Source: a virus. Taken from it: a DNA stretch of 64,000 bases. Numbering within the stretch: position 1 is the first letter of the stretch; the number at the start of each line of letters is the position of its first letter. The translations under genes and the position numbers were made by a program. The DNA is taken from IMG/VR virus record IMGVR_UViG_3300049460_000134, positions 1-64,000 of that record; one strand, written 5' to 3'. Below are positions 1 through 64,000 of this stretch, one piece after another. Below the pieces are notes generated by a model that saw nothing but the letters and a program-made list of their open reading frames with translations, made no database searches and had not been told where the DNA came from.

Positions 1-2289
1 CCGGCTCTGGATGCGATCAAGCTCACCAATCAGGGCTTGAACCTACAGGCACGCCAGGCGACCAACGCCGGCGATATCATGCGCCGCAACCTCTTCGGTC
101 AGCAGACCGTCGGTCGCATCCAGACTGTCATCGACAAGCTGAAGGAAATGGCCGGCATCATGACCGGTATTTCCCAGGTTGCTTCTAACCCGCTCGGCTT
201 CTCGGCGCAGGGTCTTGCAGCAGGCACGGCTCTGACCGGTGGATACGGCGGCGCTGCGAGCCTGAGCGCGCCTGTCAGTGCCAATGTCGAGCAGCTCATG
301 GCAACCGCCATGCAGCACCTGATCTCGAAAGGCTTCAGCCAGGTCGCAGCATCCGGCATTGTTGGCAACCTGGTCGGCGAGAGCAAGCTGAACGTCAACG
401 CGCGCGCAGTCGGTGACGGTCGCGACGGTTCTGACTCCATCGGTATCGCTCAGTGGAACTCCGATCGCGCTCAGAGGCTCATGGGTTTTGCTCAGCTTCA
501 GGGCAAGAGCTGGAACGATCTGACCGTCCAGCTCGACTTCCTCGTCCACGAGCTTCAGACGTCTCACCAGGACGCCAAGTCCGCGATCAACTCCGCGCAG
601 TCGCCGGCAGAAGCTGCTCGCGCCTTCATGAAGCTCTTCGAGCGTCCGTCCGACGAGTCCATGCGCAAGTCTGGTCCGTATCGTGCTGGCTATGCCGAGA
701 AGGCATTCGGCATGGGCAACGGCACTGGTCCGCTGGCTTTCAAGGCTCCGGCCGCCGCGGCTGCTAATTCGAATGTCGACACTGGCGTTATCCCGACTGC
801 AGACCCTGCACTGCAGAAGGAAATGCTCGACTATGAGCAGCAGCGTCTGAAGCTTCAGGATGACTATCTGAAGAAGGCCGCCGATCTCGACGCGCAGCAG
901 AAACAGCTCCAGGGCGACGAGAAGGTCCAGGCCGGCAAGGATTATATCGAGACGCTAAAGGGCAAGATCGACGCTGCCAAGCAGAGCCTCGACGGTCTCG
1001 ACAAGAACTATCGCGCCACGATCAAGCTGATCGAGAAGGGCGATATCGGCACGTCCAAGGACTACAAGGATCCGCAATACGCGGAAATGCTGCGCATCGC
1101 CAAGGAGACCGACAAGGTCGAAAACGATATGGCCGAGCGCAAGAAGGCCATGACGAGCCTTGAAAGCGGCAATGAGAAGATCAAGGAGCGCCAGCTCGAG
1201 ATCGAGAAGAGGATCGCCGAATACCAGGCGAAGACCAAAGATCCGACCGCGCGCCTCGACAGCTCAGGCTTGCAGGAAATGCGCCGGCTGATGGATGACC
1301 AGGTGCGCGACACCGAGACCGTCTACGGCAAGGGCACTGAGCAGTATAAGGCAGCGATCGCACAGCGCACATCGATGCTCCAGCAGTTCCAGCGCCAGGA
1401 GATCTGGGCTGAGACGGCGGCCGGCGCCGAGAGATCGCAGCAGGTTCGCGTCTCACTGATGACTGAGCGCCAGCAGCGCCAGTTCGCGATGGAGCAGGAG
1501 CTTCGCGAGATCGACCAGCGTGTCGAAGCCGCTCGCAAGGCCGGTATCCTCGACGTCGAGCTGACGCGCCAGGCTGAAGCCGAGAAGGCCGCCGTTCGTC
1601 AGAAGTATGCTGCCGAAACCCCGATGACCAAGCAGATGCGCGAGTGGTCGGATCTGTCGGGCAATTTGGAAAAGGCAACGACCGGCTGGATGGACTCGAT
1701 GGTGGACGGCATGGCCGGTCTCATCAACGGCACTGGCGATCTGCGCTCTGCGATCAACGGCATTGCGAACGACCTCATCAAGATCAGCCTAAAGGCAATG
1801 ATTGGCCAGATGAAGTCCGGAACGTCCGGATCTGCTGCTGCAGGTGCCGCGCCCGCCAATGGCTTCAAGGCGCTCTTCTCCAAGGTCGGCGTGCGCCACT
1901 CCGGCGGTCTGGCTGGCGAGTTCGGTGCGTCGCGCCTGGTCAATCCACAGGTGTTCAAGAACGCACGCAAGTTCCATAGCGGCGCGACGCAGATCGGCGG
2001 TCGTCGTCTGGCTCCTGGTGAGGTTCCGATCATCGCCAAGCGCGACGAAGGTATCTTCACGCCTGAGCAGATGAAGGCTCTCGGAAGTGGCTCTATGGGC
2101 GGTGGCAACGCGATCACCATCAATGCGCCGGTCACGGTCAACTCCAGCGGCGGCACGCCTGAGCAGAACGCCGATCTTGCCAAGCAGACGGCAAAGGAAA
2201 TGGAAGGAACGCTCCGCGGCGTCGTTGTCGACGAAATGCAGAAGCAGATGAAGGTTGGAAACATGCTTAACAACGGAAGGAGGGGCTGA
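1..2289 (+). CDS. Tail tape measure protein, 3' part, with internal phage tail lysozyme domain
   Basis: Frame open from base 1. Lysozyme-like segment GFSQVAASGIVGNLVGES...SIGIAQWN...QLDFLVHEL, long coiled coil, TMP-like C-terminus (HSGG...GEVPII...GEGIFT-like). Precedes lambda M-like gene. Confidence 0.9.
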   Translation, partial: PALDAIKLTNQGLNLQARQATNAGDIMRRNLFGQQTVGRIQTVIDKLKEMAGIMTGISQVASNPLGFSAQGLAAGTALTGGYGGAASLSAPVSANVEQLMATAMQHLISKGFSQVAASGIVGNLVGESKLNVNARAVGDGRDGSDSIGIAQWNSDRAQRLMGFAQLQGKSWNDLTVQLDFLVHELQTSHQDAKSAINSAQSPAEAARAFMKLFERPSDESMRKSGPYRAGYAEKAFGMGNGTGPLAFKAPAAAAANSNVDTGVIPTADPALQKEMLDYEQQRLKLQDDYLKKAADLDAQQKQLQGDEKVQAGKDYIETLKGKIDAAKQSLDGLDKNYRATIKLIEKGDIGTSKDYKDPQYAEMLRIAKETDKVENDMAERKKAMTSLESGNEKIKERQLEIEKRIAEYQAKTKDPTARLDSSGLQEMRRLMDDQVRDTETVYGKGTEQYKAAIAQRTSMLQQFQRQEIWAETAAGAERSQQVRVSLMTERQQRQFAMEQELREIDQRVEAARKAGILDVELTRQAEAEKAAVRQKYAAETPMTKQMREWSDLSGNLEKATTGWMDSMVDGMAGLINGTGDLRSAINGIANDLIKISLKAMIGQMKSGTSGSAAAGAAPANGFKALFSKVGVRHSGGLAGEFGASRLVNPQVFKNARKFHSGATQIGGRRLAPGEVPIIAKRDEGIFTPEQMKALGSGSMGGGNAITINAPVTVNSSGGTPEQNADLAKQTAKEMEGTLRGVVVDEMQKQMKVGNMLNNGRRG

Positions 2290-2645
2290 TGGCTCTGCTC
2301 TCGTTTTACCCGCCGATCGACCCATCGCCCTCCACAGGGCGAAAGGTTGAGTTCAAGATCCTCGAGGCCGATTTCGGGGAGGGCTATTCTCAGCCGACGC
2401 GCGATGGTGTGAACCATCGCCGACGCACGCTGACACTCACCTGGGATGCTCTCACCGACGAGCAGGCCGAGGAGATCTCCGGCTTTCTGTTCGACCGCGG
2501 CGGTGACGAAACCTTCTACTACACACCACCGCGAGAGACGAAGCCGGTGAAGTGGACGTGCAAGGACTACAGTGACGATGTTCAGAGCGGCGGCTATCGC
2601 AAAATCAGCGCGACCTTCGTCCAGAGCTTCACACTGCAAGTTTAG
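2289..2645 (+). CDS. Distal tail protein (lambda gpM-like)
   Basis: FGEGYSQ...DGVN and FYYTPP motifs; follows TMP. Confidence 0.85.
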   Translation: MALLSFYPPIDPSPSTGRKVEFKILEADFGEGYSQPTRDGVNHRRRTLTLTWDALTDEQAEEISGFLFDRGGDETFYYTPPRETKPVKWTCKDYSDDVQSGGYRKISATFVQSFTLQV

Positions 2646-2653
2646 GCTTTTAT

Positions 2654-2674
2654 GTCAGTAAAAACTGACTTACA
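2654..2674 (+). promoter_or_regulatory. Operator-like motif copy
   Basis: GTCAGT AAAA ACTGAC TTACA before gpL. Confidence 0.75.
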
Positions 2675-2701
2675 ATTTCACTTCAATCCTATGAGGTGAA
2701 A

Positions 2702-3412
2702 TTGGTCACGATCTATCAATCCGCGCAGAGCCTGACGCCTGGTGAAGCAGTCTCCCTGTTCCGTATCGACGTGTCGTCGGTCGGCGGTGGACTGCTTTAT
2801 TTCGTCCAGGGCTCGGAATTTTCCGAGAAGATCAAGTTCGGCGGTATCGAGTATCAGCCGATGGACGTCGAGTTCGATGGTCTTGAGGTGACAGGGCAGG
2901 GCGCTCTGCCATCTCCCTCGATCCGATTGTCGAATACCGACGGCATTGCCCAAGCGATGATTAACACCTTCGGCGACCTTCTCGGTTGCGAGGTGCGCCG
3001 CATTCGCACGTTTAGGCGCCACCTGGACGGCCAGCCGGACGCAGATCCTTCCGCCTTCTTTGGTCCCGACGTCTTCCTTGTTGAGCGCAAGGTCTCGGAG
3101 AACCCTGTCTACATCGAATGGGAGCTCTCGGCTTCGATCGACCAGGAAGGTCGAATGATTCCTGGTCGTGTGGCGATCCGTGACACTTGCCTCTGGCGTT
3201 ACCGCGTCTGGAGCTCCGGTCAGGGCGCCTTCGACTACTCCAAGGCGCAATGCCCTTACACCGGCAATCGCTACTACGACATCAACAACCTTCCCACCAC
3301 AGCATCAAAGGACCGTCCGTCGCGGACGCTGGCCTGCTGCAAGTTGCGCTTCGGAGAGAACGCAGCCTTGCCGTTCGGCGGCTTCCCAGGCGTCGGGCGT
3401 GTGAGCGCATGA
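2702..3412 (+). CDS. Minor tail protein L (lambda gpL-like)
   Basis: C-terminal Cys motif CLWRYR...CPYTG...CKLRFG...PFGGFPG; TTG start after GAGG. Confidence 0.9.
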   Translation: MVTIYQSAQSLTPGEAVSLFRIDVSSVGGGLLYFVQGSEFSEKIKFGGIEYQPMDVEFDGLEVTGQGALPSPSIRLSNTDGIAQAMINTFGDLLGCEVRRIRTFRRHLDGQPDADPSAFFGPDVFLVERKVSENPVYIEWELSASIDQEGRMIPGRVAIRDTCLWRYRVWSSGQGAFDYSKAQCPYTGNRYYDINNLPTTASKDRPSRTLACCKLRFGENAALPFGGFPGVGRVSA

Positions 3413-4158
3413 TCCTGACAGAAGCAATTCGCGTTGCTGCTCGCGAGCACGCACGCGCCGAATACCCGAACGAGAGCTGCGGCCTGGTCGTCAACGGTTT
3501 CTATCTGCCCTGTCGCAATGTCGCGGCCGATCCCGCGCAAGACTTCGCGATCCATCCGCAGGACCAGGTGAAGGCCTTGAGCCGCGGCAAGATTCAGATG
3601 GTGATCCACTCGCATCCGAATGGTCCAATGTCGCCTACGCAGCTCGACATGGAAGGCCAGGTCAAGTCGGGTGTTCCGTGGGCGATCATCCCGCTCGATG
3701 AGGATCGGATTGGCGAGGCGCTCATCTGGGGTGACGACACCGATATTCCGCCGCTACTTGGTCGATCCTTCGTCCACGGCATCACCGATTGCTATTCCGT
3801 CGTGCGCGACACCTACCGGCTTGGCCGCAAGGGCTGTGCTGCGCAGGGTATCGAGTGGCCGCTTGATCCGATCATTCTCGGTGAAGTGCCGCGCGGCGAT
3901 CAGTGGTGGGCTGAGGGACAGGATCTTTACTCCAAGTTCGAAGAGTTCGGCTTCCGGGCGATCAACTTCTCCGAGATCCGCCCAGGCGACGCCTTTCTCA
4001 TTAAGGTTCACTCGCAGGTTCTGAACCATGCCGGCGTGCTCGTCGGTGGCGGCATGATCCTGCAGCACTTCCCGAACCGCCTGTCTTCGCGCGTTCCTGC
4101 TGGCCTCTGGGCTCGCAACGCAAACGTCTGGCTTCGGCATGAGGCAGTCAATGCGTAA
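3409..4158 (+). CDS. Tail assembly protein K (JAB/MPN + NlpC/P60)
   Basis: EYPNESCG, HSHP..S..D, DCY and NHAGV motifs; ATGA overlap with gpL. Confidence 0.9.
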   Translation: MILTEAIRVAAREHARAEYPNESCGLVVNGFYLPCRNVAADPAQDFAIHPQDQVKALSRGKIQMVIHSHPNGPMSPTQLDMEGQVKSGVPWAIIPLDEDRIGEALIWGDDTDIPPLLGRSFVHGITDCYSVVRDTYRLGRKGCAAQGIEWPLDPIILGEVPRGDQWWAEGQDLYSKFEEFGFRAINFSEIRPGDAFLIKVHSQVLNHAGVLVGGGMILQHFPNRLSSRVPAGLWARNANVWLRHEAVNA

Positions 4159-4738
4159 GGTCTATCTGCACGGCGCCCTTGGCGAGAAATACGGCCACGA
4201 GTTCGATCTGGAGGTTGAAACCGCCTCTGAGGCCGTCCGTGCGCTCGGTGTCAATTTCCGAGAGTTCGCAACCGACATTCGATCGGGTGAATGGCATGTC
4301 ATCCGCGGCGATCTCGACGGCGGCATGGATCTGGACATCGACATGTGCGTCGGCTTTCGGCTTGGCGCTGCACCGCTGCATATCGTGCCTGTGATCGCAG
4401 GCTCCAAGAACAATGGGCTGCTCAAGATTGTGCTCGGCGTCGCCCTGATCGGCGCTGCCTTCCTGGTGCCTGGTGGTATGGCGGCTGCCGTTCCGTTCAC
4501 CGGCGGCATGCTGAAGGCAGGCAACCTCGCCATGATCGGTCTGGCGCTCGCTGCATCCGGCGTTTCGACCATGCTGACCCCTGAGAGCAAAAGCGAGGAC
4601 AGCGAGGAGAGCTACATCTTCTCCGGTCCCGGCAACAACTACGCCAACGGCTCCACCATCCCGATTGTCTACGGCGAAGTCATCACCGGTGGCGTGATGA
4701 TCTCGGCTGGCATCGACGTCGAACAGCTCGGAAACTAG
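4151..4738 (+). CDS. Tail assembly protein I (lambda gpI-like)
   Basis: LHGALGEKYG start, PVIAGS, IPIVYGE motifs. Confidence 0.9.
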   Translation: MRKVYLHGALGEKYGHEFDLEVETASEAVRALGVNFREFATDIRSGEWHVIRGDLDGGMDLDIDMCVGFRLGAAPLHIVPVIAGSKNNGLLKIVLGVALIGAAFLVPGGMAAAVPFTGGMLKAGNLAMIGLALAASGVSTMLTPESKSEDSEESYIFSGPGNNYANGSTIPIVYGEVITGGVMISAGIDVEQLGN

Positions 4739-4741
4739 CCC

Positions 4742-7700
4742 ATGTCCTTTCACTTCTCGTTCGAAAATCTCATCCGCGGTTCGAAGGGTGGCGGCAAGGG
4801 CAAGGGCGGCAGCTCTGGCAGTGACGCAAGCAACACGCTGCGCTCGAAGGCGCGCGCTCGCATTATCGAGGCAATCTCGGAAGGCCCCTGCGTCGGTCTC
4901 GTGAATTGGGATAAGTCCGTCTACTACGAAGAGACGCCGATCACGAACCCTGACGGCACGGTCAATTTCAAGAACGTCATTCTGCAGCAGCGTCTCGGCA
5001 CGCCTGACCAGGAGCACCTGACGGGCTTTGCGACCGCCGAGATTCCGTATGATGTCAACGTCAAGGTCGGCTACAACACCGGACCTGTTCAGCGCACGGT
5101 CATCGAGCCGAACGCGACCGCTATCCGCGCGGTCGTCAATATTCCCTCGCTTGCGAGCCAGAACAAGAAGTCCGGCGCGATCGAGACGGCTAGCGTCTCC
5201 TACGCTTTCGAAGTGCGTGGCTACAACGGTGGTTGGCAGCGTGTAGTCACCGAAAACCTCGTCAACCAGAAGACCACGTCCGCAGTCCAGCGCGCGCATC
5301 GCATCGATCTTCCCGACGGCGGTGCTCCCTGGGATGTGCGCATGGTGCGCCTCACGCCGGACTCCGACAACGAGCGCCTGCAGAACGACACGACCTGGGA
5401 AGGTTATGCTGTCCTCATCGAGGGCAAGTTCATCTATCCGCACACGGCGCTCGTAGCGACCGAAGTCAACGCGGAAGACATGGGTAACTCGATCCCGGCG
5501 CGCAAATACCGCTTCCGCGGCCGCATCATTTCGGTTCCGTCGAACTATGATCCGATCGGGCGCATCTACGCCGGTATCTGGGATGGCACGTTCAAGCAGG
5601 CTTGGACCAACAATCCTGCCTGGATCTTCTACGATATCCTCATCAACGACCGCTACGGCCTCGGCGAGTTCATCAATCCCGAAACGGTCGACAAGTGGAC
5701 GCTCTATCAGATCGCTCAGTATTGTGACCAGATGGTCAAGTCTGGCTTCAAGAACGCTGACACCGGCCAGGATATCTACGAGCCGCGCTTCACCTTCAAC
5801 GGCGTCCTGCAGTCTCGCCAGGAGGCCTACAAGGCGCTCCAGCAAATCACGACGACCTGGCGCGGCATGTGCTACTGGTCGCTCGGCCAGGTCTTCGCTA
5901 CCGCCGACATGCCGGCCGATCCGGTCAAGCTCGTCACGCCTGCCAACGTCATTGGTGGCGAGTTCAACTATTCCGGCACGGCCAAGAAGGCGCGCAGCTC
6001 GGTTGTTCTGGTCAAGTTCAACAACAAGGACAATTTCTATCAGCCCGAGCCGGAGCCGGTCACGAGCGATACGGCGCTTGCTCGCTTCGGCTGGCGCGAA
6101 AAGACTGTCGATCTTCTCGGCGCGACTACGCGCGGCGAGGCGCATCGCTATGGCAAGTGGATCATCGACACCGAAGAGAATGAAACCGAGACGGTCGAAT
6201 ACACGGCGTCCTGGGATCATGCCGATGTTCGGCCTGGCGACCTGATCGCAGTTGCGGATCCTCGCAAGGCGCAGATGCGTCTCGGCGGCCGCCTGGCATC
6301 GGCTGGCACGGACTACGTGACGCTCGACCAGCCGTTCGAACGGGCTGAAGGTGAGCTCTACAGCCTCATGATTGCTATGCCCGACGGCACGCTACACAAG
6401 GCGCCTGTCGATACCTGGGCTGACGAAGTCCTGGATGGCGACGGTAACAGCCTCGGCTTCCTGCGCGCGAACCTCGGCGAAGTGCTGCCGCAGCAGCCCG
6501 ACGTCAATACGATGTGGCTTGGCACCGGCACGGATATCCAGCCGCGCCAGTATCGCGTCATTGCCATGTCGGAAGAGAAGAAGAACCAGTTCAAGATCAC
6601 CGCTCTCTTCCACGATCCGAACAAGTTCGCGCGCGTGGAGGAGGGTATCTCCCTCGAGCCGATCACCTACACGCGTCCGAAGGGTCAGGTGGCGCCACCG
6701 ACCGGCCTGAAGGTGCGCGAAGTCTCCTACGTCAACAATGGGCGTCAATACGCGCGGCTCACGCTGTCGTGGGAGGTGCTGAACGACTATACGGTTCGCG
6801 AATACGAGGTCGGCGCTCTGCATCCGACGAAGGGCTACATCAAGCTCGGCACAACCGAAAACAGCTATATGGATCTCGATGATGCCGAGATCGGCCAATA
6901 CACCTTCTACGTCTACGCGATCGGCTACTCGACGCAGCGCTCGGCGCCGGCGACGTTCGACTACGAGTATGTCGGCTTCAATGGCCTGGCAGCGCCTTCC
7001 GTTACGGAGCTGAAGCTCGTCGATAACCCGAACGGGACCGAGTTCACCGGTCGCGACGTGATGATCTTCTGGAAGAATAACTTCCCGTCGTCCACGTCTA
7101 TTCTGGCTGATGACGCTTCGCCGACCGACGAGCAGAGCCCGTTCTATGCCGGTAACACCATCAAGGTCTACCACGCAGACAATGGCCAGCTACTGCGCCA
7201 GCAGCTCGTAACGGGCTCCGGCTTCACCTATAGCTACGAAATGAACAAGAACGACAGCACAGTTGCTGGTCTTGCTCATCCAACGCGCAAGCTGCGCTTC
7301 GAGGTTACGGTCTCGGCGACCTACAACAGAACGTCGGCTCAGGCGACTCTGACCGTGAACAACCCCGTTCCTGGTCTGGTGACGCTGCGCGCTTACGCCG
7401 ACGGCAAGAACATTCTCCTGAATTGGGATAACCCCGCCGAGAGCGACTTCGCCGGCGTCAAGGTTTGGGTCGAAGAGAACAACACGTTCGATCCCGACGC
7501 CACCGTCCCGTTCTATATCGGCCGCAATGATGCCGTCATCTATCCCGCCAAGGAAGTGACGATCTATCACGTTCGCATTGGCGCCTTCGACACGTTCGAC
7601 CAGGACATGCTGATTAGCGCGCCGCTCCAGGTCCAGACCGGTCGCATTCTCGACAGCACGCCGCCGGTCGTTCCGACTGGCCTGGCGCTGGAATCGGCGA

Positions 7701-9064
7701 TGGATGTTGGTCCTGACGGCACGCTGCGCGCGGTCGTTAAGGCAACGATCAACGCCAACACGGAAGATGATCTTGGCGGCTACCAGTTTCAGATCAAGGA
7801 AGATGATGGCAACTACATCACCTTCCCATCGAGCGAACCCGACTACGAATGGACGGTCACGCCTGGTCGCACCTATACGGTTCATGTTCGCGCGACCGAT
7901 CGTTACAACAATCCGTCGGACTACTGCGCTCCGGTCTCGATCGCTGCTGCGGTTGACGATGTTGCTCCGTCGACCCCGCAAAACGTCGGCGCCGTTGGCC
8001 TCTTCCGTTCGAATTGGGTGGATTGGGATCTTGTGCCTGATGCAGACACAAGCTTCTACGAGGTCGAGACCACCAAGAGCGGCCTGACGACGATCATGTC
8101 TTGCGCCGCGCCCGCCTTCATTCACTCGAACCTAGTCGTAGGCGAGGAGTGGATGTATCGCGTTCGCGCCGTCGATACCTCGGGCAATCGTTCCGACTGG
8201 TCCGAAGTGGCAATCGCAACTGTCGGCGCAATCAACCCTGGCGATCTTCCGCCTGACGCGATTATCTCCAGCTTCGCGCTGATCGACGAGGCATTCATCG
8301 AGAGTGCTCATATCGTCGAGATCGACGCCGCCAAGATCAAGGCAGGCACGGTCATCGCCGGTAACGTCATCGTGGCGACCAGTGGCGGAAATATTCCGCT
8401 GGCTGACATTGGCGCTGCTGGAGATCCGGCTGACACGATCAATCATGGCGCAACGCAGATCGAGCCTGGCAAGATCAAGATCGCCTCTGGCGTGACGCTG
8501 GCTGACTGGCGCTATGGTCCCGATCAGACGACGATCAACGGCGGCTCGATTGCAGCAAACACCATTGCAGCCAACTCGCTATCGATCGGTATGCGCGGTA
8601 TCTCGACGGACGGCCTGATCTTCGAACACAACAAGCCGGCGATCAACAACGTTTCCTGGACCGCCGGCACGGTTCGCTACATCGGCGACGATGGCAATGT
8701 AGCAACGCGTGCGATCTCGGCCGGCAGTGCCGTGTGGAGCGGCGGCTATATGTATCTGATCTGGATCAAGGGTGCCAACGCCCTGACCGCCACGACAGAT
8801 GGAGCCGTCGCGTTTGGTTCGAACGCGGTCATTCTGTCGATCTACGCAGGCGGCAAGGATCTGACGACCAACTACGGTCGCACGGTCATCGATGGCGATC
8901 AGATCAAGACCGGCTCGATCCAGGCCTCGGCGATCTCCGTAACATCGCTGTCGTCCCTCACGGCCAATATCGGCACGCTGACGGCTGGCAAGATGCAGTC
9001 CACTGATGGCCTGATGGTTGTCGATCTTGACCTTAAACGCATCCTGATTGCGGATTTAACATAG
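4742..9064 (+). CDS. Tip attachment / central fibre protein J with FN3 repeats
   Basis: GSKGGGKG start, ISEGP, WTNNPAW, several FN3-like repeats; 1440 aa. Confidence 0.92.
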   Translation: MSFHFSFENLIRGSKGGGKGKGGSSGSDASNTLRSKARARIIEAISEGPCVGLVNWDKSVYYEETPITNPDGTVNFKNVILQQRLGTPDQEHLTGFATAEIPYDVNVKVGYNTGPVQRTVIEPNATAIRAVVNIPSLASQNKKSGAIETASVSYAFEVRGYNGGWQRVVTENLVNQKTTSAVQRAHRIDLPDGGAPWDVRMVRLTPDSDNERLQNDTTWEGYAVLIEGKFIYPHTALVATEVNAEDMGNSIPARKYRFRGRIISVPSNYDPIGRIYAGIWDGTFKQAWTNNPAWIFYDILINDRYGLGEFINPETVDKWTLYQIAQYCDQMVKSGFKNADTGQDIYEPRFTFNGVLQSRQEAYKALQQITTTWRGMCYWSLGQVFATADMPADPVKLVTPANVIGGEFNYSGTAKKARSSVVLVKFNNKDNFYQPEPEPVTSDTALARFGWREKTVDLLGATTRGEAHRYGKWIIDTEENETETVEYTASWDHADVRPGDLIAVADPRKAQMRLGGRLASAGTDYVTLDQPFERAEGELYSLMIAMPDGTLHKAPVDTWADEVLDGDGNSLGFLRANLGEVLPQQPDVNTMWLGTGTDIQPRQYRVIAMSEEKKNQFKITALFHDPNKFARVEEGISLEPITYTRPKGQVAPPTGLKVREVSYVNNGRQYARLTLSWEVLNDYTVREYEVGALHPTKGYIKLGTTENSYMDLDDAEIGQYTFYVYAIGYSTQRSAPATFDYEYVGFNGLAAPSVTELKLVDNPNGTEFTGRDVMIFWKNNFPSSTSILADDASPTDEQSPFYAGNTIKVYHADNGQLLRQQLVTGSGFTYSYEMNKNDSTVAGLAHPTRKLRFEVTVSATYNRTSAQATLTVNNPVPGLVTLRAYADGKNILLNWDNPAESDFAGVKVWVEENNTFDPDATVPFYIGRNDAVIYPAKEVTIYHVRIGAFDTFDQDMLISAPLQVQTGRILDSTPPVVPTGLALESAMDVGPDGTLRAVVKATINANTEDDLGGYQFQIKEDDGNYITFPSSEPDYEWTVTPGRTYTVHVRATDRYNNPSDYCAPVSIAAAVDDVAPSTPQNVGAVGLFRSNWVDWDLVPDADTSFYEVETTKSGLTTIMSCAAPAFIHSNLVVGEEWMYRVRAVDTSGNRSDWSEVAIATVGAINPGDLPPDAIISSFALIDEAFIESAHIVEIDAAKIKAGTVIAGNVIVATSGGNIPLADIGAAGDPADTINHGATQIEPGKIKIASGVTLADWRYGPDQTTINGGSIAANTIAANSLSIGMRGISTDGLIFEHNKPAINNVSWTAGTVRYIGDDGNVATRAISAGSAVWSGGYMYLIWIKGANALTATTDGAVAFGSNAVILSIYAGGKDLTTNYGRTVIDGDQIKTGSIQASAISVTSLSSLTANIGTLTAGKMQSTDGLMVVDLDLKRILIADLT

Positions 9065-9083
9065 TCAGTCAATATTGACTTAC
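9064..9083 (+). promoter_or_regulatory. Operator-like motif copy
   Basis: GTCAGT CAAT ATTGAC TTAC after gpJ. Confidence 0.75.
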
Positions 9084-9108
9084 TTCGGATAGAGGATAGA
9101 ATTCGAGA

Positions 9109-9540
9109 ATGTCAAATCGCCTCGTTCTTGGCTCTTTCGATAACACGTATCTGCTCCGGGTCTCGCGACCCGGAGCGAACGTGCTCAACCCGAGCCTGCC
9201 GGTCGAGTCCCTGGCGTTCGACAGTCGCTGGACCAATATGTTTACGGTCGTCCAGAGCGGCAACATTCGCGGCATTATGGATAACGTCGATATGGTGGGC
9301 TGGATGTGGTATGCGGAGTTGGCTATCCCTGCCAGCTATTCCGGCCTGCCGCTGATCTTGCTTTCCGGACGCCCGGAATACAGCGCCAATTACAAGGCTG
9401 CGACCGTTGTAGGCGATCTCTTTGGTGGCTACGATTCTTCCACCCGCGTTCTGACGATCAGCGGTAATAGCGCCTGGTGGCCGAATGCCTCGGATTATCT
9501 TCCCTGGGGCTACTTCTACTATCATCTGTTGCAGGTCTGA
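9109..9540 (+). CDS. Tail-tip accessory protein, paralog 1
   Basis: MSNRLVLG...LRVSRPGANVL...FDSRW; shares N-terminus with the next two ORFs. Confidence 0.7.
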   Translation: MSNRLVLGSFDNTYLLRVSRPGANVLNPSLPVESLAFDSRWTNMFTVVQSGNIRGIMDNVDMVGWMWYAELAIPASYSGLPLILLSGRPEYSANYKAATVVGDLFGGYDSSTRVLTISGNSAWWPNASDYLPWGYFYYHLLQV

Positions 9541-9944
9541 TGGCAAACCGTGTTCTCTTTGGCGCTCGCGGAGCCGAGCTGGGTCTGTGGATCTCCAAGC
9601 CTGGGGTGAATGTGCTGACGGCTGCCGACTCCGGCCTGCTGTTCAAGGCGAGTATGCGCGCCGCGCAGATAATCCAGTATGGTCGTATCGCGCAGCCTGG
9701 TGGAGCATTTATCAACACGGCGGTTAATATTCCGAACCTCGGATATCGTCCGATCATCGAGCATGAAAGCGTCGGTTGGCCGGCTGTTGTCTTTCAGTGG
9801 GTGTCCGCAACTCAGATCGTCTTCATGCAGGCGCCAAACCTGCCTGACGGTTCGCTCGGCAATCCCTTCGGAAACGGCACGGTCGATGGCGCGCCGTCCC
9901 AGCGCTTTGTCTATTATCGCGTTTGGAGCCTGCCCTGTGAGTAA
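9540..9944 (+). CDS. Tail-tip accessory protein, paralog 2
   Basis: MANRVLFG...LWISKPGVNVL; TGATG overlap. Confidence 0.7.
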   Translation: MANRVLFGARGAELGLWISKPGVNVLTAADSGLLFKASMRAAQIIQYGRIAQPGGAFINTAVNIPNLGYRPIIEHESVGWPAVVFQWVSATQIVFMQAPNLPDGSLGNPFGNGTVDGAPSQRFVYYRVWSLPCE

Positions 9945-10311
9945 TCGCGTTCTGCTTAATACCAGCGGTCTGAAGGTGTCACGTCCCGGTGTGAATGTCC
10001 TGACGGCTGGCAATGCCGATCTCAACTTTAATTCCGATTGGTCCGGCGTGAACCTGCTCATCAGCGGTCAGGTGAGGGTGGAGAACGGCGGAACGCAGAT
10101 CATTTACTTCGGCAAGACCTTTGACCAGCCGCCTGTTTGCCGAATTCCTTATCTGCAGGATGGCTTTGGCTGGTGGTTTTATCTGACATTCGGCGCCGCC
10201 AACTTAAACCTCGCGAGCGTTGCGCAGATCTACACTAACCGCCTCGAATTTCGAAACACCAGTGGCAGCGGCTATTGGGCCGGCTACTTTATTTGGAACT
10301 ACAGCGCATGA
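9937..10311 (+). CDS. Tail-tip accessory protein, paralog 3
   Basis: GTG start; (M)SNRVLL...LKVSRPGVNVL...FNSDW. Confidence 0.7.
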   Translation: MSNRVLLNTSGLKVSRPGVNVLTAGNADLNFNSDWSGVNLLISGQVRVENGGTQIIYFGKTFDQPPVCRIPYLQDGFGWWFYLTFGAANLNLASVAQIYTNRLEFRNTSGSGYWAGYFIWNYSA

Positions 10312-10724
10312 TTATCGAGCATAATTCCGAAGGTATGATTACCCACGTCGTCAACGATCCAATCCCCGCTGGATTGGTCGAGGTCATGGATGAGAATGGA
10401 GCGACCTACCTGAATTTTCCTCCCGTCAAGAAGGGTGACGAGACGGTCTTTGTCGAGTGCGATATCCAGTTCGACTATATCCGCGACGGCAAGATCACGC
10501 GCCGCCCGACGTTCGACCTACCGACCGAGCTTGACCTGAAGGTTGGCGAAACCAAGATCTTCCAGCTTCCGGCCGGAACCAAGGTTTATGTTGACGGCGA
10601 GCCTACGACGCTCGAAGATGGCGAGCTTGAGATCGGCGCAGAAATGCCGGCCGAATACCAGCTCTACATCACCAATTTCCCCTATGTCGAAGTCTTCCTG
10701 AAGGTGACTGTCCATGAAGCTTAG
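10308..10724 (+). CDS. Hypothetical tail-associated protein
   Basis: ATGA-coupled ORF in the tail operon. Confidence 0.6.
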   Translation: MIIEHNSEGMITHVVNDPIPAGLVEVMDENGATYLNFPPVKKGDETVFVECDIQFDYIRDGKITRRPTFDLPTELDLKVGETKIFQLPAGTKVYVDGEPTTLEDGELEIGAEMPAEYQLYITNFPYVEVFLKVTVHEA

Positions 10725-11097
10725 TCTGAAGAAGGATTTGACGCCGATCCGTGAGAAGTTTCTCGCGCAGATCGACGCTGACGCGAACCGTGCGCTTGAG
10801 AGCTATCGCACGTCAGGAAACTACGCGGTCGCTGTCTACGCGCAAAAGCGCGCTGAACTGAGCGCATATGATTCAGGTGAGAAGTCGGCCGAAGAGCTTG
10901 TCATGCTGTCGACCGAAGCGCTTGCGCTGAAGGAGCGCCCCGAAGTTATTCTCGATAGCTGGCGCGCAAAGGTCGCCGCGGAAGATGCAGCTCTTCCGAA
11001 GATCGAAGCCTATCGCCAGGTCGCCAAGCAGAAGGTGAGGGATGCTCAGACTCCGGCCGAGATCGAAGCGGTCGTTGCTGATCTGGTTTGGCCGTGA
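10714..11097 (+). CDS. Tail fibre assembly-like protein
   Basis: Helical protein ending AQTPAEIEAVVADLVWP, typical of fibre assembly proteins. Confidence 0.55.
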   Translation: MKLSLKKDLTPIREKFLAQIDADANRALESYRTSGNYAVAVYAQKRAELSAYDSGEKSAEELVMLSTEALALKERPEVILDSWRAKVAAEDAALPKIEAYRQVAKQKVRDAQTPAEIEAVVADLVWP

Positions 11098-11133
11098 TTT
11101 AGACTGGATTTGCGGATTCTCGTCTGGCATAAT

Positions 11134-11154
11134 ATCAGTAAAGATTGACTGACA
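11134..11154 (+). promoter_or_regulatory. Operator-like motif copy
   Basis: ATCAGT AAAG ATTGAC TGACA before the lysis cassette. Confidence 0.75.
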
Positions 11155-11174
11155 CTTATCCCACGAGGCGCGAT

Positions 11175-11516
11175 ATGGCTACTCCAAAGGCAACGTTCGG
11201 CCTTTCCGACGCGCAAGCACGCGTCGGCTTCTTTCTATCGGTGATCGCCGCCGGCACGTTCTTTTGGAACATCGCTGCCTGGAAGAACACCAAGGACTTC
11301 AATGACGAGCAGCTCATCAAGGCTGACCAGAAGCAGTCCGAACAGGTCGATAAGCTGGTGGGCAGCGTGGACAATCTCAAAGTCACCGTGACCGAGCTTG
11401 TGACCGAAATGAAGGTTGAGCGCGAGGTTCGCCAGAGGGCAGGGGACTTCGGTCCTTTCCCGCAACAGGTGAAGTCTGGCTCCAAGCTCACTCTCAATGA
11501 TCTGGGGATCCACTAG
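11175..11516 (+). CDS. Single-TM membrane protein of the lysis cassette (holin/antiholin-like)
   Basis: One TM segment plus coiled coil; upstream of holin and endolysin. Confidence 0.5.
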   Translation: MATPKATFGLSDAQARVGFFLSVIAAGTFFWNIAAWKNTKDFNDEQLIKADQKQSEQVDKLVGSVDNLKVTVTELVTEMKVEREVRQRAGDFGPFPQQVKSGSKLTLNDLGIH

Positions 11517-11758
11517 TGCGGCAGTATCTCGACGCGCATTTGCATCCCGATTGGGAGCTCATTCTGAAGAAGGCACGGTCGATCCGCTGGATGGCAGCCG
11601 CCTTCGTGTTCACCGTCCTCGAGGCGGTCTTTGCCTATTACGGCGCACCCTTCGGCATTCCGAAAGGGCTGTTCGCTGTTCTGTCCGGCATCACAACGGC
11701 TTTCGCCTTCTACTCCCGAATGAAGGCTCAAAAGGAATTCGAAAATGCCAATAAATAA
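11516..11758 (+). CDS. Holin
   Basis: 80 aa, two TM segments, directly before endolysin. Confidence 0.65.
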   Translation: MRQYLDAHLHPDWELILKKARSIRWMAAAFVFTVLEAVFAYYGAPFGIPKGLFAVLSGITTAFAFYSRMKAQKEFENANK

Positions 11759-12395
11759 GCTTGTGCCATCCAAGCGCGCGGCCGCTGCGATCGCCGCCGC
11801 CATTGCGACCGCCAGTGCTGCTGGCTGGCACTCGACCAAGGATACCGATCCGGTCAAGCACGTCTACCCGCCGGCCGTCATCCTGGCGTCCGAACACCTG
11901 ATCAAGACCTGGGAAGGTGTTGTGCTGAAGACGCACTACGATCCCTTCGCCAAGATCAACGATATCTGCTACGGCAAGACGCGCATCAACGGAAAGCCAA
12001 TTCCGGCTGGCATGACCGTGACGCTCCAGCAGTGCCAGGATTGGCTGCGCGAGGATCTCTTCGCCGGCTATTACCAGCCGCTGACCAAGAAGATCACTGG
12101 CTACACGTCCTTTCCGATCGGCAACCAGGCATCTCAGCTCTCCGGCGGCTACAATTTCGGCGTCGGCGCCATGTCTAAGTCCACCGCCGCCAGGCTGGCA
12201 ACGGAAGCCTATCTCCTCTCGCTCAAGGGTGAGACCGCCAAGGCTACCGCCAAATATCTCGCATCCTGTGAAGCACAGCGCGCATTCGACAAGGCTGGTG
12301 GCCAGAAGGTCCGCGGTCTCGAGCTGCGCCGCGGCATGGGCGACAAGCAACGCATGGGCGAAGGTGAGGTCTGCGTCACCGGCCAGGTCAAGTAA
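11745..12395 (+). CDS. Endolysin, GH24 lysozyme with SAR-like N-terminus
   Basis: Ala-rich N-terminus; WEG...YD...ICYGKT, YNFGVG, GLELRR. Confidence 0.88.
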   Translation: MPINKLVPSKRAAAAIAAAIATASAAGWHSTKDTDPVKHVYPPAVILASEHLIKTWEGVVLKTHYDPFAKINDICYGKTRINGKPIPAGMTVTLQQCQDWLREDLFAGYYQPLTKKITGYTSFPIGNQASQLSGGYNFGVGAMSKSTAARLATEAYLLSLKGETAKATAKYLASCEAQRAFDKAGGQKVRGLELRRGMGDKQRMGEGEVCVTGQVK

Positions 12396-12404
12396 GGAAT
12401 AGAA

Positions 12405-12833
12405 ATGACGAAAGCGATTCAATCCGTAATTAGCGAAATCGCTCTTTCGCTAGTGTCCGATGGCAAGCCTGTCTTCGGTATCACTGAGCTCCAGGCCAGG
12501 CTCGATGGTGTTCCGGTCGAAGGCATCGAGGTCGATCCTGAAGATCTTCAGGATCTGCTCGGAGCCGAGCTCTTCGAGGCTAATGGCTATGACGAGCTTC
12601 CGGACGAGGTCCAGGCGCAGATGGTCCGCAACGCCTACGATCTCGGCGAGACGCGCGCCAACATTCTCCTCCAGGCTGCTCTGACACAGGTGACATCGGC
12701 TCTGCACATCACCGGCACGCTCGAAAAGGCCGACTTCGACTTCGCGCACCAGATTGCCAACGAGCAGCCAGGTCTCCTGTCGGATTGCCTGACGCAGCGC
12801 CGGACCATCCTCATGAAGAGGATCGAGGCATGA
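12405..12833 (+). CDS. Hypothetical protein
   Basis: RBS AAGGA; coding-like ORF. Confidence 0.6.
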   Translation: MTKAIQSVISEIALSLVSDGKPVFGITELQARLDGVPVEGIEVDPEDLQDLLGAELFEANGYDELPDEVQAQMVRNAYDLGETRANILLQAALTQVTSALHITGTLEKADFDFAHQIANEQPGLLSDCLTQRRTILMKRIEA

Positions 12834-13219
12834 TTTCGCTGACAGCCATCAAGGCCAACGCCAAGCTCATCGGTGCGGCGATCAGCGGTTTGGTCATCAT
12901 AGGCCTGTTCGCTACGGTTTTGATCCAGCACGCCAACCTGAAGGCAGCCGAAACCGCGCTCACCTCCGAGAAGGACAAGCGCCTGGCCGCGGAGTTCGCA
13001 CTGACCGACACGGTCAAGCGCCAGAACGCCCAGCTCGAAAACATCAAGATCCTCGAGGAGCAGCGCCAGGCAATCCCGGCTGCAGTCGAGCCCTTCTATC
13101 TGCGCCTCGATGCGCTCCAGACCAAGGATGAAACTACCGATGCGCAAAGCACTCTTGCTGACCGCCTTAATGGTCTCAACGCTGACGCTAACCGGCTGCT
13201 TGAGCAATCGAGCCGCTGA
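12830..13219 (+). CDS. i-spanin (Rz-like)
   Basis: N-terminal TM plus coiled coil; overlaps a lipoprotein gene. Confidence 0.75.
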   Translation: MISLTAIKANAKLIGAAISGLVIIGLFATVLIQHANLKAAETALTSEKDKRLAAEFALTDTVKRQNAQLENIKILEEQRQAIPAAVEPFYLRLDALQTKDETTDAQSTLADRLNGLNADANRLLEQSSR

Positions 13220-13457
13220 TCGCTACGTCGCGGCACCTGTCGTCGAGGAATACAAGCCGAAACGGCCGGCAACCCTGAAGCTCGAAAACGAGACGTTCCG
13301 GATGTGTGAGCACGAGGACACGACGACTGTTGTCTGCATGGGTATCGACGACGCCAAGAAGATCATCCGGAATAAGGTGAAGATCACCTCGTATGTAAAG
13401 GAAACCAATGCGGTTTTAGACTTTTACGAACGTTCCGGAACGCCGTCTTCTCACTAA
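13140..13457 (+). CDS. o-spanin lipoprotein (Rz1-like)
   Basis: Signal peptide with lipobox LTLTGC; overlaps the 3' end of the i-spanin. Confidence 0.75.
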   Translation: MRKALLLTALMVSTLTLTGCLSNRAADRYVAAPVVEEYKPKRPATLKLENETFRMCEHEDTTTVVCMGIDDAKKIIRNKVKITSYVKETNAVLDFYERSGTPSSH

Positions 13458-13485
13458 TATAAGATACATAGAAAGATAGATTATT

Positions 13486-15351
13486 ATGTATGAAGACGGC
13501 TCCGGAAAGACTTCTTCCTCTCATGCTTCGGATCTTAGATTTGCTGAGGTTTATAACGACCTTGCGACGTATCCTTTCCTCGCAGACGTAGCCTACGAGC
13601 TCGATATCTCCTATCAAACAGTCCGGAACAAAGCTGCGGTCCTGCGTGGTCGTAAGCGCCATGGAGAAGACGTTCCGGATCTGATCTCTCGTGTCGGTGT
13701 CAAAGCACCTGGCAAGGAGAAGGAATTTGTCGATCCGATCGTTCACGCGAACGCACGCGCCGATCATCTGCGCGAGCAGCTCCACGACCTCCTGACCTCG
13801 TCGCGCTATCCAGTGACCAACCCTGAAGCCGTGATGGTCGAGGGAACGCTGAACGACCGCTACAACAGAACGTCGGGCTCGCGTGAGAAAACCGAAGGTG
13901 TTCCGCGCACCTGGTTGACCGATAAGCTGCGCGGCGAAGGTGTCGAGGATCCTCGAGGCCGCAAGTTCCTGTTCACCGGCGCACAGAACGATTGTCCGGT
14001 CGATCCCGATTTCTGGCTGAACCTACAGGCCTACGCCGAATATCTCGACGCCGATATCGTCATTGGTCCAGGCACCTATGAAACGCAGTGGTGGGCTGAA
14101 AACAATCCTGCCGTCCGCTCTTACGCTCCGGAGATTCAGGAGTTCCTTTGCTTCGGCCAGATGGAGATCGGAAACGAGTTCGTCTTTGCAGGCGAAATGA
14201 ACATGCTGCCGACGGCAAACAGGCCGGTGTCTGACCTGGCGAATTACTCGGCCGGCAAGTGGACCGTGTTTCCGCATGCCAAGCGCCAGCTCCAGTCCAT
14301 CGCCTCGCTCGATCCACACAAGCAGGCTCACCAGATCATGACGACTGGCCTCGTCACGCGTCCGAAGATCATTCCGCGCAAGGCCGGCATCAAGTCGCTC
14401 GCCTATCACACGATCGGCGCCACCATCGTTGAGTTCGACCAGGATGGCGATCTCTTCTGTCGGCAGATCACCGCCGGTCCAAATGGCGCATTCTATGACC
14501 TCGAATACTTCGTCTCTGATGGCGTCGTAGACCTCCATGACGGTGTCGATCTGATCGTCGCCGCCGACTGGCACCTTCGCAAGTTCCACAAGGAGAACTC
14601 GAAGGCTGTCCTCCACCGATCGACCGGAATGATTGCGGTCCTGCAAGCGAAAGAACTGGCTGTTCATGACATCTTCGACAACGAAACGCGGAATCACCAC
14701 CACGTCCACGACAACGCCCATTCCTACGAAATGGCTATTCGAGGAAGAGAGAGCGTCTTCTCCGAGATTTCCGACGTCGCGGAATTCCTCGCTGAAGTCT
14801 CGCAGGCCGTAAAGGTCACGGTCGTCGAAGCCAACCACGATATCGCGCTTGAGCGCTATGTAAGGGAAGGGCGCTATCGCAACGACGGCATCAACATTCG
14901 GCTCGGCTTGCAGCTCGAGGACGCCTACCTGGAAGCGCGCGAGCGCCAGGCTAACCAGCTCGATAGTGGCGAGCCGGTCGATAGCTTCAGTCTTCTGGAA
15001 TACGCCGTCCGCACAATTGGGGACCGAGCCGATCTGGATCTGGGCAATGTGAATTGGGTCCACGATGGCTACTCCTACACGGTCAATGGTGTCGAGGTTG
15101 GCAATCACGGCTTCCGCGGTGCGAACGGAGCTCGCGGCACAATGGCAGGCTTTGCCGCGCTCGGCCGCAAGATGACGATCGGCGACAAGCACACGCCAGG
15201 CATTCTGGATGACGTGTTCTGCGTCGGCGCCATGAACCTTCGGCACGGCTACAATAAGGGGCCGAGCGGCTGGGCTGTCACTCAAGGCGTTCACTATCCA
15301 GATGGCAACCGCACGCTCGTTACCTTCCAGAACTCGAAATGGCGTGGCTGA
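13486..15351 (+). CDS. HTH + metallophosphoesterase-fold protein, T5 A1-like putative nuclease
   Basis: N-terminal HTH (LADVAYELDISYQTVRNK); FTGAQN, ADWH, HDIFD, ANHD, HG..GANG, YNKGPSGW. Confidence 0.6.
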   Translation: MYEDGSGKTSSSHASDLRFAEVYNDLATYPFLADVAYELDISYQTVRNKAAVLRGRKRHGEDVPDLISRVGVKAPGKEKEFVDPIVHANARADHLREQLHDLLTSSRYPVTNPEAVMVEGTLNDRYNRTSGSREKTEGVPRTWLTDKLRGEGVEDPRGRKFLFTGAQNDCPVDPDFWLNLQAYAEYLDADIVIGPGTYETQWWAENNPAVRSYAPEIQEFLCFGQMEIGNEFVFAGEMNMLPTANRPVSDLANYSAGKWTVFPHAKRQLQSIASLDPHKQAHQIMTTGLVTRPKIIPRKAGIKSLAYHTIGATIVEFDQDGDLFCRQITAGPNGAFYDLEYFVSDGVVDLHDGVDLIVAADWHLRKFHKENSKAVLHRSTGMIAVLQAKELAVHDIFDNETRNHHHVHDNAHSYEMAIRGRESVFSEISDVAEFLAEVSQAVKVTVVEANHDIALERYVREGRYRNDGINIRLGLQLEDAYLEARERQANQLDSGEPVDSFSLLEYAVRTIGDRADLDLGNVNWVHDGYSYTVNGVEVGNHGFRGANGARGTMAGFAALGRKMTIGDKHTPGILDDVFCVGAMNLRHGYNKGPSGWAVTQGVHYPDGNRTLVTFQNSKWRG

Positions 15352-15355
15352 TGTT

Positions 15356-15376
15356 GTCAGTCATTATTGACTGACA
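15356..15376 (+). promoter_or_regulatory. Operator-like motif copy
   Basis: GTCAGT CATT ATTGAC TGACA before the fibre operon. Confidence 0.75.
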
Positions 15377-15406
15377 TATAATTGCTGCTCAAGTAAGGAG
15401 ATCCGC

Positions 15407-15757
15407 ATGGCGTCGCAGAAGTTCAAGGGAAAGATCATCACGGCAGGATACGATTGGAGTATCCGGCTGAGCTTCGCTAACTCGGCGATTACCTTTCCTG
15501 CAAACTCAACGTTCACCAGCCAGGTCCGACGCGATCCAGAAGTGGATGACGTCATTGCGACACTGACGACGGCGAACGGCGGCATCGTCCGGATAGACGA
15601 GAAGACCCTTGAGATCCGGGTTGCTGGTGCATCGAGCGCCAACTGGCCGAACCGTGTCGCCTATATCGATGTGGTCCGCACCGACACCAATCCGAAGCAG
15701 CACCTCGGCTTTGAGCTGAAGGTTCCTGTTCGTCGCGCCATCACGCGGGGTCTGTAA
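15407..15757 (+). CDS. Virion structural protein (fibre adaptor / BppU-N-like)
   Basis: Beta-rich 116 aa protein preceding the fibre; strong RBS. Confidence 0.5.
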   Translation: MASQKFKGKIITAGYDWSIRLSFANSAITFPANSTFTSQVRRDPEVDDVIATLTTANGGIVRIDEKTLEIRVAGASSANWPNRVAYIDVVRTDTNPKQHLGFELKVPVRRAITRGL

Positions 15758-18717
15758 TGGATACGATTGTCATTGAGGTCGGCGATGTCGACGTAAAGTT
15801 CCCATATGTGGCTGATGGCGTCGTCATCAGTGGCGATGATGCTGAGATCGAGATCGTGCAGCTCGGCGAGATCGTCGTTCCTGAAGTCGTCGGCTTTGCC
15901 GTTGGTCCGAAGGGCGATCCTGGTATCATCCACTACACGCCGGAATTCGAGGAGGCGCGTGACGAGGCGATCGCCGCTGCTCAAGCTGCCGCAGCTTCCG
16001 AAGCCGCAGCCGCCCAGAGCGAACACAATACCGATCTCAGTGAGACTGCGGCTGACCAATCGCGCGCAACCGCTGCTCAGAAGGCAATCGACGCTGCGAC
16101 GTCCGCACAGGAAGCCAAGGACGCTCGCGATATCACCATCCAGGCAAAGAACGACGGCGTCATAGCAAAGGATGCGGCTGTCGCTGCTCAAGGTGTTACC
16201 GAAACCGCACGCGATGCGGCGATCACCGCCAAGAACGATGCTCAGACGGCCAAGATCGGCGCCGACGCTGCGCAGATTGCTGCTGAAGCCGCGCAAGCAC
16301 TTGCCGAAGGCGAACATGCCGCGGCCGAGCTCGAAGCTGATAGAAGCGCACAGAGCGCATCCGACGCCCTTGCATATAAGAATGCTGCTGCAACTAGCGC
16401 GAACGCAGCCAGTGACTCTGCTACGGCCGCTGACGCGTCTGCTGGTGCTGCTTTGCAGTCGAAGAATGACGCTGCGACCTCTGCAAGCGATGCAGCGACG
16501 ACAAAGGGCGACGTTGACCAGGCAAAGACCGACACAGTCGCGGCCAAGAATGCCGCCCAGACTGCACAGACGGCGTCTGAGACGGCCCGTGACGGCGCGC
16601 AGTCGGCCAAGGCCGCTGCTGAAACCGCCCGTGACGTCTCACTGCAGGCAGTAACAGACGCTCAGACGGCTCAGACAGGTGCCGAGACCGCGCAGACTGC
16701 CGCGGAAGCTGCACAGGCTTACGCTGAGACGACGCGTGAGGTTATCGAGGAGCTCGTCGGCGATCTCGATGGCGTGGATCTCACGGCCTTCGCGACCAAG
16801 GGTGCCAATGGCTCCGACTTCACCGATCCGGCTCAGTTCCGCATCAACCTCAATCTGCAGGTCGCGTTGCCGACTGTTGATGACGCTGCTGCGTCTACCG
16901 GCTCGTCTCTCGATGTCGGCCTCTGGTCGCCGGCTGCTGTTCGTCTGAATGTCAGCACCTACGCTGCTCAGAAGGTTCACACGCATCCGACCAGTGATAT
17001 CGATGGTCTCGACGACTATCTGACCGCTTTCGTTCGCAAGGATCAGAACGGTTCGGATTTCGATGATCCTAACCAGGTGCGCGTGACCATCGGCGCTCAT
17101 GCCTCTATGGATCTCGTGACGCAGGAAGCTGCGGAAGCAGGCACAGAAACCGTCGAGCGCTCCTGGACTGCCAAGCGCGTTGCCCAGGCGATCAATGCGC
17201 AGGCGACCGGCGCGCTCACACCCGTCCTCGAGACCAAAGCGCCAAAGGATTCGCCGTCGTTTGTTGGCAGCCCGACTGCGCCAACACCTGCGCAAGGTGA
17301 TTTCGGCCCCGCGATCGCGACGACCGAGTTTGTCCAGATCGCGATCGGCGATCTGAAGGTCGGCGCTCCGGAGCTATACGACACACTCGCCAAGATCGGC
17401 ACCTGGCTTGAAGCAAACGATACCGAACTGGCGTCCGCGATCTCGTTCAAGGCGGATGCGTCCCAGGTCTACACGAAGGCGCAGGTCGACGCGGCGATCG
17501 CAAACGCCCCGCACGCTGACGCTACGCCGGTTGGCACGCTAATCTTCCGCACCAAGAGTGATACGCCGCTTGGATACCTGCCCGCTGAAGGCGGCACCTT
17601 TGACCAGGCGGTCTATCCTGATCTCTATGCCTTCCTGGGCACGAACGTCCTTCCGGACATGCGCGATCGCGTTCCGCGTGGCACTGGCACCCTGGCTGGT
17701 GCTGCTGGAACCACGCAGGAAGACGCCCTGCAGAATATTACGGGTAAGTTCAAGGTCGCAGGTCAGGTCGGTGGTATCGACGGCGCATCGGGTGTCTTTG
17801 CCATCAGTGATACGCCGGGATATTACCCTAACTCCTGGACGTCCACGACGAACGCCGCTGTCGGTTACGGCAACTTCGACGCTTCTCGCGTGGCTCGCAC
17901 CGCGACGGAAACTCGCGTCAAGTCGGCTGTCGGTCGCTTCTTCATCAAGGCATACTCTGCGGTCACTAACCCTTCGACTCTGGACATGGAGGCGCTGGCG
18001 CAGAAGATCAACGCGCTGCCGGCTATCAGCGCCACCTGGCCGATCGACGTTACCAAGCTCGGCGGCGTTGTAGCGGCAAACTATGCGCTCAAGACTGATC
18101 TTACGCCGTATTTCCCCGTCGCAGGCGGCCTCTTTGGCGGTGCAGTGACCTTTGCGGGTATACAGGGTAACTCCGCACAGGGCGATGCGACTGGCAATGT
18201 TACTATCCAGAACCTGACGAATGCGTCGACGGGCGACAGCGCCATGGCCGTCCTGAAGTTCCTCTGCAATGGCACCTACGGTATCAAGATGCATCTTCGC
18301 CCTGATGGCTACTTCGGCCTTGGTGGCTGGTCATCTGCGGCATGGCGCTGGTATTCTGCAGCAGACGGCACGATGGTCGCTTCGGGCAACATCGCCGCTT
18401 ACTCCGATCCGCGTTTGAAGGACGACGTGGAAGAGATCGACGGCGCGCTCGATATCATCAAGAGCCTGCGCGGCGTTCGCTTCACCTGGAACCACAGGAC
18501 TACGCTTATCGGTCGCCCTGGTGAACGCGACATAGGTATCCTCGCTGACGAAGTTGAGGCTGTTCTGCCTGAGATCGTCGGTCGCTCCATTCCTGACCCG
18601 ACGAATGATGACGAGCGGTGGAAGATCGTCGCTTACGACAAGCTGACGCCCGTTCTGATCCAGGCCGTCAAGGAGCTTTCGGCGCGCATCGAGCAGCTTG
18701 AGGGAAGGGTGGTCTAA
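15757..18717 (+). CDS. Long tail fibre with Ala-rich shaft, collar domain and C-terminal intramolecular chaperone (peptidase S74)
   Basis: Ala/Thr repeats, APKDSPSFVGSPTAPTP, PVGTLI...YPDLYAFLG collar, YSDPRLKDDV. Confidence 0.9.
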   Translation: MDTIVIEVGDVDVKFPYVADGVVISGDDAEIEIVQLGEIVVPEVVGFAVGPKGDPGIIHYTPEFEEARDEAIAAAQAAAASEAAAAQSEHNTDLSETAADQSRATAAQKAIDAATSAQEAKDARDITIQAKNDGVIAKDAAVAAQGVTETARDAAITAKNDAQTAKIGADAAQIAAEAAQALAEGEHAAAELEADRSAQSASDALAYKNAAATSANAASDSATAADASAGAALQSKNDAATSASDAATTKGDVDQAKTDTVAAKNAAQTAQTASETARDGAQSAKAAAETARDVSLQAVTDAQTAQTGAETAQTAAEAAQAYAETTREVIEELVGDLDGVDLTAFATKGANGSDFTDPAQFRINLNLQVALPTVDDAAASTGSSLDVGLWSPAAVRLNVSTYAAQKVHTHPTSDIDGLDDYLTAFVRKDQNGSDFDDPNQVRVTIGAHASMDLVTQEAAEAGTETVERSWTAKRVAQAINAQATGALTPVLETKAPKDSPSFVGSPTAPTPAQGDFGPAIATTEFVQIAIGDLKVGAPELYDTLAKIGTWLEANDTELASAISFKADASQVYTKAQVDAAIANAPHADATPVGTLIFRTKSDTPLGYLPAEGGTFDQAVYPDLYAFLGTNVLPDMRDRVPRGTGTLAGAAGTTQEDALQNITGKFKVAGQVGGIDGASGVFAISDTPGYYPNSWTSTTNAAVGYGNFDASRVARTATETRVKSAVGRFFIKAYSAVTNPSTLDMEALAQKINALPAISATWPIDVTKLGGVVAANYALKTDLTPYFPVAGGLFGGAVTFAGIQGNSAQGDATGNVTIQNLTNASTGDSAMAVLKFLCNGTYGIKMHLRPDGYFGLGGWSSAAWRWYSAADGTMVASGNIAAYSDPRLKDDVEEIDGALDIIKSLRGVRFTWNHRTTLIGRPGERDIGILADEVEAVLPEIVGRSIPDPTNDDERWKIVAYDKLTPVLIQAVKELSARIEQLEGRVV

Positions 18718-19109
18718 TGCCCGTCCCCTCGTCCGGTATCCTTTATATGAGCTATTTCAATACCGAGTTCGGCCTCGGCTACAGCTTTGCGTCCTATCGT
18801 GGCAGGGGTTCCGTGCCTGCTTCCGGGACCATCTACTTCTCGCAGATGTATGGGGCCGCGAACCGCGATCCTGTCAGCGGTGACTACTACACCCTCAATA
18901 GCTGGGAATGGGCCATGAACCCGACGGGTGGTGGCGACGGCCAGGGGCACCTGCAGCTACGCTGGAACGGCGCCATGGCCTACACCAACGGTATCCATGC
19001 CAATGTGACATCGATCACTTGGGGCGACGGCTGGACTTACTACCGCAGCACCTGGCGAGTGAAGTCAGGCTTATATGATCGTTACGGCGTTTATAGGATA
19101 AAGAATTGA
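18717..19109 (+). CDS. Small fibre-tip adhesin-like protein
   Basis: N-terminus P.SG.LYMS...VPASGTIYFSQMYG; Gly/aromatic-rich; follows the fibre. Confidence 0.5.
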   Translation: MPVPSSGILYMSYFNTEFGLGYSFASYRGRGSVPASGTIYFSQMYGAANRDPVSGDYYTLNSWEWAMNPTGGGDGQGHLQLRWNGAMAYTNGIHANVTSITWGDGWTYYRSTWRVKSGLYDRYGVYRIKN

Positions 19110-19675
19110 ACAAGAACTACACCATTTCCCGCATCTTCCTTGATGGCGACAGCAAGATCACTGCTGTCGAGTTCCGGCTTGCGTTTACCCTTGATGAGTA
19201 TCCCGGCTTTGCGTCGGTTCATCAGGCCACTCAGTCCGTTCCCGAAACGCTCAGTGCCGACGCTACGGACGAGGAGATCATTGATCTGCTGCAGCCGGAG
19301 CTAATGCCGATCATCGGGCAGCTTGAGCTATACCACGGCAATCAGATCATGTGGCAACACAAGCTGGCGACTTCTACCGTCGTCCAGAAGGAAGAGCAGC
19401 CTGTCGCTTACGAGCCGCTATGGCCGGTTGACTTTAAGCTCGGCATGATGCGCCTCAATGTTACGCCTGACATGGTTGACGCTGCGATCTCCCAGCTCGA
19501 CGAGCCCGATCGGACCATTGCTCAGATCTACTGGACTTCGGCCAATCAGTTCATGCGTGACAATCCGCTGATCGACCAGATTGCCGGAGCCTTTGGCAAG
19601 ACGGCTGCCGAGGTCGATGCGGTTTGGCTGCAGGCGCAGGACAACGCCAAACAGAGTGCAAATTTGTCGGCTTAA
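19106..19675 (+). CDS. Tail fibre assembly/chaperone-like protein
   Basis: C-terminal W..A..F.R.NPLI...G.T..EVDAVW motif; position. Confidence 0.5.
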   Translation: MNKNYTISRIFLDGDSKITAVEFRLAFTLDEYPGFASVHQATQSVPETLSADATDEEIIDLLQPELMPIIGQLELYHGNQIMWQHKLATSTVVQKEEQPVAYEPLWPVDFKLGMMRLNVTPDMVDAAISQLDEPDRTIAQIYWTSANQFMRDNPLIDQIAGAFGKTAAEVDAVWLQAQDNAKQSANLSA

Positions 19676-19676
19676 T

Positions 19677-19697
19677 TGTCAGTCAGTATTTACTGAC
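19677..19697 (-). promoter_or_regulatory. Operator-like motif copy (inverted)
   Basis: Reverse complement GTCAGT AAAT ACTGAC TGACA before phoH. Confidence 0.75.
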
Positions 19698-19747
19698 AAG
19701 ATGAATTCAGCGATACTGGTGACATTCGAAATACCGGAGTTCAACGA

Positions 19748-20608
19748 ATGTCCCAGGCTCGCCGCACCTCTAAGTCCGATAACAGGAAGGGGCGTCGCGA
19801 CGCCCGTAATCGTTCGGACAAGCATAACAATCTCGTTCAAGCCGTCATCGAAGAGCGTGCCGCTCGCACGCAGAAGCCGAAGACCAAGACCGGCCTCGTT
19901 GTCGCGCTCAATCCAGGTCAGAAGGCCTATGACGCCGCAATCCGCAGCTCCGACGTTGTATTCGGCATTGGACCGGCAGGAACCGGCAAGACCTGGTTCG
20001 CTGTTCAGCGTGCGGTCGAAGCCTATAAGGCAGGCCTCATTGAAAAGATCTACGTCACCCGACCGGCTGTCGAGGTCGAGCGCGGCATGGGCTTCCTGCC
20101 AGGTGAGCTGGATGAGAAGTTCGATCCATACCTGAAGCCGCTCGAAGAAGCGTTCATCGAAGCCTTTGGTGGCGAGGCTCAATACGGATGGGCGGTCGAG
20201 GCTGGCGTCATTGATCCGCGACCGCTCGCCTTCATGCGCGGCTGCACACTCAAGAATGGCTGGCTGCTAGCTGACGAAATGCAGAATGCCACTCAGACCG
20301 AGTTCAAGATGCTCCTGACGCGTTTCGGTGAAGCCGCCAAGTTCATCATCAATGGCGACCCGCGGCAGATCGACCAGAACATCCGCTCCGGTCTGCAAGA
20401 CGCGGTCAACCGCACCAGCACGATCGCCGGCGTTTCGACCGTCACCTTTGCCAAGACCGACATTGTCCGACACGGTCTCGTGCAGAAATTTGTAGAAGCT
20501 TACGAAGAGCCTTCGAATTCTGACTATTATGCTGACAACGAAGACAGCACGAGTGGGCTAAACAGGTTTCTTAATGCAAGCAGCGCAAACATCGGACGCA
20601 CGTATTGA
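19748..20608 (+). CDS. phoH: PhoH-family ATPase
   Basis: GPAGTGKT, TRPAVE, GFLPG, AFMRGCT, DEMQN, GDPRQID. Confidence 0.95.
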   Translation: MSQARRTSKSDNRKGRRDARNRSDKHNNLVQAVIEERAARTQKPKTKTGLVVALNPGQKAYDAAIRSSDVVFGIGPAGTGKTWFAVQRAVEAYKAGLIEKIYVTRPAVEVERGMGFLPGELDEKFDPYLKPLEEAFIEAFGGEAQYGWAVEAGVIDPRPLAFMRGCTLKNGWLLADEMQNATQTEFKMLLTRFGEAAKFIINGDPRQIDQNIRSGLQDAVNRTSTIAGVSTVTFAKTDIVRHGLVQKFVEAYEEPSNSDYYADNEDSTSGLNRFLNASSANIGRTY

Positions 20609-21287
20609 TCCAATTGACGACGACATCGTAGCGTTCAAATACCTAGACAAGAAGCTCCAGGCTCTCGAGCCGGAGCTTTTTCGCTCCAAGTGGTTCGACT
20701 ATCGGATGATGACGCCGGTCCAGGCGACCAGGCTCTATATCGAGGCCTTCTCCGAGATCTATCGCTCCTATTTCGCGACCGAGATCAACAAGAAGGCAGC
20801 ACCCTTCATCAAGCTCGTCACCGCCGACAAGATCATGGCAGGGCTTGAGGCCGACGATCGCAAGGCGAAGTCGATGTTCTCCAGCTACTCCAGAGGCCGC
20901 CAGGTCGCAGACGCGATCGGCATGCCATACAAGCACTATATCCATATCACGATGGGCTACAGGCTCCGTTTCTGGCAGCAACGCGGCCTTCCGCAGCCGC
21001 ACCAGCTCTATGCGAGCGTGGATGTGGAGAAGACAATCGCACGCTGGGAAGAAATGCAGGCTGGCGAATTGTTTCTGTCTGAACATCCGGCATACATGCT
21101 CCAGAACTATCACGGCCTGGCTCACCAGGACGACTATCACGAGTGGCTCATCAAACAGGCCGGTATCCGGTCTAACCCTGCGCAAGCGTTCGCGCGCTTC
21201 ATTAATGATGATCTGCTGCCGCTCGACAAGGTGAGCGCTCGCCTCGACCCTGACATGGTCATGCGCGTTCACTCGTATCTCCGATAG
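20574..21287 (+). CDS. Hypothetical protein upstream of helicase
   Basis: 237-aa ORF (SKWFDYRMMTP...). Confidence 0.65.
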   Translation: MQAAQTSDARIDPIDDDIVAFKYLDKKLQALEPELFRSKWFDYRMMTPVQATRLYIEAFSEIYRSYFATEINKKAAPFIKLVTADKIMAGLEADDRKAKSMFSSYSRGRQVADAIGMPYKHYIHITMGYRLRFWQQRGLPQPHQLYASVDVEKTIARWEEMQAGELFLSEHPAYMLQNYHGLAHQDDYHEWLIKQAGIRSNPAQAFARFINDDLLPLDKVSARLDPDMVMRVHSYLR

Positions 21288-21353
21288 CAACCCAAATCAG
21301 TCGCGCATATTCTCTGAAACAAGAGATAGCGCGACTTGCTTTTGACTAAGCAT

Positions 21354-21374
21354 GTAAGTAAATACTGACTGACA
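21354..21374 (+). promoter_or_regulatory. Operator-like motif copy
   Basis: GTAAGT AAAT ACTGAC TGACA before dnaB. Confidence 0.75.
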
Positions 21375-21390
21375 CTGAAAGGTAGGCGCA

Positions 21391-22761
21391 ATGGCACTCG
21401 CAGCACAACAGACCGAAGAAGAATACGAGACACCGGTCGGCGGCGAAGAGGCGACTGCGCAATTCGAGTTCGACGAGGGCTTTCAGAAGAAGACCTTGGC
21501 GCTCTTCATGCGTGACAGCCGTTTTGCAAACACGACGAAGGATCTGATCGAGCCTTCCTATTTCACGAACGAAGCCAATGGCACGCTCGTTCGCATCATT
21601 CGTGACCATGTGCGCGTGCATCGAGCACCGCCGGATCTGCGAATCCTCACACAGCTTATCAAGGACGAGAAAGCCGCCAAGCGCATCCGCGACGATCAGA
21701 TCGAGGATATCAAGACAGCGATCAAGGATAGCGTAAAGGCCGATCTGTCGAACGCCACCTACGTCCAGGGAAAGGTCATCGACTTCGCCAAGCATCAGGC
21801 GATGGAGCAGGCGATCCTGAAGAGCGTCGAGCTCCTGCAGAAAGGCGACTTCAAGGGCATTGAGAAGCTGCAGAAGCAGGCGCTCGCGATAGGCTCGGTC
21901 GATGATGACGACGACTACGACTACTTCCGCGAGATCGACAGTCGCACGCAGCTCCGCGAGGACTTCAAGGCCGGCAAGATCGTAAAGCGCGGCATCACGA
22001 CCGGCTATGCCGAGATTGACGAGAACCTCTACCACTACGGTTGGGGTCGCAAGGAAATGTCGCTCATGATGGGCGCTGCGAAGGCCGGCAAGTCCCTATC
22101 GCTAGGGGAGTTCACCAAGAACGCCTCGCTGATCGGCTTCAACACCGCTTATCTGTCGTGCGAAGTCTCGAAGGAAATCATCGCCGACCGCCTTGATGCG
22201 AATATTGCTGACACCGCCATGCGTCTGCTCAAAGACGATCCGCAGGTCGTGCGCAATCGCATCAAGGCGGCTGAAGCAAAGGCCGGCGCTCTTAAGATCC
22301 GTGACTTCGCTTCAGGCACGCTGAAGCCGAACAGGGTCCGCCAGATCATCGAGCGCTACCGTGCCGATGGCATCGTGCTCGATCTCCTGACTGTCGACTA
22401 CGCGGACATCATGGCGGCTGAATACCGCTCGGACAACCAGATCGACAATATGCGCTCGATCTATATCGATCTCCGCGCGATCGCCCATGAATACGACCTG
22501 GCGATGCTGACGGCCACGCAGACCAACCGTGCTGGCGCTGCCGCTCACACGTCGAAGATGACCGACGTCGCCGAAGACTTCAACAAGATCCGAACCGCCG
22601 ACGTGGTCATTTCGATCAACGCGACCGAGGCTGAGAAGCAGTCCGGTGAAGCGCGTCTGCATTGGGTTGCATCCCGTAACACCGAAGACGGCTTCTCGCT
22701 GCGCATCCGCCAGGAGCGCGACAAGCTGAAGTTCCTTACGAAAGTTCTTGGCCGCGCATGA
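21391..22761 (+). CDS. dnaB: Replicative DNA helicase (DnaB-like)
   Basis: Walker A GAAKAGKS, VDYADIM, TATQTNR. Confidence 0.9.
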   Translation: MALAAQQTEEEYETPVGGEEATAQFEFDEGFQKKTLALFMRDSRFANTTKDLIEPSYFTNEANGTLVRIIRDHVRVHRAPPDLRILTQLIKDEKAAKRIRDDQIEDIKTAIKDSVKADLSNATYVQGKVIDFAKHQAMEQAILKSVELLQKGDFKGIEKLQKQALAIGSVDDDDDYDYFREIDSRTQLREDFKAGKIVKRGITTGYAEIDENLYHYGWGRKEMSLMMGAAKAGKSLSLGEFTKNASLIGFNTAYLSCEVSKEIIADRLDANIADTAMRLLKDDPQVVRNRIKAAEAKAGALKIRDFASGTLKPNRVRQIIERYRADGIVLDLLTVDYADIMAAEYRSDNQIDNMRSIYIDLRAIAHEYDLAMLTATQTNRAGAAAHTSKMTDVAEDFNKIRTADVVISINATEAEKQSGEARLHWVASRNTEDGFSLRIRQERDKLKFLTKVLGRA

Positions 22762-23852
22762 GCGACAATATCTTCCAGGAAATCACGGAAGAGCTCGATC
22801 TGGAGTTCTTCTTCGACCACCAGTCGCTCGCCTTCAAAATGGGGCGTGGCTCCTCTGGTATGCAGATCAACGCCAAGTATTGCCCCGCTTGTGGTGACAG
22901 CCGCTCGCGCGTCTATCTGAACGCCGAGTCCGGCCTGGGCAACTGCTTCAAGTGCAACCAATCCTACAACAAGCTGCGCTTTGCCCACATGACCTTCGGC
23001 CATGACGATCATCAGTGGGGTGAAACGATCAAGATGCTGAAGGAAGTCTTGAAAGACCAGGGCTGGCGGCCAAAGCGCATGGCAACCGCGGCGGTCGATC
23101 CCGGCCAGGTTAGGTTGCCGCTGTCGATTCCACTACCTACTGCCGAAGGTGAGAATCTCCAATACCTCGAAAACCGAGGGATTACAATCGAATACGCCAA
23201 ATACTTCCAGTTGAGATACTGCCAAATGGGCTTCTGGATGGTGACTGGCGACGACGGCAAGAAGTGGCCGCAGAAGTTCGACAACCGCTGCATCATCCCG
23301 GTCTACGACCTCGATGGCGAGCTGAAGACGTTCCAGGGGCGCGATCTCACTGGCGAGGCTGAGAGGAAGTATCTCTTCCCAATCGGTCTGCCAGGAACCG
23401 GTCGCTATCTCTACAACGGTCAGAACGTCCAGGCGACGGACGAAGTCGCGATGGGCGAAGGTGCATTCGACGTTGCGGCGATCAAGATCGCGTTCGACGA
23501 GGACGTGCAGCTCAGGCGCATCGTCGCGATCGGCTCATTCGGCAAGCATCTGTCCTATGGCTCGACTGACGGCAATGACCAGTTCGGCCGATTCCTGCAG
23601 TTGAAGCGGGGAGGGCTGAAGCGCGTCACGATCATGTGGGACGGCGAAGAGAAGGCGCTGCTCGCTGCACTCGACGCCGGCAAGAAGCTGACGTCCATCG
23701 GCCTCGAGGCGCGCATTGCACTCCTGCCACGCGGCAAGGATCCAAACGAAATTCCAGGTTCGGTCACGCGAGACTGCTACTACAAGGCAACGACCTGGAC
23801 ACCGGCGCTCGACGTAAGATGGCGCCTCAAAAACCCCTACGCGCGTCGCTAG
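22758..23852 (+). CDS. DNA primase (Zn ribbon + TOPRIM)
   Basis: CPAC...CFKC, FQGR, GEGAFD, MWDGE, KDPNE. Confidence 0.88.
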   Translation: MSDNIFQEITEELDLEFFFDHQSLAFKMGRGSSGMQINAKYCPACGDSRSRVYLNAESGLGNCFKCNQSYNKLRFAHMTFGHDDHQWGETIKMLKEVLKDQGWRPKRMATAAVDPGQVRLPLSIPLPTAEGENLQYLENRGITIEYAKYFQLRYCQMGFWMVTGDDGKKWPQKFDNRCIIPVYDLDGELKTFQGRDLTGEAERKYLFPIGLPGTGRYLYNGQNVQATDEVAMGEGAFDVAAIKIAFDEDVQLRRIVAIGSFGKHLSYGSTDGNDQFGRFLQLKRGGLKRVTIMWDGEEKALLAALDAGKKLTSIGLEARIALLPRGKDPNEIPGSVTRDCYYKATTWTPALDVRWRLKNPYARR

Positions 23853-23854
23853 TA

Positions 23855-23875
23855 ACCAATAAAAATTGACTTACA
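23855..23875 (+). promoter_or_regulatory. Operator-like motif copy overlapping -35
   Basis: ACCAAT AAAA ATTGAC TTACA. Confidence 0.6.
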
Positions 23876-23926
23876 ACCCGATGCGCGTAGCAGTATAAAG
23901 AAGCATCAGAATAACGAGAGAGATCA

Positions 23927-24487
23927 ATGCTTTACCCAATCGAAGTCGCTCGCGTGATGTTGGAGTATTCCGACGGACGCAAGTCGAACAAATTCTATGA
24001 ACTGTTCTTTGTCCAAACGTCCGACGGCCGTTCGGCCGTCATCCGGCGTTACGGCAAGATCGGTGCATTCGGCGACGTTGTCGAAAGTATCCACCAGAGC
24101 ATTCTCGCCGGCGAGAAGGAGTTCGAAAAGCTCCTGAAGCAGAAGACCGGCAAGGGCTATCAGTCGAAGAAGAACACGACTGAGATCGCCCAGGACGCAT
24201 CCGGTCTGCGAGCGCTCTTTGGACCGGCGCTGTGGCCGAAGCTGTCTGCGAAGATGGTTGCTCACCTCGATCCTTCCGTCAACACCAGCACGCGCGCTCC
24301 TGAAGCGCCACCGCCGCGCTTCGACGAGGACGGCAATTTCACACCGCCGCCGCCGAAGGTCCACTCGCCGGAAGAGATCGCAGCCGCACGCGCTCGCCAA
24401 CAGGAAGAGCGTGAGCGCCAGGCCGAGATCGAGCGAGCCGAAGCCGCCCAGGAATATCGCAAGATGCCAGGTTTCGGACGCTTCTAA
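23927..24487 (+). CDS. WGR-domain protein
   Basis: SNKFYEL...VIRRYGKIG...FEKLLKQKTGKGY. Confidence 0.7.
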   Translation: MLYPIEVARVMLEYSDGRKSNKFYELFFVQTSDGRSAVIRRYGKIGAFGDVVESIHQSILAGEKEFEKLLKQKTGKGYQSKKNTTEIAQDASGLRALFGPALWPKLSAKMVAHLDPSVNTSTRAPEAPPPRFDEDGNFTPPPPKVHSPEEIAAARARQQEERERQAEIERAEAAQEYRKMPGFGRF

Positions 24488-24540
24488 GTCACCAGCCAAC
24501 AGCTCACTTTGTCGAGCAGCTACGCGCCGAGCTTCAGCAC

Positions 24541-24762
24541 ATGCATCCCATAGATTGGGATAGCCGCAAGACGACGCTGCTTGAAGAGATCGGCTCACGA
24601 CCGGACCTCGAGGACATTCTCATGGAAGTCGGAGAGCAGGGCGATCGAACCGACGCGCGCATCCGCACAACCGTTCGTCGCGCTTTGCGGCGCCAGGCAT
24701 TCCAACAATCAATCCGCGATCGAGCCGAAAAGCTCAATCTGCCGAACTACGGGAGATTCTAA
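24541..24762 (+). CDS. Hypothetical protein ending NYGRF
   Basis: ORF with TAATG coupling to the next gene; start uncertain. Confidence 0.55.
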   Translation: MHPIDWDSRKTTLLEEIGSRPDLEDILMEVGEQGDRTDARIRTTVRRALRRQAFQQSIRDRAEKLNLPNYGRF

Positions 24763-25328
24763 TGGCCTTCTATCTGACCCTGTCAGCCAAGAACCAGTTT
24801 TCCTTTACCTGCCCGACCTTCAATGCCGAAACCAAGATGTCGGCATGCATGGCACTGCGCGAAGCAGTCTGGATGGGCAAGCACGTCGAGAAGCGGCGCG
24901 GCTGCCAGGCTGCAATGAACTGCGGCATGTGCCCAGCGGCTGCGATCGTCAGCCGCATCAACTATGCGCGCGAGCCAGTCAGCGACGATTACGGTTCGCT
25001 GGAGCCGAAGAAGGGCAAGCTGCACGCCAACATTCTGCAGCGCATCCTCAATGTCATTCCTCGCCAGAAGGAGCTCGAGCGGATCGGCGTGTCTGATGCC
25101 GAGCGCGATCTCCTCATGACCAGCAGGGCGCGCATCGAGGCGCAGCTCAAGTCTGCACCTGGTGACAAGGCTCAATTCATCGAACCGCGGCGGGTCAAAG
25201 ACACGCCGATCTCCACCAGACTTGCGGCTTCCGAGAAGCCGAAGACCACCTCAACCCAAAACGCAATCAACCATGCAGCAGCGACCGGCGACATTGCAGC
25301 CGCGATCACCGCGAAGATGGCAGCTTAA
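24762..25328 (+). CDS. Cys-rich hypothetical protein
   Basis: CP...C...GCQ..MNCGMCP; ends INHAAATGDIAAAITAKMAA. Confidence 0.65.
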   Translation: MAFYLTLSAKNQFSFTCPTFNAETKMSACMALREAVWMGKHVEKRRGCQAAMNCGMCPAAAIVSRINYAREPVSDDYGSLEPKKGKLHANILQRILNVIPRQKELERIGVSDAERDLLMTSRARIEAQLKSAPGDKAQFIEPRRVKDTPISTRLAASEKPKTTSTQNAINHAAATGDIAAAITAKMAA

Positions 25329-25337
25329 GGAGTAAGC

Positions 25338-26900
25338 ATGAATTCCGCACAGGCATTGGAGCTGATCGAAGCGATCGGCGCCGCATCCAGCCGAACCGAC
25401 AAGCAGGCGATCCTGACAGGTCTCCTGCAAACGGATCTCGGCAAGTTCATCTGCAAGTGGTCCTACGACCCCTTCATCACTTATGGGATCAAGGTGAAGA
25501 AGATGCCTGCCCAGGTGCCGCAGGACTACATCAACATCACCGATGGCGTCGTTCTGCGCGTTCTGAAGGGTCTGTCTACGCGCGAACTCACCGGCAACAA
25601 AGCAGCCGACGAGATCAACACGCTGTTCAAGGTTCTGAACGAGCCGAGCCGGCAGATCTTCTTCAAGATCCTCGCGCGCGACTGGAAGGTTGGGATCTCC
25701 AACTCGACGATTGCAGCCGTGCTGCCGAACTTCCTACCATCCTTCGGCGTCATGCGTGCGCATCCATATGAGGAAAAGCGCGTTCAGGAATTCCCGATGG
25801 TTGGCGAGCCGAAGCTTGATGGCTGGCGCTCATCATTTATCGCGTTTGCAGGGCAGGGCGCGTTCTTCACACGCTCCGGCTCGGCAATGGATGGCCTGGC
25901 TCACATGGCGCCGGCACTGATGAAGGCGCTCGAATATGTTCGCGACATGCCGATCGATCAGACGGCGGCGACAGAGCTCGGCACGACCGTCGAATATCTG
26001 AACCTGCTGCGACAGGTGGCATCGTTCGATGAGAACGGCCATGCCAACGTCATGATCGACTCCGAGTCCGTGACTGGTCTCTTTGCCACGACCAACGTCG
26101 TTCGTTCGAAGACGGAAGATGCAGAGGCCGAAATGCACGCCTTCGATATCGTGCCTTACGCCGAATTCGTCGATCCGAAGCCCTTCAAGATGCCCTACAT
26201 CAAGCGGCGCAAGGTGGTCGAGCTGTTCGTGAAGATCGCACAGCGCTTCGCCAACTTCATCTACTGGACGCCGCGGAAAGCACTGCACAGCCACGAAGAA
26301 GTCTATGCCTACTACGACGAGTGCCAGAACATGACGCTCGCCAGGTATCTCGCTCGCGGCGACGCAGAGCGCGAGGCTGAACTGCTGAAGGTGCTGGTCG
26401 ACAAGCAGACCGGTCTGCCGAAAGGCCTGGAAGGCGCAATGGTCAAGGATCCACGCGGCTTCTACGAAAAGAAGAAATCCTATTCCTGGATGAAGCTCAA
26501 GGCCGAGGAAACGATCGATCTCTTCATCACCGGCTTCTTCAACGGCGAGGAGGGCACGAAATACGAAAACATGATGGGCGGCGCGATCGTCGATCATGAT
26601 GGCGTTGAGGTGCGCGTCGGCGGTGGGTGGTCGGACGAAGAGCGCGAGCAGCTCTGGAAGGATTGGTGCCACGACGCTGATATTGTCGGTGTTGATCCCC
26701 TGGTCGGCTTCAAGAAAGGCTGGTCAACGAGCTTTGAGTCGATCCAGCGCCACGCACATCGTTTCAAGTTCCTCGGCCGGATGCTCGAAATCAAGTTCAA
26801 CGAAGTCACGCCTGACGGCTCGCTGCGCCATCCGCGCAAGATCCGTTTCCGCGATGACAAGGCCGGCGAAGCAATGCGCGAATGGAAGGCAGCAGCATGA
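25338..26900 (+). CDS. ATP-dependent DNA ligase
   Basis: EPKLDGWR, IDSE, FDI, EGAMVK, WMKLK, SLRHP...FRDDK. Confidence 0.93.
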   Translation: MNSAQALELIEAIGAASSRTDKQAILTGLLQTDLGKFICKWSYDPFITYGIKVKKMPAQVPQDYINITDGVVLRVLKGLSTRELTGNKAADEINTLFKVLNEPSRQIFFKILARDWKVGISNSTIAAVLPNFLPSFGVMRAHPYEEKRVQEFPMVGEPKLDGWRSSFIAFAGQGAFFTRSGSAMDGLAHMAPALMKALEYVRDMPIDQTAATELGTTVEYLNLLRQVASFDENGHANVMIDSESVTGLFATTNVVRSKTEDAEAEMHAFDIVPYAEFVDPKPFKMPYIKRRKVVELFVKIAQRFANFIYWTPRKALHSHEEVYAYYDECQNMTLARYLARGDAEREAELLKVLVDKQTGLPKGLEGAMVKDPRGFYEKKKSYSWMKLKAEETIDLFITGFFNGEEGTKYENMMGGAIVDHDGVEVRVGGGWSDEEREQLWKDWCHDADIVGVDPLVGFKKGWSTSFESIQRHAHRFKFLGRMLEIKFNEVTPDGSLRHPRKIRFRDDKAGEAMREWKAAA

Positions 26901-27487
26901 CCGTCTTTTTCACAGGATGCACTCACTTCGGTCACGCCAACATCATCAAGTTGGCGGATCGACCCTTCGAAACAGTCGAGCACATGAATGCGGAGCTCAT
27001 TCGGCGCTGGAACGAGAAGGTCCAGAATGGCGATACCGTCTATCATCTGGGCGACGTTGCCTGGGGCAGCCAGGTCGAGGATTTCTTCCTTGAGCTGAAT
27101 GGCAACATCATCTTCATCGCCGGCAATCATGACGATCCTAACGAGATGGAGAACCTCGAGCGGGACTATGCGGATCACGTCCAGGTTATGAATTACCACG
27201 AGCTGAAGATCGAGAAGCAGCGTCTGGTGCTCTTCCATTATCCGATCGACGACTGGAATGGTCGCTGGCGTGGCTCGATTCATCTGCACTGCCACACGCA
27301 TTCCAAGACGCTGCGCAATCCGCATCTGCCTTACGTGGCGTCTAGCGATCTCGAATTCGGCGAGAAGACGGAGCTCGGTCGCAACTACCCGATCGATATG
27401 ACGTGCAACCGCTTCTGTGTCGGCATGGATTCGACCGACTTTGCGCCGATCTCCTTCGATGAGATCATGCAGGAGGCACGCGCATGA
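26897..27487 (+). CDS. Calcineurin-like metallophosphoesterase
   Basis: THFGH, YHLGD, GNHD, HYP, HCHTH. Confidence 0.88.
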   Translation: MTVFFTGCTHFGHANIIKLADRPFETVEHMNAELIRRWNEKVQNGDTVYHLGDVAWGSQVEDFFLELNGNIIFIAGNHDDPNEMENLERDYADHVQVMNYHELKIEKQRLVLFHYPIDDWNGRWRGSIHLHCHTHSKTLRNPHLPYVASSDLEFGEKTELGRNYPIDMTCNRFCVGMDSTDFAPISFDEIMQEARA

Positions 27488-27825
27488 CAGAGGTCAAGGT
27501 CGCACGCGCGTCAACTCGCAACGTCGAAATCTTCATCGCTGGCGACATGAACGTCGCCAAGCAGATCTGCCGCGAGTTCTGCTTCTCGGTAGGCGCTTGC
27601 GTTACGATCGAGCCGACGGACTACATCTACCGTGGTGGCGAGGAGGCTGGCGTTCGCGTCGGCTTCATCAACTATCCTCGTTTCCCCAAAGAGGAAGAGA
27701 AAATCATGGAGCTCGCCAAGAAGCTCGGCAATGCCTTGATGGATGGCCTGTTTCAGCACTCCTTCTCGATCGTTGGACAGACAGAAACCATCTGGTATTC
27801 CCGTCGTCCGGAAAATCATCGTTAG
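27484..27825 (+). CDS. Hypothetical phage protein
   Basis: YIYRGGEEAG...INYPRFP; ATGA coupling. Confidence 0.7.
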   Translation: MTEVKVARASTRNVEIFIAGDMNVAKQICREFCFSVGACVTIEPTDYIYRGGEEAGVRVGFINYPRFPKEEEKIMELAKKLGNALMDGLFQHSFSIVGQTETIWYSRRPENHR

Positions 27826-27866
27826 CCGCAGTTAATTTCGAAAAGCCTCTGATTTCTCGCTATTAT

Positions 27867-27902
27867 CTAAGCAGCGACGAAGATCAGTTCCTGGTTTTTC
27901 AT
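27867..27902 (-). CDS. Candidate 11-aa mini-peptide MKNQELIFVAA
   Basis: AAGGAG 6 nt before ATG; ATG AAA AAC CAG GAA CTG ATC TTC GTC GCT GCT TAG; downstream of repC. Confidence 0.45.
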   Translation of the reverse strand: MKNQELIFVAA

Positions 27903-27960
27903 TGCGGTCTCCTTGTTACCTTGCCTCAGGCTCACACCTGGGGCTTTTTTTTTTTTTTTT
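27873..27960 (+). ncRNA. Candidate small antisense RNA
   Basis: -10-like CGCTATTAT at 27858-27866, about 90 nt with no ORF, ends in a terminator; complementary to the RBS and ATG of the mini-ORF. Confidence 0.4.
27923..27960 (+). terminator. Intrinsic terminator
   Basis: GCCTCAGG-ctcaca-CCTGGGGC stem followed by T16. Confidence 0.8.
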
Positions 27961-29068
27961 AGTGGTGTCGTCGCCGCTTCATCGCCAGGATCTCTTGCTC
28001 GAGGTCCATTTCACCGCACGCCACCTTCCGCGCGGTCGCTCGATAGAAGCCGCCAAAGTTCTTGATGGTCTGCCGGCCTCGCTGATCTGCCGTGTATTGC
28101 TGGAGCACCATGAAGAAGACCACCGCCGCGCGTTGTCGCCCTAATTCGTCGCAGGCTTCCTCCCAGGCGCTCCGGTGCGTCCCAAACACGCCGCGGAGCT
28201 CGGCCGCCGCTTTAACCAGGTCGCCAATGTCTGTCACGCGACCGCAATACTCGATCGCATCAGGGCAGGCGGCCATGATATCGCCCAGCCGGATCGGCTT
28301 GCTCCCCAATCCTTCCGTGCCTTTTGAACAAGGCTGCTCAAAGTTCTCGTTGTTGTTCTTATTGTGACGGCAATTATTGCCGGCATTGGCGGTATTAAAT
28401 AGTTCCTCTGCTTCTTTCGTGAGAGCGCGCCAATCGTTCAGAATGGGGCCAGGAGAGCGTTTCTTCGATCTGCGCGGCGTGTGCTCGGCCAAAGCCTGAT
28501 AACGCTGCTCAAGAGCGCCCGTGTCGATATCGGGGTGATGCTCATGCAAAGCCCTGATGACTTCCATCACTGAGCGCCGAGAGACCGTGACGGCGTCAAA
28601 CTCCTGGCTCCAAATGATCTCCTGCTCGCGCATCCGATCGGCGATGGCCTGGAACTCGTCCTGGCGATCGAGAAGAGGGGAAAGGTCGAAGCCGTAGGCG
28701 TCGATGATCTGCTGCGTGCGGAAGTCTCGCTCGGCATATCTTTTGCCATTCGGAGAGTTTTTCGAGAGCACCAGGCCGGCGCTGATAAGATTGCGCAAGG
28801 CGTTGCGGATCTGCCGCTCGGAATAACCGGTCGCCTGGCACAGCGCATCATTGGACGGCCAGACAAGGATTCTTCCCTTGAGTGGCTCTTTGAAGAAGCT
28901 AATCAACGTCCCGAGGACGGCTATACTTGCCCTATCCAGTTGAAGCGCGCGGTCGGCGAGCTTTTTGACTTGGTAGAGTTTGCGCTTGTCGGCGTCGAAA
29001 TGCTGATTAATCAGTAAGTGCTGACTCGCGGAGAGCTTGCGCCACCCGCTATTGTGTTGAGTCTCCAT
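27959..29068 (-). CDS. repC: Plasmid replication initiator RepC (repABC-type)
   Basis: VWPSN...L...GLV...SPNGKRYA...YGFDLSPLL signature; C-terminal IKNFGGFYR. Confidence 0.9.
   Translation of the reverse strand: METQHNSGWRKLSASQHLLINQHFDADKRKLYQVKKLADRALQLDRASIAVLGTLISFFKEPLKGRILVWPSNDALCQATGYSERQIRNALRNLISAGLVLSKNSPNGKRYAERDFRTQQIIDAYGFDLSPLLDRQDEFQAIADRMREQEIIWSQEFDAVTVSRRSVMEVIRALHEHHPDIDTGALEQRYQALAEHTPRRSKKRSPGPILNDWRALTKEAEELFNTANAGNNCRHNKNNNENFEQPCSKGTEGLGSKPIRLGDIMAACPDAIEYCGRVTDIGDLVKAAAELRGVFGTHRSAWEEACDELGRQRAAVVFFMVLQQYTADQRGRQTIKNFGGFYRATARKVACGEMDLEQEILAMKRRRHH
28335..28415. other. Putative replication origin (AT-rich patch inside repC)
   Basis: AT-rich tract in mid-repC; repABC origins lie within repC. 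Confidence 0.4.
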
Positions 29069-29121
29069 GACTCTATTTTCCCCATGTCAGGGCAAAACTT
29101 CGCCGTTCGCTCCGAAGAACG

Positions 29122-29231
29122 TTGACAGCGATTCGGTTTCATGGGAAAACACACTTGCTAAGGGTGTTGGGTTTCCCAATCCACGATTTCAGGGCTTCGG
29201 AAGTTACCAGCTTCCGGAGCCCTTTCGTTTA
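29122..29231 (+). ncRNA. Counter-transcribed RNA (ctRNA/incA-like) with promoter and terminator, antisense to the repC leader
   Basis: TTGACA at 29122 followed by GATTC as in repABC ctRNA promoters; 13-bp stem 29191-29223 plus T-rich tail. Confidence 0.75.
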
Positions 29232-29426
29232 TGCCGCGTTAAAATCCCTCATTTTCAAAGCCTCTTGCAGTGCAACGGAGATCGCCTCAGACTTCGTGCC
29301 GATCTTGTTCTCGGCCTGGAAGTCGCTCAGCTTGGCGTTCACGTCGGCCGGCAGCCATATGGTCGCCTGGACGAGACCAGCCTGTTTTCGACGGATACGA
29401 TGTTCAGCCATTCTAGCTGCACTCAT
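29229..29426 (-). CDS. Ribbon-helix-helix (CopG-like) DNA-binding protein upstream of repC
   Basis: 65 aa; QATIWLP beta ribbon...TKSEAISVALQEAL; AAGGAG RBS. Confidence 0.65.
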   Translation of the reverse strand: MSAARMAEHRIRRKQAGLVQATIWLPADVNAKLSDFQAENKIGTKSEAISVALQEALKMRDFNAA

Positions 29427-29803
29427 ACTGCGAATCTCCTTGATGCACGTTGCGGTCACAAGTGACACCGATTCTGGTGATTTGGCAATACAGCGCGCTT
29501 TTGAAGCACAAGGTTTAGATTCGCTCTGTTTGAAAGAGGGAGCGTAAAGTCGCAATCACTGGATGAATATGAAAAATTATAATCGCATAGGTTTAATTAT
29601 GGAACATCGCGAATCCTTTGTGTTGTGGAAATGTCAACATTTGTGAGATCGCCATTTTTGGGGTATCGAATCCTTCAATTGAAGTGCCATTCGCGTTGAA
29701 ATTCAAGGACTCGAGCCGATTATCAAGCAAATTAAAGATCCCGAATATCCACTCACAAACCTGTCATCCGTCAAGGAGATTACGGAAAATTAATCGACTC
29801 AAA

Positions 29804-29824
29804 GTAAATCAGTATTGACTTACA
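29804..29824 (+). promoter_or_regulatory. Operator-like motif copy upstream of the XRE gene
   Basis: GTAAAT CAGT ATTGAC TTACA. Confidence 0.7.
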
Positions 29825-29947
29825 ACCCTTTACGATATCTATGATTATCGAAGCAGTCCTGAGTAGCGTTGCTATTATCTCAGCATAACAAAACAAAACG
29901 CTGTCAAATAAAGAAATGAAGAGCCAAGTGGAGTGAAGGGTTCACCT

Positions 29948-30367
29948 ATGGAACATAAGAATAAAAAAGAATTCAATCGGCCTTTTGCTGACAGCAAGGT
30001 TTCGAAATTCATGACCAAGCGCATCGAGCAGCTCGGCAAGCCAAACCGCGAAATCGCGCAGGCAGCCGGCTTCACGTCTGGTCCGAACATCATTTCGATG
30101 ATTAAGAATGGCGACGTCAAACTGCCGCTCGATCGTGTCGTTCCGATGGCACACGCGCTGAAGACGGACCCTGCTGCTCTGATGCGCATGGCGCTTGAGC
30201 AGCATATGCCACTCAAGGAATTCCCCGAGATCCGCAAGGTGATGACAGACGTTCTGTCAGAAAACGAGCGCGAGATCCTGGAATTGATCCGTGAGACTTC
30301 CGGTAACTCCGATCCGGGTCTTAACGATCACCGCCGTCAGGCGATCAAGGACGCATTCGCAGCGTAA
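29948..30367 (+). CDS. XRE-family HTH regulator (candidate master repressor)
   Basis: NREIAQAAGF...NIISMIKNGDVKLPLDRVVPMAHAL; divergent from the replicon; no S24 peptidase domain. Confidence 0.8.
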   Translation: MEHKNKKEFNRPFADSKVSKFMTKRIEQLGKPNREIAQAAGFTSGPNIISMIKNGDVKLPLDRVVPMAHALKTDPAALMRMALEQHMPLKEFPEIRKVMTDVLSENEREILELIRETSGNSDPGLNDHRRQAIKDAFAA

Positions 30368-30397
30368 TCCAGCGTAGACTGAAAAACTAGGGCGTTC

Positions 30398-30429
30398 GAG
30401 CCGCAGCACCTTGCGGCTCTAACTTTTTC
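30398..30429 (+). terminator. Intrinsic terminator after the XRE gene
   Basis: GAGCCGCA-gcacct-TGCGGCTC followed by taacttttt. Confidence 0.6.
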
Positions 30430-30438
30430 AATATAGGG

Positions 30439-30458
30439 GTCAGTCAAATTTTACTGAC
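30439..30458 (-). promoter_or_regulatory. Operator-like motif copy (inverted)
   Basis: Reverse complement GTCAGT AAAA TTTGAC TGAC. Confidence 0.7.
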
Positions 30459-30479
30459 TCTGCGCAAAGGACATGGCAC

Positions 30480-30701
30480 ATGACTTCACCTCTAACTCAC
30501 GACCAGATCAATTCCTGCCAGGAGCTCGACTTCGAAACGGCAATTATTGAGGCCGACAAACTCGAGAACGCCAACCGGCAGGAAGCAGGCGGTTGCACTG
30601 TCTACACTGGTCGTCACCCTGAACATGGTGACATCCATATTATTATCCCTCCCCTCGGTGGTGGGCTCCTTCTGTTCCCGTTTGTATCCCGCATCTTTTA
30701 A
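30480..30701 (+). CDS. Hypothetical protein
   Basis: RBS AAGGA; 73 aa. Confidence 0.6.
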   Translation: MTSPLTHDQINSCQELDFETAIIEADKLENANRQEAGGCTVYTGRHPEHGDIHIIIPPLGGGLLLFPFVSRIF

Positions 30702-30712
30702 TGCGAGAACGT

Positions 30713-30733
30713 ATCAGTAAAGATTGACTGACA
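30713..30733 (+). promoter_or_regulatory. Operator-like motif copy
   Basis: ATCAGT AAAG ATTGAC TGACA before the cobT-like gene. Confidence 0.75.
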
Positions 30734-30746
30734 ACGGGACACCTCA

Positions 30747-33248
30747 ATGAACAAAGAAATCGTCATCCTTCGCGAAGCAATCAACAAGATCATTCCAATG
30801 ATCGCAGGCAAAGGCCTGAAGGTCACGCAGATCGGAACTGGTGCTTACGTGAAGGCTCATCCTTCAACGGGTGTCCCGTATCTCGTCAACATTCCATCGA
30901 TTCCAGATAATGCGACTCCGGAGTTCGTGACCTCCATTCAAGGCTTCATCGACCATGAAGTCAGTCACGTCCTTTTCACCGACTTTTCCTACAAGATGGG
31001 TCAGAAGTCGCGCCGGCTGCACAGCCTGCACAACGTCTTCGAAGACACCATGATCGAGCGCAAGATGGCGGACAAGTTCTCCGGCTCGAAGCGCAACCTG
31101 GCGACACTGCGCGCCTGGTTCTGCGAAAACATCACGAAGCCAGCGCTCGCATCCGCAAAGTCTGAAGAGGAAGCTTTCGGCTACCTCCTGGTCGTTGCCA
31201 TGCGAGCGCTCGCCGGCCACCGTGAAATGAAAGACTTCCTCGACGACAATAATCTCTGGGCGCAGCCGCTTCTCGCAGCTCTCATGAGCAAGATGCCGGC
31301 CGATTTCGTGAAGCGCATCCCTCTCCTCAACTCGACGGCTGAAACCTACGACGCCGCCGTCCAGCTCGAAGCAATCCTTTATCCGCCACCGCCACCTGCC
31401 CCGCCGCAGCCTGAGCCTCAGCCGGAAGAACAGGACGAGGATGAGAGTGGCGAAGGCGATCAGGACCACTCTGACGAGGAGCAGACCGGCGACGGTGAAG
31501 GCGAAGGTGAGCGTGAGCACACCGAGGACAACGAGAACGCGTCCGGCGGTGAAGAAGAAGAAGACGACGACATGGAGATCGAGGAGCAAGAGCTCTTCGG
31601 CGATGAGGATGAGGACGAAGATGCCGGCGAAGGTGAAAAGAGCGCCGACGAGGAAACTGAAGCCGACGCTGACAGCGACAGCAGCGACGATGGCGATGAC
31701 GACGCGTCTGGCGAAGAAGATGCCGAAGGCGACGCTGACGGCTCCGAAGATGAAGCCGATGAAGATGCTGGTGAGGATGAGCGTAAAGGCTCCGGCAAGG
31801 CCAGCGACAAAGACGGCGACGCTGACGATGCCGATGATGAGAATGGTTCTGGCAAGTCGTCCGATGATGACGATGACGGAGACCAGGAAGAGGATTCAGG
31901 CGATGCTGCTGACGGTTCGCAAGCATCAGAACCTGACGAGGATGCTGAAGGCGACGACGGTGAGACGGATACCGCCGATCAGTCCGATGGATCTGCCGAG
32001 TCGGAAGTGGACGATCAGGATGATGAGAGCGACGGCGACGCTGGCGGCGGTGATGCCGATGGTGAGACCGAAGAAGGTGATGAAGCCGACGACGAGAGCG
32101 ACGCTGAAGGCGGCTCTGACGTTGCGGTAGAAACCGATAGTGACGACGACGGCGACGGAGCCGAAAAGCCTGAAGAGGAAAACGAAGAAGGCGTGGCTGG
32201 TGTCGGCTACGACGAGCACAACCCCTTCGAAGCGCTCGATGACGATGACCTTGTCGACAAGGATCTGTCCTCGTCGATCGCAATCCTCATTCAGAAGGAA
32301 GCGATCAAAGCCATCCTCTCGTCTGAATACTCCGTTCTGACGCGCCAATACGATCGCATCGAACCGCTTCCGGTTCCGGAGACATTCGCTCAGGAGCACG
32401 TCACGCGGCTCGACGACGCAACGCGGCAGATGACCGGTGTCATGCAGAAGGACATTGAGCGCATGATGGCTGCTCAGTCGCGCGTCTTCAAGGTCGGCGG
32501 TCAGCGCTCCGGTCGTCTGAACGGACCTGGTCTGCATCGCATCATGTCCAACGACGATCGCGTGTTTGCTCGCCGAGAAGAGATCAAGGCGAAGGACACT
32601 GCCGTCTCGCTGCTGATGGACTGCTCCGGCTCGATGGAAGGTGCAAAGCAGGCGACCGCCGTGTCAGCCTCCTACGCGCTCGCAACGACCCTTGAGCGCG
32701 TCAACATTCCTTGCGAGTGCCTGGGCTTCACGACGATGGGCTACATCGGTCGCAACAACACGCAGCAATGGCCCCTCTCCCATCGTCAGTGGGAAGAGCT
32801 GATGGAGCATTTCAACGCCGAAGTCGCAAAGGGCGTCACGTTCCATCGGTTCATGCCGATCTTCATGCCGGTCTTCAAAGGCTTCCAGGAGCGCGTCAAC
32901 GCCGAGATCAAGCGTCGCTTCGCCTACATGCAAATCAAGCAGCCACACCAGGGCGGCAACATCGACGGCGAGTCCCTGGAATATGCAGCGATGCGGCTCG
33001 CGCAGCGCAAGGAAAAGCGCAAGGTCATCATCGTTCTGTCAGACGGTCATCCAGCCGGCGCTCTGAACGATTCCGAGCATCTGAAGATGATGGCCGAGCG
33101 CCTGACGAAGCAAGGCTACGACCTCGTCGGTATCGGCATCAAGGATCACGCTGTCAGCCGCTTCTACGACAAGCATGTGGTGTTGCAGGACATCGCCGAT
33201 CTCCCTGGTGAAGTCATGAAGCAGCTTCGTGTCATCCTGCAGAAGTGA
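30747..33248 (+). CDS. CobT-like protein: N-terminal HExxH domain, long acidic linker, C-terminal vWA
   Basis: DHEVSHV, NVFED, MIDAS DCSGSM, VLSDGHP, GIGI. Confidence 0.85.
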   Translation: MNKEIVILREAINKIIPMIAGKGLKVTQIGTGAYVKAHPSTGVPYLVNIPSIPDNATPEFVTSIQGFIDHEVSHVLFTDFSYKMGQKSRRLHSLHNVFEDTMIERKMADKFSGSKRNLATLRAWFCENITKPALASAKSEEEAFGYLLVVAMRALAGHREMKDFLDDNNLWAQPLLAALMSKMPADFVKRIPLLNSTAETYDAAVQLEAILYPPPPPAPPQPEPQPEEQDEDESGEGDQDHSDEEQTGDGEGEGEREHTEDNENASGGEEEEDDDMEIEEQELFGDEDEDEDAGEGEKSADEETEADADSDSSDDGDDDASGEEDAEGDADGSEDEADEDAGEDERKGSGKASDKDGDADDADDENGSGKSSDDDDDGDQEEDSGDAADGSQASEPDEDAEGDDGETDTADQSDGSAESEVDDQDDESDGDAGGGDADGETEEGDEADDESDAEGGSDVAVETDSDDDGDGAEKPEEENEEGVAGVGYDEHNPFEALDDDDLVDKDLSSSIAILIQKEAIKAILSSEYSVLTRQYDRIEPLPVPETFAQEHVTRLDDATRQMTGVMQKDIERMMAAQSRVFKVGGQRSGRLNGPGLHRIMSNDDRVFARREEIKAKDTAVSLLMDCSGSMEGAKQATAVSASYALATTLERVNIPCECLGFTTMGYIGRNNTQQWPLSHRQWEELMEHFNAEVAKGVTFHRFMPIFMPVFKGFQERVNAEIKRRFAYMQIKQPHQGGNIDGESLEYAAMRLAQRKEKRKVIIVLSDGHPAGALNDSEHLKMMAERLTKQGYDLVGIGIKDHAVSRFYDKHVVLQDIADLPGEVMKQLRVILQK

Positions 33249-33255
33249 GGCGCTG

Positions 33256-33993
33256 ATGATCCGAGAGCTCATCAACCGCGGCGCGCTGTTCGTCATCAAC
33301 CACAGCGCCGGCAAGGACAGTCAGGCAATGAGCGTGCTTTTAAAGCGGCTCGTGCCTGCTGAGCAACTCCTGGTCATTCACGCGGATCTCGGCGAGGTCG
33401 AATGGGATGGCAATGTCGAGCATATCAAGAGCACGATTGGCGATCTGCCGCTGATCGTCTGCCGCAACGAGAACAAGACCTTGCTCGAAATGGTGGAGCG
33501 CCGCGGCATGTGGCCCTCCCCTTCTCAGCGCCAATGCACGAGCGACCTGAAGCGCGATCCGATCAATCGAGAGGTCCGGCGCTATCTGAAGGCCAATCCG
33601 CGCTACAACGGGCTTGTGGTGAACTGCATGGGCATTCGCGCTGCGGAGAGTCCCGCCAGGAGCAAGCAGAAGCCCTTCCGCTTCGACCAGCGCAACAGCA
33701 AGGCCGGACGCGAGGTCTATGATTGGCTGCCCATCTTCGAAAAGACGACGGAAGAGGTCTTCCAGATCATCGCCGATGCCGGTGAGCAACCGCATCCAGC
33801 CTATGCCGCCGGCATGTCCCGCCTCTCCTGCGTCTTCTGCATCATGGCGAGCCTGAAGGATCTGCGCACCGCCGCGCGCCTGAAGCCTGATCTTTATCGC
33901 AAATATGTGGAGCTCGAAAAGCGGATCGGCCACACGATCAATATGGAAGGTCGCCCTCTCGAAGAGGTCACAGGGATCCTCGCCGCAGCATAA
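33256..33993 (+). CDS. PAPS-reductase-family (PP-loop, Cys-containing) protein
   Basis: SAGKDS, RQCTSDLK, GIRAAES..R, RLSCVFC. Confidence 0.85.
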   Translation: MIRELINRGALFVINHSAGKDSQAMSVLLKRLVPAEQLLVIHADLGEVEWDGNVEHIKSTIGDLPLIVCRNENKTLLEMVERRGMWPSPSQRQCTSDLKRDPINREVRRYLKANPRYNGLVVNCMGIRAAESPARSKQKPFRFDQRNSKAGREVYDWLPIFEKTTEEVFQIIADAGEQPHPAYAAGMSRLSCVFCIMASLKDLRTAARLKPDLYRKYVELEKRIGHTINMEGRPLEEVTGILAAA

Positions 33994-33996
33994 TTT

Positions 33997-34046
33997 CCAA
34001 GTAAAAATTGACTTGCATCCCAAGTCGTTTGTCAGTAAAAATTGAC
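33997..34046 (+). promoter_or_regulatory. Tandem pair of operator-like motifs overlapping a promoter
   Basis: CCAAGT AAAA ATTGAC TTGCA (33997) and GTCAGT AAAA ATTGAC (34031) before the cobS-like gene. Confidence 0.7.
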
Positions 34047-34095
34047 AATAAGAAAAGCGAAGAAATCGCTAGATCAACACAACAAACGGAGCCGA

Positions 34096-35349
34096 ATGAA
34101 CATGACGACTGCTGTCGCCGCCGCCGATGATATGATTGTCTGCAAGATTGATGGCGCTCTCTGCCACTCGATCCGCGTTCACCTCAAGCATAACCACCCT
34201 GAATGGACGATTGACCGCTACAAGGAAGAGTTTCCTGGCGAGCCGCTGTTGTCGGCATTCGGTGAGGCGCAGGCTCGCAAGATCCGCGCACAGAAGCAGG
34301 CTGAAGAGCGCCGCAAGGAGCGCATGGCGCAGTTTCAGCCGTCGCAGCCCTGGGCGTTCGAAGAGCGCTATATGCACGAGGTCTTCGGCATCGACACGCC
34401 GATCGTCGGCTCTGCCGGTCAGCCGATCAAGATCAACTATCTGACGGAGTGCCATCCGGAGGCTGAAATCTACCTTCAGGATATCGATCCGGACTACGTC
34501 TTCAACATCGACCTGCTGAAGAAGGCCAACATCGCCTACGAACTCAACATGCCCTTCTATGCCTGGGGCTTTCACGGCACAGGCAAGACGACACTGCTTG
34601 AGCAGACGGCGGCTCGCACTGGCCGCCCATTCCTGCGCGTTCAGCACACCGGCAACACCGAAGAGGCGCACATCGTCGGCCAATATGTCGTCAAGACCAT
34701 CCCTGTCGAGGAAGAAGAGCTCGGCGCTGACGGCGTGAAGCACAGGGTCATCAAGCAGAAGGCCGTCACGGAGTTTCAGCCTGGTCCGCTCGCCGTCGCA
34801 ATGAAATACGGCATGGTCTACTGCGCCGACGAATACGACTTCGCAATGCCGTCAGTCATCGCGCTCTATCAGCCGGTGCTCGAAGGCAAGGCGCTCGTCA
34901 TCAAGGATGCACCGCCTGAATGGCGTGTGACGCGTCCGCACCCCGACTTCCGCTTCGTCGCGACTGGCAACACCAACGGTTCAGGCGACGAGACTGGTCT
35001 TTATCAAGGCACGATGATGCAGAACGCCGCGAGCTACTCGCGCTTCACCATCACGGAAGAGGTTAAGTATATGCCGAAGGAGCAAGAGGCGCTTGTCCTT
35101 CGCTCGCGCACCGGTCTGACGAAGGCTGACGCGATGAAGTTCGTGGAAGTTGCGACCGCGATCCGTGAGGCGTTCGCAACCGGCCTGATCTCGATGCCCG
35201 TATCGCCGCGCGAAATCATCGGCGCTGCTAAGCTGTCGATCATCTACGGCGACAATCCGAAGCAAGGTCTGCGCCTCGCATACACCAACCGCTGCACGCG
35301 CGTCGATCAAAAGGCGGTCGATGATGTGGCTCAGAGGTATTTCGGCTGA
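34096..35349 (+). CDS. CobS/MoxR-like AAA+ ATPase with N-terminal Zn-finger-like segment
   Basis: GFHGTGKT, ADEYD, FVATGNTNG; CKID...HLKHNHP. Confidence 0.88.
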   Translation: MNMTTAVAAADDMIVCKIDGALCHSIRVHLKHNHPEWTIDRYKEEFPGEPLLSAFGEAQARKIRAQKQAEERRKERMAQFQPSQPWAFEERYMHEVFGIDTPIVGSAGQPIKINYLTECHPEAEIYLQDIDPDYVFNIDLLKKANIAYELNMPFYAWGFHGTGKTTLLEQTAARTGRPFLRVQHTGNTEEAHIVGQYVVKTIPVEEEELGADGVKHRVIKQKAVTEFQPGPLAVAMKYGMVYCADEYDFAMPSVIALYQPVLEGKALVIKDAPPEWRVTRPHPDFRFVATGNTNGSGDETGLYQGTMMQNAASYSRFTITEEVKYMPKEQEALVLRSRTGLTKADAMKFVEVATAIREAFATGLISMPVSPREIIGAAKLSIIYGDNPKQGLRLAYTNRCTRVDQKAVDDVAQRYFG

Positions 35350-35981
35350 TGCTCGATTACCGCGAAAGCGCACCTCGCATCGCAAGGATCGCGAACGCTG
35401 TTGCATACCAGCTCTCCGGATCTGGTGTGCATTCCATGACCAGGGACGACGTTGAGCAGGAGCTTTGGATCGTCTGGTGCATGGCGCGCGACAAGTATGA
35501 TCCCTCGCTCGGTGTTCCCTTTGAGGCCTTCCTCATCAACGGGATCAAGATGCACATCCGATCGAGCATCAAGCGCAAGGCATTCAAGCGAGCTGCCGAA
35601 GAGTGGGGCAAGAGCCTCGACGCTCCAGTCAGCAAGGATGAAGGCGGCGCGACGGTCGGCGAAACGATCGCGGAAGACTTCAGCTTCATGGATGACATCG
35701 AGGCTGAAGGACAGTTCCAGTTCATCGTCTCGCGTTTGACAGAGCGCGCCGCGACATTCGTTCGTCTGCTGCGCGACCAGCCGCAGATCCTGATCGATGC
35801 ACTGAAAGCTCTCGAAGAGCGCTCCAACTACGCAAAGGAACTTGGCGTCAGCAACATGCTGTTCCGCCAGGTGACGACGTCCATGATTTTCAAGCTGATG
35901 GGATGCGATCGTCCAGAGCGCACGCGCATCCTCGCTGAAGTCCGTCAAGTGACGGAGAAAGAACTGAGGAAGCTCGCATGA
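35349..35981 (+). CDS. Sigma-70 region 2-like transcription factor
   Basis: DDVEQELWIVWCMARDKYDPSLGVPFEAF resembles sigma region 2; SLDAPV motif. Confidence 0.6.
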   Translation: MLDYRESAPRIARIANAVAYQLSGSGVHSMTRDDVEQELWIVWCMARDKYDPSLGVPFEAFLINGIKMHIRSSIKRKAFKRAAEEWGKSLDAPVSKDEGGATVGETIAEDFSFMDDIEAEGQFQFIVSRLTERAATFVRLLRDQPQILIDALKALEERSNYAKELGVSNMLFRQVTTSMIFKLMGCDRPERTRILAEVRQVTEKELRKLA

Positions 35982-36502
35982 CAATTCCAAGCTTCGCTCC
36001 TGGCTGTTTTGGTTCTGCAATGGGCTTTGACGATACGGCGCCGATCTGCGTGGTCTGCACTTTCCGCGAGACATGCAAGCCGATGCACGAGGCCAATCTC
36101 GTCAAGCTGCGCGAGGCGTGCGGTATCAAGAAGGTCGAGCGACGCAAGAAGGTTACGGCTGATCCCGCTCAGGAAGGCGGCCTGACTGTGCCGAAGAAGA
36201 CACTGGAGCTGGTCGACAAGTTCGAACAGGCTGGTCTGAGCGTCACGACCGCACTTGCTGAAGGCAAGAACCCCTTCGCGCAGACAGCCATGCACTTCAT
36301 GACGATCGCCTCACATCTGCTGCTCCGGCTCAACCGGCCGCTGCGCCAGGCGGATCTCTGCATGGCGTTGCAGACGAAGCTGCACTGGACCAAAGGCACC
36401 GCAGACAGTCACGCACGTATGGCAATCCAGGCGCTCGAATATGTCGGCGCAGTGCGCGTCACAGAAGGCGGCGTTAGATTGGCAGGTGTGAATGAGGGAT
36501 AA
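35978..36502 (+). CDS. Hypothetical protein with Cys motif
   Basis: PGCFGS...CVVC...C. Confidence 0.6.
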   Translation: MTIPSFAPGCFGSAMGFDDTAPICVVCTFRETCKPMHEANLVKLREACGIKKVERRKKVTADPAQEGGLTVPKKTLELVDKFEQAGLSVTTALAEGKNPFAQTAMHFMTIASHLLLRLNRPLRQADLCMALQTKLHWTKGTADSHARMAIQALEYVGAVRVTEGGVRLAGVNEG

Positions 36503-36806
36503 GCCAGCCTACCGCATGTTCTTCACCTGCGAAGACGTCAACGAGCCGGCGATCCGGTGCGGCGTCATCGATGTTCGCGAAAACCTGATTGCAGCCGCCG
36601 GTCCAACGAGAGCCGAGCTCCAGGATATCGAAGAGTCCATCGAGCGCATGTGGAGCGTCAAGAACATCGCCATCCATGAGTGGTGCCGCCGCTCAGACGT
36701 CCACCAGTCCAGTTATCACCTCAATACAACTCTCAGGAGACCTTATGCAATCGATCCTCGCAGCCCGGACAGACTTCTCGCTCGGCGAAAGCATTCTGAC
36801 GGCTGA
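36492..36806 (+). CDS. Hypothetical protein
   Basis: Coupled ORF; 3' end overlaps the dnaE start. Confidence 0.45.
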   Translation: MRDKPAYRMFFTCEDVNEPAIRCGVIDVRENLIAAAGPTRAELQDIEESIERMWSVKNIAIHEWCRRSDVHQSSYHLNTTLRRPYAIDPRSPDRLLARRKHSDG

Positions 36807-39800
36807 AAAGCTGGTCGATATCGCCGTTGAGCAGAAAGCCACTGCCGTCGCGATCACCGACACCATGTCTGTTACAGGCATGATCGACTTCACCAATCGC
36901 GCCAAGAAGCAGAACGTCAAGCCGATCATCGGTGTTCGGCTGCGCATGTCTGACGATCCGACCTGGCGGCCGGCGAAGGGCGAGAAGAAGAAGCACATGC
37001 CGCCTGAGCACTTCCTTACGGCATATGTGCTGACTGAAGTCGGCATGAAGGCCATCTTCCGTCTGCTGACCAAGGCGAACGGTCCTGATCGCTTCTACTA
37101 CACCGCCAAGCTTTCTTATCAGGATCTCTACGACGAGCTTGGCAAGATGCTCTCCGGCAACCTCGCTATTCATCTCGGCGAGACGCACGGCGTCTTGATG
37201 CATCCAGCCTATGAGCAGATCATTGAGAAGCTGGTGCTGCACCTTGGCGAAGGCTACGTCTACACGCCGGCGATCCCGATCAACACACCCTACTTCGGCG
37301 CCGTCAATCAGCGATCGGAGCAGATCGCGATCAGATACAGCCTGCCGCCGCTTGTCGTGCGCCCCGCCTACTACGAAGCGAACCAGGCCGACGCGCACGA
37401 AATCATGGGTGCGATCTCCAACGGCAACAAGATCGAAGACGGCTGGCACCGCTCGGCGCACAATCGCGACTTCCATGTGCTCGGCGCGCAAGATCTCGCC
37501 AATGAGGTCATTGCCGCAGCAAAGCACCTGAAGCTGCGCGGTGTGCAGAACGCCGGCAACTTCTTCAAGCGTGGTCTCGCCAACACCGATCGCCTGGTCA
37601 ACGAGGTCGAATACGAATGGTCCAAGCAGCCGGTCTCGCTGCCACAGATGGCGCCTGACGAGTTCAAGGCTGTCGTCGATGAGTGCAAGAAAGGCTGGGC
37701 TGAGCGCTTCTCATCTGAAGCCTTCGGTCACGTTCCAACGAAGGAAGAGTTGGTCGAGGTCTATAAGCCGCGCCTCACGTATGAGCTGGAGATCCTGAAG
37801 AAGCTCAACTTCTCTGGCTACTTCCTACTCGTGCAGGACGTGGTGCAGTTCTCCAAGAAGGCAGGCATTCTCGTTGGACCAGGCCGCGGCTCTGTTGGTG
37901 GTTCGCTCGTCGCTTATCTGATGGGTATCACAGACTGCGATCCGATCCGCTTTGGCCTGCTTTTTGAGCGCTTCATCAATCCTGAGCGTCTCGACCTTCC
38001 TGACGCAGACTTGGACTTCATGTCTGAGCGCCGGCACGAGGTTGTCGAATATCTCATTCAGAAGCACGGCGAAAAGCGCGTCGCTGGTGTGTCGAACTTC
38101 GGCCGCCTGGCTGCAGCGTCTTCGATCCGCGACGTCGGGCGCACCTTCGGCATTCCTGAGAAGGAATATTCGGTCTCGAAGTATGTGCCAAAGCTTCACG
38201 GTGCCAACGTGCCGCTACCAGGCTGCGCAGAGCAGGTTCCGGAGATCCAGGCATTCGCCGACAAGTATCCGGCGCACTGGACCATTATGGAGCGCCTGGA
38301 AGGCACGATCCGCAACATGTCGCAGCACGCAGCCGGCATTGTCGTCGGTGGTGTGGATCTCGAAGAGCGCGCGGTCATCGAAAAGCGCAAGGGAGATTCG
38401 GCAGTCGTCTGCTGGGACAAGCGCATCGTTGAGGATCAAGGCCTGGTCAAGATGGATATCTTGGGTCTGAACACGCTCGACCTGATCTCGCTGGTGCTCC
38501 AATACATCATGGAGCGGCGCCAGAAGAAGATTAACCTGATGAAGATCCCGCTCGACGATCCGAAGGTGCTCGAAAACTTCGCCAAAGGGCTCACGACTGG
38601 CGTCTTCCAGTTCGAAAGCTCTGGCATGCGCAAGCTGCTGCGCGAGCTCGGCGCCGATGGCACGATTACCTTCGATGACGTGACTGCCGCGACCGCGCTC
38701 TATCGTCCAGGTCCAATGGAATCTGGCATGATGGACAGCTACTACAAGCGCAAGCAAGGCAATGAATACGTCGAATATGACCATCCACTCATGGAAGACG
38801 TGCTGAAGGAAACCTTCGGCGTTATCGTCTACCAGGAACAGGTCATGAAGATCTCCCAGGTCATCTGCGGCTACTCCGGCGCTGACGCCGACAAGCTGCG
38901 TAAGATCATGGGTAAAAAGCTGCCTGAAGAAATGAAGAAGGAGCGCGGCAAGTTCTGCGACGGTGCGGTCAAGACGATCCAATGCACTGAGGAATGGGCA
39001 GGCGCTCTCTTCGACAAGATCGAAGGCTTCGCTGGTTACGGCTTCAACAAGTCGCACTCGGTCGAATACTCGCTGATTTCCTGGCAGTCCATGTGGCTGA
39101 AGACTCACTATCCGGTCGAGTTCTTCGCGGCAGCACTCACGCTGATGGATCAGGACAAGCTACCGGCGATCCTGCGTGATGCTGCTCGCTTCGGCATTGA
39201 GGTATCGATGCCTGACATCAACATTTCGACCGGTCGTTTCGAGATCGCGACTGATGTGCGCCTGGTCATCCCCTTCCAGCGCATCAAGGGCATTTCAACC
39301 AACACGACGGCCGCCATCCTCGCCGCGCGCGAAGATGGACCCTTCAAGAACAAGGCTGACTTCCTCGATCGCGTCAACAAGACCAAGTGCAACAAGAAGC
39401 ATCAGGAGGCGCTCGACCTTGTCGGTGCGTTCTGTCGCATCGAGGTCGGTCAAGTTGCGTCGGCTGATCCCAGTCGCATTCGTGACCAGCTCGAGCTGTT
39501 GCCTGGCCTCGTGACAGCGACCGTGCCGATCAATCGCACCATGCCGCACGACAAAGCGACCAAGGAGGCAATCGCTGATGTGATCGCCGACTATAAGGAA
39601 GCTCTGTCTGAAGACGGCATCATGGTCCAGCCGTGCTTTGGCAAGCGTGCGCAATTCATGATCATTGCCGACGCGCCAACGAGCGCTGAAGAGCAGGAAG
39701 GCCTGATTGGCTATGGCAAGACGTCTGCGCCTGTCGTTGACGCTCTGGCGGCCCACGAGCTGTCACGCGATGACGCCTACTGGACGGCAATGCTGAAGCG

Positions 39801-40098
39801 GCCGAAGGCTGGCAAGCAAGTTACAGCGGAAGAGATCGAGATGTATTGGCCGTATCTCGAGCGCGAGATCCAGATCCTCGAGCCGCCGACCATCATCCTG
39901 ATCGGCACATCGGTCATCCGGAAGTTCTTCCCTGACATGCAAGGCAAGGCATCCGACAACGCCGGCAAGGTGATCTACCACAAGGAGCTCGATGCAAACA
40001 TCGTCATCGGCTTCAATCCCGGCGAGATCCACTACGCACCCGAAAAGCAGGAGATCCTCGAGGACGCATTCGCGTCGGTTGTCGATCTCCTTGATTAA
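36745..40098 (+). CDS. dnaE: DNA polymerase III alpha (DnaE) with C-terminal UDG-family-4-like domain
   Basis: GPGRGSVGGSL, FERFINPERLDLPDADLDF, KMDILGL, YGFNKSHS; RBS AGGAG before ATG 36745. Confidence 0.95.
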   Translation: MQSILAARTDFSLGESILTAEKLVDIAVEQKATAVAITDTMSVTGMIDFTNRAKKQNVKPIIGVRLRMSDDPTWRPAKGEKKKHMPPEHFLTAYVLTEVGMKAIFRLLTKANGPDRFYYTAKLSYQDLYDELGKMLSGNLAIHLGETHGVLMHPAYEQIIEKLVLHLGEGYVYTPAIPINTPYFGAVNQRSEQIAIRYSLPPLVVRPAYYEANQADAHEIMGAISNGNKIEDGWHRSAHNRDFHVLGAQDLANEVIAAAKHLKLRGVQNAGNFFKRGLANTDRLVNEVEYEWSKQPVSLPQMAPDEFKAVVDECKKGWAERFSSEAFGHVPTKEELVEVYKPRLTYELEILKKLNFSGYFLLVQDVVQFSKKAGILVGPGRGSVGGSLVAYLMGITDCDPIRFGLLFERFINPERLDLPDADLDFMSERRHEVVEYLIQKHGEKRVAGVSNFGRLAAASSIRDVGRTFGIPEKEYSVSKYVPKLHGANVPLPGCAEQVPEIQAFADKYPAHWTIMERLEGTIRNMSQHAAGIVVGGVDLEERAVIEKRKGDSAVVCWDKRIVEDQGLVKMDILGLNTLDLISLVLQYIMERRQKKINLMKIPLDDPKVLENFAKGLTTGVFQFESSGMRKLLRELGADGTITFDDVTAATALYRPGPMESGMMDSYYKRKQGNEYVEYDHPLMEDVLKETFGVIVYQEQVMKISQVICGYSGADADKLRKIMGKKLPEEMKKERGKFCDGAVKTIQCTEEWAGALFDKIEGFAGYGFNKSHSVEYSLISWQSMWLKTHYPVEFFAAALTLMDQDKLPAILRDAARFGIEVSMPDINISTGRFEIATDVRLVIPFQRIKGISTNTTAAILAAREDGPFKNKADFLDRVNKTKCNKKHQEALDLVGAFCRIEVGQVASADPSRIRDQLELLPGLVTATVPINRTMPHDKATKEAIADVIADYKEALSEDGIMVQPCFGKRAQFMIIADAPTSAEEQEGLIGYGKTSAPVVDALAAHELSRDDAYWTAMLKRPKAGKQVTAEEIEMYWPYLEREIQILEPPTIILIGTSVIRKFFPDMQGKASDNAGKVIYHKELDANIVIGFNPGEIHYAPEKQEILEDAFASVVDLLD

Positions 40099-40150
40099 AC
40101 CAGCGCAACCCATTGTTTGAGCGCTATTATCACTGAAACAGGAGTTTCAA

Positions 40151-40687
40151 ATGTCAGAACAGAAAAAGGCCAAGACCATTACGGTCGTGGATTACGTCGA
40201 TGCCGCACAGTTGAAGGCCGATCTAGCCTACTCCACCGCGGACTTGTCGACAGCCTTCATGAAACAGGCCAGCCTCTTTGCGCACTACGGCATTCTTGCC
40301 GCCAAGGCCTCGCGCCAGGTGAACAATATCAAGATGCTGGTCGAGAACACCGAGGCGCAAGTGTCGCGCATCATCCGAGACGAGCTCGCAGCCACCGGCG
40401 CGAAAGTGACAGAAGGCAACATTGCCGCCCAGGTCACACGCCACGAGCGCGTCAGAGCGGCGCAGCGTGCGCTCAACGAGGCTCGCCAGATCGAGGACGT
40501 GACGAAGACGGCTGTCGAAGCCTTCCGTCACCGCCGCGATATGCTAATCCAGCAAGGCTTTATCCAACGTGAGGAAATGAAGGGAGAGTTGAAGATCGGC
40601 GCCGCCAACGAGCGCGCTCAGGACGTCGAGGACTTGAAAGCCGCCTACATGGCTCGCGCCAAGAACAAAAGTGCAGAAGCCGCGTAA
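40151..40687 (+). CDS. Helical protein, UvsY-like / recombination-associated hypothetical
   Basis: KVTEGNI...AVEAFRHRRDML; lies between dnaE and ssb. Confidence 0.5.
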   Translation: MSEQKKAKTITVVDYVDAAQLKADLAYSTADLSTAFMKQASLFAHYGILAAKASRQVNNIKMLVENTEAQVSRIIRDELAATGAKVTEGNIAAQVTRHERVRAAQRALNEARQIEDVTKTAVEAFRHRRDMLIQQGFIQREEMKGELKIGAANERAQDVEDLKAAYMARAKNKSAEAA

Positions 40688-40724
40688 AAAGACTAGCAGT
40701 CCGTGAATTTTTCGTTATTAACGT

Positions 40725-40745
40725 GTCAGTAAATACTGACTTACA
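40725..40745 (+). promoter_or_regulatory. Operator-like motif copy
   Basis: GTCAGT AAAT ACTGAC TTACA. Confidence 0.75.
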
Positions 40746-40761
40746 AATCGGAGTGAAGGAA

Positions 40762-41009
40762 ATGAAAATCGAAACCATCGTAGACTTCTTCAGAGCCTCT
40801 TCGGCATCGAGGACACGGTCGAGAGCATCGTCTCGCCGATCACCAAGATCGTCGACAAGCTGGAAAAGCACGAGAAGAAGTCCCTGGACGAAGCCCAGCG
40901 CCACGAAGAGGCCGCTCGCAAGGCCAAGGAAGCTGCCCTCCAGAAGAAGATCGTCGCCAACCGTGCTGCCGGCCAGCGCGTGAAATATTCCGCTCTCGTC
41001 GCTGAATAA
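40762..41009 (+). pseudogene. Small coiled-coil gene with an apparent 1-nt deletion near 40792
   Basis: MKIETIVDFF, then the -1 frame reads SLFGIEDTVESIVSPITKIVDKLEKHEKK...ALVAE* with typical codon usage. Confidence 0.6.
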
Positions 41010-41111
41010 AAGCGCGCAACCCTTCGAACTCTCGCTATTATGTTCTTAGCGAATTAGCGAATTCGCTAAGAACTAACGAACCAAAGAACCATCGAACCAA
41101 AGGACTTAGTT

Positions 41112-42053
41112 ATGGCTCTCTCTCCTGCTCTCCAGAAACTCGTTTCGAACGCTGCTAACAAGTATCAGCGCTCCAGCGGCGACCGCATCAAGCCGAAAGA
41201 AGGCATGAACCGTTACCGCATCGTCATTCCAAATCCTGACGAACAGTTCTGGGCAGATCTCGGCGTTCACTGGATCAAGGCTGAAGAAAACGGCAAGCCG
41301 TTCGCTGTCGTCGGTTGCTCCGACGTGTGCTTCGGTGAACCGTGCGAAATCGACACCGCGATCAACGAGGCGATCAAGAACGCCTTTGATGAAGAATCCC
41401 GCAAGCTCTATGAGAGCTGGCGCGCGAAGAAGACCGTTCTCCTGAACGTGCTCGATCGCTCCAAGGGCTCGTCTGATCCCGACAAGGTCCAGATCCTCGA
41501 AATCACCGGCGGCACGTTCGGTAACATCATGGGTCTGGTGCAGCAGTTCGCCGAAGAAGGCGTCGATCTTCTCGATGCAGTCGAAGGTATGGACATCATG
41601 ATTACGAAGACCGGCAAGGGTCTTCAGACCGAATACTCGGTCAACACGGCGCCTGGCGCTTCGAAGCCGGTCACGAAGGCTCATATGGGCGGCGTGAACG
41701 ACCTGAAGCAGCACATCAACCGTGAGTTCTTCAAGGGCGAAGAACAGAAGGCGCTGACCTTCATCGCGCAGACGGCACAGATCGACGTTCCGCGTCTCGG
41801 CTCTTCGGCCGCAAAGACGCCGACGGCTGCTCTGACTTCGCGTGCCGCTACCGTCAAGCAGCCGGTTGAAGAAGAACCTGCTGAAGAGCCGGTCGAAGTC
41901 GATGAAGGCGATATCGCTCAGGTCGAGCGTGAGGAAGCAGCTACCAAGCCTGCTCCGAAGAAGACTGTCGCTGCGGCAGTCGAAGAAGCCGCCGAAGCCG
42001 CCGTTGATGACGGTGACATCGACGACGTCCTCGCTGATCTGGACAACCTGTAA
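41112..42053 (+). CDS. Single-stranded DNA-binding protein (gp32-like)
   Basis: HWIK...C...PCEI, TGKGLQTEYSV, acidic tail DIDDVLADLDNL. Confidence 0.75.
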   Translation: MALSPALQKLVSNAANKYQRSSGDRIKPKEGMNRYRIVIPNPDEQFWADLGVHWIKAEENGKPFAVVGCSDVCFGEPCEIDTAINEAIKNAFDEESRKLYESWRAKKTVLLNVLDRSKGSSDPDKVQILEITGGTFGNIMGLVQQFAEEGVDLLDAVEGMDIMITKTGKGLQTEYSVNTAPGASKPVTKAHMGGVNDLKQHINREFFKGEEQKALTFIAQTAQIDVPRLGSSAAKTPTAALTSRAATVKQPVEEEPAEEPVEVDEGDIAQVEREEAATKPAPKKTVAAAVEEAAEAAVDDGDIDDVLADLDNL

Positions 42054-42058
42054 CCGCC

Positions 42059-42210
42059 GCTGCGCCGCGCGAAAACGCGCAGTTGGTCGGCAGCTCGGAT
42101 AGTCGCGCATCCGAGCTTGTCATCTGAGGCAGAGAGCCGCTCCTACACCGCTCTCTGACCTCCAAGCCGGAAGTGCTGCCCCGTTCTCTGCACTTCCGGC
42201 TTACTCTTTT
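42059..42210 (+). ncRNA. Four tandem hairpins (structured 3'UTR or sRNA) ending in a terminator-like stem
   Basis: Stems at 42059-42083, 42092-42117, 42126-42162 and 42164-42202, then ACTCTTTT. Confidence 0.5.
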
Positions 42211-42225
42211 CCAAAAGGTATTTCA

Positions 42226-43185
42226 ATGAACCGCTATCTGCTGATCGACGGCCCCAATATCACGCATGCCGCGAACAACACGAAAAAGCTGACTGTCGGC
42301 GACGTCCAGGTCCAGGCGGTCTATCAGTTTCTCCAAATTCTCCGGCGCATTCAGTCTGTTTACGCCTCCTACACGCCGATCGTTCTCTGGGACGGTGCTT
42401 CCTGGCGTCGCATGGCCTATCCTGAATACAAGGCTAATCGCGACAAGCCTGCCACCTCGCAGATTGAAATTCAGCAGAAGGAAGCTCGCGAGCAGGCACA
42501 GAAGCAGATGCCGGCAATCAAGAAGGCACTCGAGCTGCTTGGCGTTACGCAGATCAAGGCTGCGAACATGGAAGCAGACGACCTGGCCGCCATCGTTGGC
42601 GATCGCTACGCAGCCAAAGGCGCGAAGATCGTTCTCGTCTCCGGCGATAAGGATTGGGTGCAGCTCGTCAACGACAACATCATCTGGTTCGATCCGATCG
42701 TCGATCGCAAGATCCGCAAGTGGGAAGATATCAACGAGGCGCTCGGCTACGATCTCAAGGGCTTTCAGCAGTTCCTCGAAATGAAGTGCCTGTTTGGCGA
42801 CTCCGGCGACAACATTCCTGGCGTCGGTGGCGTTGGCGAGAAAGGCGCGATCGACTTCCTCAATCAGTATGGCTCGCTCGCGAACTTTTCCAACATGTGC
42901 ATCGACGGCTCGCTCGATCTGAAGAAGGTGCCGAAAAAGTATCGCAACCTTGTCGAAGACGAGGACCGGCGCATCAAGTTCGCTTTCAACATGAAGCTGA
43001 TGGACCTGCGCACGACGCAGCGCCCTGATCCGCTGAACCTCGCGGTCAACAAGGGCACGCCTGACATTCAGCGGTTCGAGAACTTCTGCAACCGCTTCCT
43101 CTTCAAGTCGATCACCAAGAACCTAACGGTCTGGGCGAGCGTCTTTCCAGCCCTCCATGAACTGCAACAGGAGCTAGCAGCATGA
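42226..43185 (+). CDS. 5'-3' exonuclease / flap endonuclease
   Basis: LIDG, YKANR, EADD, SGDKD, GDSGDNIPGVGGVGEK. Confidence 0.92.
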   Translation: MNRYLLIDGPNITHAANNTKKLTVGDVQVQAVYQFLQILRRIQSVYASYTPIVLWDGASWRRMAYPEYKANRDKPATSQIEIQQKEAREQAQKQMPAIKKALELLGVTQIKAANMEADDLAAIVGDRYAAKGAKIVLVSGDKDWVQLVNDNIIWFDPIVDRKIRKWEDINEALGYDLKGFQQFLEMKCLFGDSGDNIPGVGGVGEKGAIDFLNQYGSLANFSNMCIDGSLDLKKVPKKYRNLVEDEDRRIKFAFNMKLMDLRTTQRPDPLNLAVNKGTPDIQRFENFCNRFLFKSITKNLTVWASVFPALHELQQELAA

Positions 43186-43382
43186 TTACCCTCTCAATCC
43201 TATCGGTCGCACTGTTTGCGTGCGGCTGGTGCCTCGCAGTCGCTGTCATGCACGAAATGACAGAGCACCGCGGATATCCGGTCTACCTCGCCTCTCTGCT
43301 CTGGCCGTTTGTCGTCCTCTTCGTTCTTCTCCAGGCGATCTACGACTGGCTCAAGCACCTTTACGCCAGGAGATACGCATGA
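43182..43382 (+). CDS. Small membrane protein
   Basis: Two hydrophobic segments; ATGA coupling. Confidence 0.55.
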   Translation: MITLSILSVALFACGWCLAVAVMHEMTEHRGYPVYLASLLWPFVVLFVLLQAIYDWLKHLYARRYA

Positions 43383-43942
43383 GCGTCCAGAAGCTCGAAG
43401 AAGCGGTCTCGAAGGTCGCCGGTTCAGTCCAGGCACTGACGAAGTCCTTCGAGAAGATCGCCGCCGATGTCACTGAAGAAGATATGGAAAAGGCGTTCCA
43501 CTATCTCTACGGCATGTTCATCGCAGCGAAGGAACGCGCAGCACTCGATCACCGGATCGCGCAGGGCGTTTCACCGAAGTTCTCGCTGGCAGATATCAAG
43601 CTGCCGCCGAAGACAGTGATGATCCCGGCAGGCACCATTCAGCTCACGCCATCAGCCGCTCCGGCGCATCCCGTTCAGCAGGTTGTGGTCGCGGCGCCAA
43701 CCGAGACAGCCATTCCGGCGGAAGCAGTTGGCGCCGGTGGTGAAATCGATCTGAGCAAGGTCGATGGCAAGCAAGCAGCAAAGCTAATTGGCGGCCGCCT
43801 GACGCGTTCCGCCAAGGAAGCACTCCCCAGAACTCCTCGCGTGCGCAAATTCCAGTCAGTCAAAACTGACTTACACGACGAGGACGACGACGCTTCCGCC
43901 GATGACGAAAGCGAAGTCGATTTCATTGACGACAACGAGTAG
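43379..43942 (+). CDS. Hypothetical protein with acidic C-terminus
   Basis: AGGAG RBS, ATGA coupling. Confidence 0.6.
   Translation: MSVQKLEEAVSKVAGSVQALTKSFEKIAADVTEEDMEKAFHYLYGMFIAAKERAALDHRIAQGVSPKFSLADIKLPPKTVMIPAGTIQLTPSAAPAHPVQQVVVAAPTETAIPAEAVGAGGEIDLSKVDGKQAAKLIGGRLTRSAKEALPRTPRVRKFQSVKTDLHDEDDDASADDESEVDFIDDNE
43855..43875 (+). promoter_or_regulatory. Intragenic operator-like motif upstream of recA
   Basis: GTCAGT CAAA ACTGAC TTACA. Confidence 0.7.
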
Positions 43943-43952
43943 GAGACAAGAA

Positions 43953-45053
43953 ATGGCATCTGCAGACGATATCGCATCCGTTCTGGCAAGCGTCGTAGGC
44001 GAAAGCGACGAGCAATCGACGGTCACGCAGTATCTCGACACCGGCTTCCCGCCGCTCAATCATGCGCTCAGCCATCGCTGGGATGGCGGTCTGCCGGTCA
44101 AGCGCATCGTTGAAATCTACGGTCCTGAATCTTCCGGCAAGACCGCGCTCGCAACCTGCGCAATGGCTGATGCTCAGCGCCAGGGCGGCTTTGCCGGCTT
44201 CTCCGACCACGAGCGCTCCTTCGACCAGCCGCAGGGTGTCAACCTCGGCCTCTCGACCGATCCGAACAAGTGGCTCTACAAGAAGCCGAAGACGTTCGAA
44301 GAGTCGCTGGCTCTCTGCGTCAAGGTTGCAACCGCTCTGCGCGTCGGCAAGCTGATCGCTCCGGAAGCGCCGATCGCTTGGGTGTTCGACTCCCTCGCCT
44401 TCATGGTGCCGAACTCCGCACTCTACGAAATGAAGGCAGGCAAGGTCGTCAAGGAAAAGGATCCGAACGATCGTTCCATGCACGACAACACAGCTCTGGC
44501 TCGTGCAACGTCGGCTCACTTCCCGGCATTTGCTCAGCACGTCGAGGATCTCGGCATCTGCGCGATCTTCCTCAACCAGATCCGCATGAACATCGGCGTC
44601 GTCTACGGCAACCCTGAAACGACACCTGGCGGCAAGACGCCGAAATACGTGTTCTCGCAGCGTATTTCGCTCGGCTCTTCCAAGATCACCAAGGGCGACG
44701 GCGAGAATGCTGTGGTGCTCGGCGCACAGATCAAGGCCAAGGTCGTGAAGAACAAGGTCTCGCGTCCGTTCGAAACCGCCAAGTGGCGCTTCGAATTCCA
44801 GGACAACGGCCAGGGTCACTTTGCCATTGCTCGCTCGTTGATCGAGTTCCTCATCGGCGAGAAGATCCTCAAGCAGACCGGCGCCTACGTCCAGTGGACC
44901 GACGGCAAGAAGTATTTCGCAACCGCCCTTGCGAAGAAGGTCGAGGATGAAGGCCTCCTGGATGAGCTCAAGGCTCTGCTGCCGGCGGCTGAAGAATACG
45001 AGGCACCGGTCGAAGCTGGCAATGACGCCGAAGAGCAGGCTGAAGCCGCATAA
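43953..45053 (+). CDS. recA: RecA-like recombinase
   Basis: IVEIYGPESSGKT, FDSLA, IFLNQIR, TTPGG, VVKNKV. Confidence 0.93.
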   Translation: MASADDIASVLASVVGESDEQSTVTQYLDTGFPPLNHALSHRWDGGLPVKRIVEIYGPESSGKTALATCAMADAQRQGGFAGFSDHERSFDQPQGVNLGLSTDPNKWLYKKPKTFEESLALCVKVATALRVGKLIAPEAPIAWVFDSLAFMVPNSALYEMKAGKVVKEKDPNDRSMHDNTALARATSAHFPAFAQHVEDLGICAIFLNQIRMNIGVVYGNPETTPGGKTPKYVFSQRISLGSSKITKGDGENAVVLGAQIKAKVVKNKVSRPFETAKWRFEFQDNGQGHFAIARSLIEFLIGEKILKQTGAYVQWTDGKKYFATALAKKVEDEGLLDELKALLPAAEEYEAPVEAGNDAEEQAEAA

Positions 45054-45137
45054 GGAAAAATAGCGTCCTGCGATTCACTTCCGCTGATTTCACGCTATTA
45101 GTCTGTAACGAATTAGCGATTTAGCGGGGTGATTTGC

Positions 45138-45650
45138 ATGAAGGTTATTTCAATCTGGCAGCCCTGGGCGACACTGATCGTCCGGGGCTTCAAAATCTTT
45201 GAAACACGCACTTGGGCGCCGCCTCGTTCGGTGATCGGTCAGCGTATCGGGATTGCTGCGACGAAGAACCTTTTGCCGCAGCAGATGGCAGCATACAAAG
45301 ATCCGGATTTCCAGTTCATGTATCAGACGCTGGATCTGCCGCCGATCGAAGAGCTGCCGCGTGGTTATCTGCTCGGCACGGCTGAGCTGAACTCCTACGA
45401 AGTCATCACGGATGAGTTCCTGGAGGAGATCACGCTCGAAGAGAAAGCCTACGGTTGGTATAAGCCTGGCGGGTTTGCCTGGCGCATGATGAAGCCGGAA
45501 CTTCTCGACCATCCGATCCCGATCAAGGGCGCTCAAGGCCTTTATGAATGGAAGGGCTTCGAGAATGGCACGCAAACCGAAGGTCAGGTCAACGATCGTC
45601 CGCAAGGGTCGGCGGATCTACGGCCACATCTTTCACTTTGCCAATCGTGA
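45138..45650 (+). CDS. ASCH-domain protein
   Basis: ISIWQPWATLIVRGFKIFETRTW...IKGAQGLYEW. Confidence 0.85.
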   Translation: MKVISIWQPWATLIVRGFKIFETRTWAPPRSVIGQRIGIAATKNLLPQQMAAYKDPDFQFMYQTLDLPPIEELPRGYLLGTAELNSYEVITDEFLEEITLEEKAYGWYKPGGFAWRMMKPELLDHPIPIKGAQGLYEWKGFENGTQTEGQVNDRPQGSADLRPHLSLCQS

Positions 45651-45963
45651 CGTCTACCTCGCCAGTCGGAAGCTCGATCAGATCTTCCGGTCTGGTGAGA
45701 AGACCAATTCTGACGCCGTGCGCAACGACGTCGCTTGCTGGGCGATCGATGAGGAGACGCTCGGTGAAATGCGCCTGATGGGTATTCGATACGTCGGCGT
45801 GCGCGTGCGGCAGAACAACGACATTTACGTCACCTGCATCGACAATTTCTTCAACCGCAAACTCTCGAAATTCCTTGATTATGGCAGACGTGGTGGTGCA
45901 CAACAGCGCTACCTTCCCCTGCAGCATTTCAAATACTTGCCGGGTAAAGTTAAGATTAGATAG
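45565..45963 (+). CDS. Hypothetical protein
   Basis: Basic 132-aa ORF overlapping the ASCH 3' end. Confidence 0.55.
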   Translation: MARKPKVRSTIVRKGRRIYGHIFHFANRDVYLASRKLDQIFRSGEKTNSDAVRNDVACWAIDEETLGEMRLMGIRYVGVRVRQNNDIYVTCIDNFFNRKLSKFLDYGRRGGAQQRYLPLQHFKYLPGKVKIR

Positions 45964-45972
45964 GAGCAAACT

Positions 45973-46383
45973 TTGAAGCATTTCACTATCCACGTTCCAA
46001 AAGGCACGGATCTTCAGGACCGCCACGGCAATCGGGTGCAATCGGAAGGCGTTAACGTCAGTCTGGCCGCGCCAACGGTTGAAGCCGCACTGCTGCTCGG
46101 CTCTGTGATCTACGCGACCAGGATCGACGAAGATCCAATCACCACCTTCATCACTTCCCCTGCGACCAAGGGAAGCGAAATCCTTTCGGAGCTGATTGAG
46201 CGCGCCTCCGATATCTCCGGCACGATCGCAATTGAAGGCGGTGTGATTGTCGACAACTCTGAAAGCCTCGAGCTGTTTATTAGCGCATCCGAAAATGGCA
46301 AGAAGCGTTGGCTGCGGATGAGCGGCAACGGTTCGAATATGTCACCTTGGGATGTGGTCGAAGGGCTTCAGAAGATCTTCTGA
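45973..46383 (+). CDS. Hypothetical protein
   Basis: AGGAG RBS with TTG start. Confidence 0.55.
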   Translation: MKHFTIHVPKGTDLQDRHGNRVQSEGVNVSLAAPTVEAALLLGSVIYATRIDEDPITTFITSPATKGSEILSELIERASDISGTIAIEGGVIVDNSESLELFISASENGKKRWLRMSGNGSNMSPWDVVEGLQKIF

Positions 46384-46437
46384 GAATCCAATGCGAAGCG
46401 ACTTGCATCCCAAGTCGCTTTTCGTATAACTGCATTA

Positions 46438-46457
46438 GTAAGTAAAAATTGACTGAC
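46438..46457 (+). promoter_or_regulatory. Operator-like motif copy
   Basis: GTAAGT AAAA ATTGAC TGAC before the sbcD-like gene. Confidence 0.75.
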
Positions 46458-46472
46458 GAACAAGGAGCAGCA

Positions 46473-47570
46473 GTGAGCTACGTCATCCTCTCAGATATCC
46501 ACGCTCATAAGTGGACAATGTTCTCCAAGCCGACGGCCGAAGGCGTCAACGGGCGGCTGCAGATCATCATCGACGAGATCCTGCGCGCTGCAAAGCATGC
46601 CGTCTCGATCAAGGCATCGCATATCGTCATCGCTGGCGACATTCTGCACGTTCGCGGCTCGATCGACCCTGAAGTTCTCAATCCGCTCGAAGAGACTTTC
46701 GAGCAGGTGCTGGAAATGGGGCTCGATATCGCTGCGATCCCAGGCAATCACGACCTGGCCGGCAAGGAAACGACGAAGCTCGGCAATGCCATTCGCACCT
46801 TCGGCAAGCTCTCGAAGAAGGGCAAGTGCTTCATTGTCGATGAAAAGCCGACGATCCGCTGGATGGGCGATCACCTCATCGCAATGTTCCCCTTCCGCGC
46901 TTCCTACACCGATCTGCTCGCGGACATGCAAGTCATCGCTGACGAGCTCGGCGAGCGCGTGAAGGAAACGGACGCATTCATCCACTCTGGTATCGACGGC
47001 GTGTTGCCTGCCATGCCGGATCACGGTCTGACGGCGCAGATGCTTCAGACGTTCGGCTTCAGGAACGTCTTTGCCGGCGACTATCACAATTACAAGGATC
47101 TCGGCGGCGGCATCTATTCAATCGGCGCACTCACGCATCAGACCTGGGGTGATGTCGGTTCACGCGCTGGCTTCCTGGTGGTCGAGGATGACGGCACCAT
47201 CAAGCATATGGCAACGCACGCGCCGCGCTTCGTCGATGTCACCGGCATGACTGACGAGGAAGAAATGCTGTCGGCGGTCGCCGGCAACTATGTCCGCTTC
47301 TCCGCAAAGGACATGACGACGACTGAGATTGCAGAGATCCGCAAGTTCTTCGAAGGCGCCAATGCTGCCGGCGTGTCGATCATCGCCACTAAATCAGTTG
47401 TCACCGCTCGGAGACCCGGAGCCGCAAAGGCTGGTGCCTCGCTCGATGACTCGGTCACGGCGTTCGTCGACAACGACACCAATCTGCCGACCTTCATCGA
47501 TCGAGCCAGGCTGAAGTCCGCATGCGCTGACGTGCTCGCAAAAGCCAGATCGGTGCACGAAGAAGCCTAA
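46473..47570 (+). CDS. SbcD/Mre11-like nuclease
   Basis: SDIH, AGDILH, PGNHD, GDYHN, SIGAL. Confidence 0.88.
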   Translation: MSYVILSDIHAHKWTMFSKPTAEGVNGRLQIIIDEILRAAKHAVSIKASHIVIAGDILHVRGSIDPEVLNPLEETFEQVLEMGLDIAAIPGNHDLAGKETTKLGNAIRTFGKLSKKGKCFIVDEKPTIRWMGDHLIAMFPFRASYTDLLADMQVIADELGERVKETDAFIHSGIDGVLPAMPDHGLTAQMLQTFGFRNVFAGDYHNYKDLGGGIYSIGALTHQTWGDVGSRAGFLVVEDDGTIKHMATHAPRFVDVTGMTDEEEMLSAVAGNYVRFSAKDMTTTEIAEIRKFFEGANAAGVSIIATKSVVTARRPGAAKAGASLDDSVTAFVDNDTNLPTFIDRARLKSACADVLAKARSVHEEA

Positions 47571-47660
47571 TGACAAAGCACAGACTTACAATAACCGAAA
47601 GCTTCCCTGCGCGTGACGCGCTAGTGTGCGTTAACACGTTGAATTAACTAAGGAAAGAAC

Positions 47661-48008
47661 ATGCAGCTTTTCAGCATTGAGTATGACCAGTTGACGCTTG
47701 AGAGCCTTTTCGACGCCGATGGCAACTACGTCGAAACGGTCGAGTTGCGTCAGCGCCGACGCATTCACGATCTGCCGCTTCAGACGATGGCTATGTATCG
47801 CGAGAAGATGCAGGGGCTGAACTTCACGGTCGAGCGCCAGAGCGAAGTCTCGAATGAGCCGCTGAAGCGCGAGCGCCGCACTTATTCGCATAAAGGCGCT
47901 GCAAAGGCGCCTGTCAGCACGACGCCGGTCAAGTCGCGCCAGCAACAGATCAACGAAGCCGCTGCGTCCGGCAACATCGCTGCGGCAATTACAGCAGGAG
48001 CACGCTGA
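47661..48008 (+). CDS. Hypothetical protein ending INEAAASGNIAAAITAGAR
   Basis: RBS AAGGA. Confidence 0.6.
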   Translation: MQLFSIEYDQLTLESLFDADGNYVETVELRQRRRIHDLPLQTMAMYREKMQGLNFTVERQSEVSNEPLKRERRTYSHKGAAKAPVSTTPVKSRQQQINEAAASGNIAAAITAGAR

Positions 48009-48202
48009 TGGCGACTTGGTTTGGAGTTCGAGTTGGCGCGTTGAAGAACATTTACGCGCACCGGGACGCCGGTGTGATCATAAGTGGTGCTTGGGCTGAC
48101 CGTGAATGGGTTGATGCAAGCGCTGAAGACGCCAAAGCAGACACGTCATGGAAGCTGATCGGGCGCGTTAGGATCAAAGCTCTCAAGGAGAAGGCTCAAT
48201 GA
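48008..48202 (+). CDS. Hypothetical protein
   Basis: Coupled small ORF. Confidence 0.5.
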   Translation: MATWFGVRVGALKNIYAHRDAGVIISGAWADREWVDASAEDAKADTSWKLIGRVRIKALKEKAQ

Positions 48203-48561
48203 CAAAACTCGTCACTCTCGCCGAATGCCCACCTGGCGCGTTCATGTTCAACGGCCACATGGGCTTCAAGACCGAGTATCGCCTCGAAGGCGGCCGAACT
48301 GAAGCCTACTGCATGTCGAGCGGCGAATGTTTCATTGGTGGCGCTGAAAGCAGCGAGGCGCGCGAAGAGCTCCTTGTTTATCCGGTCAATGCTGAGGCGC
48401 TCTATCTGCACTGCGCCAAGTTCAAGACCGATCAGCGCATCGACTGCTCCGAGACGGTCTACCAGACAGATCGCGTGATCCAGAACGCCTACGAATTCAT
48501 CGATGGCGTCTGCGAGATCATCGGCTACCCCAAAGACGAAGACGAGGAGGGTGACGAGTAA
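48199..48561 (+). CDS. Hypothetical protein
   Basis: LAECPPGAF...GFKTEY; ATGA coupling. Confidence 0.6.
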   Translation: MTKLVTLAECPPGAFMFNGHMGFKTEYRLEGGRTEAYCMSSGECFIGGAESSEAREELLVYPVNAEALYLHCAKFKTDQRIDCSETVYQTDRVIQNAYEFIDGVCEIIGYPKDEDEEGDE

Positions 48562-48779
48562 TGCGTATGTGGACCCGCAAGAGCGGCTCGCAGCGCCGTT
48601 CCAAAATTCAAGCCGTCGAGATCGCACCCAATTTTTGCGGTCAGAACGGCAGTCAGAACCTCGCAATCAAAACCGAAGACGGTTGGTTGGTCCTCGAGCC
48701 TGAGAGTGAGGCCGAGACGCGCCAGCTCATGAGCACCGCGGCCATCATCTTTCGTAACTACCGGGAGCCACGCATTTGA
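48561..48779 (+). CDS. Hypothetical protein
   Basis: TAATG coupling. Confidence 0.5.
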   Translation: MRMWTRKSGSQRRSKIQAVEIAPNFCGQNGSQNLAIKTEDGWLVLEPESEAETRQLMSTAAIIFRNYREPRI

Positions 48780-50725
48780 AATTCAAGACCCTAACCATTG
48801 AGAACTTCCTCGCGATCGCTGAAGGCAAGGTCGAGCTCGCAGACCGCGGCCTGGTGCTCATTCAAGGCGTGAACAATGACGACACGTCCGCTGCATCGAA
48901 CGGCGCCGGCAAGTCATCGCTCGCCGACAGTCTGTGCTGGTGCCTCTACGGCGAGACAGCACGCGGTGTTTCCGGCGACGACGTCATCAACGACACCGCT
49001 GGCAAGAACACGCGTGTCGAGGTGGTCATCGAGGACGATGGCAACATCTACACGATCGCGCGCCACCGCAAGCACAAGCCGAACAAGAACGCGCTGACCG
49101 TCTTCCATCAGGGCGCAACGCTCGGCTCTGCGCCGAAGGATCTGACGAAAGGCACCGACAAGCTGACGCAAGTCGTTGTCGACAAGATCATCGGCGCATC
49201 CCTCGAGGTGTTCCGTTCTGCCGTCTACGCCGGTCAGGAACAAATGCCAGACCTTCCGGCGATGACAGATAAGAGCCTCAAGCTCCTGATCGAAGAGGCG
49301 TCCGGCGTCACACTGCTTGAATCGGCCTATACAGAAGCACGCGAGCGGCTTGGTGTCGTCACTGGCAACGTCGAGCGCGTCAAGCAGGAGACGGAGCGCC
49401 TGGAACACAGCGCCAAGCATCACCGCGACAACGTGGCTGAATTCGAGCGCATCCGCGACGAATGGGATACGGCTCAGAAGAAGCGCGCCGAAGACGAGAA
49501 GGATATCGCGCGCACGAAAGTCTCTGACGTCAAGGTGATCGACGCCGAGCTCGCCAGGGATCCGAACGCCGAAGCCGACTATGAGGCTGCGATCGCCGTG
49601 ATCGACAACAAAATCGACTCGGTCGATTATCAGAACACGGAGCTTGCCGAGCACGAGACGCTCGTCGCCCAGGCGTCAGCCAAGATGCTCGCGCTCGATC
49701 GGCAGGTGAAGCTCGCGGCTGATGCAACGCGCAAGCACAAGACGGCATATGAGCAGATCAATCACAAGATCGGCTGCCCCTGCGACGGCTGCGGCCGCGA
49801 AATCACCGCGGAAGAGATCTCCGCAGCATCTGATGCTGCCAAGCGCGACCTGACGACGAAAGCAACTGAATATCGCTCGCTCAAGTCTGAGCTGGAAGCA
49901 GCTCAAAAAGAGACAGAGAAGCGCTGTGACGAGCGGGACGCGTTCAAAGCGTCAATGACTGATCTAAGCACAGTCACGCGCGACAGAGCGCATCTACAAG
50001 CTAAGCTCGACGAGGTCCGTCGCAAGGTTCAGGCGCGAAACACGCTGGCTGATGCAGCGAGAACGCATGTGAACCGGTCGAAGGCGATCATGGCCGAGGA
50101 GAATCCGCACCTGGCGAACATCGAGCGGCATAGGAAGCTGCTCGAAAAAGCCGAGAAGGATCTCGCAGGGCTCAAATCGACAGCCGAACAGCTCGAAACG
50201 GATCACGCGCACGCATCTGCTGTCGCCAAGGTGTTCTCGCCGGCCGGTGTCAGAGCGCACATCCTCGACCAAGTGACGCCGTTCCTCAACGATCGCACGG
50301 CGCACTACCTGGCGACGCTGTCCGACGGCAACATCACGGCGACCTGGACGACACTTGTGTTGAACGCCAAGAGTGAGCTTCGCGAAAAGTTCTCCATCGA
50401 GGTTGTCAATGAGAAAGGCTCGCAGAAGTTCGCCGGCCTCTCAGGCGGTGAGAAGCGCAAGGTCCGCGTGGCGACAGCATTGGCGCTGCAAGACCTGGTC
50501 GCGACACGCGCCGCCAAGCCGATCGAACTCTTCATCGGCGACGAGATTGACCATGCGCTCGATGAGCCTGGTCTGGAACGCCTGACGACGATCCTCGAAG
50601 AGAAGGCGCAAGAGCGCGGCTCAGTGTTCGTCATCAGCCATAACTCGCTGTCCGATTGGATTCCTCAGATCATCGAGGTTGAGAAGAAGAACGGCCAAAC
50701 CACACTCAGAGAGGTTACAGCATGA
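48776..50725 (+). CDS. SbcC/Rad50-like ATPase
   Basis: SNGAGKSS, zinc hook CDGC, LSGGE, DEID..LD, ISH. Confidence 0.92.
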   Translation: MKFKTLTIENFLAIAEGKVELADRGLVLIQGVNNDDTSAASNGAGKSSLADSLCWCLYGETARGVSGDDVINDTAGKNTRVEVVIEDDGNIYTIARHRKHKPNKNALTVFHQGATLGSAPKDLTKGTDKLTQVVVDKIIGASLEVFRSAVYAGQEQMPDLPAMTDKSLKLLIEEASGVTLLESAYTEARERLGVVTGNVERVKQETERLEHSAKHHRDNVAEFERIRDEWDTAQKKRAEDEKDIARTKVSDVKVIDAELARDPNAEADYEAAIAVIDNKIDSVDYQNTELAEHETLVAQASAKMLALDRQVKLAADATRKHKTAYEQINHKIGCPCDGCGREITAEEISAASDAAKRDLTTKATEYRSLKSELEAAQKETEKRCDERDAFKASMTDLSTVTRDRAHLQAKLDEVRRKVQARNTLADAARTHVNRSKAIMAEENPHLANIERHRKLLEKAEKDLAGLKSTAEQLETDHAHASAVAKVFSPAGVRAHILDQVTPFLNDRTAHYLATLSDGNITATWTTLVLNAKSELREKFSIEVVNEKGSQKFAGLSGGEKRKVRVATALALQDLVATRAAKPIELFIGDEIDHALDEPGLERLTTILEEKAQERGSVFVISHNSLSDWIPQIIEVEKKNGQTTLREVTA

Positions 50726-51171
50726 TTATTCTCGACTGCCCATTTTGCTCCAAGCCGCCGATCTTCACGTCCATGCGCGATGTGGAAGACGGCTTCGATC
50801 ATTGCTTCTCGCTCGTATGTTCAGAGTGCGGAATCGAAATGACCGACGAGTATAAGGATGACCTCCTTGCGCGCTGGAATAAGCGATCGATTCCGACGAA
50901 CGCCATGCCAAGCGAGGAAGTTCTGAACGCCGGCTATGACGCGGCGCGCGATCAGAATGGTCTCCCGCCGGAAGGTCTGGTTCTCGGTCATGTCGGCAAG
51001 ATTTTCGTGGCGATGATCAATGCCGAAGTCGAAGAGCAGGTGAGCAAGCCGTCGATCCCATGCGAGCCTGATCCGGTCGGCATCTTCCATGCTTACGATC
51101 AGCCGATCGAGTATCTGCATAGCCACGATCTTCATGCAGGCGACCAGCTTTTTGTGAGGAAGGTAGCGTGA
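50722..51171 (+). CDS. Lar-family (restriction alleviation) Zn-ribbon protein
   Basis: LDCPFC...VCSECG...WNKR. Confidence 0.6.
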   Translation: MIILDCPFCSKPPIFTSMRDVEDGFDHCFSLVCSECGIEMTDEYKDDLLARWNKRSIPTNAMPSEEVLNAGYDAARDQNGLPPEGLVLGHVGKIFVAMINAEVEEQVSKPSIPCEPDPVGIFHAYDQPIEYLHSHDLHAGDQLFVRKVA

Positions 51172-51395
51172 CCGACATCGTCTACCACCTGGCACAGCTC
51201 CGGCACGCCTATGCAAAGCTGAAGGCCGGCGAGGTCATTCGCCAGGCTCAATTTGCCGATGGGCTGATCGCACCTGCGATCCGAGCCCTCGAGGAACTGG
51301 TCGATCAGCGCCACGATCATCGAGGCATGGAGCGCTGGGCTGAATACGATCCGAAGCCCTCGTTCCTTTCACGCGTTCTGAGGAGGAAGATATGA
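51168..51395 (+). CDS. Hypothetical protein
   Basis: GTGA coupling. Confidence 0.5.
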   Translation: MTDIVYHLAQLRHAYAKLKAGEVIRQAQFADGLIAPAIRALEELVDQRHDHRGMERWAEYDPKPSFLSRVLRRKI

Positions 51396-51595
51396 GCGGC
51401 CTAGAGGTCGTAGGAGCAGCCGCGATCTACATCGTGGCCGTCATCGTCGCTGGCTACATCGGCGCAGGCCTCACCGCGTTCCTCACTCGCAAGAGCGGCT
51501 TGGAAGGGCTCGCGCTGATCGTTGTCGTCCCGATGGCAATCTGGATCGTCGGCGCCATCGTCGGTCTCATCCTCCTGGGAGCGGCAATCGCGTGA
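51392..51595 (+). CDS. Small membrane protein
   Basis: Two TM helices. Confidence 0.55.
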   Translation: MSGLEVVGAAAIYIVAVIVAGYIGAGLTAFLTRKSGLEGLALIVVVPMAIWIVGAIVGLILLGAAIA

Positions 51596-51632
51596 AAAAT
51601 TCACGCAGCCCACGAATTCACTGACTATTATT

Positions 51633-51651
51633 GTCAGTAAACATTGACTGA
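51633..51651 (+). promoter_or_regulatory. Operator-like motif copy
   Basis: GTCAGT AAAC ATTGAC TGA. Confidence 0.75.
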
Positions 51652-51661
51652 AGGTTTGGAA

Positions 51662-52141
51662 ATGGCAAGAAAAACCCTTGATGAAGCCGAAAAGGCAAGG
51701 CTTCAGCGTATTGCCGACCGCATTTTCGAGAAGGTGAAGGCACTCGACGGCATCTATTACGTCGAAGGCATGCATCAGCTTCCGGTTCTGCGGCACGACA
51801 GTGAATACCGCCAGGCGCCGATCGATAGCTCGATCGAGTTCCTGCTCTCCTCCGTCCGCGTTGGCGGCCGCGGACAAATCATCTTCTGCTTCGAGCCGGC
51901 TGATAACCGTGAATTCAAGCATATTGAGGTCGAACAGCGGAAGATGGACGACGTCTTCCCTCTTTTCGGTCCCGCCTATGCTGAAGCAATCGGCTCCGAG
52001 CAAGAGAACTTCGAGGCTCTGATCAACGAGACGTCCGAGGCGCTCGAGCTTGAGGACGAAGCCGCCGAGATCCGCAAGGCTCAAGAAGCTGAAGAGGCTC
52101 TCGAAAACAATCGCAAACTCCAAAACTACGGGAGATTCTAA
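51662..52141 (+). CDS. Hypothetical protein ending NYGRF
   Basis: Acidic ORF, TAATG-coupled to the resolvase. Confidence 0.6.
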   Translation: MARKTLDEAEKARLQRIADRIFEKVKALDGIYYVEGMHQLPVLRHDSEYRQAPIDSSIEFLLSSVRVGGRGQIIFCFEPADNREFKHIEVEQRKMDDVFPLFGPAYAEAIGSEQENFEALINETSEALELEDEAAEIRKAQEAEEALENNRKLQNYGRF

Positions 52142-52734
52142 TGGCAAAGATCCGCATTGGCGGTCTCGATGGTTCGCTGCGCAACTTCGGCATAGCGAAG
52201 CTGGACTATGAAACGGACACCGGCGAGCTCGAGCTGGTTGGTCTGAAACTGATCGAGACGGAAAAGACGAAGGCAAAGCAGGTGCGCGCCTCGTCCGATA
52301 CCTATGAGCGCGCCAGGACGCTCGCGACCGAGGCAGACGCCTACCTCGAGGACTGCGATATCATCTTCGCCGAAATCCCGTTCGGCGGTAAATCCTATGA
52401 CGCCGTGCTTGGCTTCGGGATTGTGATTGGCGTCTATGGCGCGCTCTCGCTGAAGACCCCGCTGATCGAGGTCGCTCCGGCTGAGACGAAGAAGGCAGCC
52501 GTCGGCACGCGCACTGCGTCGAAGGAAGAAATGATTGCCTGGGCATTTGAGAAGTTCCCGGATGGTCCGTGGCTGCGACACGCCAAGAACGGCAAGGGCT
52601 ACAGCAAGGGCGATCCGACCAACGCAAACGAACACCTGGCAGACGGCTGCGGCGTTGCCTTTGCAGGTATCAAGACGCCGGCGTTCCGCCAGGCTGCCGC
52701 AATGCTCGCGACTTCGCTCAAGAAGGCAGCATAA
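52141..52734 (+). CDS. RuvC-like Holliday junction resolvase
   Basis: GLDGSLRNFG, FAEIP, ASKEEMIAWA, EHLADG. Confidence 0.8.
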   Translation: MAKIRIGGLDGSLRNFGIAKLDYETDTGELELVGLKLIETEKTKAKQVRASSDTYERARTLATEADAYLEDCDIIFAEIPFGGKSYDAVLGFGIVIGVYGALSLKTPLIEVAPAETKKAAVGTRTASKEEMIAWAFEKFPDGPWLRHAKNGKGYSKGDPTNANEHLADGCGVAFAGIKTPAFRQAAAMLATSLKKAA

Positions 52735-52755
52735 TCGTAAAATCAAGCCTGTTTA

Positions 52756-52776
52756 GTCAGTAAAAACTGACTTACA
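52756..52776 (+). promoter_or_regulatory. Operator-like motif copy
   Basis: GTCAGT AAAA ACTGAC TTACA before nrdB. Confidence 0.75.
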
Positions 52777-52807
52777 ATGAGCACACCTTTCACTGCAGGA
52801 GCACCGA

Positions 52808-53770
52808 ATGCTTTTCGAACGCCAGGTCGAGCGTCTGCCCGACCATTATCCGTGGACACAGGACTACATCGAAGCCATGCAGGATGGCTTCTGGACCGCA
52901 AAGAAGTTCACTTTCGACACCGACAAGACCGACTATGAGCTCAATCTCAATGAGGCTGAGCGCCAGATGGTCACGCGCTGCCTTGCAGCGATCGCCCAGA
53001 TCGAGGTCTCCGTGAAGGAGTTCTGGAAACGCCTCGGCGATCATCTTCCGCATCCTTCGATTAAGGATCTCGGGATCACGATGGCCTACATCGAGGTCAT
53101 CCATAACAACGCCTACGAAAAGCTCCTGAAGAAGCTCGGTCTGATCGACGTCTTCAAGGACAACATGAGTGTTCCGGCTGTTGCTGGGCGCGTCGGCTAT
53201 CTCAACAAGCACGGCGAGCGCGTCTACAGCGACAACCGCAAGCAATACATCTACAGCCTGATCCTTTTCACGATGTTCGTGGAAAACGTCAGCCTCTTCA
53301 GCCAGTTCTACGTGATCCTCTGGCTCAACCGCTTTCAGAACGTGCTCAAGGATGCTGCGCAGCAGGTGAAATACACGCGCAACGAGGAGCTTCTACACGC
53401 CCAGGCCGGCGCCAAGATCATCATGACGCTCCGCAAGGAATATCCGGAGCTGTTCGATCAGGAAATGGAACGCAAAATCAAGCACGAATGCCACGTCGCG
53501 TTCGGCGCTGAATGCGAACTCATCAACTGGATGATCGGCGATTTCCAGGGCGACAAGCTCAATGCCGAAGTGCTCAAGGGCTACGTTGCTCAGCGCTTCA
53601 ACGAAAGCCTCGAAATGGTCGGCTACGAGCCGGTCTTCCACGTCGACAAGTCCGTCCAGGAGGCGACCTTCTGGATGACCGAGGGGCTCTACGCTCCATC
53701 GAAGGTCGATTTCTTCCACTCTGAACCCACCGAATACGCGCAGGCCGACTCTGCGGACGACGAATTTTAA
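52808..53770 (+). CDS. nrdB: Ribonucleotide reductase class I beta subunit
   Basis: IEVIHNNAY, ENVSLFSQF, NEELLH, DFF. Confidence 0.9.
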   Translation: MLFERQVERLPDHYPWTQDYIEAMQDGFWTAKKFTFDTDKTDYELNLNEAERQMVTRCLAAIAQIEVSVKEFWKRLGDHLPHPSIKDLGITMAYIEVIHNNAYEKLLKKLGLIDVFKDNMSVPAVAGRVGYLNKHGERVYSDNRKQYIYSLILFTMFVENVSLFSQFYVILWLNRFQNVLKDAAQQVKYTRNEELLHAQAGAKIIMTLRKEYPELFDQEMERKIKHECHVAFGAECELINWMIGDFQGDKLNAEVLKGYVAQRFNESLEMVGYEPVFHVDKSVQEATFWMTEGLYAPSKVDFFHSEPTEYAQADSADDEF

Positions 53771-53784
53771 AAGGACTGAAGATT

Positions 53785-55467
53785 ATGCGACAAGATTATG
53801 CCTGGCTGAACCAGGTGGCTCTAACTACGCTCTCGCGCGGCTATCTGCGCGAGGGCATCGCGCCTGAGAACCTCAAGGAAGAGGCGATCGCGCGTGTCAA
53901 TGCCATCGTAGATCGTGCAGAAGAAATCCTCGGTTTTGAACTGCCGACGCTGCGCCTGGGCGTCAAGCGCGGTTGGGTCTCACCCGCCTCTCCGATCTGG
54001 TCGAACTTCGGCGCTGGGCGCGGTCTGCCGATTAGCTGCAACGGCAGCTTCATGGCCGACGACATGGACTCCATTCTCTTCAAGAATGCCGAGATTGGCA
54101 TGATGACGAAGGAAGGCGCTGGCACTTCTGTCTATATGGGCAAGCTGCGTCCGTTCGGCTCTGCTATCTCTGGCGGTGGACGCTCGGAAGGTCCGACGCA
54201 TTTCGCTCGGCTGCCGCAGGAACAGGTGACTGTCGTCTCGCAGGGCAACACGCGCCGCGGCAATGCAGCCGTCTACCTCGATATCGAGCATGAAGACGCC
54301 GAGCGCTGGCTGGATATGCGTTCGATCTCTGGTGGCGTGCACCATCCGATCCAGCATCTTTCGTTCGGCGTGGTCATCGGCGACGACTGGATGAACGCGA
54401 TGCTCGCCGAAGAAAAGGGCGGTCCTAAGCGCAAGCTGATGGCGAAGATTCGCAACAAGCGGCGCGAGACTGGCTTTCCCTACATTGTCTTCCGCGACAA
54501 CGCCAACAATGCTCGCCCGGAAGTGCTGAAGCGGCTTGGTCTGCTGATCTATGCCTCGAACCTGTGCACTGAGGTCATGCTGCCGTCCGGTCCCGACGAA
54601 AGCTTCGTCTGTGATCTGTCCTCGGTCAATGCGCTCTATTACCACGAGTGGAAGAGCACGCCGTTCGTCCGCGAAATGATCTACATGCTCGACGCGGTGA
54701 TGACGGAATACATCGAGAAGATCCGCGGTGTCCGGCTGCTCGCTGATGCGCTTCGCTTTGCAGAACGCTGGCGCGCTCTTGGTCTCGGTGTTCTCGGCTG
54801 GCATTCGCTGCTGCAATCGCAGATGATCGCCATCGAAAGCGATGAGGCTCGAGCGCTGAATATCGAAATCAGCGAGTATCTCGCCACCGAGTCACACGCC
54901 GCATCCCGCGACCTCGCCGAACGTCTTGGAGAGCCGGAAGGGCTGAAGGGCACTGGCTACCGCAACCTGACGGTTAATGCGATCGCGCCTACCACATCCT
55001 CGTCGATCATCTGCGGCCAAGTTTCGCAGCAACGCGAGCCTTGGACTGCAAATATCTTCGAGAACGACAATGCCAAGGGCGTTTTCACGCAGCGCAACGT
55101 GTTCCTTGAGGAGCTGCTCGAAAGCAAGGGGCGCAACGACCAGCAGACTTGGCTCTCGATCTTGCAGAATGCCGGCTCCGTGCAACATTTGGACTTCCTG
55201 ACGCAGCACGAGCGCAACGTCTTCAAGACCTTTGCCGAGATCGACCAGGCAGAGCTGATCCGTCAGACTGCGGACTGCCAGAAGTATATCGATCAGGGCA
55301 TCAGTCATAACATCATCCTGCCGCCCGAAGCGACGATGAAGGAAGATATCGATCTGATCGTGTTGGCGTGGAGAAGCGGTTTGAAATCGCTCTACTATCG
55401 CAAGGGCTTGAACAAGGCACAGGAACTGGCTCGCCAGAATGCTTCCTGCGTGGCGTGTGAGGCGTAA
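53785..55467 (+). CDS. nrdA: Ribonucleotide reductase class I alpha subunit (compact, no ATP cone)
   Basis: PISC, SNLCTE, APTTSSS, KSLYY, C-terminal CVACEA. Confidence 0.92.
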   Translation: MRQDYAWLNQVALTTLSRGYLREGIAPENLKEEAIARVNAIVDRAEEILGFELPTLRLGVKRGWVSPASPIWSNFGAGRGLPISCNGSFMADDMDSILFKNAEIGMMTKEGAGTSVYMGKLRPFGSAISGGGRSEGPTHFARLPQEQVTVVSQGNTRRGNAAVYLDIEHEDAERWLDMRSISGGVHHPIQHLSFGVVIGDDWMNAMLAEEKGGPKRKLMAKIRNKRRETGFPYIVFRDNANNARPEVLKRLGLLIYASNLCTEVMLPSGPDESFVCDLSSVNALYYHEWKSTPFVREMIYMLDAVMTEYIEKIRGVRLLADALRFAERWRALGLGVLGWHSLLQSQMIAIESDEARALNIEISEYLATESHAASRDLAERLGEPEGLKGTGYRNLTVNAIAPTTSSSIICGQVSQQREPWTANIFENDNAKGVFTQRNVFLEELLESKGRNDQQTWLSILQNAGSVQHLDFLTQHERNVFKTFAEIDQAELIRQTADCQKYIDQGISHNIILPPEATMKEDIDLIVLAWRSGLKSLYYRKGLNKAQELARQNASCVACEA

Positions 55468-55468
55468 G

Positions 55469-55711
55469 ATGAGTATTCACGTTCTCATCCGATCCAATCC
55501 ACCCTGTCCTTCCTGCCTCAAGACAAAAGCGCTCCTTGAGCGGCGCGGTCTGGCCTTCACGGCAGAAGATCACGAGACGCCGGAGAAGGTTGAGACCTTC
55601 GTCGCTGCCGGCCATCGCACCTTTCCGCGCGTCTTCATTGACGACAAGCTGATAGGTGGCTTCGAAGATCTCGAACGCCATCTTGCTTCGCTGGAAGATG
55701 ACGATTTCTGA
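55469..55711 (+). CDS. Glutaredoxin
   Basis: CPSC, TFPRVF, IGGFEDL. Confidence 0.88.
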   Translation: MSIHVLIRSNPPCPSCLKTKALLERRGLAFTAEDHETPEKVETFVAAGHRTFPRVFIDDKLIGGFEDLERHLASLEDDDF

Positions 55712-55756
55712 GAAATAGCGCTTGCGTCCCAATCGCGCATCGTTATAAATGCTCTT

Positions 55757-55777
55757 GTAAGTAAATACTGACTGACA
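55757..55777 (+). promoter_or_regulatory. Operator-like motif copy
   Basis: GTAAGT AAAT ACTGAC TGACA at the start of the ncRNA region. Confidence 0.75.
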
Positions 55778-55861
55778 CGAAAGCGATGTGTCAGTCAGTT
55801 CCAGCGATCGAAGATCAACCGCTCTACGAGGTGTCGCCTTATGAACCGCTAAGTCGGGTTT

Positions 55862-55879
55862 ATCAGTCAAAATTGATTA
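55862..55879 (+). promoter_or_regulatory. Operator-like motif copy (degenerate)
   Basis: ATCAGT CAAA ATTGAT TA. Confidence 0.55.
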
Positions 55880-55921
55880 AGAAAAAGACGTCGCCAGGAG
55901 CCGTCAGAAAATAAACCTGGC

Positions 55922-56027
55922 TCTTATGTGAGTGGAGCGCGAAGGCTGAGCTAAAGGCCTGTTGTATTCGCGATGCAGCGAAACGAGAAAACCGGATTCT
56001 CGCGTAGCGGGCTCCGCTCACATAAGA
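55922..56027 (+). ncRNA. Cloverleaf structured RNA of unknown family
   Basis: 17-bp closing stem TCTTATGTGAGTGGAGC / GCTCCGCTCACATAAGA enclosing three hairpins. Confidence 0.55.
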
Positions 56028-56097
56028 GACCTGACGAGGACTGCGGTGAAGTCTCTCGCTTACAAGCGTGGCTAGGGTTCGAGTCCCTTAAGGGTCG
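56028..56097 (+). tRNA. Degenerate tRNA-like element (pseudo tRNA-Val TAC)
   Basis: D arm GGAC-tgcggtgaa-GTCT, anticodon region CTTACAA, T arm AGGG-TTCGAGT-CCCT; mismatched acceptor stem and short anticodon loop. Confidence 0.5.
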
Positions 56098-56126
56098 CCT
56101 GTTCAACACCTACTGAGGAGAAGCGC

Positions 56127-56411
56127 ATGTCTGCCACCATTCTTGCATTCAAGCCGCGTTCTAAGCCAGAGCCGGAGTCCGTAAAGCAGCCGGCGCCTAA
56201 CCAGCTCGAGATTTCAAAGTTTGAGTGCGATCACCTCGACCGCGTGATTGATCGCGCCGTCCATGTGCTTGACGTCATCCACTCTGGTCCGGCGCTCATC
56301 AAGCAGTTCCTCGCCGGCCAGCGCACGATCGCCTCCACCGTCAAGCACGGCGGCGTCGAATACGAGCTGCAGATCAGCCTCGTCGAAAAGCATTCCCCTC
56401 GCTTCGCATAA
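56127..56411 (+). CDS. Hypothetical protein
   Basis: GAGGAG RBS. Confidence 0.6.
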   Translation: MSATILAFKPRSKPEPESVKQPAPNQLEISKFECDHLDRVIDRAVHVLDVIHSGPALIKQFLAGQRTIASTVKHGGVEYELQISLVEKHSPRFA

Positions 56412-56423
56412 TAGGAGATTCCA

Positions 56424-56669
56424 TTGCGAAACTTTCTTTCTCGCCTTTTCCGCCGCAACCAGACGATCGTCACGAACGTCTCGGTCAATCACCAGGTCAA
56501 CGTGATCCGTGATGACGCCGACTATATCGACGCGCTCGAAAACCGGATCGCCGATCTCCTGGTCGCCAACACCGACTACGTGATGCGCCTTCAGGCTCGC
56601 GGCATTCGCGTCAAGGAGCTCGAGACGGAAAACGCCGAGCTGCGCGCACAGATCCCTGTTGCGGCATAA
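56424..56669 (+). CDS. Hypothetical coiled-coil protein
   Basis: AGGAG RBS with TTG start. Confidence 0.6.
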   Translation: MRNFLSRLFRRNQTIVTNVSVNHQVNVIRDDADYIDALENRIADLLVANTDYVMRLQARGIRVKELETENAELRAQIPVAA

Positions 56670-56674
56670 CGCAC

Positions 56675-56881
56675 ATGGGGCTTTCGGCTAACGGGAAGCC
56701 TATAACGCCCTACCAAGGCTCGTGGGCATGGAAAATGGAGCAGCGCCGCAAGCTCGGCGCGCTTCGCGAGCAAGAAACCACCCTCTTCATCAATGGCAAC
56801 AATCGCGAGGCTGCAGAGCGTCGCGACGAAGCCGCAGATCTCGAAAGGAGCTTACATGGCGGACAGACGCCTAACGACTGA
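56675..56881 (+). CDS. Hypothetical protein
   Basis: Small ORF in operon. Confidence 0.45.
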   Translation: MGLSANGKPITPYQGSWAWKMEQRRKLGALREQETTLFINGNNREAAERRDEAADLERSLHGGQTPND

Positions 56882-57086
56882 AGACAGGCATACGCCGAAG
56901 TTGAAGCAGATCGCCGGTCTCATCCAGGGACTGACCTTCCGCGAAATGCAGCATATCTCGGAATTGCTGAGGGATGAGCTGCAAGTGAGCGGCTCAATGC
57001 CTGTTACCGATGCGCTGCTAAAAGTTGCCGACAATCTTCTCGGCTTCGACACGCAGACCGGAATTCCCTTTCGTTCCGCTTCCTGA
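56856..57086 (+). CDS. Hypothetical protein
   Basis: AAGGAG RBS before ATG 56856. Confidence 0.55.
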
Positions 57087-57105
57087 AACAATAAGGACAC
57101 CTCCT

Positions 57106-58101
57106 TTGACCTTTCTCATCAATGACCCTGTGACGAAGATCACCGGCGACTACAGCTTCGACGGCACGGTCGTCGCAGCATTCGACAAGCAGGACGGCAA
57201 GCAACGCTACGTCGTCGAGGACGATCGCGGCGCGCTGCATATCTACAGCGAACAGAACCTCCGGCTGATCGGCAACATGGCTGATCACCAGTATCTGCGT
57301 GTCCTCAAGAAGCTGCTCGACAAGGGCGTCTATCGCGAAGGTCGCAACGGCGGCACTTATGGTCTCTTCGGCGAACAGATGCGCTTCGACCTCTCTCGCG
57401 GCTTCCCGCTGCTGACGACCAAGAAGGTTCACTTCCACTCCATCGTCGTTGAATTGCTCTGGTTCCTCCGCGGCGAGACGAACATCAAGTTTCTGAAGGA
57501 CCATAACGTCTCGATCTGGGATGAATGGGCTGACGAGAAGGGTGATCTTGGTCCGGTCTACGGCGCGCAGTGGCGCACCTGGCCGACGATCGAGCATCAG
57601 TGCGCCGATATCTACTATCCCGGCCACATCGACCAGATCCAGAAGGTGATCGACGGCCTCAAGCGCGATTCATACGGTCGCCGGCACATCGTCTCGGCAT
57701 GGAATCCGGCTGAGATCGATGAAATGGCGCTTCCGCCCTGTCACTGCCTCTTCCAGTTCTTCGTGTCTGACAACAAGCTGAGCTGCCAACTCTACCAGAG
57801 GAGCGCAGATTGGTTTTTGGGGGTCCCATTCAACGTTGCCTCATACGCGCTGCTGACCATGCTGATTGCGCGCGAAACCGGCCTTCAGCTTGGCGAATTC
57901 GTGCATAGCTTCGGCGATCTGCACCTCTACGCCAATCACATCGAGCAGGCCAAGGAGCAGCTCACTCGCGAGCCGCGCAAGTTGCCGAAGGTGCTCATCA
58001 ATCCGGACATCGACAAGCACATCTTCGACCTGGAAGTCGGTGACGTCGCTCTCGTCAACTACGATCCCCATCCAGCGATCAAAGCGCCGGTCTCAGCGTA
58101 A
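57106..58101 (+). CDS. thyA: Thymidylate synthase with N-terminal DfrB/R67-like SH3 domain
   Basis: [41 protein letters not shown]; AAGGA RBS and TTG start add a 57-aa N-domain. Confidence 0.92.
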
Positions 58102-58139
58102 GATATCCACGCGCAACCCAACATTTCTTGCGCTATTGT

Positions 58140-58160
58140 GTCAGTAACAATTGACTGATA
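58140..58160 (+). promoter_or_regulatory. Operator-like motif copy
   Basis: GTCAGT AACA ATTGAC TGATA. Confidence 0.75.
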
Positions 58161-58185
58161 GCGCGAGCAAAGATAAGGACGATCC

Positions 58186-58389
58186 ATGTCAGAAAAGATC
58201 GACATTCACATCGACCACTACATCGCCCAGGAAGGCGGTGTTGGCTTCTACTATTCGGTGATGCCATCGACTGAGCTGTTTGGACCGTTCGAAACTGCAC
58301 AACTCGCCGCTGAAGGTGCTCTCGCAGCGCTTCAAGGGGCGATGGACGACATTGTAATGGCCGCACTCGGCATCGAAAAAGGAGAGTAA
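58186..58389 (+). CDS. Hypothetical protein
   Basis: AAGGA RBS. Confidence 0.55.
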   Translation: MSEKIDIHIDHYIAQEGGVGFYYSVMPSTELFGPFETAQLAAEGALAALQGAMDDIVMAALGIEKGE

Positions 58390-58391
58390 AC

Positions 58392-58859
58392 ATGGGCGGC
58401 ACGCTCATTGAACAGACCAAGGTTATCGTGAGCAAGGTTCACGAGAAGGCATTCATTCCGACATACGGATCTGACGAGGCGGCCGGCGCTGACCTTTACG
58501 CTGTTGTCGATGGTCCGGACGCTATCCCGGTTCCGGTCGGCGAGCGCGTGCTCGTCAAGACCGGCTTGTCGATCGAGCTCCTGCCTGGCTACGAAGCCCA
58601 GGTGCGTCCTCGTTCCGGTCTGGCACTGAAGCAGGGCATCACGGTCCTCAACACGCCTGGCACGATCGACAGCGACTATCGCGGCGAGGTTGGCGTCATC
58701 CTTTATAACGCTGGCAACCGGACGTATTTCGTCAACCACGGCGATCGCATCGCTCAGTTGGTGATTGCGCCTGTCGTGCGCGGTGTCTTCGTTGTCGGCG
58801 AACTCAGCGACAGTAACCGCGGCGAAGGTGGCTTTGGCTCGACTGGAGTTTCCGCCTAA
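58392..58859 (+). CDS. dut: dUTPase
   Basis: AGADL, RPRSGLA, GTIDSDYRGE, RIAQL, RGEGGFGSTG. Confidence 0.96.
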   Translation: MGGTLIEQTKVIVSKVHEKAFIPTYGSDEAAGADLYAVVDGPDAIPVPVGERVLVKTGLSIELLPGYEAQVRPRSGLALKQGITVLNTPGTIDSDYRGEVGVILYNAGNRTYFVNHGDRIAQLVIAPVVRGVFVVGELSDSNRGEGGFGSTGVSA

Positions 58860-59479
58860 TGCTCTACGGCATCTGCGGTGCTCATCGCAGTGGAAAAACC
58901 ACACTTGCCAAGCGCGTCGCGGAAGAACTTGGTATCGAGTTCATCGATACCTCGTTCGGCTCCATCAGCAAGGGCAAACGCAATCCGGTCGCTCCCATGA
59001 CTCTCAGGGAGCGGCTCGACATTCAGGTTCACGGCCTGGAACGCCACCTGGAGCTCATCCTTCAGGCAAGCCGGCCGGCAATCGTCGATCGCACGCCGCT
59101 CGACATGTTCGGCTATCTCCTCGCAGAATTTCACATGACCTCCGATCGCCATGCTGATGCGGACGTCCTGGAAGGAGCTGCCTACCTCGCCGAGCAATAC
59201 CTCGAGGCTGTGAAGCTCAACTACGACATGGTCTTCTTCACGGAGATCCTGCCGGTCTACGAGGTCGATACCTCGAAGCCGACGCCGCCAAACAATCGTG
59301 CCTTCCAGCTTCACCTGGACGCGATCATCCGCGGCGGTCTGCATCGGCTCCATGACGAGATCAACCATGCCGTTGTGCCAGCGATACCGCTTGCGGAGCG
59401 CGTGGAACAGGTCTCGGAACTGATCGTGGAGCGGATGAACGAAATCGACGACCAGCGCAAAGCCGTCGGATTCCACTAA
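58859..59479 (+). CDS. P-loop nucleotide kinase-like protein (AAA_28/dNMP kinase-like)
   Basis: GAHRSGKTT, VDRTPLD. Confidence 0.7.
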   Translation: MLYGICGAHRSGKTTLAKRVAEELGIEFIDTSFGSISKGKRNPVAPMTLRERLDIQVHGLERHLELILQASRPAIVDRTPLDMFGYLLAEFHMTSDRHADADVLEGAAYLAEQYLEAVKLNYDMVFFTEILPVYEVDTSKPTPPNNRAFQLHLDAIIRGGLHRLHDEINHAVVPAIPLAERVEQVSELIVERMNEIDDQRKAVGFH

Positions 59480-59522
59480 GCCACACGAAAAAGCCACGCG
59501 CATCCCAACTGCGCGTGAGCTA

Positions 59523-59543
59523 TTCAGTAATTATTGACTGACA
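59523..59543 (+). promoter_or_regulatory. Operator-like motif copy
   Basis: TTCAGT AATT ATTGAC TGACA before rIIA. Confidence 0.75.
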
Positions 59544-59575
59544 ACAAACAAGAACAGACACAAGGAGACAGAAGC

Positions 59576-61912
59576 ATGGAAGTTTCGCAGCTTGCGCAGC
59601 TCGACACACACGCCGTCATCGGCGGTGAAGATCCTGAAGCGTTCGGCATGGCTGATACTCCAGAATTCTATCAGATGCTCTCAGCCAGCATCTATCGCGA
59701 CAAGATCCGCGCAGTCGTGCGCGAGACGATCTGCAATGGCTGGGACGCGCATATCATGGGCGGCTGCACCGACAAGGCAGTGCAAGTTACACTCACGGAC
59801 GAGGAGCTTGTCATCAAGGACTTCGGTCCCGGCATTCCGCATGAGAAGATGCGGCCGATCTATTGCATCTACGGCGTTTCGACGAAGGTGAAGGATGAGA
59901 GCCAGACCGGCGGTTTCGGTCTCGGATCCAAGTCGCCATTCGCCGTCACCGATCACTTCTCCGTCGTCTCGTGCTTTGCAGGCACACGCTCTGTCTATGC
60001 CATCTCTCGCGGTGGCAAAGCTACAAGCGGCAAGCCTGACATGCGCCGCATGGTCGCCGTGCCGACAACCGAAAGCGGCGTCACTGTCACGGTCCCGATC
60101 AAAAAGGAAGAGCGCGAGAGCTTTGCCAAGCACATTCGCGCCGTTGCAAAGCAGGGCGGCATGCTGGTGACGCTGAACGGCGAACTTCTGGAGCGCTTCG
60201 ATTACGAGGAGGCGCGCAAGACTGAGTTCTGCGTCGTCGCGCCTCACTGGATGCACGAAAGCCGCATCTATACGCTCTACGGCACCGTCCTCTATCCGGT
60301 GATGACGACCGACCCTGATATCTCCAAGCTGACACGCGATATCGAAGGCCTGATCGGCTACGGCTCGACGCTGGTTATCGTTGCCCCGCCGAATTCAGTC
60401 GAAGTCACGCCGTCGCGCGAGTCCCTCTCTTTTACGGATGGAACCACCGACACCATCAAGCGGCTGCTCGACAAGGCATGCACGCGCATCAGCAAGGCAA
60501 TTCCGGCAGCTACTAAGCTCGCTGTCGATGCACGCGTTGCAAAGAACGGCCGCCTAGCGCTCGCGAGCAAGATCCACGCGATCAGAGAGGTGCCTGAGAA
60601 GGTTCTCTCCAGTGCGCTCGCGATCGCCGAGCACGCCGTCCGCTCGAATCCTGATAACCATATCCAGTATGATCGACAGCGGCGCCTATGCCTTCAGGCA
60701 GCGCAGCGACTGTTCAAAGATGATCGCCGCACCTTCCGCCGTGCGCTGAAGCGTGGTTACAACGCTGGCGAGGACAGCTTCAAGGCGTCGAGCAAGCCGC
60801 TCATCCGCATTGCCTCGAAGATGGGCATGCTGAAGGATGCGCACCTCTTCAACATCTACGCCTATCGCTACCAGACGATCGGCTCCAAGACCAATCCGCT
60901 GAAGGAGCACGACACCGGGGTCGTTAGGCCTGTCCTTTGCGTGGCGCGCAATCTGCGCGATCTGCGACCGACGATGAGCGGTGCAAGCAGCGGTTTTCCG
61001 CCGGACAAGGATAGCTTCATCGCCGGCCTGGTCATGCGCCAGTGGACTGCGGAGCGCCTGAAGCAGCTTCGCGCGCTCGCCGAGCACTACAAGCTGAAGC
61101 TGGTCATCTTCGATTACGAAGCAGCGAAGAAGCCGAAGAAAGCACCGGTCAAGCGCGAAAAGATCGTCGACAAGTATTTCGCCCTTGGTGATTTCAGGGG
61201 AACGACTTGCGAAACGGCAAACCTCGAAAATCCGAAATACTTCCTGATGAGCTTTGCGCGCGAAGGCATGCGTTCGCCCTTTCAGGATGAAGGCCATCAA
61301 TACCACCACCTTCTTGCGAAGCGCTATCCGGAGACGGCTGTCATTTCGTCCAAGACAGACGCTGAGAAGCTGATGAAGCGCGGCGCAGTCAATCTGACCG
61401 GTGTCATTGCCAAGCGCATTGCGGAGCTCGCTGGGGTCCGTGAGGTCCAATACGCTTACGCGATCCGCGAAGGCCTGATGTGCAACGGCAATTATCACCA
61501 CTACCCATCAGACCTGGCCATTTCGTTCGCCAAGCTCGACATGCGGATTGCAAAGCGCCTGTTCCCCGACAAGGCGACGCCTGGCGCTCTCGCTGAAGAA
61601 GGCTTGCTTCTGAACGACGTGATGAACTCGCTGCGGCTCGATTATCAGGACCGCAACTGCGGCGGCAATGAAGCCAAGCTCAAGATCTGGACGTCTGCGA
61701 GAGAGACCTACAAGGCCATGACCACGTCATATGCCGACCAGAAATTCAGTTACTTGAGCGTCCTGGCAGGCATCAGAGTTACCGGCGGCATCAAACGCAA
61801 GATCGATGATCTCCACGACATCATCGTCTTTTTGCAGGACCGCGAGAGTAAGTCAAAATTGACTGAATCCCTTTTGAACCCAATTGCTAACGCCCAGAAG
61901 GAGGCAGCATGA
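59576..61912 (+). CDS. rIIA-like protein (GHKL ATPase N-terminus)
   Basis: RETICNGWDAH, DFGPGI, GGFGLGSKSPF, PSRESLS. Confidence 0.85.
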   Translation: MEVSQLAQLDTHAVIGGEDPEAFGMADTPEFYQMLSASIYRDKIRAVVRETICNGWDAHIMGGCTDKAVQVTLTDEELVIKDFGPGIPHEKMRPIYCIYGVSTKVKDESQTGGFGLGSKSPFAVTDHFSVVSCFAGTRSVYAISRGGKATSGKPDMRRMVAVPTTESGVTVTVPIKKEERESFAKHIRAVAKQGGMLVTLNGELLERFDYEEARKTEFCVVAPHWMHESRIYTLYGTVLYPVMTTDPDISKLTRDIEGLIGYGSTLVIVAPPNSVEVTPSRESLSFTDGTTDTIKRLLDKACTRISKAIPAATKLAVDARVAKNGRLALASKIHAIREVPEKVLSSALAIAEHAVRSNPDNHIQYDRQRRLCLQAAQRLFKDDRRTFRRALKRGYNAGEDSFKASSKPLIRIASKMGMLKDAHLFNIYAYRYQTIGSKTNPLKEHDTGVVRPVLCVARNLRDLRPTMSGASSGFPPDKDSFIAGLVMRQWTAERLKQLRALAEHYKLKLVIFDYEAAKKPKKAPVKREKIVDKYFALGDFRGTTCETANLENPKYFLMSFAREGMRSPFQDEGHQYHHLLAKRYPETAVISSKTDAEKLMKRGAVNLTGVIAKRIAELAGVREVQYAYAIREGLMCNGNYHHYPSDLAISFAKLDMRIAKRLFPDKATPGALAEEGLLLNDVMNSLRLDYQDRNCGGNEAKLKIWTSARETYKAMTTSYADQKFSYLSVLAGIRVTGGIKRKIDDLHDIIVFLQDRESKSKLTESLLNPIANAQKEAA
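61848..61866 (+). promoter_or_regulatory. Intragenic operator-like motif upstream of rIIB
   Basis: GTAAGT CAAA ATTGAC TGA within the 3' end of rIIA. Confidence 0.65.
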
Positions 61913-63279
61913 CAAATAAGGTTCGCATTGCCGGTGCTATCGCATCGAACACCGGCGTAACGTTTTATCTCGACAATGGCGGCGAGCTTAACCTCGCCAA
62001 AGACCACCCGACGACGATCAAGGTCATGGACCTCGTAGTCGAGGCGCTGAAGCGCAATGAACAGGTTACGATCAACCTGGATGACTTCTCGGTCGAGAAG
62101 AAGCTGGAGAAGCAGACCAGGGGCGCGATCCGTCTCGTTCGCGGCGCTTTCTCGAAGATCAAGGCGATGCTCGGTGGTTCGACCGAAGACGCCGACGTCG
62201 AAAAGCTTGGACAGGTTCGACTTGCATCGCCGGCGAGTCCCGCCGCGCCTGTCAGCTCGCCGATGCCGATCGAGCCGGAAGAGCTGCACGCCATTGTCGA
62301 CGGCAAGATCATTCCAGGCGTAGAAGCGCTCTCGACGCACATCGAGCACGCCGTCGAGACCAACGACACCGAAGGCTTGCAGCGCTTCATGGAACGCATT
62401 GCAGCCGTCATCGACACGCGCTCACACTCTGTCAAGGAGCTGCTTAATTTCATGAGGCGCGGTGATCTGCCGATCGCGAAGGACGGCTCGATCGTCGCTT
62501 ACAAGGTGCTGCAGTCGAGAGCCACTGGCTTCGTCGATTGCCACTCGAAGAAGGTGACGCAGAAGCTCGGCTCTTTCGTGCAGATGGACGAAAAACTCGT
62601 CGATCCGAACCGTCGCAACGAATGCTCGACTGGCCTGCATATCGCGCGCCGTGCTTATCTCAGCGGCTTTGGTGGCGACATCATCACACTGGTCAAGGTC
62701 GCACCTGAAGACGTGATCGCGGTTCCGCCAGGTGAGCCGAACAAGATGCGCGCCAAAGGCTATCACATCTGCGCTGTGCTGCCGAAGGACGTTCACCAGA
62801 CCCTACGCAACAACCAGCCGATGACTGGCAATGAGAAGGCGGCAAAGCTGCTCGCTGACGTGATCGCCGGCAATCACACGCCCATCCTCGAGTTCGTCAA
62901 TATCGGCTCTGCAATGGGCGGCAATGTGACCGTCACGCCCGTCGAAGGCGCCAAGAAGATTGCTCGTGCTGCAGTCGGCACCTCTGGCACCGCAAAGGCG
63001 CTCGATGACAAGGCGCCTGAAGAGAAGGTCGAGCTGTCGCTCAAGGAAGTCCGGAAGAAGGTCGATGATGCTTACGTAGAGGCCAAGAAGGTCAAGAAGC
63101 CAAAGGCAGTGAAGACTACGAAGGCCAAGGCTCCTGCGAAATCGGCACCTGTCGCACGGCAGATCCCTGAGAAGTATCAGAAGGCGCTCGATCTGATTGC
63201 AGCCGGTCAGTCCCAGCGCGAGGTGGCGAAGCTCCTCAACGTCTGCCCCAAGACGATGCGCAAATACCTGAAGGGCTGA
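61909..63279 (+). CDS. rIIB-like protein
   Basis: DGSIVAYKV, CSTGLH, VKVAPEDVIAVP, KMR; C-terminal HTH. Confidence 0.85.
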   Translation: MTNKVRIAGAIASNTGVTFYLDNGGELNLAKDHPTTIKVMDLVVEALKRNEQVTINLDDFSVEKKLEKQTRGAIRLVRGAFSKIKAMLGGSTEDADVEKLGQVRLASPASPAAPVSSPMPIEPEELHAIVDGKIIPGVEALSTHIEHAVETNDTEGLQRFMERIAAVIDTRSHSVKELLNFMRRGDLPIAKDGSIVAYKVLQSRATGFVDCHSKKVTQKLGSFVQMDEKLVDPNRRNECSTGLHIARRAYLSGFGGDIITLVKVAPEDVIAVPPGEPNKMRAKGYHICAVLPKDVHQTLRNNQPMTGNEKAAKLLADVIAGNHTPILEFVNIGSAMGGNVTVTPVEGAKKIARAAVGTSGTAKALDDKAPEEKVELSLKEVRKKVDDAYVEAKKVKKPKAVKTTKAKAPAKSAPVARQIPEKYQKALDLIAAGQSQREVAKLLNVCPKTMRKYLKG

Positions 63280-63280
63280 C

Positions 63281-63433
63281 ATGACGCGCATTGAAGCTCG
63301 CATCCAACGCAATCGAGTGATCGCCAGGTTCCTTTTCGTGGCGGCACTCATCGCTCTCGCAGCCGACTTCGCTCAGCAAGCCGGCCTCATCCCTCACCTC
63401 GAGCCTGCACCGCTCACACGGAGTATCAAGTGA
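63281..63433 (+). CDS. Small membrane protein (50 aa)
   Basis: MTRIEARIQRNRVIARFLFVAALIALAADF...; below the ORF-track cutoff. Confidence 0.45.
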   Translation: MTRIEARIQRNRVIARFLFVAALIALAADFAQQAGLIPHLEPAPLTRSIK

Positions 63434-63837
63434 GTAGGCCTTCGCTCTACGGGACTTGGGGCTCGATGATGCAGCGCTGTTACAACACAGAACGCGATTC
63501 CTACCCCAAATACGGTGGTCGCGGCATCAAGGTCTGCGATCGCTGGCACGACTTCCGGAACTTCGAGGCGGATATGTCGCCTCGACCAGATAACACAAGC
63601 CTCGATCGTATCGACAACGAAGGAGACTATGAACCTTCAAATTGTCGATGGGCTACGCGCACTGAACAAGCGCGCAACCGCATGTCGAATGTTCCCCTCG
63701 AATTTGAAGGCGTCACCAAGCTTGAGTGCGAATGGTGCGAGGAGAAGGGAATGAAACCAGGAGCCATCAGAAAACGTCTGAGACGCGGCTGGACCGTCGA
63801 GCAGGCTATTTCTCTACCACAAGGAGTTAGACTTTGA
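63430..63837 (+). CDS. HNH homing endonuclease-like protein
   Basis: MMQRCYN...YGGRGIKVCDRW...SLDRIDNEGDYEPSNCRWAT..QARN. Confidence 0.88.
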   Translation: MSRPSLYGTWGSMMQRCYNTERDSYPKYGGRGIKVCDRWHDFRNFEADMSPRPDNTSLDRIDNEGDYEPSNCRWATRTEQARNRMSNVPLEFEGVTKLECEWCEEKGMKPGAIRKRLRRGWTVEQAISLPQGVRL

Positions 63838-64000
63838 ACACTGAACGCAAATCCAATTACATGCACACTTCGAACGGCAAGAAATACTGGCCGCTCGATC
63901 CGCGCCCTGAAGAAGTCCACCTCGAGGTCGTGGCGCACCACCTGGCAACGCGTGCTCGCTACAACGGCGCAACGCAGCATCCGGTCTTCAAGTCGCGCAT
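63834..64000 (+). CDS. HD-domain nucleotide phosphohydrolase (YfdR/YfbR-like), 5' part
   Basis: AAGGAG then TTG; ...MHTSNGKKYWPLDPRPEEVHLEVVAHHLATRARYNG; truncated by the window edge. Confidence 0.65.
   Translation, partial: MNTERKSNYMHTSNGKKYWPLDPRPEEVHLEVVAHHLATRARYNGATQHPVFKSR

Follow-up and report, generated by a model that had tools for sequence, protein, structure and literature searches.

A dispersed 20-bp palindrome array and a candidate XRE regulator in a Rhizobium-type phage-plasmid

The element is a member of the RHEph10/pLM21S1 phage-plasmid family (Rhizobium-type, 115.6 kb), and copies of one palindromic motif are scattered across its genome, raising the question of what reads them and to what effect. 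With a probability of roughly 0.52, an element-encoded regulator, most likely a dimer of a 139-aa XRE protein, uses the palindromes as double-stranded DNA operators, by which it would silence the phage.

Form and copy number of the dyad

The 21-bp pattern of the initial annotation yields 29 strand-matches at ≤2 mismatches in the window (the whole stretch of DNA analysed, 64,000 nt), against 0.01 expected from shuffles. The copies are unified by one 20-bp dyad, GTMAGTMA-N4-TKACTKAC, mostly with a flanking T and A. Because GTMA is repeated in tandem within each arm (GTMA-GTMA), a 4-bp shift mimics a second dyad, and the two overlapping dyads first described are replaced by this single one. Twenty good copies, defined by a fit to the dyad at ≤3 mismatches, and three weak copies occur in the window. 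The motif scan proposed for the whole replicon and its relatives recovered 45 good copies in the 115,555-bp virus record, where ~1.5 are expected by chance, and the dyad core in 59 of 65 IMG/VR relatives, with densities reaching 0.8 sites per kb; 24 exact matches in this 115-kb phage were counted beside the host-genome search. The original list of about 22 sites is thus sound for the window, where a copy is present at every coordinate given (20 fit the dyad, 34031 is partial, 55862 weak and 29010 doubtful), while the replicon-wide number is 45. The sites in the window are as follows.

2654..2673, +, 0 mismatches; 8 nt past the upstream stop, 28 nt before a minor tail gene start
9064..9083, +, 0 mismatches; overlaps the stop of a 1440-aa tail/host-specificity gene, next start 25 nt on
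11134..11153, +, 1 mismatch; same sequence as 30713
15356..15375, +, 0 mismatches; near-perfect palindrome ahead of the tail-fibre gene block
19678..19697, -, 0 mismatches; asymmetry opposes the flanking + strand genes, ahead of a PhoH-like gene
21354..21373, +, 0 mismatches; DnaB-like helicase start 17 nt on, same as 55757
23855..23874, +, weak, 3 mismatches, all in the left arm; right arm overlaps a -35-like hexamer, with -10-like TATAAA 17 nt further (by eye)
29010..29029, +, doubtful, 3 mismatches; within repC
29804..29823, +, 1 mismatch; in the gap of the divergent RHH and XRE genes, overlaps a -35-like hexamer of the likely XRE promoter
30439..30458, -, 0 mismatches; reversed, between the XRE terminator and a conserved 73-aa gene
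30713..30732, +, 1 mismatch; CobT-like gene start 14 nt on
33997..34016, +, weak, 3 mismatches; right end overlaps a TTGCAT -35-like hexamer
34031..34050, +, partial; left arm and inner right arm, outer right arm missing
40725..40744, +, 0 mismatches; past dnaE and a 178-aa gene, next start 17 nt on
43855..43874, +, 0 mismatches; in the 3' end of the upstream ORF, RecA/UvsX-like gene 27 nt on
46438..46457, +, 0 mismatches; 7 nt past a TATAAC -10-like word, ahead of an SbcD-like gene
51633..51652, +, 1 mismatch; next start codon 9 nt on
52756..52775, +, 0 mismatches; ahead of ribonucleotide reductase genes, same as 2654
55757..55776, +, 0 mismatches; 7 nt past a TATAAA -10-like word
55862..55881, +, weak, 4 mismatches to the 20-bp dyad
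58140..58159, +, 1 mismatch; past the thymidylate synthase gene, 2 nt past a GCTATT word
59523..59542, +, 1 mismatch; rIIA-like gene start 33 nt on
61848..61867, +, 1 mismatch; in the 3' end of the rIIA-like gene, rIIB-like start 41 nt on

The copy noted earlier within repC at 29010 passes only at three mismatches and is probably a chance match. The three claimed identities are correct by sequence, and two of these sets extend beyond the window (11134 = 30713; 21354 = 55757 = genome 97583; 2654 = 52756 = genome 103860). Across the 45 sites, T2, A4, T6 and A8 and their mirrors T13, A15, T17 and A19 are near-invariant. The dyad is nevertheless asymmetric, with A at position 7 in 27 sites and G at the mirror position 14 in 39.

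Placement and orientation of the sites

Forty-one of the 45 sites are intergenic, although non-coding DNA makes up 15% of the genome (p = 4e-29), and 28 end 9-50 nt upstream of a start codon with a Shine-Dalgarno sequence. The position 7/14 asymmetry bears out the description of the motif as directional, with 28 sites co-oriented with transcription and three opposed to it (19678, 30439 and 106547; p = 5e-6). Placement before the replication, recombination, nucleotide-metabolism and tail operons is likewise confirmed, and sites also head the rII-like units.

Sites that end this close to start codons with so strong an orientation bias could alternatively act in RNA, as 5'-leader stem-loops stabilising, processing or controlling the translation of the downstream message, and some copies do fold well (to -12.7 kcal/mol). 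Many others fold poorly (-0.4 to -1.2 kcal/mol), however, and sense and antisense folds are alike (-5.45 vs -5.70 kcal/mol, p = 0.90). Only two of the 45 sites have perfect arms, compensating changes are absent at pairs 3/18 and 7/14, and it is the sequence, not the pairing, that is conserved across distant relatives, making a function in RNA very unlikely. Instead, the sequence comparisons support the view that the sites act at the level of double-stranded DNA, being bound by a two-fold symmetric protein that the element encodes.

A -10-like word occurs ≤17 nt upstream of 17/45 sites, compared to 11% of control intergenic windows (p = 2e-6), and a crude promoter score of ≥13 is reached at 16/45 sites against 6% of random windows. 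A strict Escherichia coli sigma-70 scan of positions 40001-60000 showed no excess over chance and no promoter at the sites; the individual promoter words at sites were read by eye. The repression geometry proposed initially is thus only partly borne out, by the enrichment of -10-like words and crude scores but not by the strict scan. The partial site 34031 spans the -10-like position of the promoter whose TTGCAT hexamer is overlapped by 33997, and is followed by the CobS-like, sigma and dnaE genes. The type and position of the site before the CobS-like gene (33997) are kept in relatives, and RHEph10 has a site at the position matching 43855.

The XRE protein and rival binders

The genes and features relevant to the identity of the binder are the following.

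27959..29068, -, RepC plasmid replication initiator (Pfam RP-C, E = 1.7e-37)
29229..29426, -, ribbon-helix-helix (RHH) protein, ~65 aa, rival binder; divergent from XRE, upstream of repC, start codon picked via alignment to relatives
29948..30367, +, XRE (Cro/CI-type HTH) protein, 139 aa, candidate repressor (Pfam, PHROG, structure model)
30398..30428, +, intrinsic-terminator-like hairpin and T run immediately past the XRE stop, read from sequence
30480..30701, conserved 73-aa protein flanked by sites 30439 and 30713
35349..35981, +, phage sigma-70-family factor (Pfam Sigma70_r2, E = 1e-5; phrog_351, E = 1.7e-13)
genome 97633-98391 and 98560-99231, two ParB_N-domain proteins; ParA is also encoded

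The XRE protein matches Pfam HTH_3 (E = 0.0024; 18.3 bits, under the gathering score of 23 bits) and phrog_8 (E = 2.4e-5). Its AlphaFold model (pLDDT 90.6) contains a five-helix Cro/CI-type domain that superposes on 434 Cro with an rmsd of 1.7 Å over 62 columns (TM 0.77 by target length; every Foldseek match has an E-value >0.001). A homodimer is predicted through residues 103-139 with an ipSAE of 0.62, where the best control gave 0.00, a mark reached in a benchmark by 20/30 proteins solved as pairs and 1/23 solved as single chains; the dimer runs have at least 63% of contacts in common and a partner pLDDT of at least 76. The terminator-like hairpin past its stop suggests that the XRE gene would be its own transcription unit.

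XRE is most likely the binder of the sites, because of its modelled dimer, its gene flanked by sites in most relatives, its absence from a site-free relative and the expression of its Cyrano homologue in lysogens. Each N-terminal HTH would read one GTMAGTMA half-site, while dimerization would be through the C-terminal helices (residues 103-139). In the plasmid (carrier) state, XRE would occupy ~45 sites heading nearly all transcription units, occluding promoters where sites lie over the -35 or the -10/start region, and acting as a stoperator-like roadblock where they lie in short gaps or gene ends within operons. As a site lies on its own promoter and its gene has its own terminator, XRE may autoregulate and continue to be expressed when neighbouring genes are silent. 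We infer that the sites and XRE exert a repressive effect and maintain lysogeny in this way. Among the observations that count against this reading, a symmetric dimer leaves the 28:3 orientation bias unexplained, and the XRE gene reads the same way as the lytic genes, whereas the repC (maintenance) strand carries the RHH gene.

The sites may alternatively be operators bound by another element protein, either the RHH protein or the 73-aa protein, in which case XRE would be unrelated or a Cro-like partner. Sites flank the 73-aa gene on both sides, and its product has no family match in profile searches. Arc and Mnt bind operators of ~21 bp as dimers of dimers, a mode that the RHH protein could share, and a 20-bp dyad with half-site centres ~12 bp apart suits such a tetramer as well as an HTH dimer; furthermore, the RHH gene adjoins XRE in every annotated relative, and it is on the repC strand. 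The RHH family match is weak, however (MazE-like, E = 0.004), site 29804 is ~380 nt away from the RHH start, and small RHH proteins adjoining rep genes usually regulate that operon only. The RHH β-strand residues also do not track the site class, with Shinella grouping with the GTCAGTCA-type phages although its sites are of the TAAGTAA type. Binding by either of these proteins is considered unlikely.

The sigma-70-family factor could point to a role in the lytic programme, with the sites being recognized by an activator or timing factor, or forming parts of promoters read with the phage sigma. The sites follow transcription near gene starts, the dyad centre looks like an A/T-rich -10 element, and many members of the family are plaque-forming isolates. 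Sigma factors do not, however, read promoters by two-fold symmetry, and the spacing of sites to promoter words is variable (12, 21 and 29 nt from TTGCAT; 0-7 nt from -10-like words). A position at or after the -10 is that of a repressor rather than of a class I or class II activator. The search for a sigma homologue covered a Cupriavidus plasmid, which carries both XRE and sites, and detected none there; Cyrano also bears sites. A lytic function is as such quite unlikely.

XRE, proposed initially as the regulator and noted there as flanked by copies, stands as the best candidate on the basis of fold, modelled dimer and adjoining sites. The accompanying claim that it acts instead of a cascade finds no support, as the presence of the sigma factor means that a cascade may exist beside the XRE repressor.

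Relatives, hosts and comparable systems

The same dyad core occurs in nearly all relatives, with variation at two positions, and the site array is as such a trait of a large family rather than peculiar to this genome. RHEph10, Y2_11, Pararhizobium p5 and pAMS5a carry GTCAGTCA-type sites, while those of B1VFA, Shinella, X66, pRlX6 and pLM21S1 (34 sites) are of the TAAGTAA type, and Cupriavidus plasmids also carry the core. Of 63 distinct relatives, 50 have a site in the 300 nt preceding the XRE start (~15% expected from density, ~30% per gene gap), and 28 have one ≤150 nt past its stop. The IMG/VR relatives were retrieved through XRE, so that the co-occurrence of XRE and sites is built into this set. 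The one clean lineage lacking both is represented by Pseudomonas phage phiK7B1, in which neither an XRE homologue nor a dyad site was found.

The same phage bears on the possibility that the dyads serve the two ParB_N proteins as parS-like or KorB-like sites. Dispersed centromere sites are known in N15 and 12 dispersed KorB operators in RK2, and the element encodes ParA along with both ParB_N proteins. phiK7B1 retains homologues of both (44% and 39% identity) yet has no sites, and in pLM21S1 3.9 kb separates the two ParB_N genes from the terminase large-subunit gene downstream of them. A host nucleoid or regulatory protein is similarly disfavoured, as only four single exact matches, and no regulon, were found in 201 Rhizobiaceae genomes; a 7.3-Mb Rhizobium genome has no dyad match at ≤1 mismatch. 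Both alternatives are highly improbable.

XRE residues and half-site variants covary in a suggestive manner. In the KLPLD loop that follows the recognition helix, replacement of P by A/S pairs with A at half-site position 7 at 16/17 loci, with L040 as an exception, although this represents about two independent changes on the XRE tree and leaves a sign test without power. Relatives with an altered recognition helix have only a slightly lower site density (0.19 vs 0.29 per kb; p = 0.012, kinship ignored), but some still carry sites.

Dispersed operators under one phage repressor are known in principle, while our literature search found no paper on this dyad system. In the Cluster A mycobacteriophages (L5 gp71, TipsytheTRex repressor), one phage repressor has more than twenty operators or stoperators across the genome, at promoters and in short gaps, with orientation tied to transcription direction and variant sites in related phages; those sites are, however, asymmetric 13-mers, and the protein that recognizes them is a monomer carrying two DNA-binding domains (PMC9283540, PMC6550527). 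The present element has a dyad of 20-22 bp and, as candidate, a Cro/CI-type HTH protein with a modelled C-terminal dimer domain; no Cluster A repressor is among the listed fold matches of this protein. Blocked elongation at the present sites is a proposal. In P1, a plasmid prophage is silenced by the repressor C1 at many operators scattered over a ~100 kb genome, its own gene included, resembling the arrangement proposed for XRE. The P1 operators differ in being asymmetric 17-mers, C1 is unrelated to XRE proteins, and P1 immunity also uses Coi, Lxc and a second immunity region.

Cluster O mycobacteriophages similarly have >30 genome-wide copies of one inverted repeat, many intergenic, but this is a 17-bp dyad of unknown function and binder, about one third of the copies lie within genes with no tie to translation starts, and the phages have no known lysogens (PMC4351075). 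Here the sites are near gene starts and the element has plasmid maintenance genes. Within its own family, pLM21S1 is not induced by mitomycin C (PMC4447125), consistent with a repressor that lacks a LexA-type cleavage domain.

The SSU5-type E. coli phage-plasmid Cyrano has the same layout, with 12 related sites (one in the control) built on the half-site TAAGTA...TACTTA. The HTH domain of its CYRAN_45 protein is homologous to that of XRE (37% identity), and CYRAN_45 is listed as a putative master repressor with lysogen transcription 10-fold above local background (PMC9928086, Table 1). SSU5-type elements are enterobacterial and have other replication genes, and the Cyrano repressor gene and the adjoining CobT-like gene are transcribed divergently, unlike the arrangement here. 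The present lineage furthermore differs in favouring C at half-site positions 3 and 7.

A RepC-type phage-plasmid and its gene content

The 115,555 bp element is a single virus record with a G+C content of 57%. The window covers its first 64 kb, and nearly all genes in the window are located on the + strand. The dnaE gene and its neighbours share 75-79% nucleotide identity with RHEph10 and other Rhizobium phages, the Sinorhizobium phage-plasmid pLM21S1 and Pararhizobium p5, as well as with non-mobilizable plasmids (115-119 kb) from Pararhizobium, Rhizobium, Shinella and Methylobacterium. The order of the genes (repC, RHH, XRE, CobT-like, CobS-like, sigma, dnaE) is the same as in the group, and ParA and tail genes are encoded by the element. 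With its size of ~115 kb, RepC-type replication, ParA, siphovirus structural genes and CobT/CobS-sigma-dnaE synteny, the element belongs to the RHEph10/pLM21S1-type phage-plasmids. pLM21S1 and RHEph10 have been presented as archetypes of a RepC-type plasmid-like prophage group, and mitomycin C does not induce pLM21S1 (PMC4447125, PMC5537653). The annotations of the following genes in the window were confirmed; the last four entries are given with their coordinates.

Genes encoded in the window
Tail and host-specificity genes
PhoH, DnaB-like helicase, primase and ligase
RepC (- strand)
XRE helix-turn-helix (HTH) protein, CobT-like protein and CobS/MoxR-like proteins
DnaE, SSB, exonuclease and RecA/UvsX-like protein
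Ribonucleotide reductase and ThyA
35349-35981: sigma-70-family factor between the CobS-like gene and dnaE, with region 2 only detected
46449-47570: SbcD-like subunit
48776-50725: SbcC-like subunit
59534-63279: rIIA-like and rIIB-like genes

The sigma factor is kept in the Rhizobiaceae relatives, while searches of the Cupriavidus plasmid and of phiK7B1 gave no homologue. With such a factor encoded, expression of the late genes may still depend on a cascade, and the suggestion of the initial annotation that a single repressor acts instead of a cascade is thus unsupported.

Number, form and placement of the dyad sites

The motif proposed in the initial annotation recurs in the window, with 29 strand-matches against 0.01 expected. 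Its common form is a single 20-bp dyad, GTMAGTMA-N4-TKACTKAC, which in most cases is extended to 22 bp by a flanking T and A; T2, A4, T6, A8 and their mirror positions are near-invariant. The motif had been read as two overlapping dyads, but it represents one site; each arm is a tandem GTMA-GTMA, and with this 4-bp periodicity a shift of 4 bp gives rise to the apparent second dyad. The whole replicon harbors 45 good copies, compared to ~1.5 expected, of which 20 lie inside the window, where a partial (34031), a weak (55862) and a doubtful (29010) copy can also be observed. The sites are spaced at a median of 2.35 kb, 41/45 are located in the non-coding 15% of the genome (p = 4e-29), and a start codon with a Shine-Dalgarno sequence follows 9-50 nt past the site end in 28/45 cases. 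Furthermore, 28 sites are co-oriented with transcription and three opposed (p = 5e-6), the directionality deriving from an upstream arm with mostly A at position 7 and a downstream arm which keeps the C-type base. The sites at 2654, 9064, 19678, 43855 and 61848 are located immediately after a stop codon or within the final codons of a gene, which is where stoperators are placed. Many copies, far above chance, between genes and at promoters constitute a dispersed-operator pattern of the L5/P1 kind.

A repression geometry, with copies at -10 or -35 boxes, had also been proposed. This holds for individual examples inspected by eye and has moderate statistical support. By eye, a -10-like word is found 0-7 nt upstream of sites 40725, 46438, 51633, 55757, 58140 and 59523, a -35-like hexamer is overlapped by both 23855 and 29804, and a promoter-like stretch ahead of the CobS-like, sigma and dnaE genes has 33997 on one side and 34031 on the other. 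A -10-like word within 17 nt upstream is present at 17/45 sites, against 11% of control windows (p = 2e-6). Using a crude promoter score, 16/45 sites pass compared to 6% of random windows, a figure that is inflated because the dyad itself contains TTGAC. The strict E. coli-type sigma-70 promoter and terminator scan of positions 40001-60000 gave none above chance and none at sites, a result that speaks neither for nor against the promoters read by eye. The distance between site and promoter word is not constant, as would be expected of an operator rather than of a promoter element. Direct reading of the sites by the phage sigma factor is unlikely, given that the site is two-fold symmetric and that the Cupriavidus plasmid has sites while a sigma homologue was not detected there.

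The sequence GCATCCCAA was rejected as a general second motif, as 25 copies were found at one mismatch against 24.9 expected, and only the four exact copies (~0.9 expected) stand out.

Copies of GCATCCCAA (+ strand)
34015: exact
46405: exact
59500: exact
64470 (genome coordinate): exact
21287: one mismatch
55724: one mismatch
58113: one mismatch

A palindrome follows the exact copies at a distance of 7-24 nt and the three one-mismatch copies at up to 58 nt. All occupy the -35 position in promoter-like stretches ahead of DNA-metabolism genes and may define a subclass of promoters, for which the phage sigma factor is a possible reader.

An RNA stem-loop was considered as an alternative, but only 2/45 copies have perfect 8-bp arms, and no compensating changes at pairs 3/18 and 7/14 were found among the 45 sites: T18 occurs with A3 in 2/9 sites and with C3 in 9/35, and A7 with T14 in one case. 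The predicted RNA folds vary in stability between -0.4 and -12.7 kcal/mol, with equal means for the two strands (-5.45 and -5.70; p = 0.90). With pairing that lacks compensation and a fold that is not strand-specific, an RNA element is unlikely; conservation of sequence and not of pairing is as expected of a protein reading two half-sites on duplex DNA.

The rIIA/rIIB-like genes occur here in a temperate-type phage-plasmid, with one dyad site preceding rIIA and a second in the rIIA 3′ end, ahead of rIIB. The genome with its 45 short palindromes also encodes an SbcCD-like, palindrome-specific nuclease, although the palindromes are probably too short to serve as its substrates.

Candidate binders of the dyad

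The best candidate for the binder is XRE, a 139-amino acid protein encoded at 29948-30367 (+). Its match to the Pfam HTH_3 profile (PF01381) falls below the cut-off (18.3 versus 23 bits; E = 0.0024), it matches the phrog_8 transcriptional regulator (E = 2.4e-5), and a profile search against PDB sequences gave weak HTH matches only (E of 0.02 or more). The AlphaFold model (pLDDT 90.6) comprises a five-helix Cro/CI-type domain followed by three more helices, and superposes on 434 Cro (1.7 Å over 62 columns) and C.AhdI (1.5 Å), with all Foldseek E-values >0.001. As modelled, XRE belongs to the XRE/Cro-CI HTH family. The homodimer model shows a symmetric interface formed by residues 103-139 with both HTH domains remaining unobstructed (at least 63% of contacts recur between runs; pLDDT at least 76). 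Its ipSAE of 0.62, compared to 0.00 for the best control, is reached by 20/30 proteins solved as pairs and 1/23 solved as single chains, and supports pairing as a predicted homodimer.

The XRE gene would form its own unit, with site 29804 on its likely promoter and a terminator-like hairpin after its stop codon, followed by site 30439. In 50/63 distinct relatives, a site precedes the XRE start by no more than 300 nt, compared to ~15% expected by density and ~30% per gene gap, and in 28/63 a site is found within 150 nt past the stop. In the SSU5-type E. coli phage-plasmid Cyrano, the homologue CYRAN_45 is annotated as a putative repressor and its transcription in the lysogen is 10-fold over local background (PMC9928086, Table 1). 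At the Cyrano locus (record 40829-44053), the homologue is divergent from a small hypothetical and a CobT-like gene and abuts an integrase gene, while XRE here is co-directional with the CobT-like gene; the XRE/CobT module is rearranged between lineages.

Several features limit the assignment to XRE. The gene is transcribed in the direction of the lytic genes, and the 28:3 orientation bias exists despite a symmetric site. Replacement of P by A or S in the KLPLD loop accompanies A at half-site position 7 in 16/17 loci, but this covariation is suggestive and lacks power as a test, because the tree needs only ~2 changes for either trait. Loci with an altered recognition helix have a standard-site density of 0.19 per kb versus 0.29 (p = 0.012, uncorrected for relatedness), although some keep sites.

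A serious rival to XRE is the adjacent ribbon-helix-helix (RHH) protein (29229-29426, - strand), since a 20-bp dyad would suit a tetramer of the Arc/Mnt type as well; the residues of its β-strand, however, do not track the site class. A host factor is an unlikely binder, as exact matches in 201 host-family genomes number four, all single, versus 24 in this one phage, and a 7.3-Mb Rhizobium genome contains none at up to one mismatch. The element also encodes two ParB_N proteins (genome 97633-98391 and 98560-99231), which might recognize dispersed sites of the ParB/parS or KorB type. Judging from co-occurrence this is improbable, as phiK7B1, a distant lytic relative infecting Pseudomonas, encodes homologues of both (44% and 39% identity) but has neither a site nor an XRE homologue.

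Sites in relatives and comparison with known systems

Two site classes, differing by C or A at half-site positions 3 and 7, can be distinguished among the relatives. The GTCAGTCA type occurs in RHEph10, RHph_Y2_11, Pararhizobium p5 and Methylobacterium pAMS5a, and the TAAGTAA type in B1VFA, Shinella, RHph_X66 (29 exact core sites) and pRlX6 (24), while pLM21S1 carries 34 sites of the variant RTAAGTAA-N4-TTACTTAY. The core T.AGT.A-N4-T.ACT.A, in which positions 3 and 7 vary, is found in 59/65 IMG/VR loci at up to 0.8 sites per kb, these loci having been fetched via the XRE protein. Beyond these, a Betaproteobacterial Cupriavidus plasmid has 13 exact sites, and Cyrano has 12 related sites against one in the control. 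Two distant CobS-like relatives (41% identity, full 10-kb flanks) on low G+C IMG/VR contigs of ~107 and 72 kb have no XRE homologue or strict core site in ~21 kb. A search of genome contigs with the single XRE protein gave no match, and a narrower XRE alignment identified one Rhizobium draft contig.

The principle of a dispersed repressor, exemplified by P1 C1 and L5 gp71, is textbook knowledge. Functionally, the numerous dispersed sites resemble those of the P1 C1 regulon. Like the dispersed operators and stoperators found in Cluster A mycobacteriophages, they follow the direction of transcription and vary from one relative to another (PMC9283540, PMC6550527). Cluster A stoperators are, however, asymmetric 13-bp sequences with a monomeric gp71-type reader, compared to a 20-bp dyad and a Cro/CI-type HTH protein modelled as a dimer. 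Since the P1 C1 and Cluster A sites are asymmetric and read by monomers of unrelated proteins, the present system is not a member of these families. The 17-bp dyad of Cluster O phages, whose binder is not known, is a formal parallel (PMC4351075). A search of a paper library gave no account of this palindrome network for RHEph10/pLM21S1 or SSU5-type elements.

We put at roughly one in four the probability that a single homologous repressor-operator system spans phage-plasmids of Alpha-, Beta- and Gammaproteobacteria (the RHEph10/pLM21S1, Cupriavidus, Acinetobacter AB group and SSU5/pMT1/pHCM2 types). In this reading, two half-site positions that switch between C and A, combined with substitutions in the loop that follows the recognition helix, would set heteroimmune groups. 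The symmetric dimer would in addition block elongation in an orientation-dependent manner, making the site a palindromic equivalent of the stoperator. The gain lies in breadth and a testable binder hypothesis, as the mechanism itself is not new. If one small repressor reads ~45 sites, it would offer a simple handle on the silence of 100-kb phage-plasmids. The immunity groups of Rhizobium phages and plasmids would become predictable from sequence, and this one-protein, one-site switch would be testable in a family that extends to SSU5-type plasmids of clinical relevance in E. coli, Klebsiella and Acinetobacter.

Among site-poor relatives, where de novo k-mer counts are dominated by codon bias, exact-dyad counts gave the variant half-sites AATCA (loci L151 and L023) and AATAAA (L122), and in L111 the half-site is shifted to AGTGA. 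The recognition helix of XRE is altered in L122 and L111, with PSILSTLK and QNMISQLK, respectively, replacing N..SM.K. A further variant is found in the phage RHph_N1_15, where the XRE gene (L083:1390-1575; record 61810-62207) is split into two frames by a 1-nt deletion in a CCC run at approximately codon 30, before the HTH, while it is intact in the siblings N1_10 and N2_6. RHph_N1_15 is either a repressor-defective (clear-plaque-type) isolate, or the deletion is a homopolymer sequencing error.

Follow-up and report, generated by a model that had tools for sequence, protein, structure and literature searches.

A predicted small RNA gene with an exposed anti-Shine-Dalgarno linker at the 3' end of repC in Rhizobiaceae phage-plasmids

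The locus between the ligase operon and repC

The DNA analysed here, referred to below as the window, comprises the initial 64 kb of an IMG/VR virus record that is 115,555 bp long and has direct terminal repeats. All of the features noted lie in a 133-nt spacer between a plus-strand operon and a convergent repC gene on the minus strand. The operon begins with an ATP-dependent ligase gene (25338-26900), continues with a phosphoesterase gene (26882-27487) and ends with a gene of unknown function that matches phrog_4848 (27484-27825; 5.7e-43). The product of repC (27959-29068, minus strand) is a plasmid-type replication initiator with matches to the Pfam families RP-C (PF03428, 1.7e-37) and RP-C_C (PF11800, 7.6e-18) and to phrog_22671.

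The plus strand of the spacer opens with a promoter-like block (27838-27866) made up of a -35-like TCGAAA, 17-nt spacing and TATTAT, which together match the sigma-70 consensus at 9 of 12 positions. Two parts of this block are conserved, the near-invariant CGAAAAGCC that holds the -35-like word (27839-27847) and the -10-like CTATTAT (27860-27866). Covariance modelling and folding predict a small RNA of approximately 80-88 nt at 27870-27955, composed of a 5' stem-loop (SL1, 27871-27905) with the CU-rich word UUCC in its loop (27888-27891), a single-stranded linker with the anti-Shine-Dalgarno (anti-SD) motif UCUCCUU (27908-27914) and an intrinsic terminator (27923-27960). The terminator consists of an 8-bp G+C-rich hairpin (27923-27944) followed by a run of 16 T residues (27945-27960) that overlaps the repC stop codon (27959-27961), and it also closes the ligase-phosphoesterase-phrog_4848 operon. 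On the minus strand, the complement of the linker and of the 3' half of SL1 reads as AAGGAG (27914-27909), six nucleotides, ATG (27902-27900) and 11 codons, MKNQELIFVAA, ending in TAG (27869-27867). The initial annotation had described this 36-nt open reading frame (ORF, 27902-27867) with its ribosome-binding site, a -10-like CGCTATTAT (27858-27866) and the terminator, and direct reading of the sequence confirmed all three.

A further terminator-capped unit lies at the other end of repC, on the plus strand at 29130-29230 between repC and a 65-aa ribbon-helix-helix (RHH) gene (29229-29426, minus strand). Its terminator (29191-29223) is a 15-bp hairpin followed by TTTCGTTTAT, present on the plus strand only, and an equivalent hairpin with a U-rich tail occurs in phage RHEph10. 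This unit, referred to below as ctRNA-like, has no Rfam match.

Repeated motifs were also considered. The sequence TTTCGAAA was rejected as a repeated operator as it is not repeated, and another TTCGAAAAGCC, at 105701, falls within coding sequence and was set aside as a chance occurrence. A separate near-palindromic motif of approximately 20 bp, (G)TCAGTAAnnATTGACTGAC (perfect form TCAGTCAAT followed by ATTGACTGA), is present in at least 35 copies across the whole record. Those in the window lie at 11144, 15366, 30723, 46448, 51644, 58151 and 59533 on the plus strand and at 9073, 30447, 43863 and 55870 on the minus strand, with more beyond the window. Most copies precede a candidate start codon by no more than about 60 nt, and many come directly after a TATT word. 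In relatives the same genes are preceded by a TATTGATTGATCG version. The motif has the appearance of a promoter or operator specific to the phage.

Homologues and distribution

RHEph10 and pLM21S1 have been described as prophages of plasmid-like form that use a RepC replicon (PMC4447125, PMC7969092). The gene order ligase, variable small genes, spacer, convergent repC, RHH, HTH and cobT recurs in several replicons, among them the Rhizobium phages RHEph10, RHph_Y2_11 and RHph_N1_10 and the 115.6-kb circular plasmid p5 of Pararhizobium qamdonense. The spacer can be aligned across these relatives although their RepC proteins are only 41-57% identical to that of the window. The elements that they share are, in order, CGAAAAGCC, a variable spacer of 12-13 nt, CTATT(C/A)T, the hairpin, CATTG, TCTCCTT and the terminator.

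A covariance model was built from five sequences, and further IMG/VR contigs were drawn by a pattern scan and by a RepC-alignment scan and then searched with the model. In all, 12 distinct members with E-values from 2e-26 to 0.012 were found among RHEph10-like Rhizobium phages, P. qamdonense p5 and IMG/VR contigs; the window itself is matched by covariance model R1 at 27834-27953 with 81.8 bits (E 3e-14). Each genome has a single copy of the unit, in every case encoded on the opposite strand to repC and close to the repC 3' end. Beyond these members, a pattern scan of 185,000 species-representative genomes gave 101 matches, all of which were dropped by nhmmer filtering, as were the three matches in JGI metagenome contigs. 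BLAST of plasmids found P. qamdonense p5 as the sole plasmid. No Rfam family was matched at its gathering score or at E-values up to 10 other than by chance-level matches; the best of these was suhB/MmgR (RF00519; E 4.3, with 15 bits where its threshold is 41), and AbcR (RF02345) and other alpha-r families were not listed. These searches suggest that the unit belongs to an undescribed, narrowly distributed family of RHEph10/pLM21S1-type Rhizobiaceae phage-plasmids.

Other sequences occupy the same position in some related phage-plasmids. Phages X66, B1VFA and V1VFA-S are without the unit and have a protein gene after repC instead. This gene follows repC in the same orientation and encodes a small protein, apparently from its own promoter (L006:3705-3995, L007:3694-3873 and L008:3694-3873, respectively), and in B1VFA and V1VFA-S the product is 59 aa long with a hydrophobic segment. 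In four contigs whose RepC is 37-45% identical, a different terminator-capped unit lies at the same position on the strand opposite repC (L299:2574-2790, L302:2586-2800, L319:2637-2850 and L313:2505-2720). It contains AATCCCTGACGACTTGGGTnAAAGTCG, then a linker of the CUCUCUC type and, directly against the repC stop codon, a terminator, and may represent an analogous small RNA family. Two more distant RepC phage-plasmid contigs, L328 and L329, have a tRNA-gene-like sequence (GCTCAGTTGGTAGAGC ... GGTTCGAGTCC), recognised by eye only, directly after repC in place of the small RNA.

Evidence for a plus-strand RNA gene

The locus stands out from chance because its plus-strand unit is conserved in 12 related replicons. 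The members share a three-part fold of 5' stem-loop, unpaired linker and terminator hairpin with U-tail. In a 12-sequence alignment 91.7% of cells are paired and 13 of the 20 base pairs show compensatory changes on both sides, values in which the pairing is somewhat inflated because the alignment was fitted to the model, although an earlier count on eight sequences agreed. The covariation score of 0.439 compares with 0.217+-0.022 in shuffled alignments, none of 500 shuffles reaching the observed value, and pairing falls to 27-51% when the 3' partners are slid by one to three columns. Both helices contribute in this alignment, SL1 being 88.5% paired with double-sided changes in seven of its 11 pairs and the terminator helix 95.4% paired with double-sided changes in six of nine. 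G-U pairs, which become C-A mismatches on the other strand, occur in both helices and tie the structure to the plus strand. The terminator recurs in the relatives when they are put through the same terminator scan.

In its degree of conservation the region equals or exceeds the protein genes on either side. The unit is 78-81% identical when the RHEph10 group is compared with P. qamdonense p5/L045, as against approximately 60% for repC and 76-79% for the ligase gene. The unit is therefore subject to selection and moves together with the phage backbone rather than with the replicon. The contrast, seen across L002, L003, L005 and L045, between approximately 60% DNA identity for repC (27959-29068 in the window) and 76-81% for the ligase gene and the small RNA suggests that the repC module has been exchanged beside the small RNA gene with a breakpoint at the shared terminator.

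Upstream of the transcribed part, the promoter-like words stand at fixed spacing in all type-A members while the intervening 12-13 nt are free to vary. This two-block pattern persists with three different upstream neighbours, namely the phrog_4848 gene, an overlapping small ORF and the stop codon of the ligase gene. A scan with an E. coli-type sigma-70 consensus called a promoter in the window but in none of the relatives, and the -35 word is poor. We infer a promoter function for 27838-27866 from the conserved pattern; alternatively, the RNA might be processed from the 3' UTR of the upstream operon. The initial annotation had proposed a discrete plus-strand RNA of roughly 90 nt, and both the conservation in 12 members and the covariation argue for such an RNA. 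On balance, then, the plus-strand unit is predicted to be a real and conserved small RNA gene.

The anti-Shine-Dalgarno linker and target searches

The linker word UCUCCUU is identical in the 10 members that score at least 82 bits. It is UCUCCUG in L304 and is replaced by other CU-rich words in L318 and L295. In the eight members folded, UCUCCUU(U) has a mean unpaired probability of 0.74-0.97, and a UYCC-type word is present in the 5' hairpin loop of all eight members read by eye. UCUCCUU(U) corresponds to the core of the 16S rRNA 3' tail, CCUCCUUUC. The flanks of the linker vary among members (UUUCCAACU, UUUGUAACUU and UUGUUACCUU). In four complete genomes the natural linker pairs better with the start regions of its own phage than do flank-shuffled linkers (mean energy z -1.4 to -3.1), with 17-43 sites at or below -14 kcal/mol as against 8-27 for the shuffled versions. 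This gain speaks for a trans-acting anti-SD function, but would be equally expected if the minus strand merely carried an optimal Shine-Dalgarno (SD) sequence. A point against such a function is offered by L318 and the related units of L299, L302, L313 and L319, in which CUCUCUC takes the place of CUCCU and would make a poor anti-SD.

The suggestion, made as a second possibility in the initial annotation, that the RNA acts in trans on mRNAs with a similar leader fits the exposed and invariant anti-SD word, but scans of phage genes yielded no target. K-mer and duplex scans of the whole genome of the window gave nothing above noise. When all candidate start sites in four genomes were ranked by an orthology-based combined score, the best mean z among conserved ORFs with matches in at least two relatives was -1.7, and 8-mers shared by orthologous 5' regions were likewise no better than noise. 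An apparent match to cobT was rejected because the similarity is in the same sense and falls within coding sequence. A weak lead may be seen at 59576, where a GHKL-ATPase gene begins: the window has a seed match of 10 nt there and relatives have GAAAGGAAGAC, with a z of only -0.5 to -2.4. Complementarity of the RHH/repC leader to the small RNA is moderately good in the window only (the fraction of background as good being 0.12) and is no better than background in the other three of four genomes, RHEph10, P. qamdonense p5 and N1_10.

The minus-strand mini-ORF

The initial annotation gave most weight to the minus strand, where MKNQELIFVAA was proposed to be a free, ssrA-like degron that competes for ClpXP under antisense control. 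The SD sequence, spacing and ATG are good and the peptide of the window does end in VAA. AAGGAG-N4-8-ATG sites are in excess in the window, with 10 observed against approximately 2.4 expected in 128 kb of two-strand sequence; nine of them open long ORFs or real genes, and the mini-ORF is the only one to open an ORF of 30 aa or fewer. The SD-ATG mini-ORF by itself is not above chance.

Comparison with relatives does not bear out a peptide. The homologous minus-strand ORFs encode MTK (RHEph10 and Y2_11), MTNGKTSL, MTKRRERRCNYR, MTKRRGTSLCL, MTNGETSLCL, MNGNATSL and a 26-mer (P. qamdonense), thus ranging from three to 26 codons in differing reading frames, and the Ala-Ala end is found in the copy of the window only. 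Indels between close relatives include single-base changes and are not multiples of three. In the three most divergent members the start codon is lost and the CU-rich linker is kept: L304 retains AGGAGA with no start codon within 10 nt, while L318 and L295 have no start codon whatsoever. The initial annotation had named conservation of the ribosome-binding site, the ORF and the Ala-Ala end as a check, and the degron proposal fails it. AAGGAGA-N4-6-ATG is kept in nine of the 12 members. With neither a conserved ORF nor a conserved C-terminus, and with the start codon absent from three of 12 members, an ssrA-like degron or other functional small protein was rejected; the ClpXP proposal in particular we consider highly improbable. 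A type I toxin-antitoxin system was also rejected, the minus-strand peptides being not hydrophobic, not conserved and shorter than the 19 aa or so expected of such toxins. In a separate observation, the RHH protein encoded upstream of repC (29229-29426, minus strand) ends in MRDFNAA and its P. qamdonense homologue in QQTAS, so that Ala-Ala is not conserved there either.

The retention of AAGGAGA-N4-6-ATG in nine members, though the spacer sequence varies, can be viewed in the light of the plus-strand structure. The CAUUG letters of the small RNA are largely fixed by pairing with its conserved 5' end, ACAG or GCAG, and the window has a compensatory G-C pair where the other members have A-U. On the minus strand the AUG is mostly base-paired (unpaired probability 0.0-0.5) inside the complement of the 5' hairpin. 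The constraint on CAUUG from hairpin pairing, taken with the lack of peptide conservation, suggests that the SD-ATG is the mirror image of the anti-SD linker and a hairpin arm and that the 11-residue peptide is probably an accident of the anti-SD motif. Given the retention in nine of 12 members, there may nevertheless be a functional minus-strand start site.

Interpretation and alternative explanations

The explanation that we lean towards is that 27838-27960 on the plus strand is a small RNA gene with its own transcription start and a Rho-independent terminator, whose product of approximately 80-88 nt acts in trans as an anti-SD riboregulator. The exposed UCUCCUU would pair with ribosome-binding sites of the AAGGAGA type, assisted by the UYCC word in the 5' hairpin loop, and the pairing would block translation initiation on phage or host mRNAs. 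The minus-strand SD-ATG and 11-aa ORF would then be the mere complement of the seed and of the 3' arm of the hairpin. Trans-acting translational repression is taken as the most likely mode since an exposed UCUCCUU together with a UYCC loop word is the layout of the AbcR1/2 anti-SD small RNAs.

Transcripts that read through repC would carry a perfect complement of the small RNA, and a cis effect on the 3' end of the repC mRNA is conceivable, though in our view secondary. As a full alternative, the read-through repC mRNA would carry an SD-AUG mini-cistron in its 3' UTR, and pairing with the small RNA would block ribosome loading or trigger cleavage by RNase III and so tune repC mRNA stability and plasmid-prophage copy number. 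Here the complementarity is perfect by construction, 11 of 12 members have the small RNA terminator directly against the stop codon of repC, and the terminator hairpin has no U-run on the repC strand, which would permit read-through. The nine-of-12 retention of the SD-ATG and the association of nine of the 10 such sites in the window with real gene starts also speak for a minus-strand start. This explanation is nonetheless unlikely in our view. L304, L318 and L295 lack the start codon, the AUG lies inside a minus-strand hairpin, and in L318 the small RNA is parted from repC by another ORF and some 600 nt. Across lineages the conservation of the small RNA greatly exceeds that of repC, which is not the pattern of replicon-specific copy-control RNAs; an invariant seed would be unneeded by an RNA that acts purely in cis; and the classical position upstream of repC is already taken by the ctRNA-like unit. 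Less probable still is that there is no regulatory RNA, the hairpin and T-run serving as a ligase operon terminator that shields repC and the upstream block being a protein-binding or other DNA site. In favour of this, the plus-strand operon does finish at the terminator and the promoter match is weak. Such an arrangement would leave unexplained the covarying 5' stem-loop with its double-sided changes, the conserved unpaired UCUCCUU and the two-block upstream pattern with its fixed spacer, all of which are kept with phrog_4848, a small ORF or the ligase gene as upstream neighbour.

A wider and rather unlikely reading may also be put forward. RepC-type phage-plasmids might keep a dedicated small RNA slot at the repC 3' end that couples plasmid-prophage maintenance to translation. 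The occupant could be paired with a decoy ribosome-binding site as a clamp in the repC 3' UTR, providing a second, 3'-end control of RepC beside the ctRNA, or could mimic the 16S tail and damp lytic genes with strong SD sequences during carriage; the CU-rich RNAs of L299, L302, L313 and L319 would be functional analogues. Rhizobial phage-plasmids such as RHEph10, pLM21S1 and P. qamdonense p5 are poorly studied, and the literature found on their regulatory RNAs describes only the ctRNA of RepC replicons. A conserved small RNA that is borne on the backbone and has an anti-SD seed would offer an easily mutated handle on carriage versus lytic growth or on host translation. The locus also illustrates that a perfect SD-ATG mini-ORF can mirror an anti-SD small RNA and need not be a gene.

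Comparison with known RNAs

In repABC and repC replicons the ctRNA gene precedes repC, and its product is antisense to the leader and SD sequence of repC (PMC10194956, PMC3155836). In common with the ctRNA (Rfam ctRNA_p42d), the RNA described here lies on the strand opposite repC, has an intrinsic terminator and belongs to a RepC replicon. The ctRNA is, however, a replicon-specific incompatibility determinant, whereas the present RNA lies downstream of the repC stop codon and is more conserved than repC. Identity with the ctRNA was rejected on account of this position, of the absence of an Rfam ctRNA match at E-values up to 10 and of leader complementarity that does not exceed background in RHEph10, P. 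qamdonense p5 and N1_10. The predicted RNA is thus a second, distinct RNA at the other end of repC from the ctRNA-like unit.

Small antisense RNAs of phages provide further points of comparison. The OOP RNA of phage lambda, approximately 77 nt long, has its own promoter and terminator, converges on a regulatory or replication-region gene and ends at the 3' end of that gene; it acts on cII. Its convergent placement at a gene 3' end is similar and makes it a model for a cis-acting RNA at this locus, but OOP overlaps the cII coding region whereas the RNA here overlaps only the repC stop codon, and there is no homology between the two. The sar RNA of P22 and the c4 RNAs of P1 and P7 are phage immunity antisense RNAs with adjoining targets, ant and icd. 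They are likewise small RNAs of a phage or phage-plasmid that block a ribosome-binding site, and differ in that an adjoining target was found for them and none was found here.

The closest resemblance is to AbcR1/2 (alpha-r15), NfeR1 (alpha-r14) and MmgR (alpha-r8). These RNAs are of comparable size, about 80-110 nt, with an intrinsic terminator that has a long U tail and a setting in the Rhizobiaceae, and they too expose CU-rich anti-SD words, one in the loop of a hairpin and another in an unpaired linker. They have their own promoter, as is predicted here from the two conserved upstream blocks. They differ in their seeds, CUCCCA or CCUCCUCCC as against UCUCCUU here, and in being chromosomal where the present RNA is borne on a phage-plasmid and has no Rfam match. 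It is therefore most likely as a functional class, and not as a homology family, that the predicted small RNA would work like the alphaproteobacterial anti-SD small RNAs.

Follow-up and report, generated by a model that had tools for sequence, protein, structure and literature searches.

Fusions of dihydrofolate reductase (DHFR) with thymidylate synthase (TS) occur in eukaryotes (protozoa and plants) and in giant viruses, where the reductase lies N-terminal to TS and a single chain carries consecutive steps of the dTMP cycle; the reductase of these proteins is a monomeric, FolA-type domain of ~160-230 aa with its own active site. The type-B enzyme R67 (DfrB1) is a stand-alone protein of 78 aa found on plasmids and integrons, neither fused nor phage-borne. 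To our knowledge, DfrB-TS is the one case known in which a type-B (SH3-fold) DHFR is fused to thymidylate synthase. This protein (BBD027md-00173_03685) combines a domain with 31% local identity to DfrB1 and the B4 motif LHIY with a bacterial-type ThyA (PMC12486381, Mol Biol Evol 2025, msaf215). Both its TS and its DHFR activities were verified, the latter with a KM(DHF) of 28 uM and a kcat of 2.3 per s; the enzyme is trimethoprim resistant, forms a tetramer plus an octamer, and is regarded by its authors as the first such fusion in bacteria, the metagenomic or single-cell contigs being too short to annotate (PMC12486381). The same study lists LHIY among the catalytically competent motifs, reports assays of stand-alone LHIF and QMIA homologues for trimethoprim-insensitive DHFR activity, gives identities of 24-35% for its cluster-II enzymes, and finds viral cluster-II DfrB homologues near ThyA in genomes that lack FolA (PMC12486381). 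Distant SH3-like homologues of DfrB had already been reported to tetramerise and to reduce dihydrofolate (DHF) (PMC9835603, 2023).

The window considered here is a 64,000-nt stretch that forms part of a virus record of 115,555 bp that is complete and has direct terminal repeats (DTR). In all likelihood, positions 57106-58101 of this window encode a bifunctional protein of 331 aa that joins a type-B DHFR domain to a canonical ThyA in an RHEph10-like phage, with DHFR catalysis ascribed to it by analogy with the published family member (features in Table 1). The enzyme type has already been published as DfrB-TS (PMC12486381); the window protein fits that type and is not new as an idea, and our additions are modest: a home in cultured RHEph10-like phages, an annotation error, and a locus where a ThyX-like gene can take its place. 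The two fusions have in common a DfrB SH3 domain placed ahead of a bacterial-type ThyA, the LHIY motif, an identity to DfrB1 of about 30% (31% published, 28-29% in the window) and a predicted DfrB1-like tetramer, their likeness being judged by shared motif, architecture and cluster features. Whereas the published protein was presented as bacterial, as a single case on a short single-cell contig, the fusion described here comes from a phage genome that is complete (115.5 kb), and it recurs in cultured Rhizobium phages and in 20 further fused clusters.

Table 1. Features of the fused gene and its product, in window coordinates.
Feature	Position	Strand	Basis
SD-like AAGGA	57093..57097	+	8-nt spacer before TTG start codon; read directly
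TTG start codon of fused gene	57106..57108	+	invariant in 5 aligned phages; database gene call for the fused gene (331 aa; the window's own entry, 98% identity) also starts here
DfrB/R67-type SH3-like domain, residues 1-57	57106..57276	+	fold model, family profile, dN/dS
Lys11, equivalent of R67 Lys32	57136..57138	+	HMM alignment; invariant in three alignments including the 104-sequence family
Phe18, aligned with R67 Trp38 (dimer-dimer interface, loop L1)	57157..57159	+	HMM alignment
LHIY pore motif, B4 strand, residues 44-47, aligned with R67 V66-Q67-I68-Y69	57235..57246	+	HMM alignment
Junction Met58, in-frame internal ATG	57277..57279	+	taken as the start of ThyA in GenBank entries for related phages
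Complete ThyA domain, residues ~58-331, including stop codon	57277..58101	+	Pfam, NCBIfam, PDB, motifs
Catalytic Cys212 (ALPPCH)	57739-57741	+	motif

Compared with the DHFR-TS of eukaryotes and giant viruses, the reductase domain of the window protein is an unrelated SH3 domain of 57 aa that would need four chains per active site rather than one, and the arrangement thus appears to be a convergent solution. A convergent DHFR-TS had been proposed for this gene in the initial annotation; the idea is supported here, though not as a novelty, since it is already in print (PMC12486381). What the complete genome provides is an independent confirmation of the DfrB-TS fusion and of a convergence with eukaryotic DHFR-TS of textbook quality. 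The accompanying suggestion, that such phages form an environmental reservoir of DfrB-like folds, is weak as far as clinical DfrB is concerned: the window domain is of the divergent cluster-II type, at ~28-29% identity to R67, and a 2024 report (PMC11662351) places the origin of clinical dfrB in Burkholderiales.

The fused open reading frame continues from the TTG codon to a TAA at 58099-58101 with no intervening stop, so that the 57-aa domain and a complete ThyA lie in a single chain of 331 aa, separated by a linker of ~3 residues. The ribosome-binding site and TTG start originally proposed, together with the 57-aa in-frame extension that they imply, are borne out by the sequence and its translation; the extension as first quoted matches the translation but lacks the first two and last two of the 57 residues. 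The reading frame stays open upstream to 57025, and sequence preceding 57106 is unconserved in related phages while the TTG and the SD-like box are conserved. In a DNA alignment of the window phage with four related phages, a purine-rich box (AAGGA, AAGGAG, AGAGAA or AAGGAA) occupies the equivalent position in all five, between diverging flanks, and changes within the domain itself fall mostly at third positions. For the final 50 codons of the domain, pairwise dN/dS (Nei-Gojobori) is 0.066-0.111 at dS of 0.62-1.81, and the 171 nt of the extension are under strong purifying selection.

It might be argued that translation begins instead at the internal ATG 57277, leaving the upstream 171 nt as an untranslated leader or a relic; ThyA is annotated in just this way in GenBank for RHEph10 and RHph_N1_10, and TTG is a rare start codon. 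We consider this highly improbable. Such low dN/dS at dS of up to 1.8, a frame that remains open upstream in all relatives, and a conserved TTG with its SD-like box all argue against it, as does the confident fold obtained for the upstream segment (AF2 pLDDT 96). The ATG at 57277, for its part, has no purine-rich SD-like motif within the preceding 20 nt, in agreement with the initial annotation, which had seen no clear ribosome-binding site there. The same N-terminal domain also occurs in 20 further ThyA clusters (314-340 aa; 64-93% identity over the first 60 residues), and a Met at the junction is found in 11 of 22 fused sequences (with the window's two entries counted), the other 11 having A, D, S, N, K, Y, W, L or Q in its place. 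Since the junction Met is absent from half of the fused family, the internal ATG cannot be the general start of ThyA, and a start solely at 57277 is contradicted by these data taken with the conservation and dN/dS. The extension is confirmed as a real, selected domain that is translated as part of ThyA. The boundary between the two parts was taken from a full-length AF2 model, used for this purpose only because its mean pLDDT was 70, the alignment having had just 28 rows: three residues separate the domain's final strand (52-54) from helix 58-73, the first of ThyA.

Among isolated phages, those closest to the window phage are Rhizobium phage RHEph10 (83.5% nucleotide identity over conserved genes) and RHph_N1_10, N1_15 and N2_6, all four of which carry the domain at 84-90% amino acid identity. 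In the GenBank record of RHEph10 (JX483881), however, the 153 nt of the domain at 61501-61653 (locus L081:4001-4153) are unannotated and ThyA is started at the internal ATG; the record of RHph_N1_10 (MN988505) likewise leaves 171 nt at 88676-88846 (locus L082:4001-4171) unannotated. Because ThyA is started in this way in GenBank, the protein sets of NCBI and UniProt lack the fused protein. For those fused clusters whose source is listed, Logan, ENA and JGI are the only origins, which fits a GenBank annotation that omits the domain. Systematic misannotation of ThyA starts would in this manner hide trimethoprim-insensitive reductases from protein databases and from surveys of resistance genes. 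The cultured Rhizobium phages, on the other hand, allow a phage-genetic test of the physiological role of the fusion, beyond what E. coli alone could provide.

An AF2 model of the N-terminal domain (pLDDT 96) contains five strands, at residues 8-11, 19-27, 33-39, 44-47 and 52-54, and a Foldseek search of the PDB with this model returned R67 DHFR at ranks 1-7 (TM 0.80-0.82, rmsd 1.9 A, 28-29% identity). The R67-like SH3 match that had been anticipated for this segment is therefore the top result by structure, and it is also first in the profile search: a profile of 104 family sequences had the R67 Q67H mutant (2p4t) as its best PDB match, with the whole domain covered at E 0.011, a value that is not significant taken alone, and four of its six PDB matches were R67 entries (type II DHFR). 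Searches with the single sequence were less informative. The 57 aa gave just sub-threshold matches to CSD_RNase_II and DUF7556 in Pfam, and IFT144 at E 0.033 with R67 absent in the PDB, while the window protein did not match PF06442 (DHFR_2) even at E<=10. By contrast, 13 of the 104 family members match PF06442 singly (best E 8.3e-5), the next commonest family being matched by four members. At the Pfam level, then, membership of DfrB is suggested transitively only, through the family profile and these 13 relatives; the published cluster-II enzymes, at 24-35% identity, are no less remote.

The barrel shared with R67/DfrB1 (PDB 1vie, 2rk1; Q67H 2p4t) is five-stranded and SH3-like, of ~58 residues, and superposes at a TM of 0.8. 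The HMM alignment sets K32, W38, Y46, E58 and S65-V66-Q67-I68-Y69 of R67 opposite K11, F18, F26, E38 and A43-L44-H45-I46-Y47 of the window protein, and is identical to the one drawn by eye in the initial annotation (K32 to K11, E58 to E38, VQIY to LHIY). Equivalents of K32, E58, I68 and Y69 are conserved, K32 being the residue of R67 that binds the negative groups of DHF and NADPH (PMC9835603). K11 thus corresponds to the lysine at the pore mouth, and LHIY has the nonpolar/polar/nonpolar/aromatic make-up of VQIY-like B4 motifs. Differences from R67 include an identity of just 28-29%, a sequence that falls below the PF06442 threshold, the replacement of Gln67 by His and of Trp38 by Phe, and an L3 loop two residues shorter, as a result of which the window domain has no equivalent of His62. 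The best PDB match is itself a mutant with His at position 67, where the window protein has His45. Residues V9, K11, G14, D15, Y16, F18, G20, R34, V36, V37, E38, L44, H45 and L52 are invariant in the alignment of fused proteins, and across the family as a whole Lys11 and His45 vary little or not at all.

A different reading would make the domain a generic Tudor, KOW or chromo-like barrel, unrelated to DfrB, resembling R67 through convergence at the level of the fold and serving, for instance, as a nucleic-acid- or protein-binding tag. Tudor and PWWP domains do follow closely in Foldseek (TM ~0.77, E 7e-3 and above), but at 9-24% identity, behind seven R67 entries at 28-29%. With a profile of seven sequences, uL24 KOW (E 0.018) stood slightly above R67 (E 0.22), although the KOW match spanned positions 4-31 only and that to R67 the full length; the KOW reading was dropped, as these matches vanish with the 104-sequence profile, which puts R67 first, and the fold search likewise returns R67. 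Given in addition that 13 family members reach PF06442 and that the functionally critical positions match those of R67, an unrelated barrel is scarcely credible, and we regard a DfrB/R67-like identity of the N-terminal domain as supported.

Modelled as a complex of four copies, the domain scored 0.80, compared with 0.04 for the best of three controls, with contact agreement between runs of at least 93% and partner pLDDT of at least 89. Of 30 proteins solved as same-chain pairs, 20 reached the mark used to judge such scores, as did one of 23 solved as single chains; this calibration was made with two copies and not four, and an R67-like result may stem from solved R67 structures already known to the model. 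The four-copy model speaks for likeness to R67 and not for binding. In it, strand residues 21-30, 34-38 and 42-46 make the contacts of one pair of copies, and residues 15-18 touch 41-44 in another pair. Interfaces of DfrB1 have been described as B2-B2 and L1-L3 (PMC12486381), and the predicted contacts correspond to these same two, through the B2 strand and through loops L1 and L3. The R67-like tetramer that a structure model had been expected to yield is thus indeed predicted, subject to the same reservation about known R67 structures.

The remainder of the protein is a complete thymidylate synthase. PF00303 covers residues 61-330 at E 5.8e-112 (profile positions 1-265 of 266), NCBIfam NF002497 scores 412 bits against a cut-off of 327, and the PDB gives TS at E 9.5e-110. 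The catalytic C212 (ALPPCH) and the Arg, Asn and His residues conserved in the dUMP/folate site, R80, R232 (RSAD), N243 (PFN) and H273 (GDLHLY), are all present, and we take them to be equivalent to the corresponding numbered residues of E. coli TS. At 57610-57650 (ThyA residues ~160-175), following a conserved QWR..W, there is a short and very variable insertion whose length differs in nearly every fused homologue and which is of low confidence in the model.

The gene is embedded in a nucleotide-supply module comprising RNR beta and alpha, glutaredoxin, DfrB-TS, dUTPase and a P-loop NTPase. In order, its neighbours are the RNR large subunit, glutaredoxin, small open reading frames, the fused gene, dUTPase, the P-loop NTPase and an rIIA-like ATPase; the upstream RNR beta subunit and the name rIIA are taken from annotated relatives. 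The initial annotation had noted that the window encodes no FolA-type DHFR, which holds and can be extended: neither a FolA-type DHFR (PF00186) nor ThyX was found in the complete 115.5-kb genome, and PF00186 is also absent from four relatives with the fused gene. Between the glutaredoxin gene and the next small open reading frame lies a gap of ~415 nt (55712-56126) that has no convincing open reading frame. RHEph10 has a tRNA-Cys at the corresponding place; ARAGORN found no tRNA in 55600-56300 of the window.

Beyond the fused proteins the domain is common. An exhaustive profile search detected it at E<=1e-3 in ~2005 representative clusters, mostly proteins of 59-230 aa. It also occurs in six close stand-alone proteins. 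The stand-alone viral cluster-II DfrB homologues (e.g. A0A6J5PTB3, with LHIF) belong to the same domain family at 55-68% identity to the window domain, and their published representative is an active trimethoprim-insensitive DHFR; they differ in being separate genes of 55-95 aa, which are often directly upstream of a ThyA-like gene, although some carrier phages have no ThyA at all. Among 80 IMG/VR loci with the domain, three are fusions, all in phages of 115-116 kb. At a further 22 of the 80 a ThyA-like gene lies immediately downstream, no more than 400 nt away and on the same strand, at four it is elsewhere within 6 kb, and 51 have none nearby. Two complete phage genomes (with DTR; loci L016 and L071) encode the stand-alone domain and lack both a ThyA-family gene and FolA, so that a tie to dTMP synthesis is not a constant property of the domain; in these phages the domain may have a different role. 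When the genomes of 185,579 prokaryote species were scanned with two domain patterns, three loci came up, all in gammaproteobacterial MAGs and none beside ThyA, a pattern-limited result that weakly hints at a mainly viral subfamily.

In the sister phages RHph_Y2_11 (L086:5190-6101) and V1VFA-S (L087:4220-5167), which have the same gene order, the syntenic slot is occupied by a divergent ThyX-like gene. This gene matches ThyX models only, at 19-24 bits and below cut-off, and gave no sequence match in the PDB; the label 'ThyX-like' is owed in part to the depositors' annotation (FAD-dependent thymidylate synthase). ThyX yields dTMP without producing dihydrofolate (PMC12486381), and if the SH3 domain recycles the DHF made by ThyA, one would expect a locus at which DfrB-ThyA alternates with a ThyX-like gene, as it does here. 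It appears that the 'ThyA+DHFR' function as a whole has undergone non-orthologous displacement, and the exchange would then amount to natural genetic evidence that the domain closes the folate cycle.

We propose that a D2 tetramer is built from four SH3-like domains, held together by contacts of the B2 strands and of loops L1 and L3, and that the central pore, lined by Lys11 and the LHIY strands, would bind NADPH and dihydrofolate and allow hydride transfer through proximity. The ThyA domains would dimerise in the usual way and produce dTMP and dihydrofolate, which the attached DfrB pore could turn back into tetrahydrofolate. By recycling ThyA's dihydrofolate, such a pore would make the dTMP cycle of the phage independent of host FolA and insensitive to trimethoprim-like inhibition. 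The host presumably has a FolA of its own, and hence the reductase would not be strictly required.

A different possibility is that the domain is a true DfrB homologue but non-catalytic, tetramerising TS or binding nucleotides or folates with no meaningful DHFR turnover in vivo. SH3 folds usually are binding modules, oligomerisation and nucleotide binding have been suggested as native functions of DfrB domains, and clusters III-V of the same study are inactive (PMC12486381); the two complete phages that carry the domain and no ThyA point the same way. Yet activity, at a kcat/KM close to that of DfrB1, was reported for cluster-II proteins carrying LHIY or LHIF (PMC12486381), and the near-invariance of Lys11 and His45 fits a ligand-binding pore better than a surface that acts as glue. 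The presence of a DHF-producing ThyA where FolA is absent, and of a ThyX-like gene in the same slot of sister phages, also speak for turnover, and on balance we judge a non-catalytic module unlikely. The DHFR(II)-TS fusion of the initial annotation is accordingly upheld by fold, profile, predicted tetramer and selection, with catalysis suggested by the published LHIY enzyme.

It is tempting to go one step further, and we lean slightly towards a scenario in which DfrB-TS, rather than a bacterial one-off, is a phage invention carried by a clade of cultured ~115-kb RHEph10-like Rhizobium phages and hidden there by misannotated ThyA starts. In this clade DfrB+ThyA and the ThyX-like gene would then be interchangeable cassettes at one locus, each freeing dTMP synthesis from host FolA, and the published 'bacterial' DfrB-TS would most likely be phage or prophage DNA.

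The domain can also be repeated within one protein: natural proteins with two or three DfrB-like copies per chain (P0031, P0033, P0034; L025:6001-6393) are counterparts of the engineered tandem variants of R67, such as that in PDB 3sfm.
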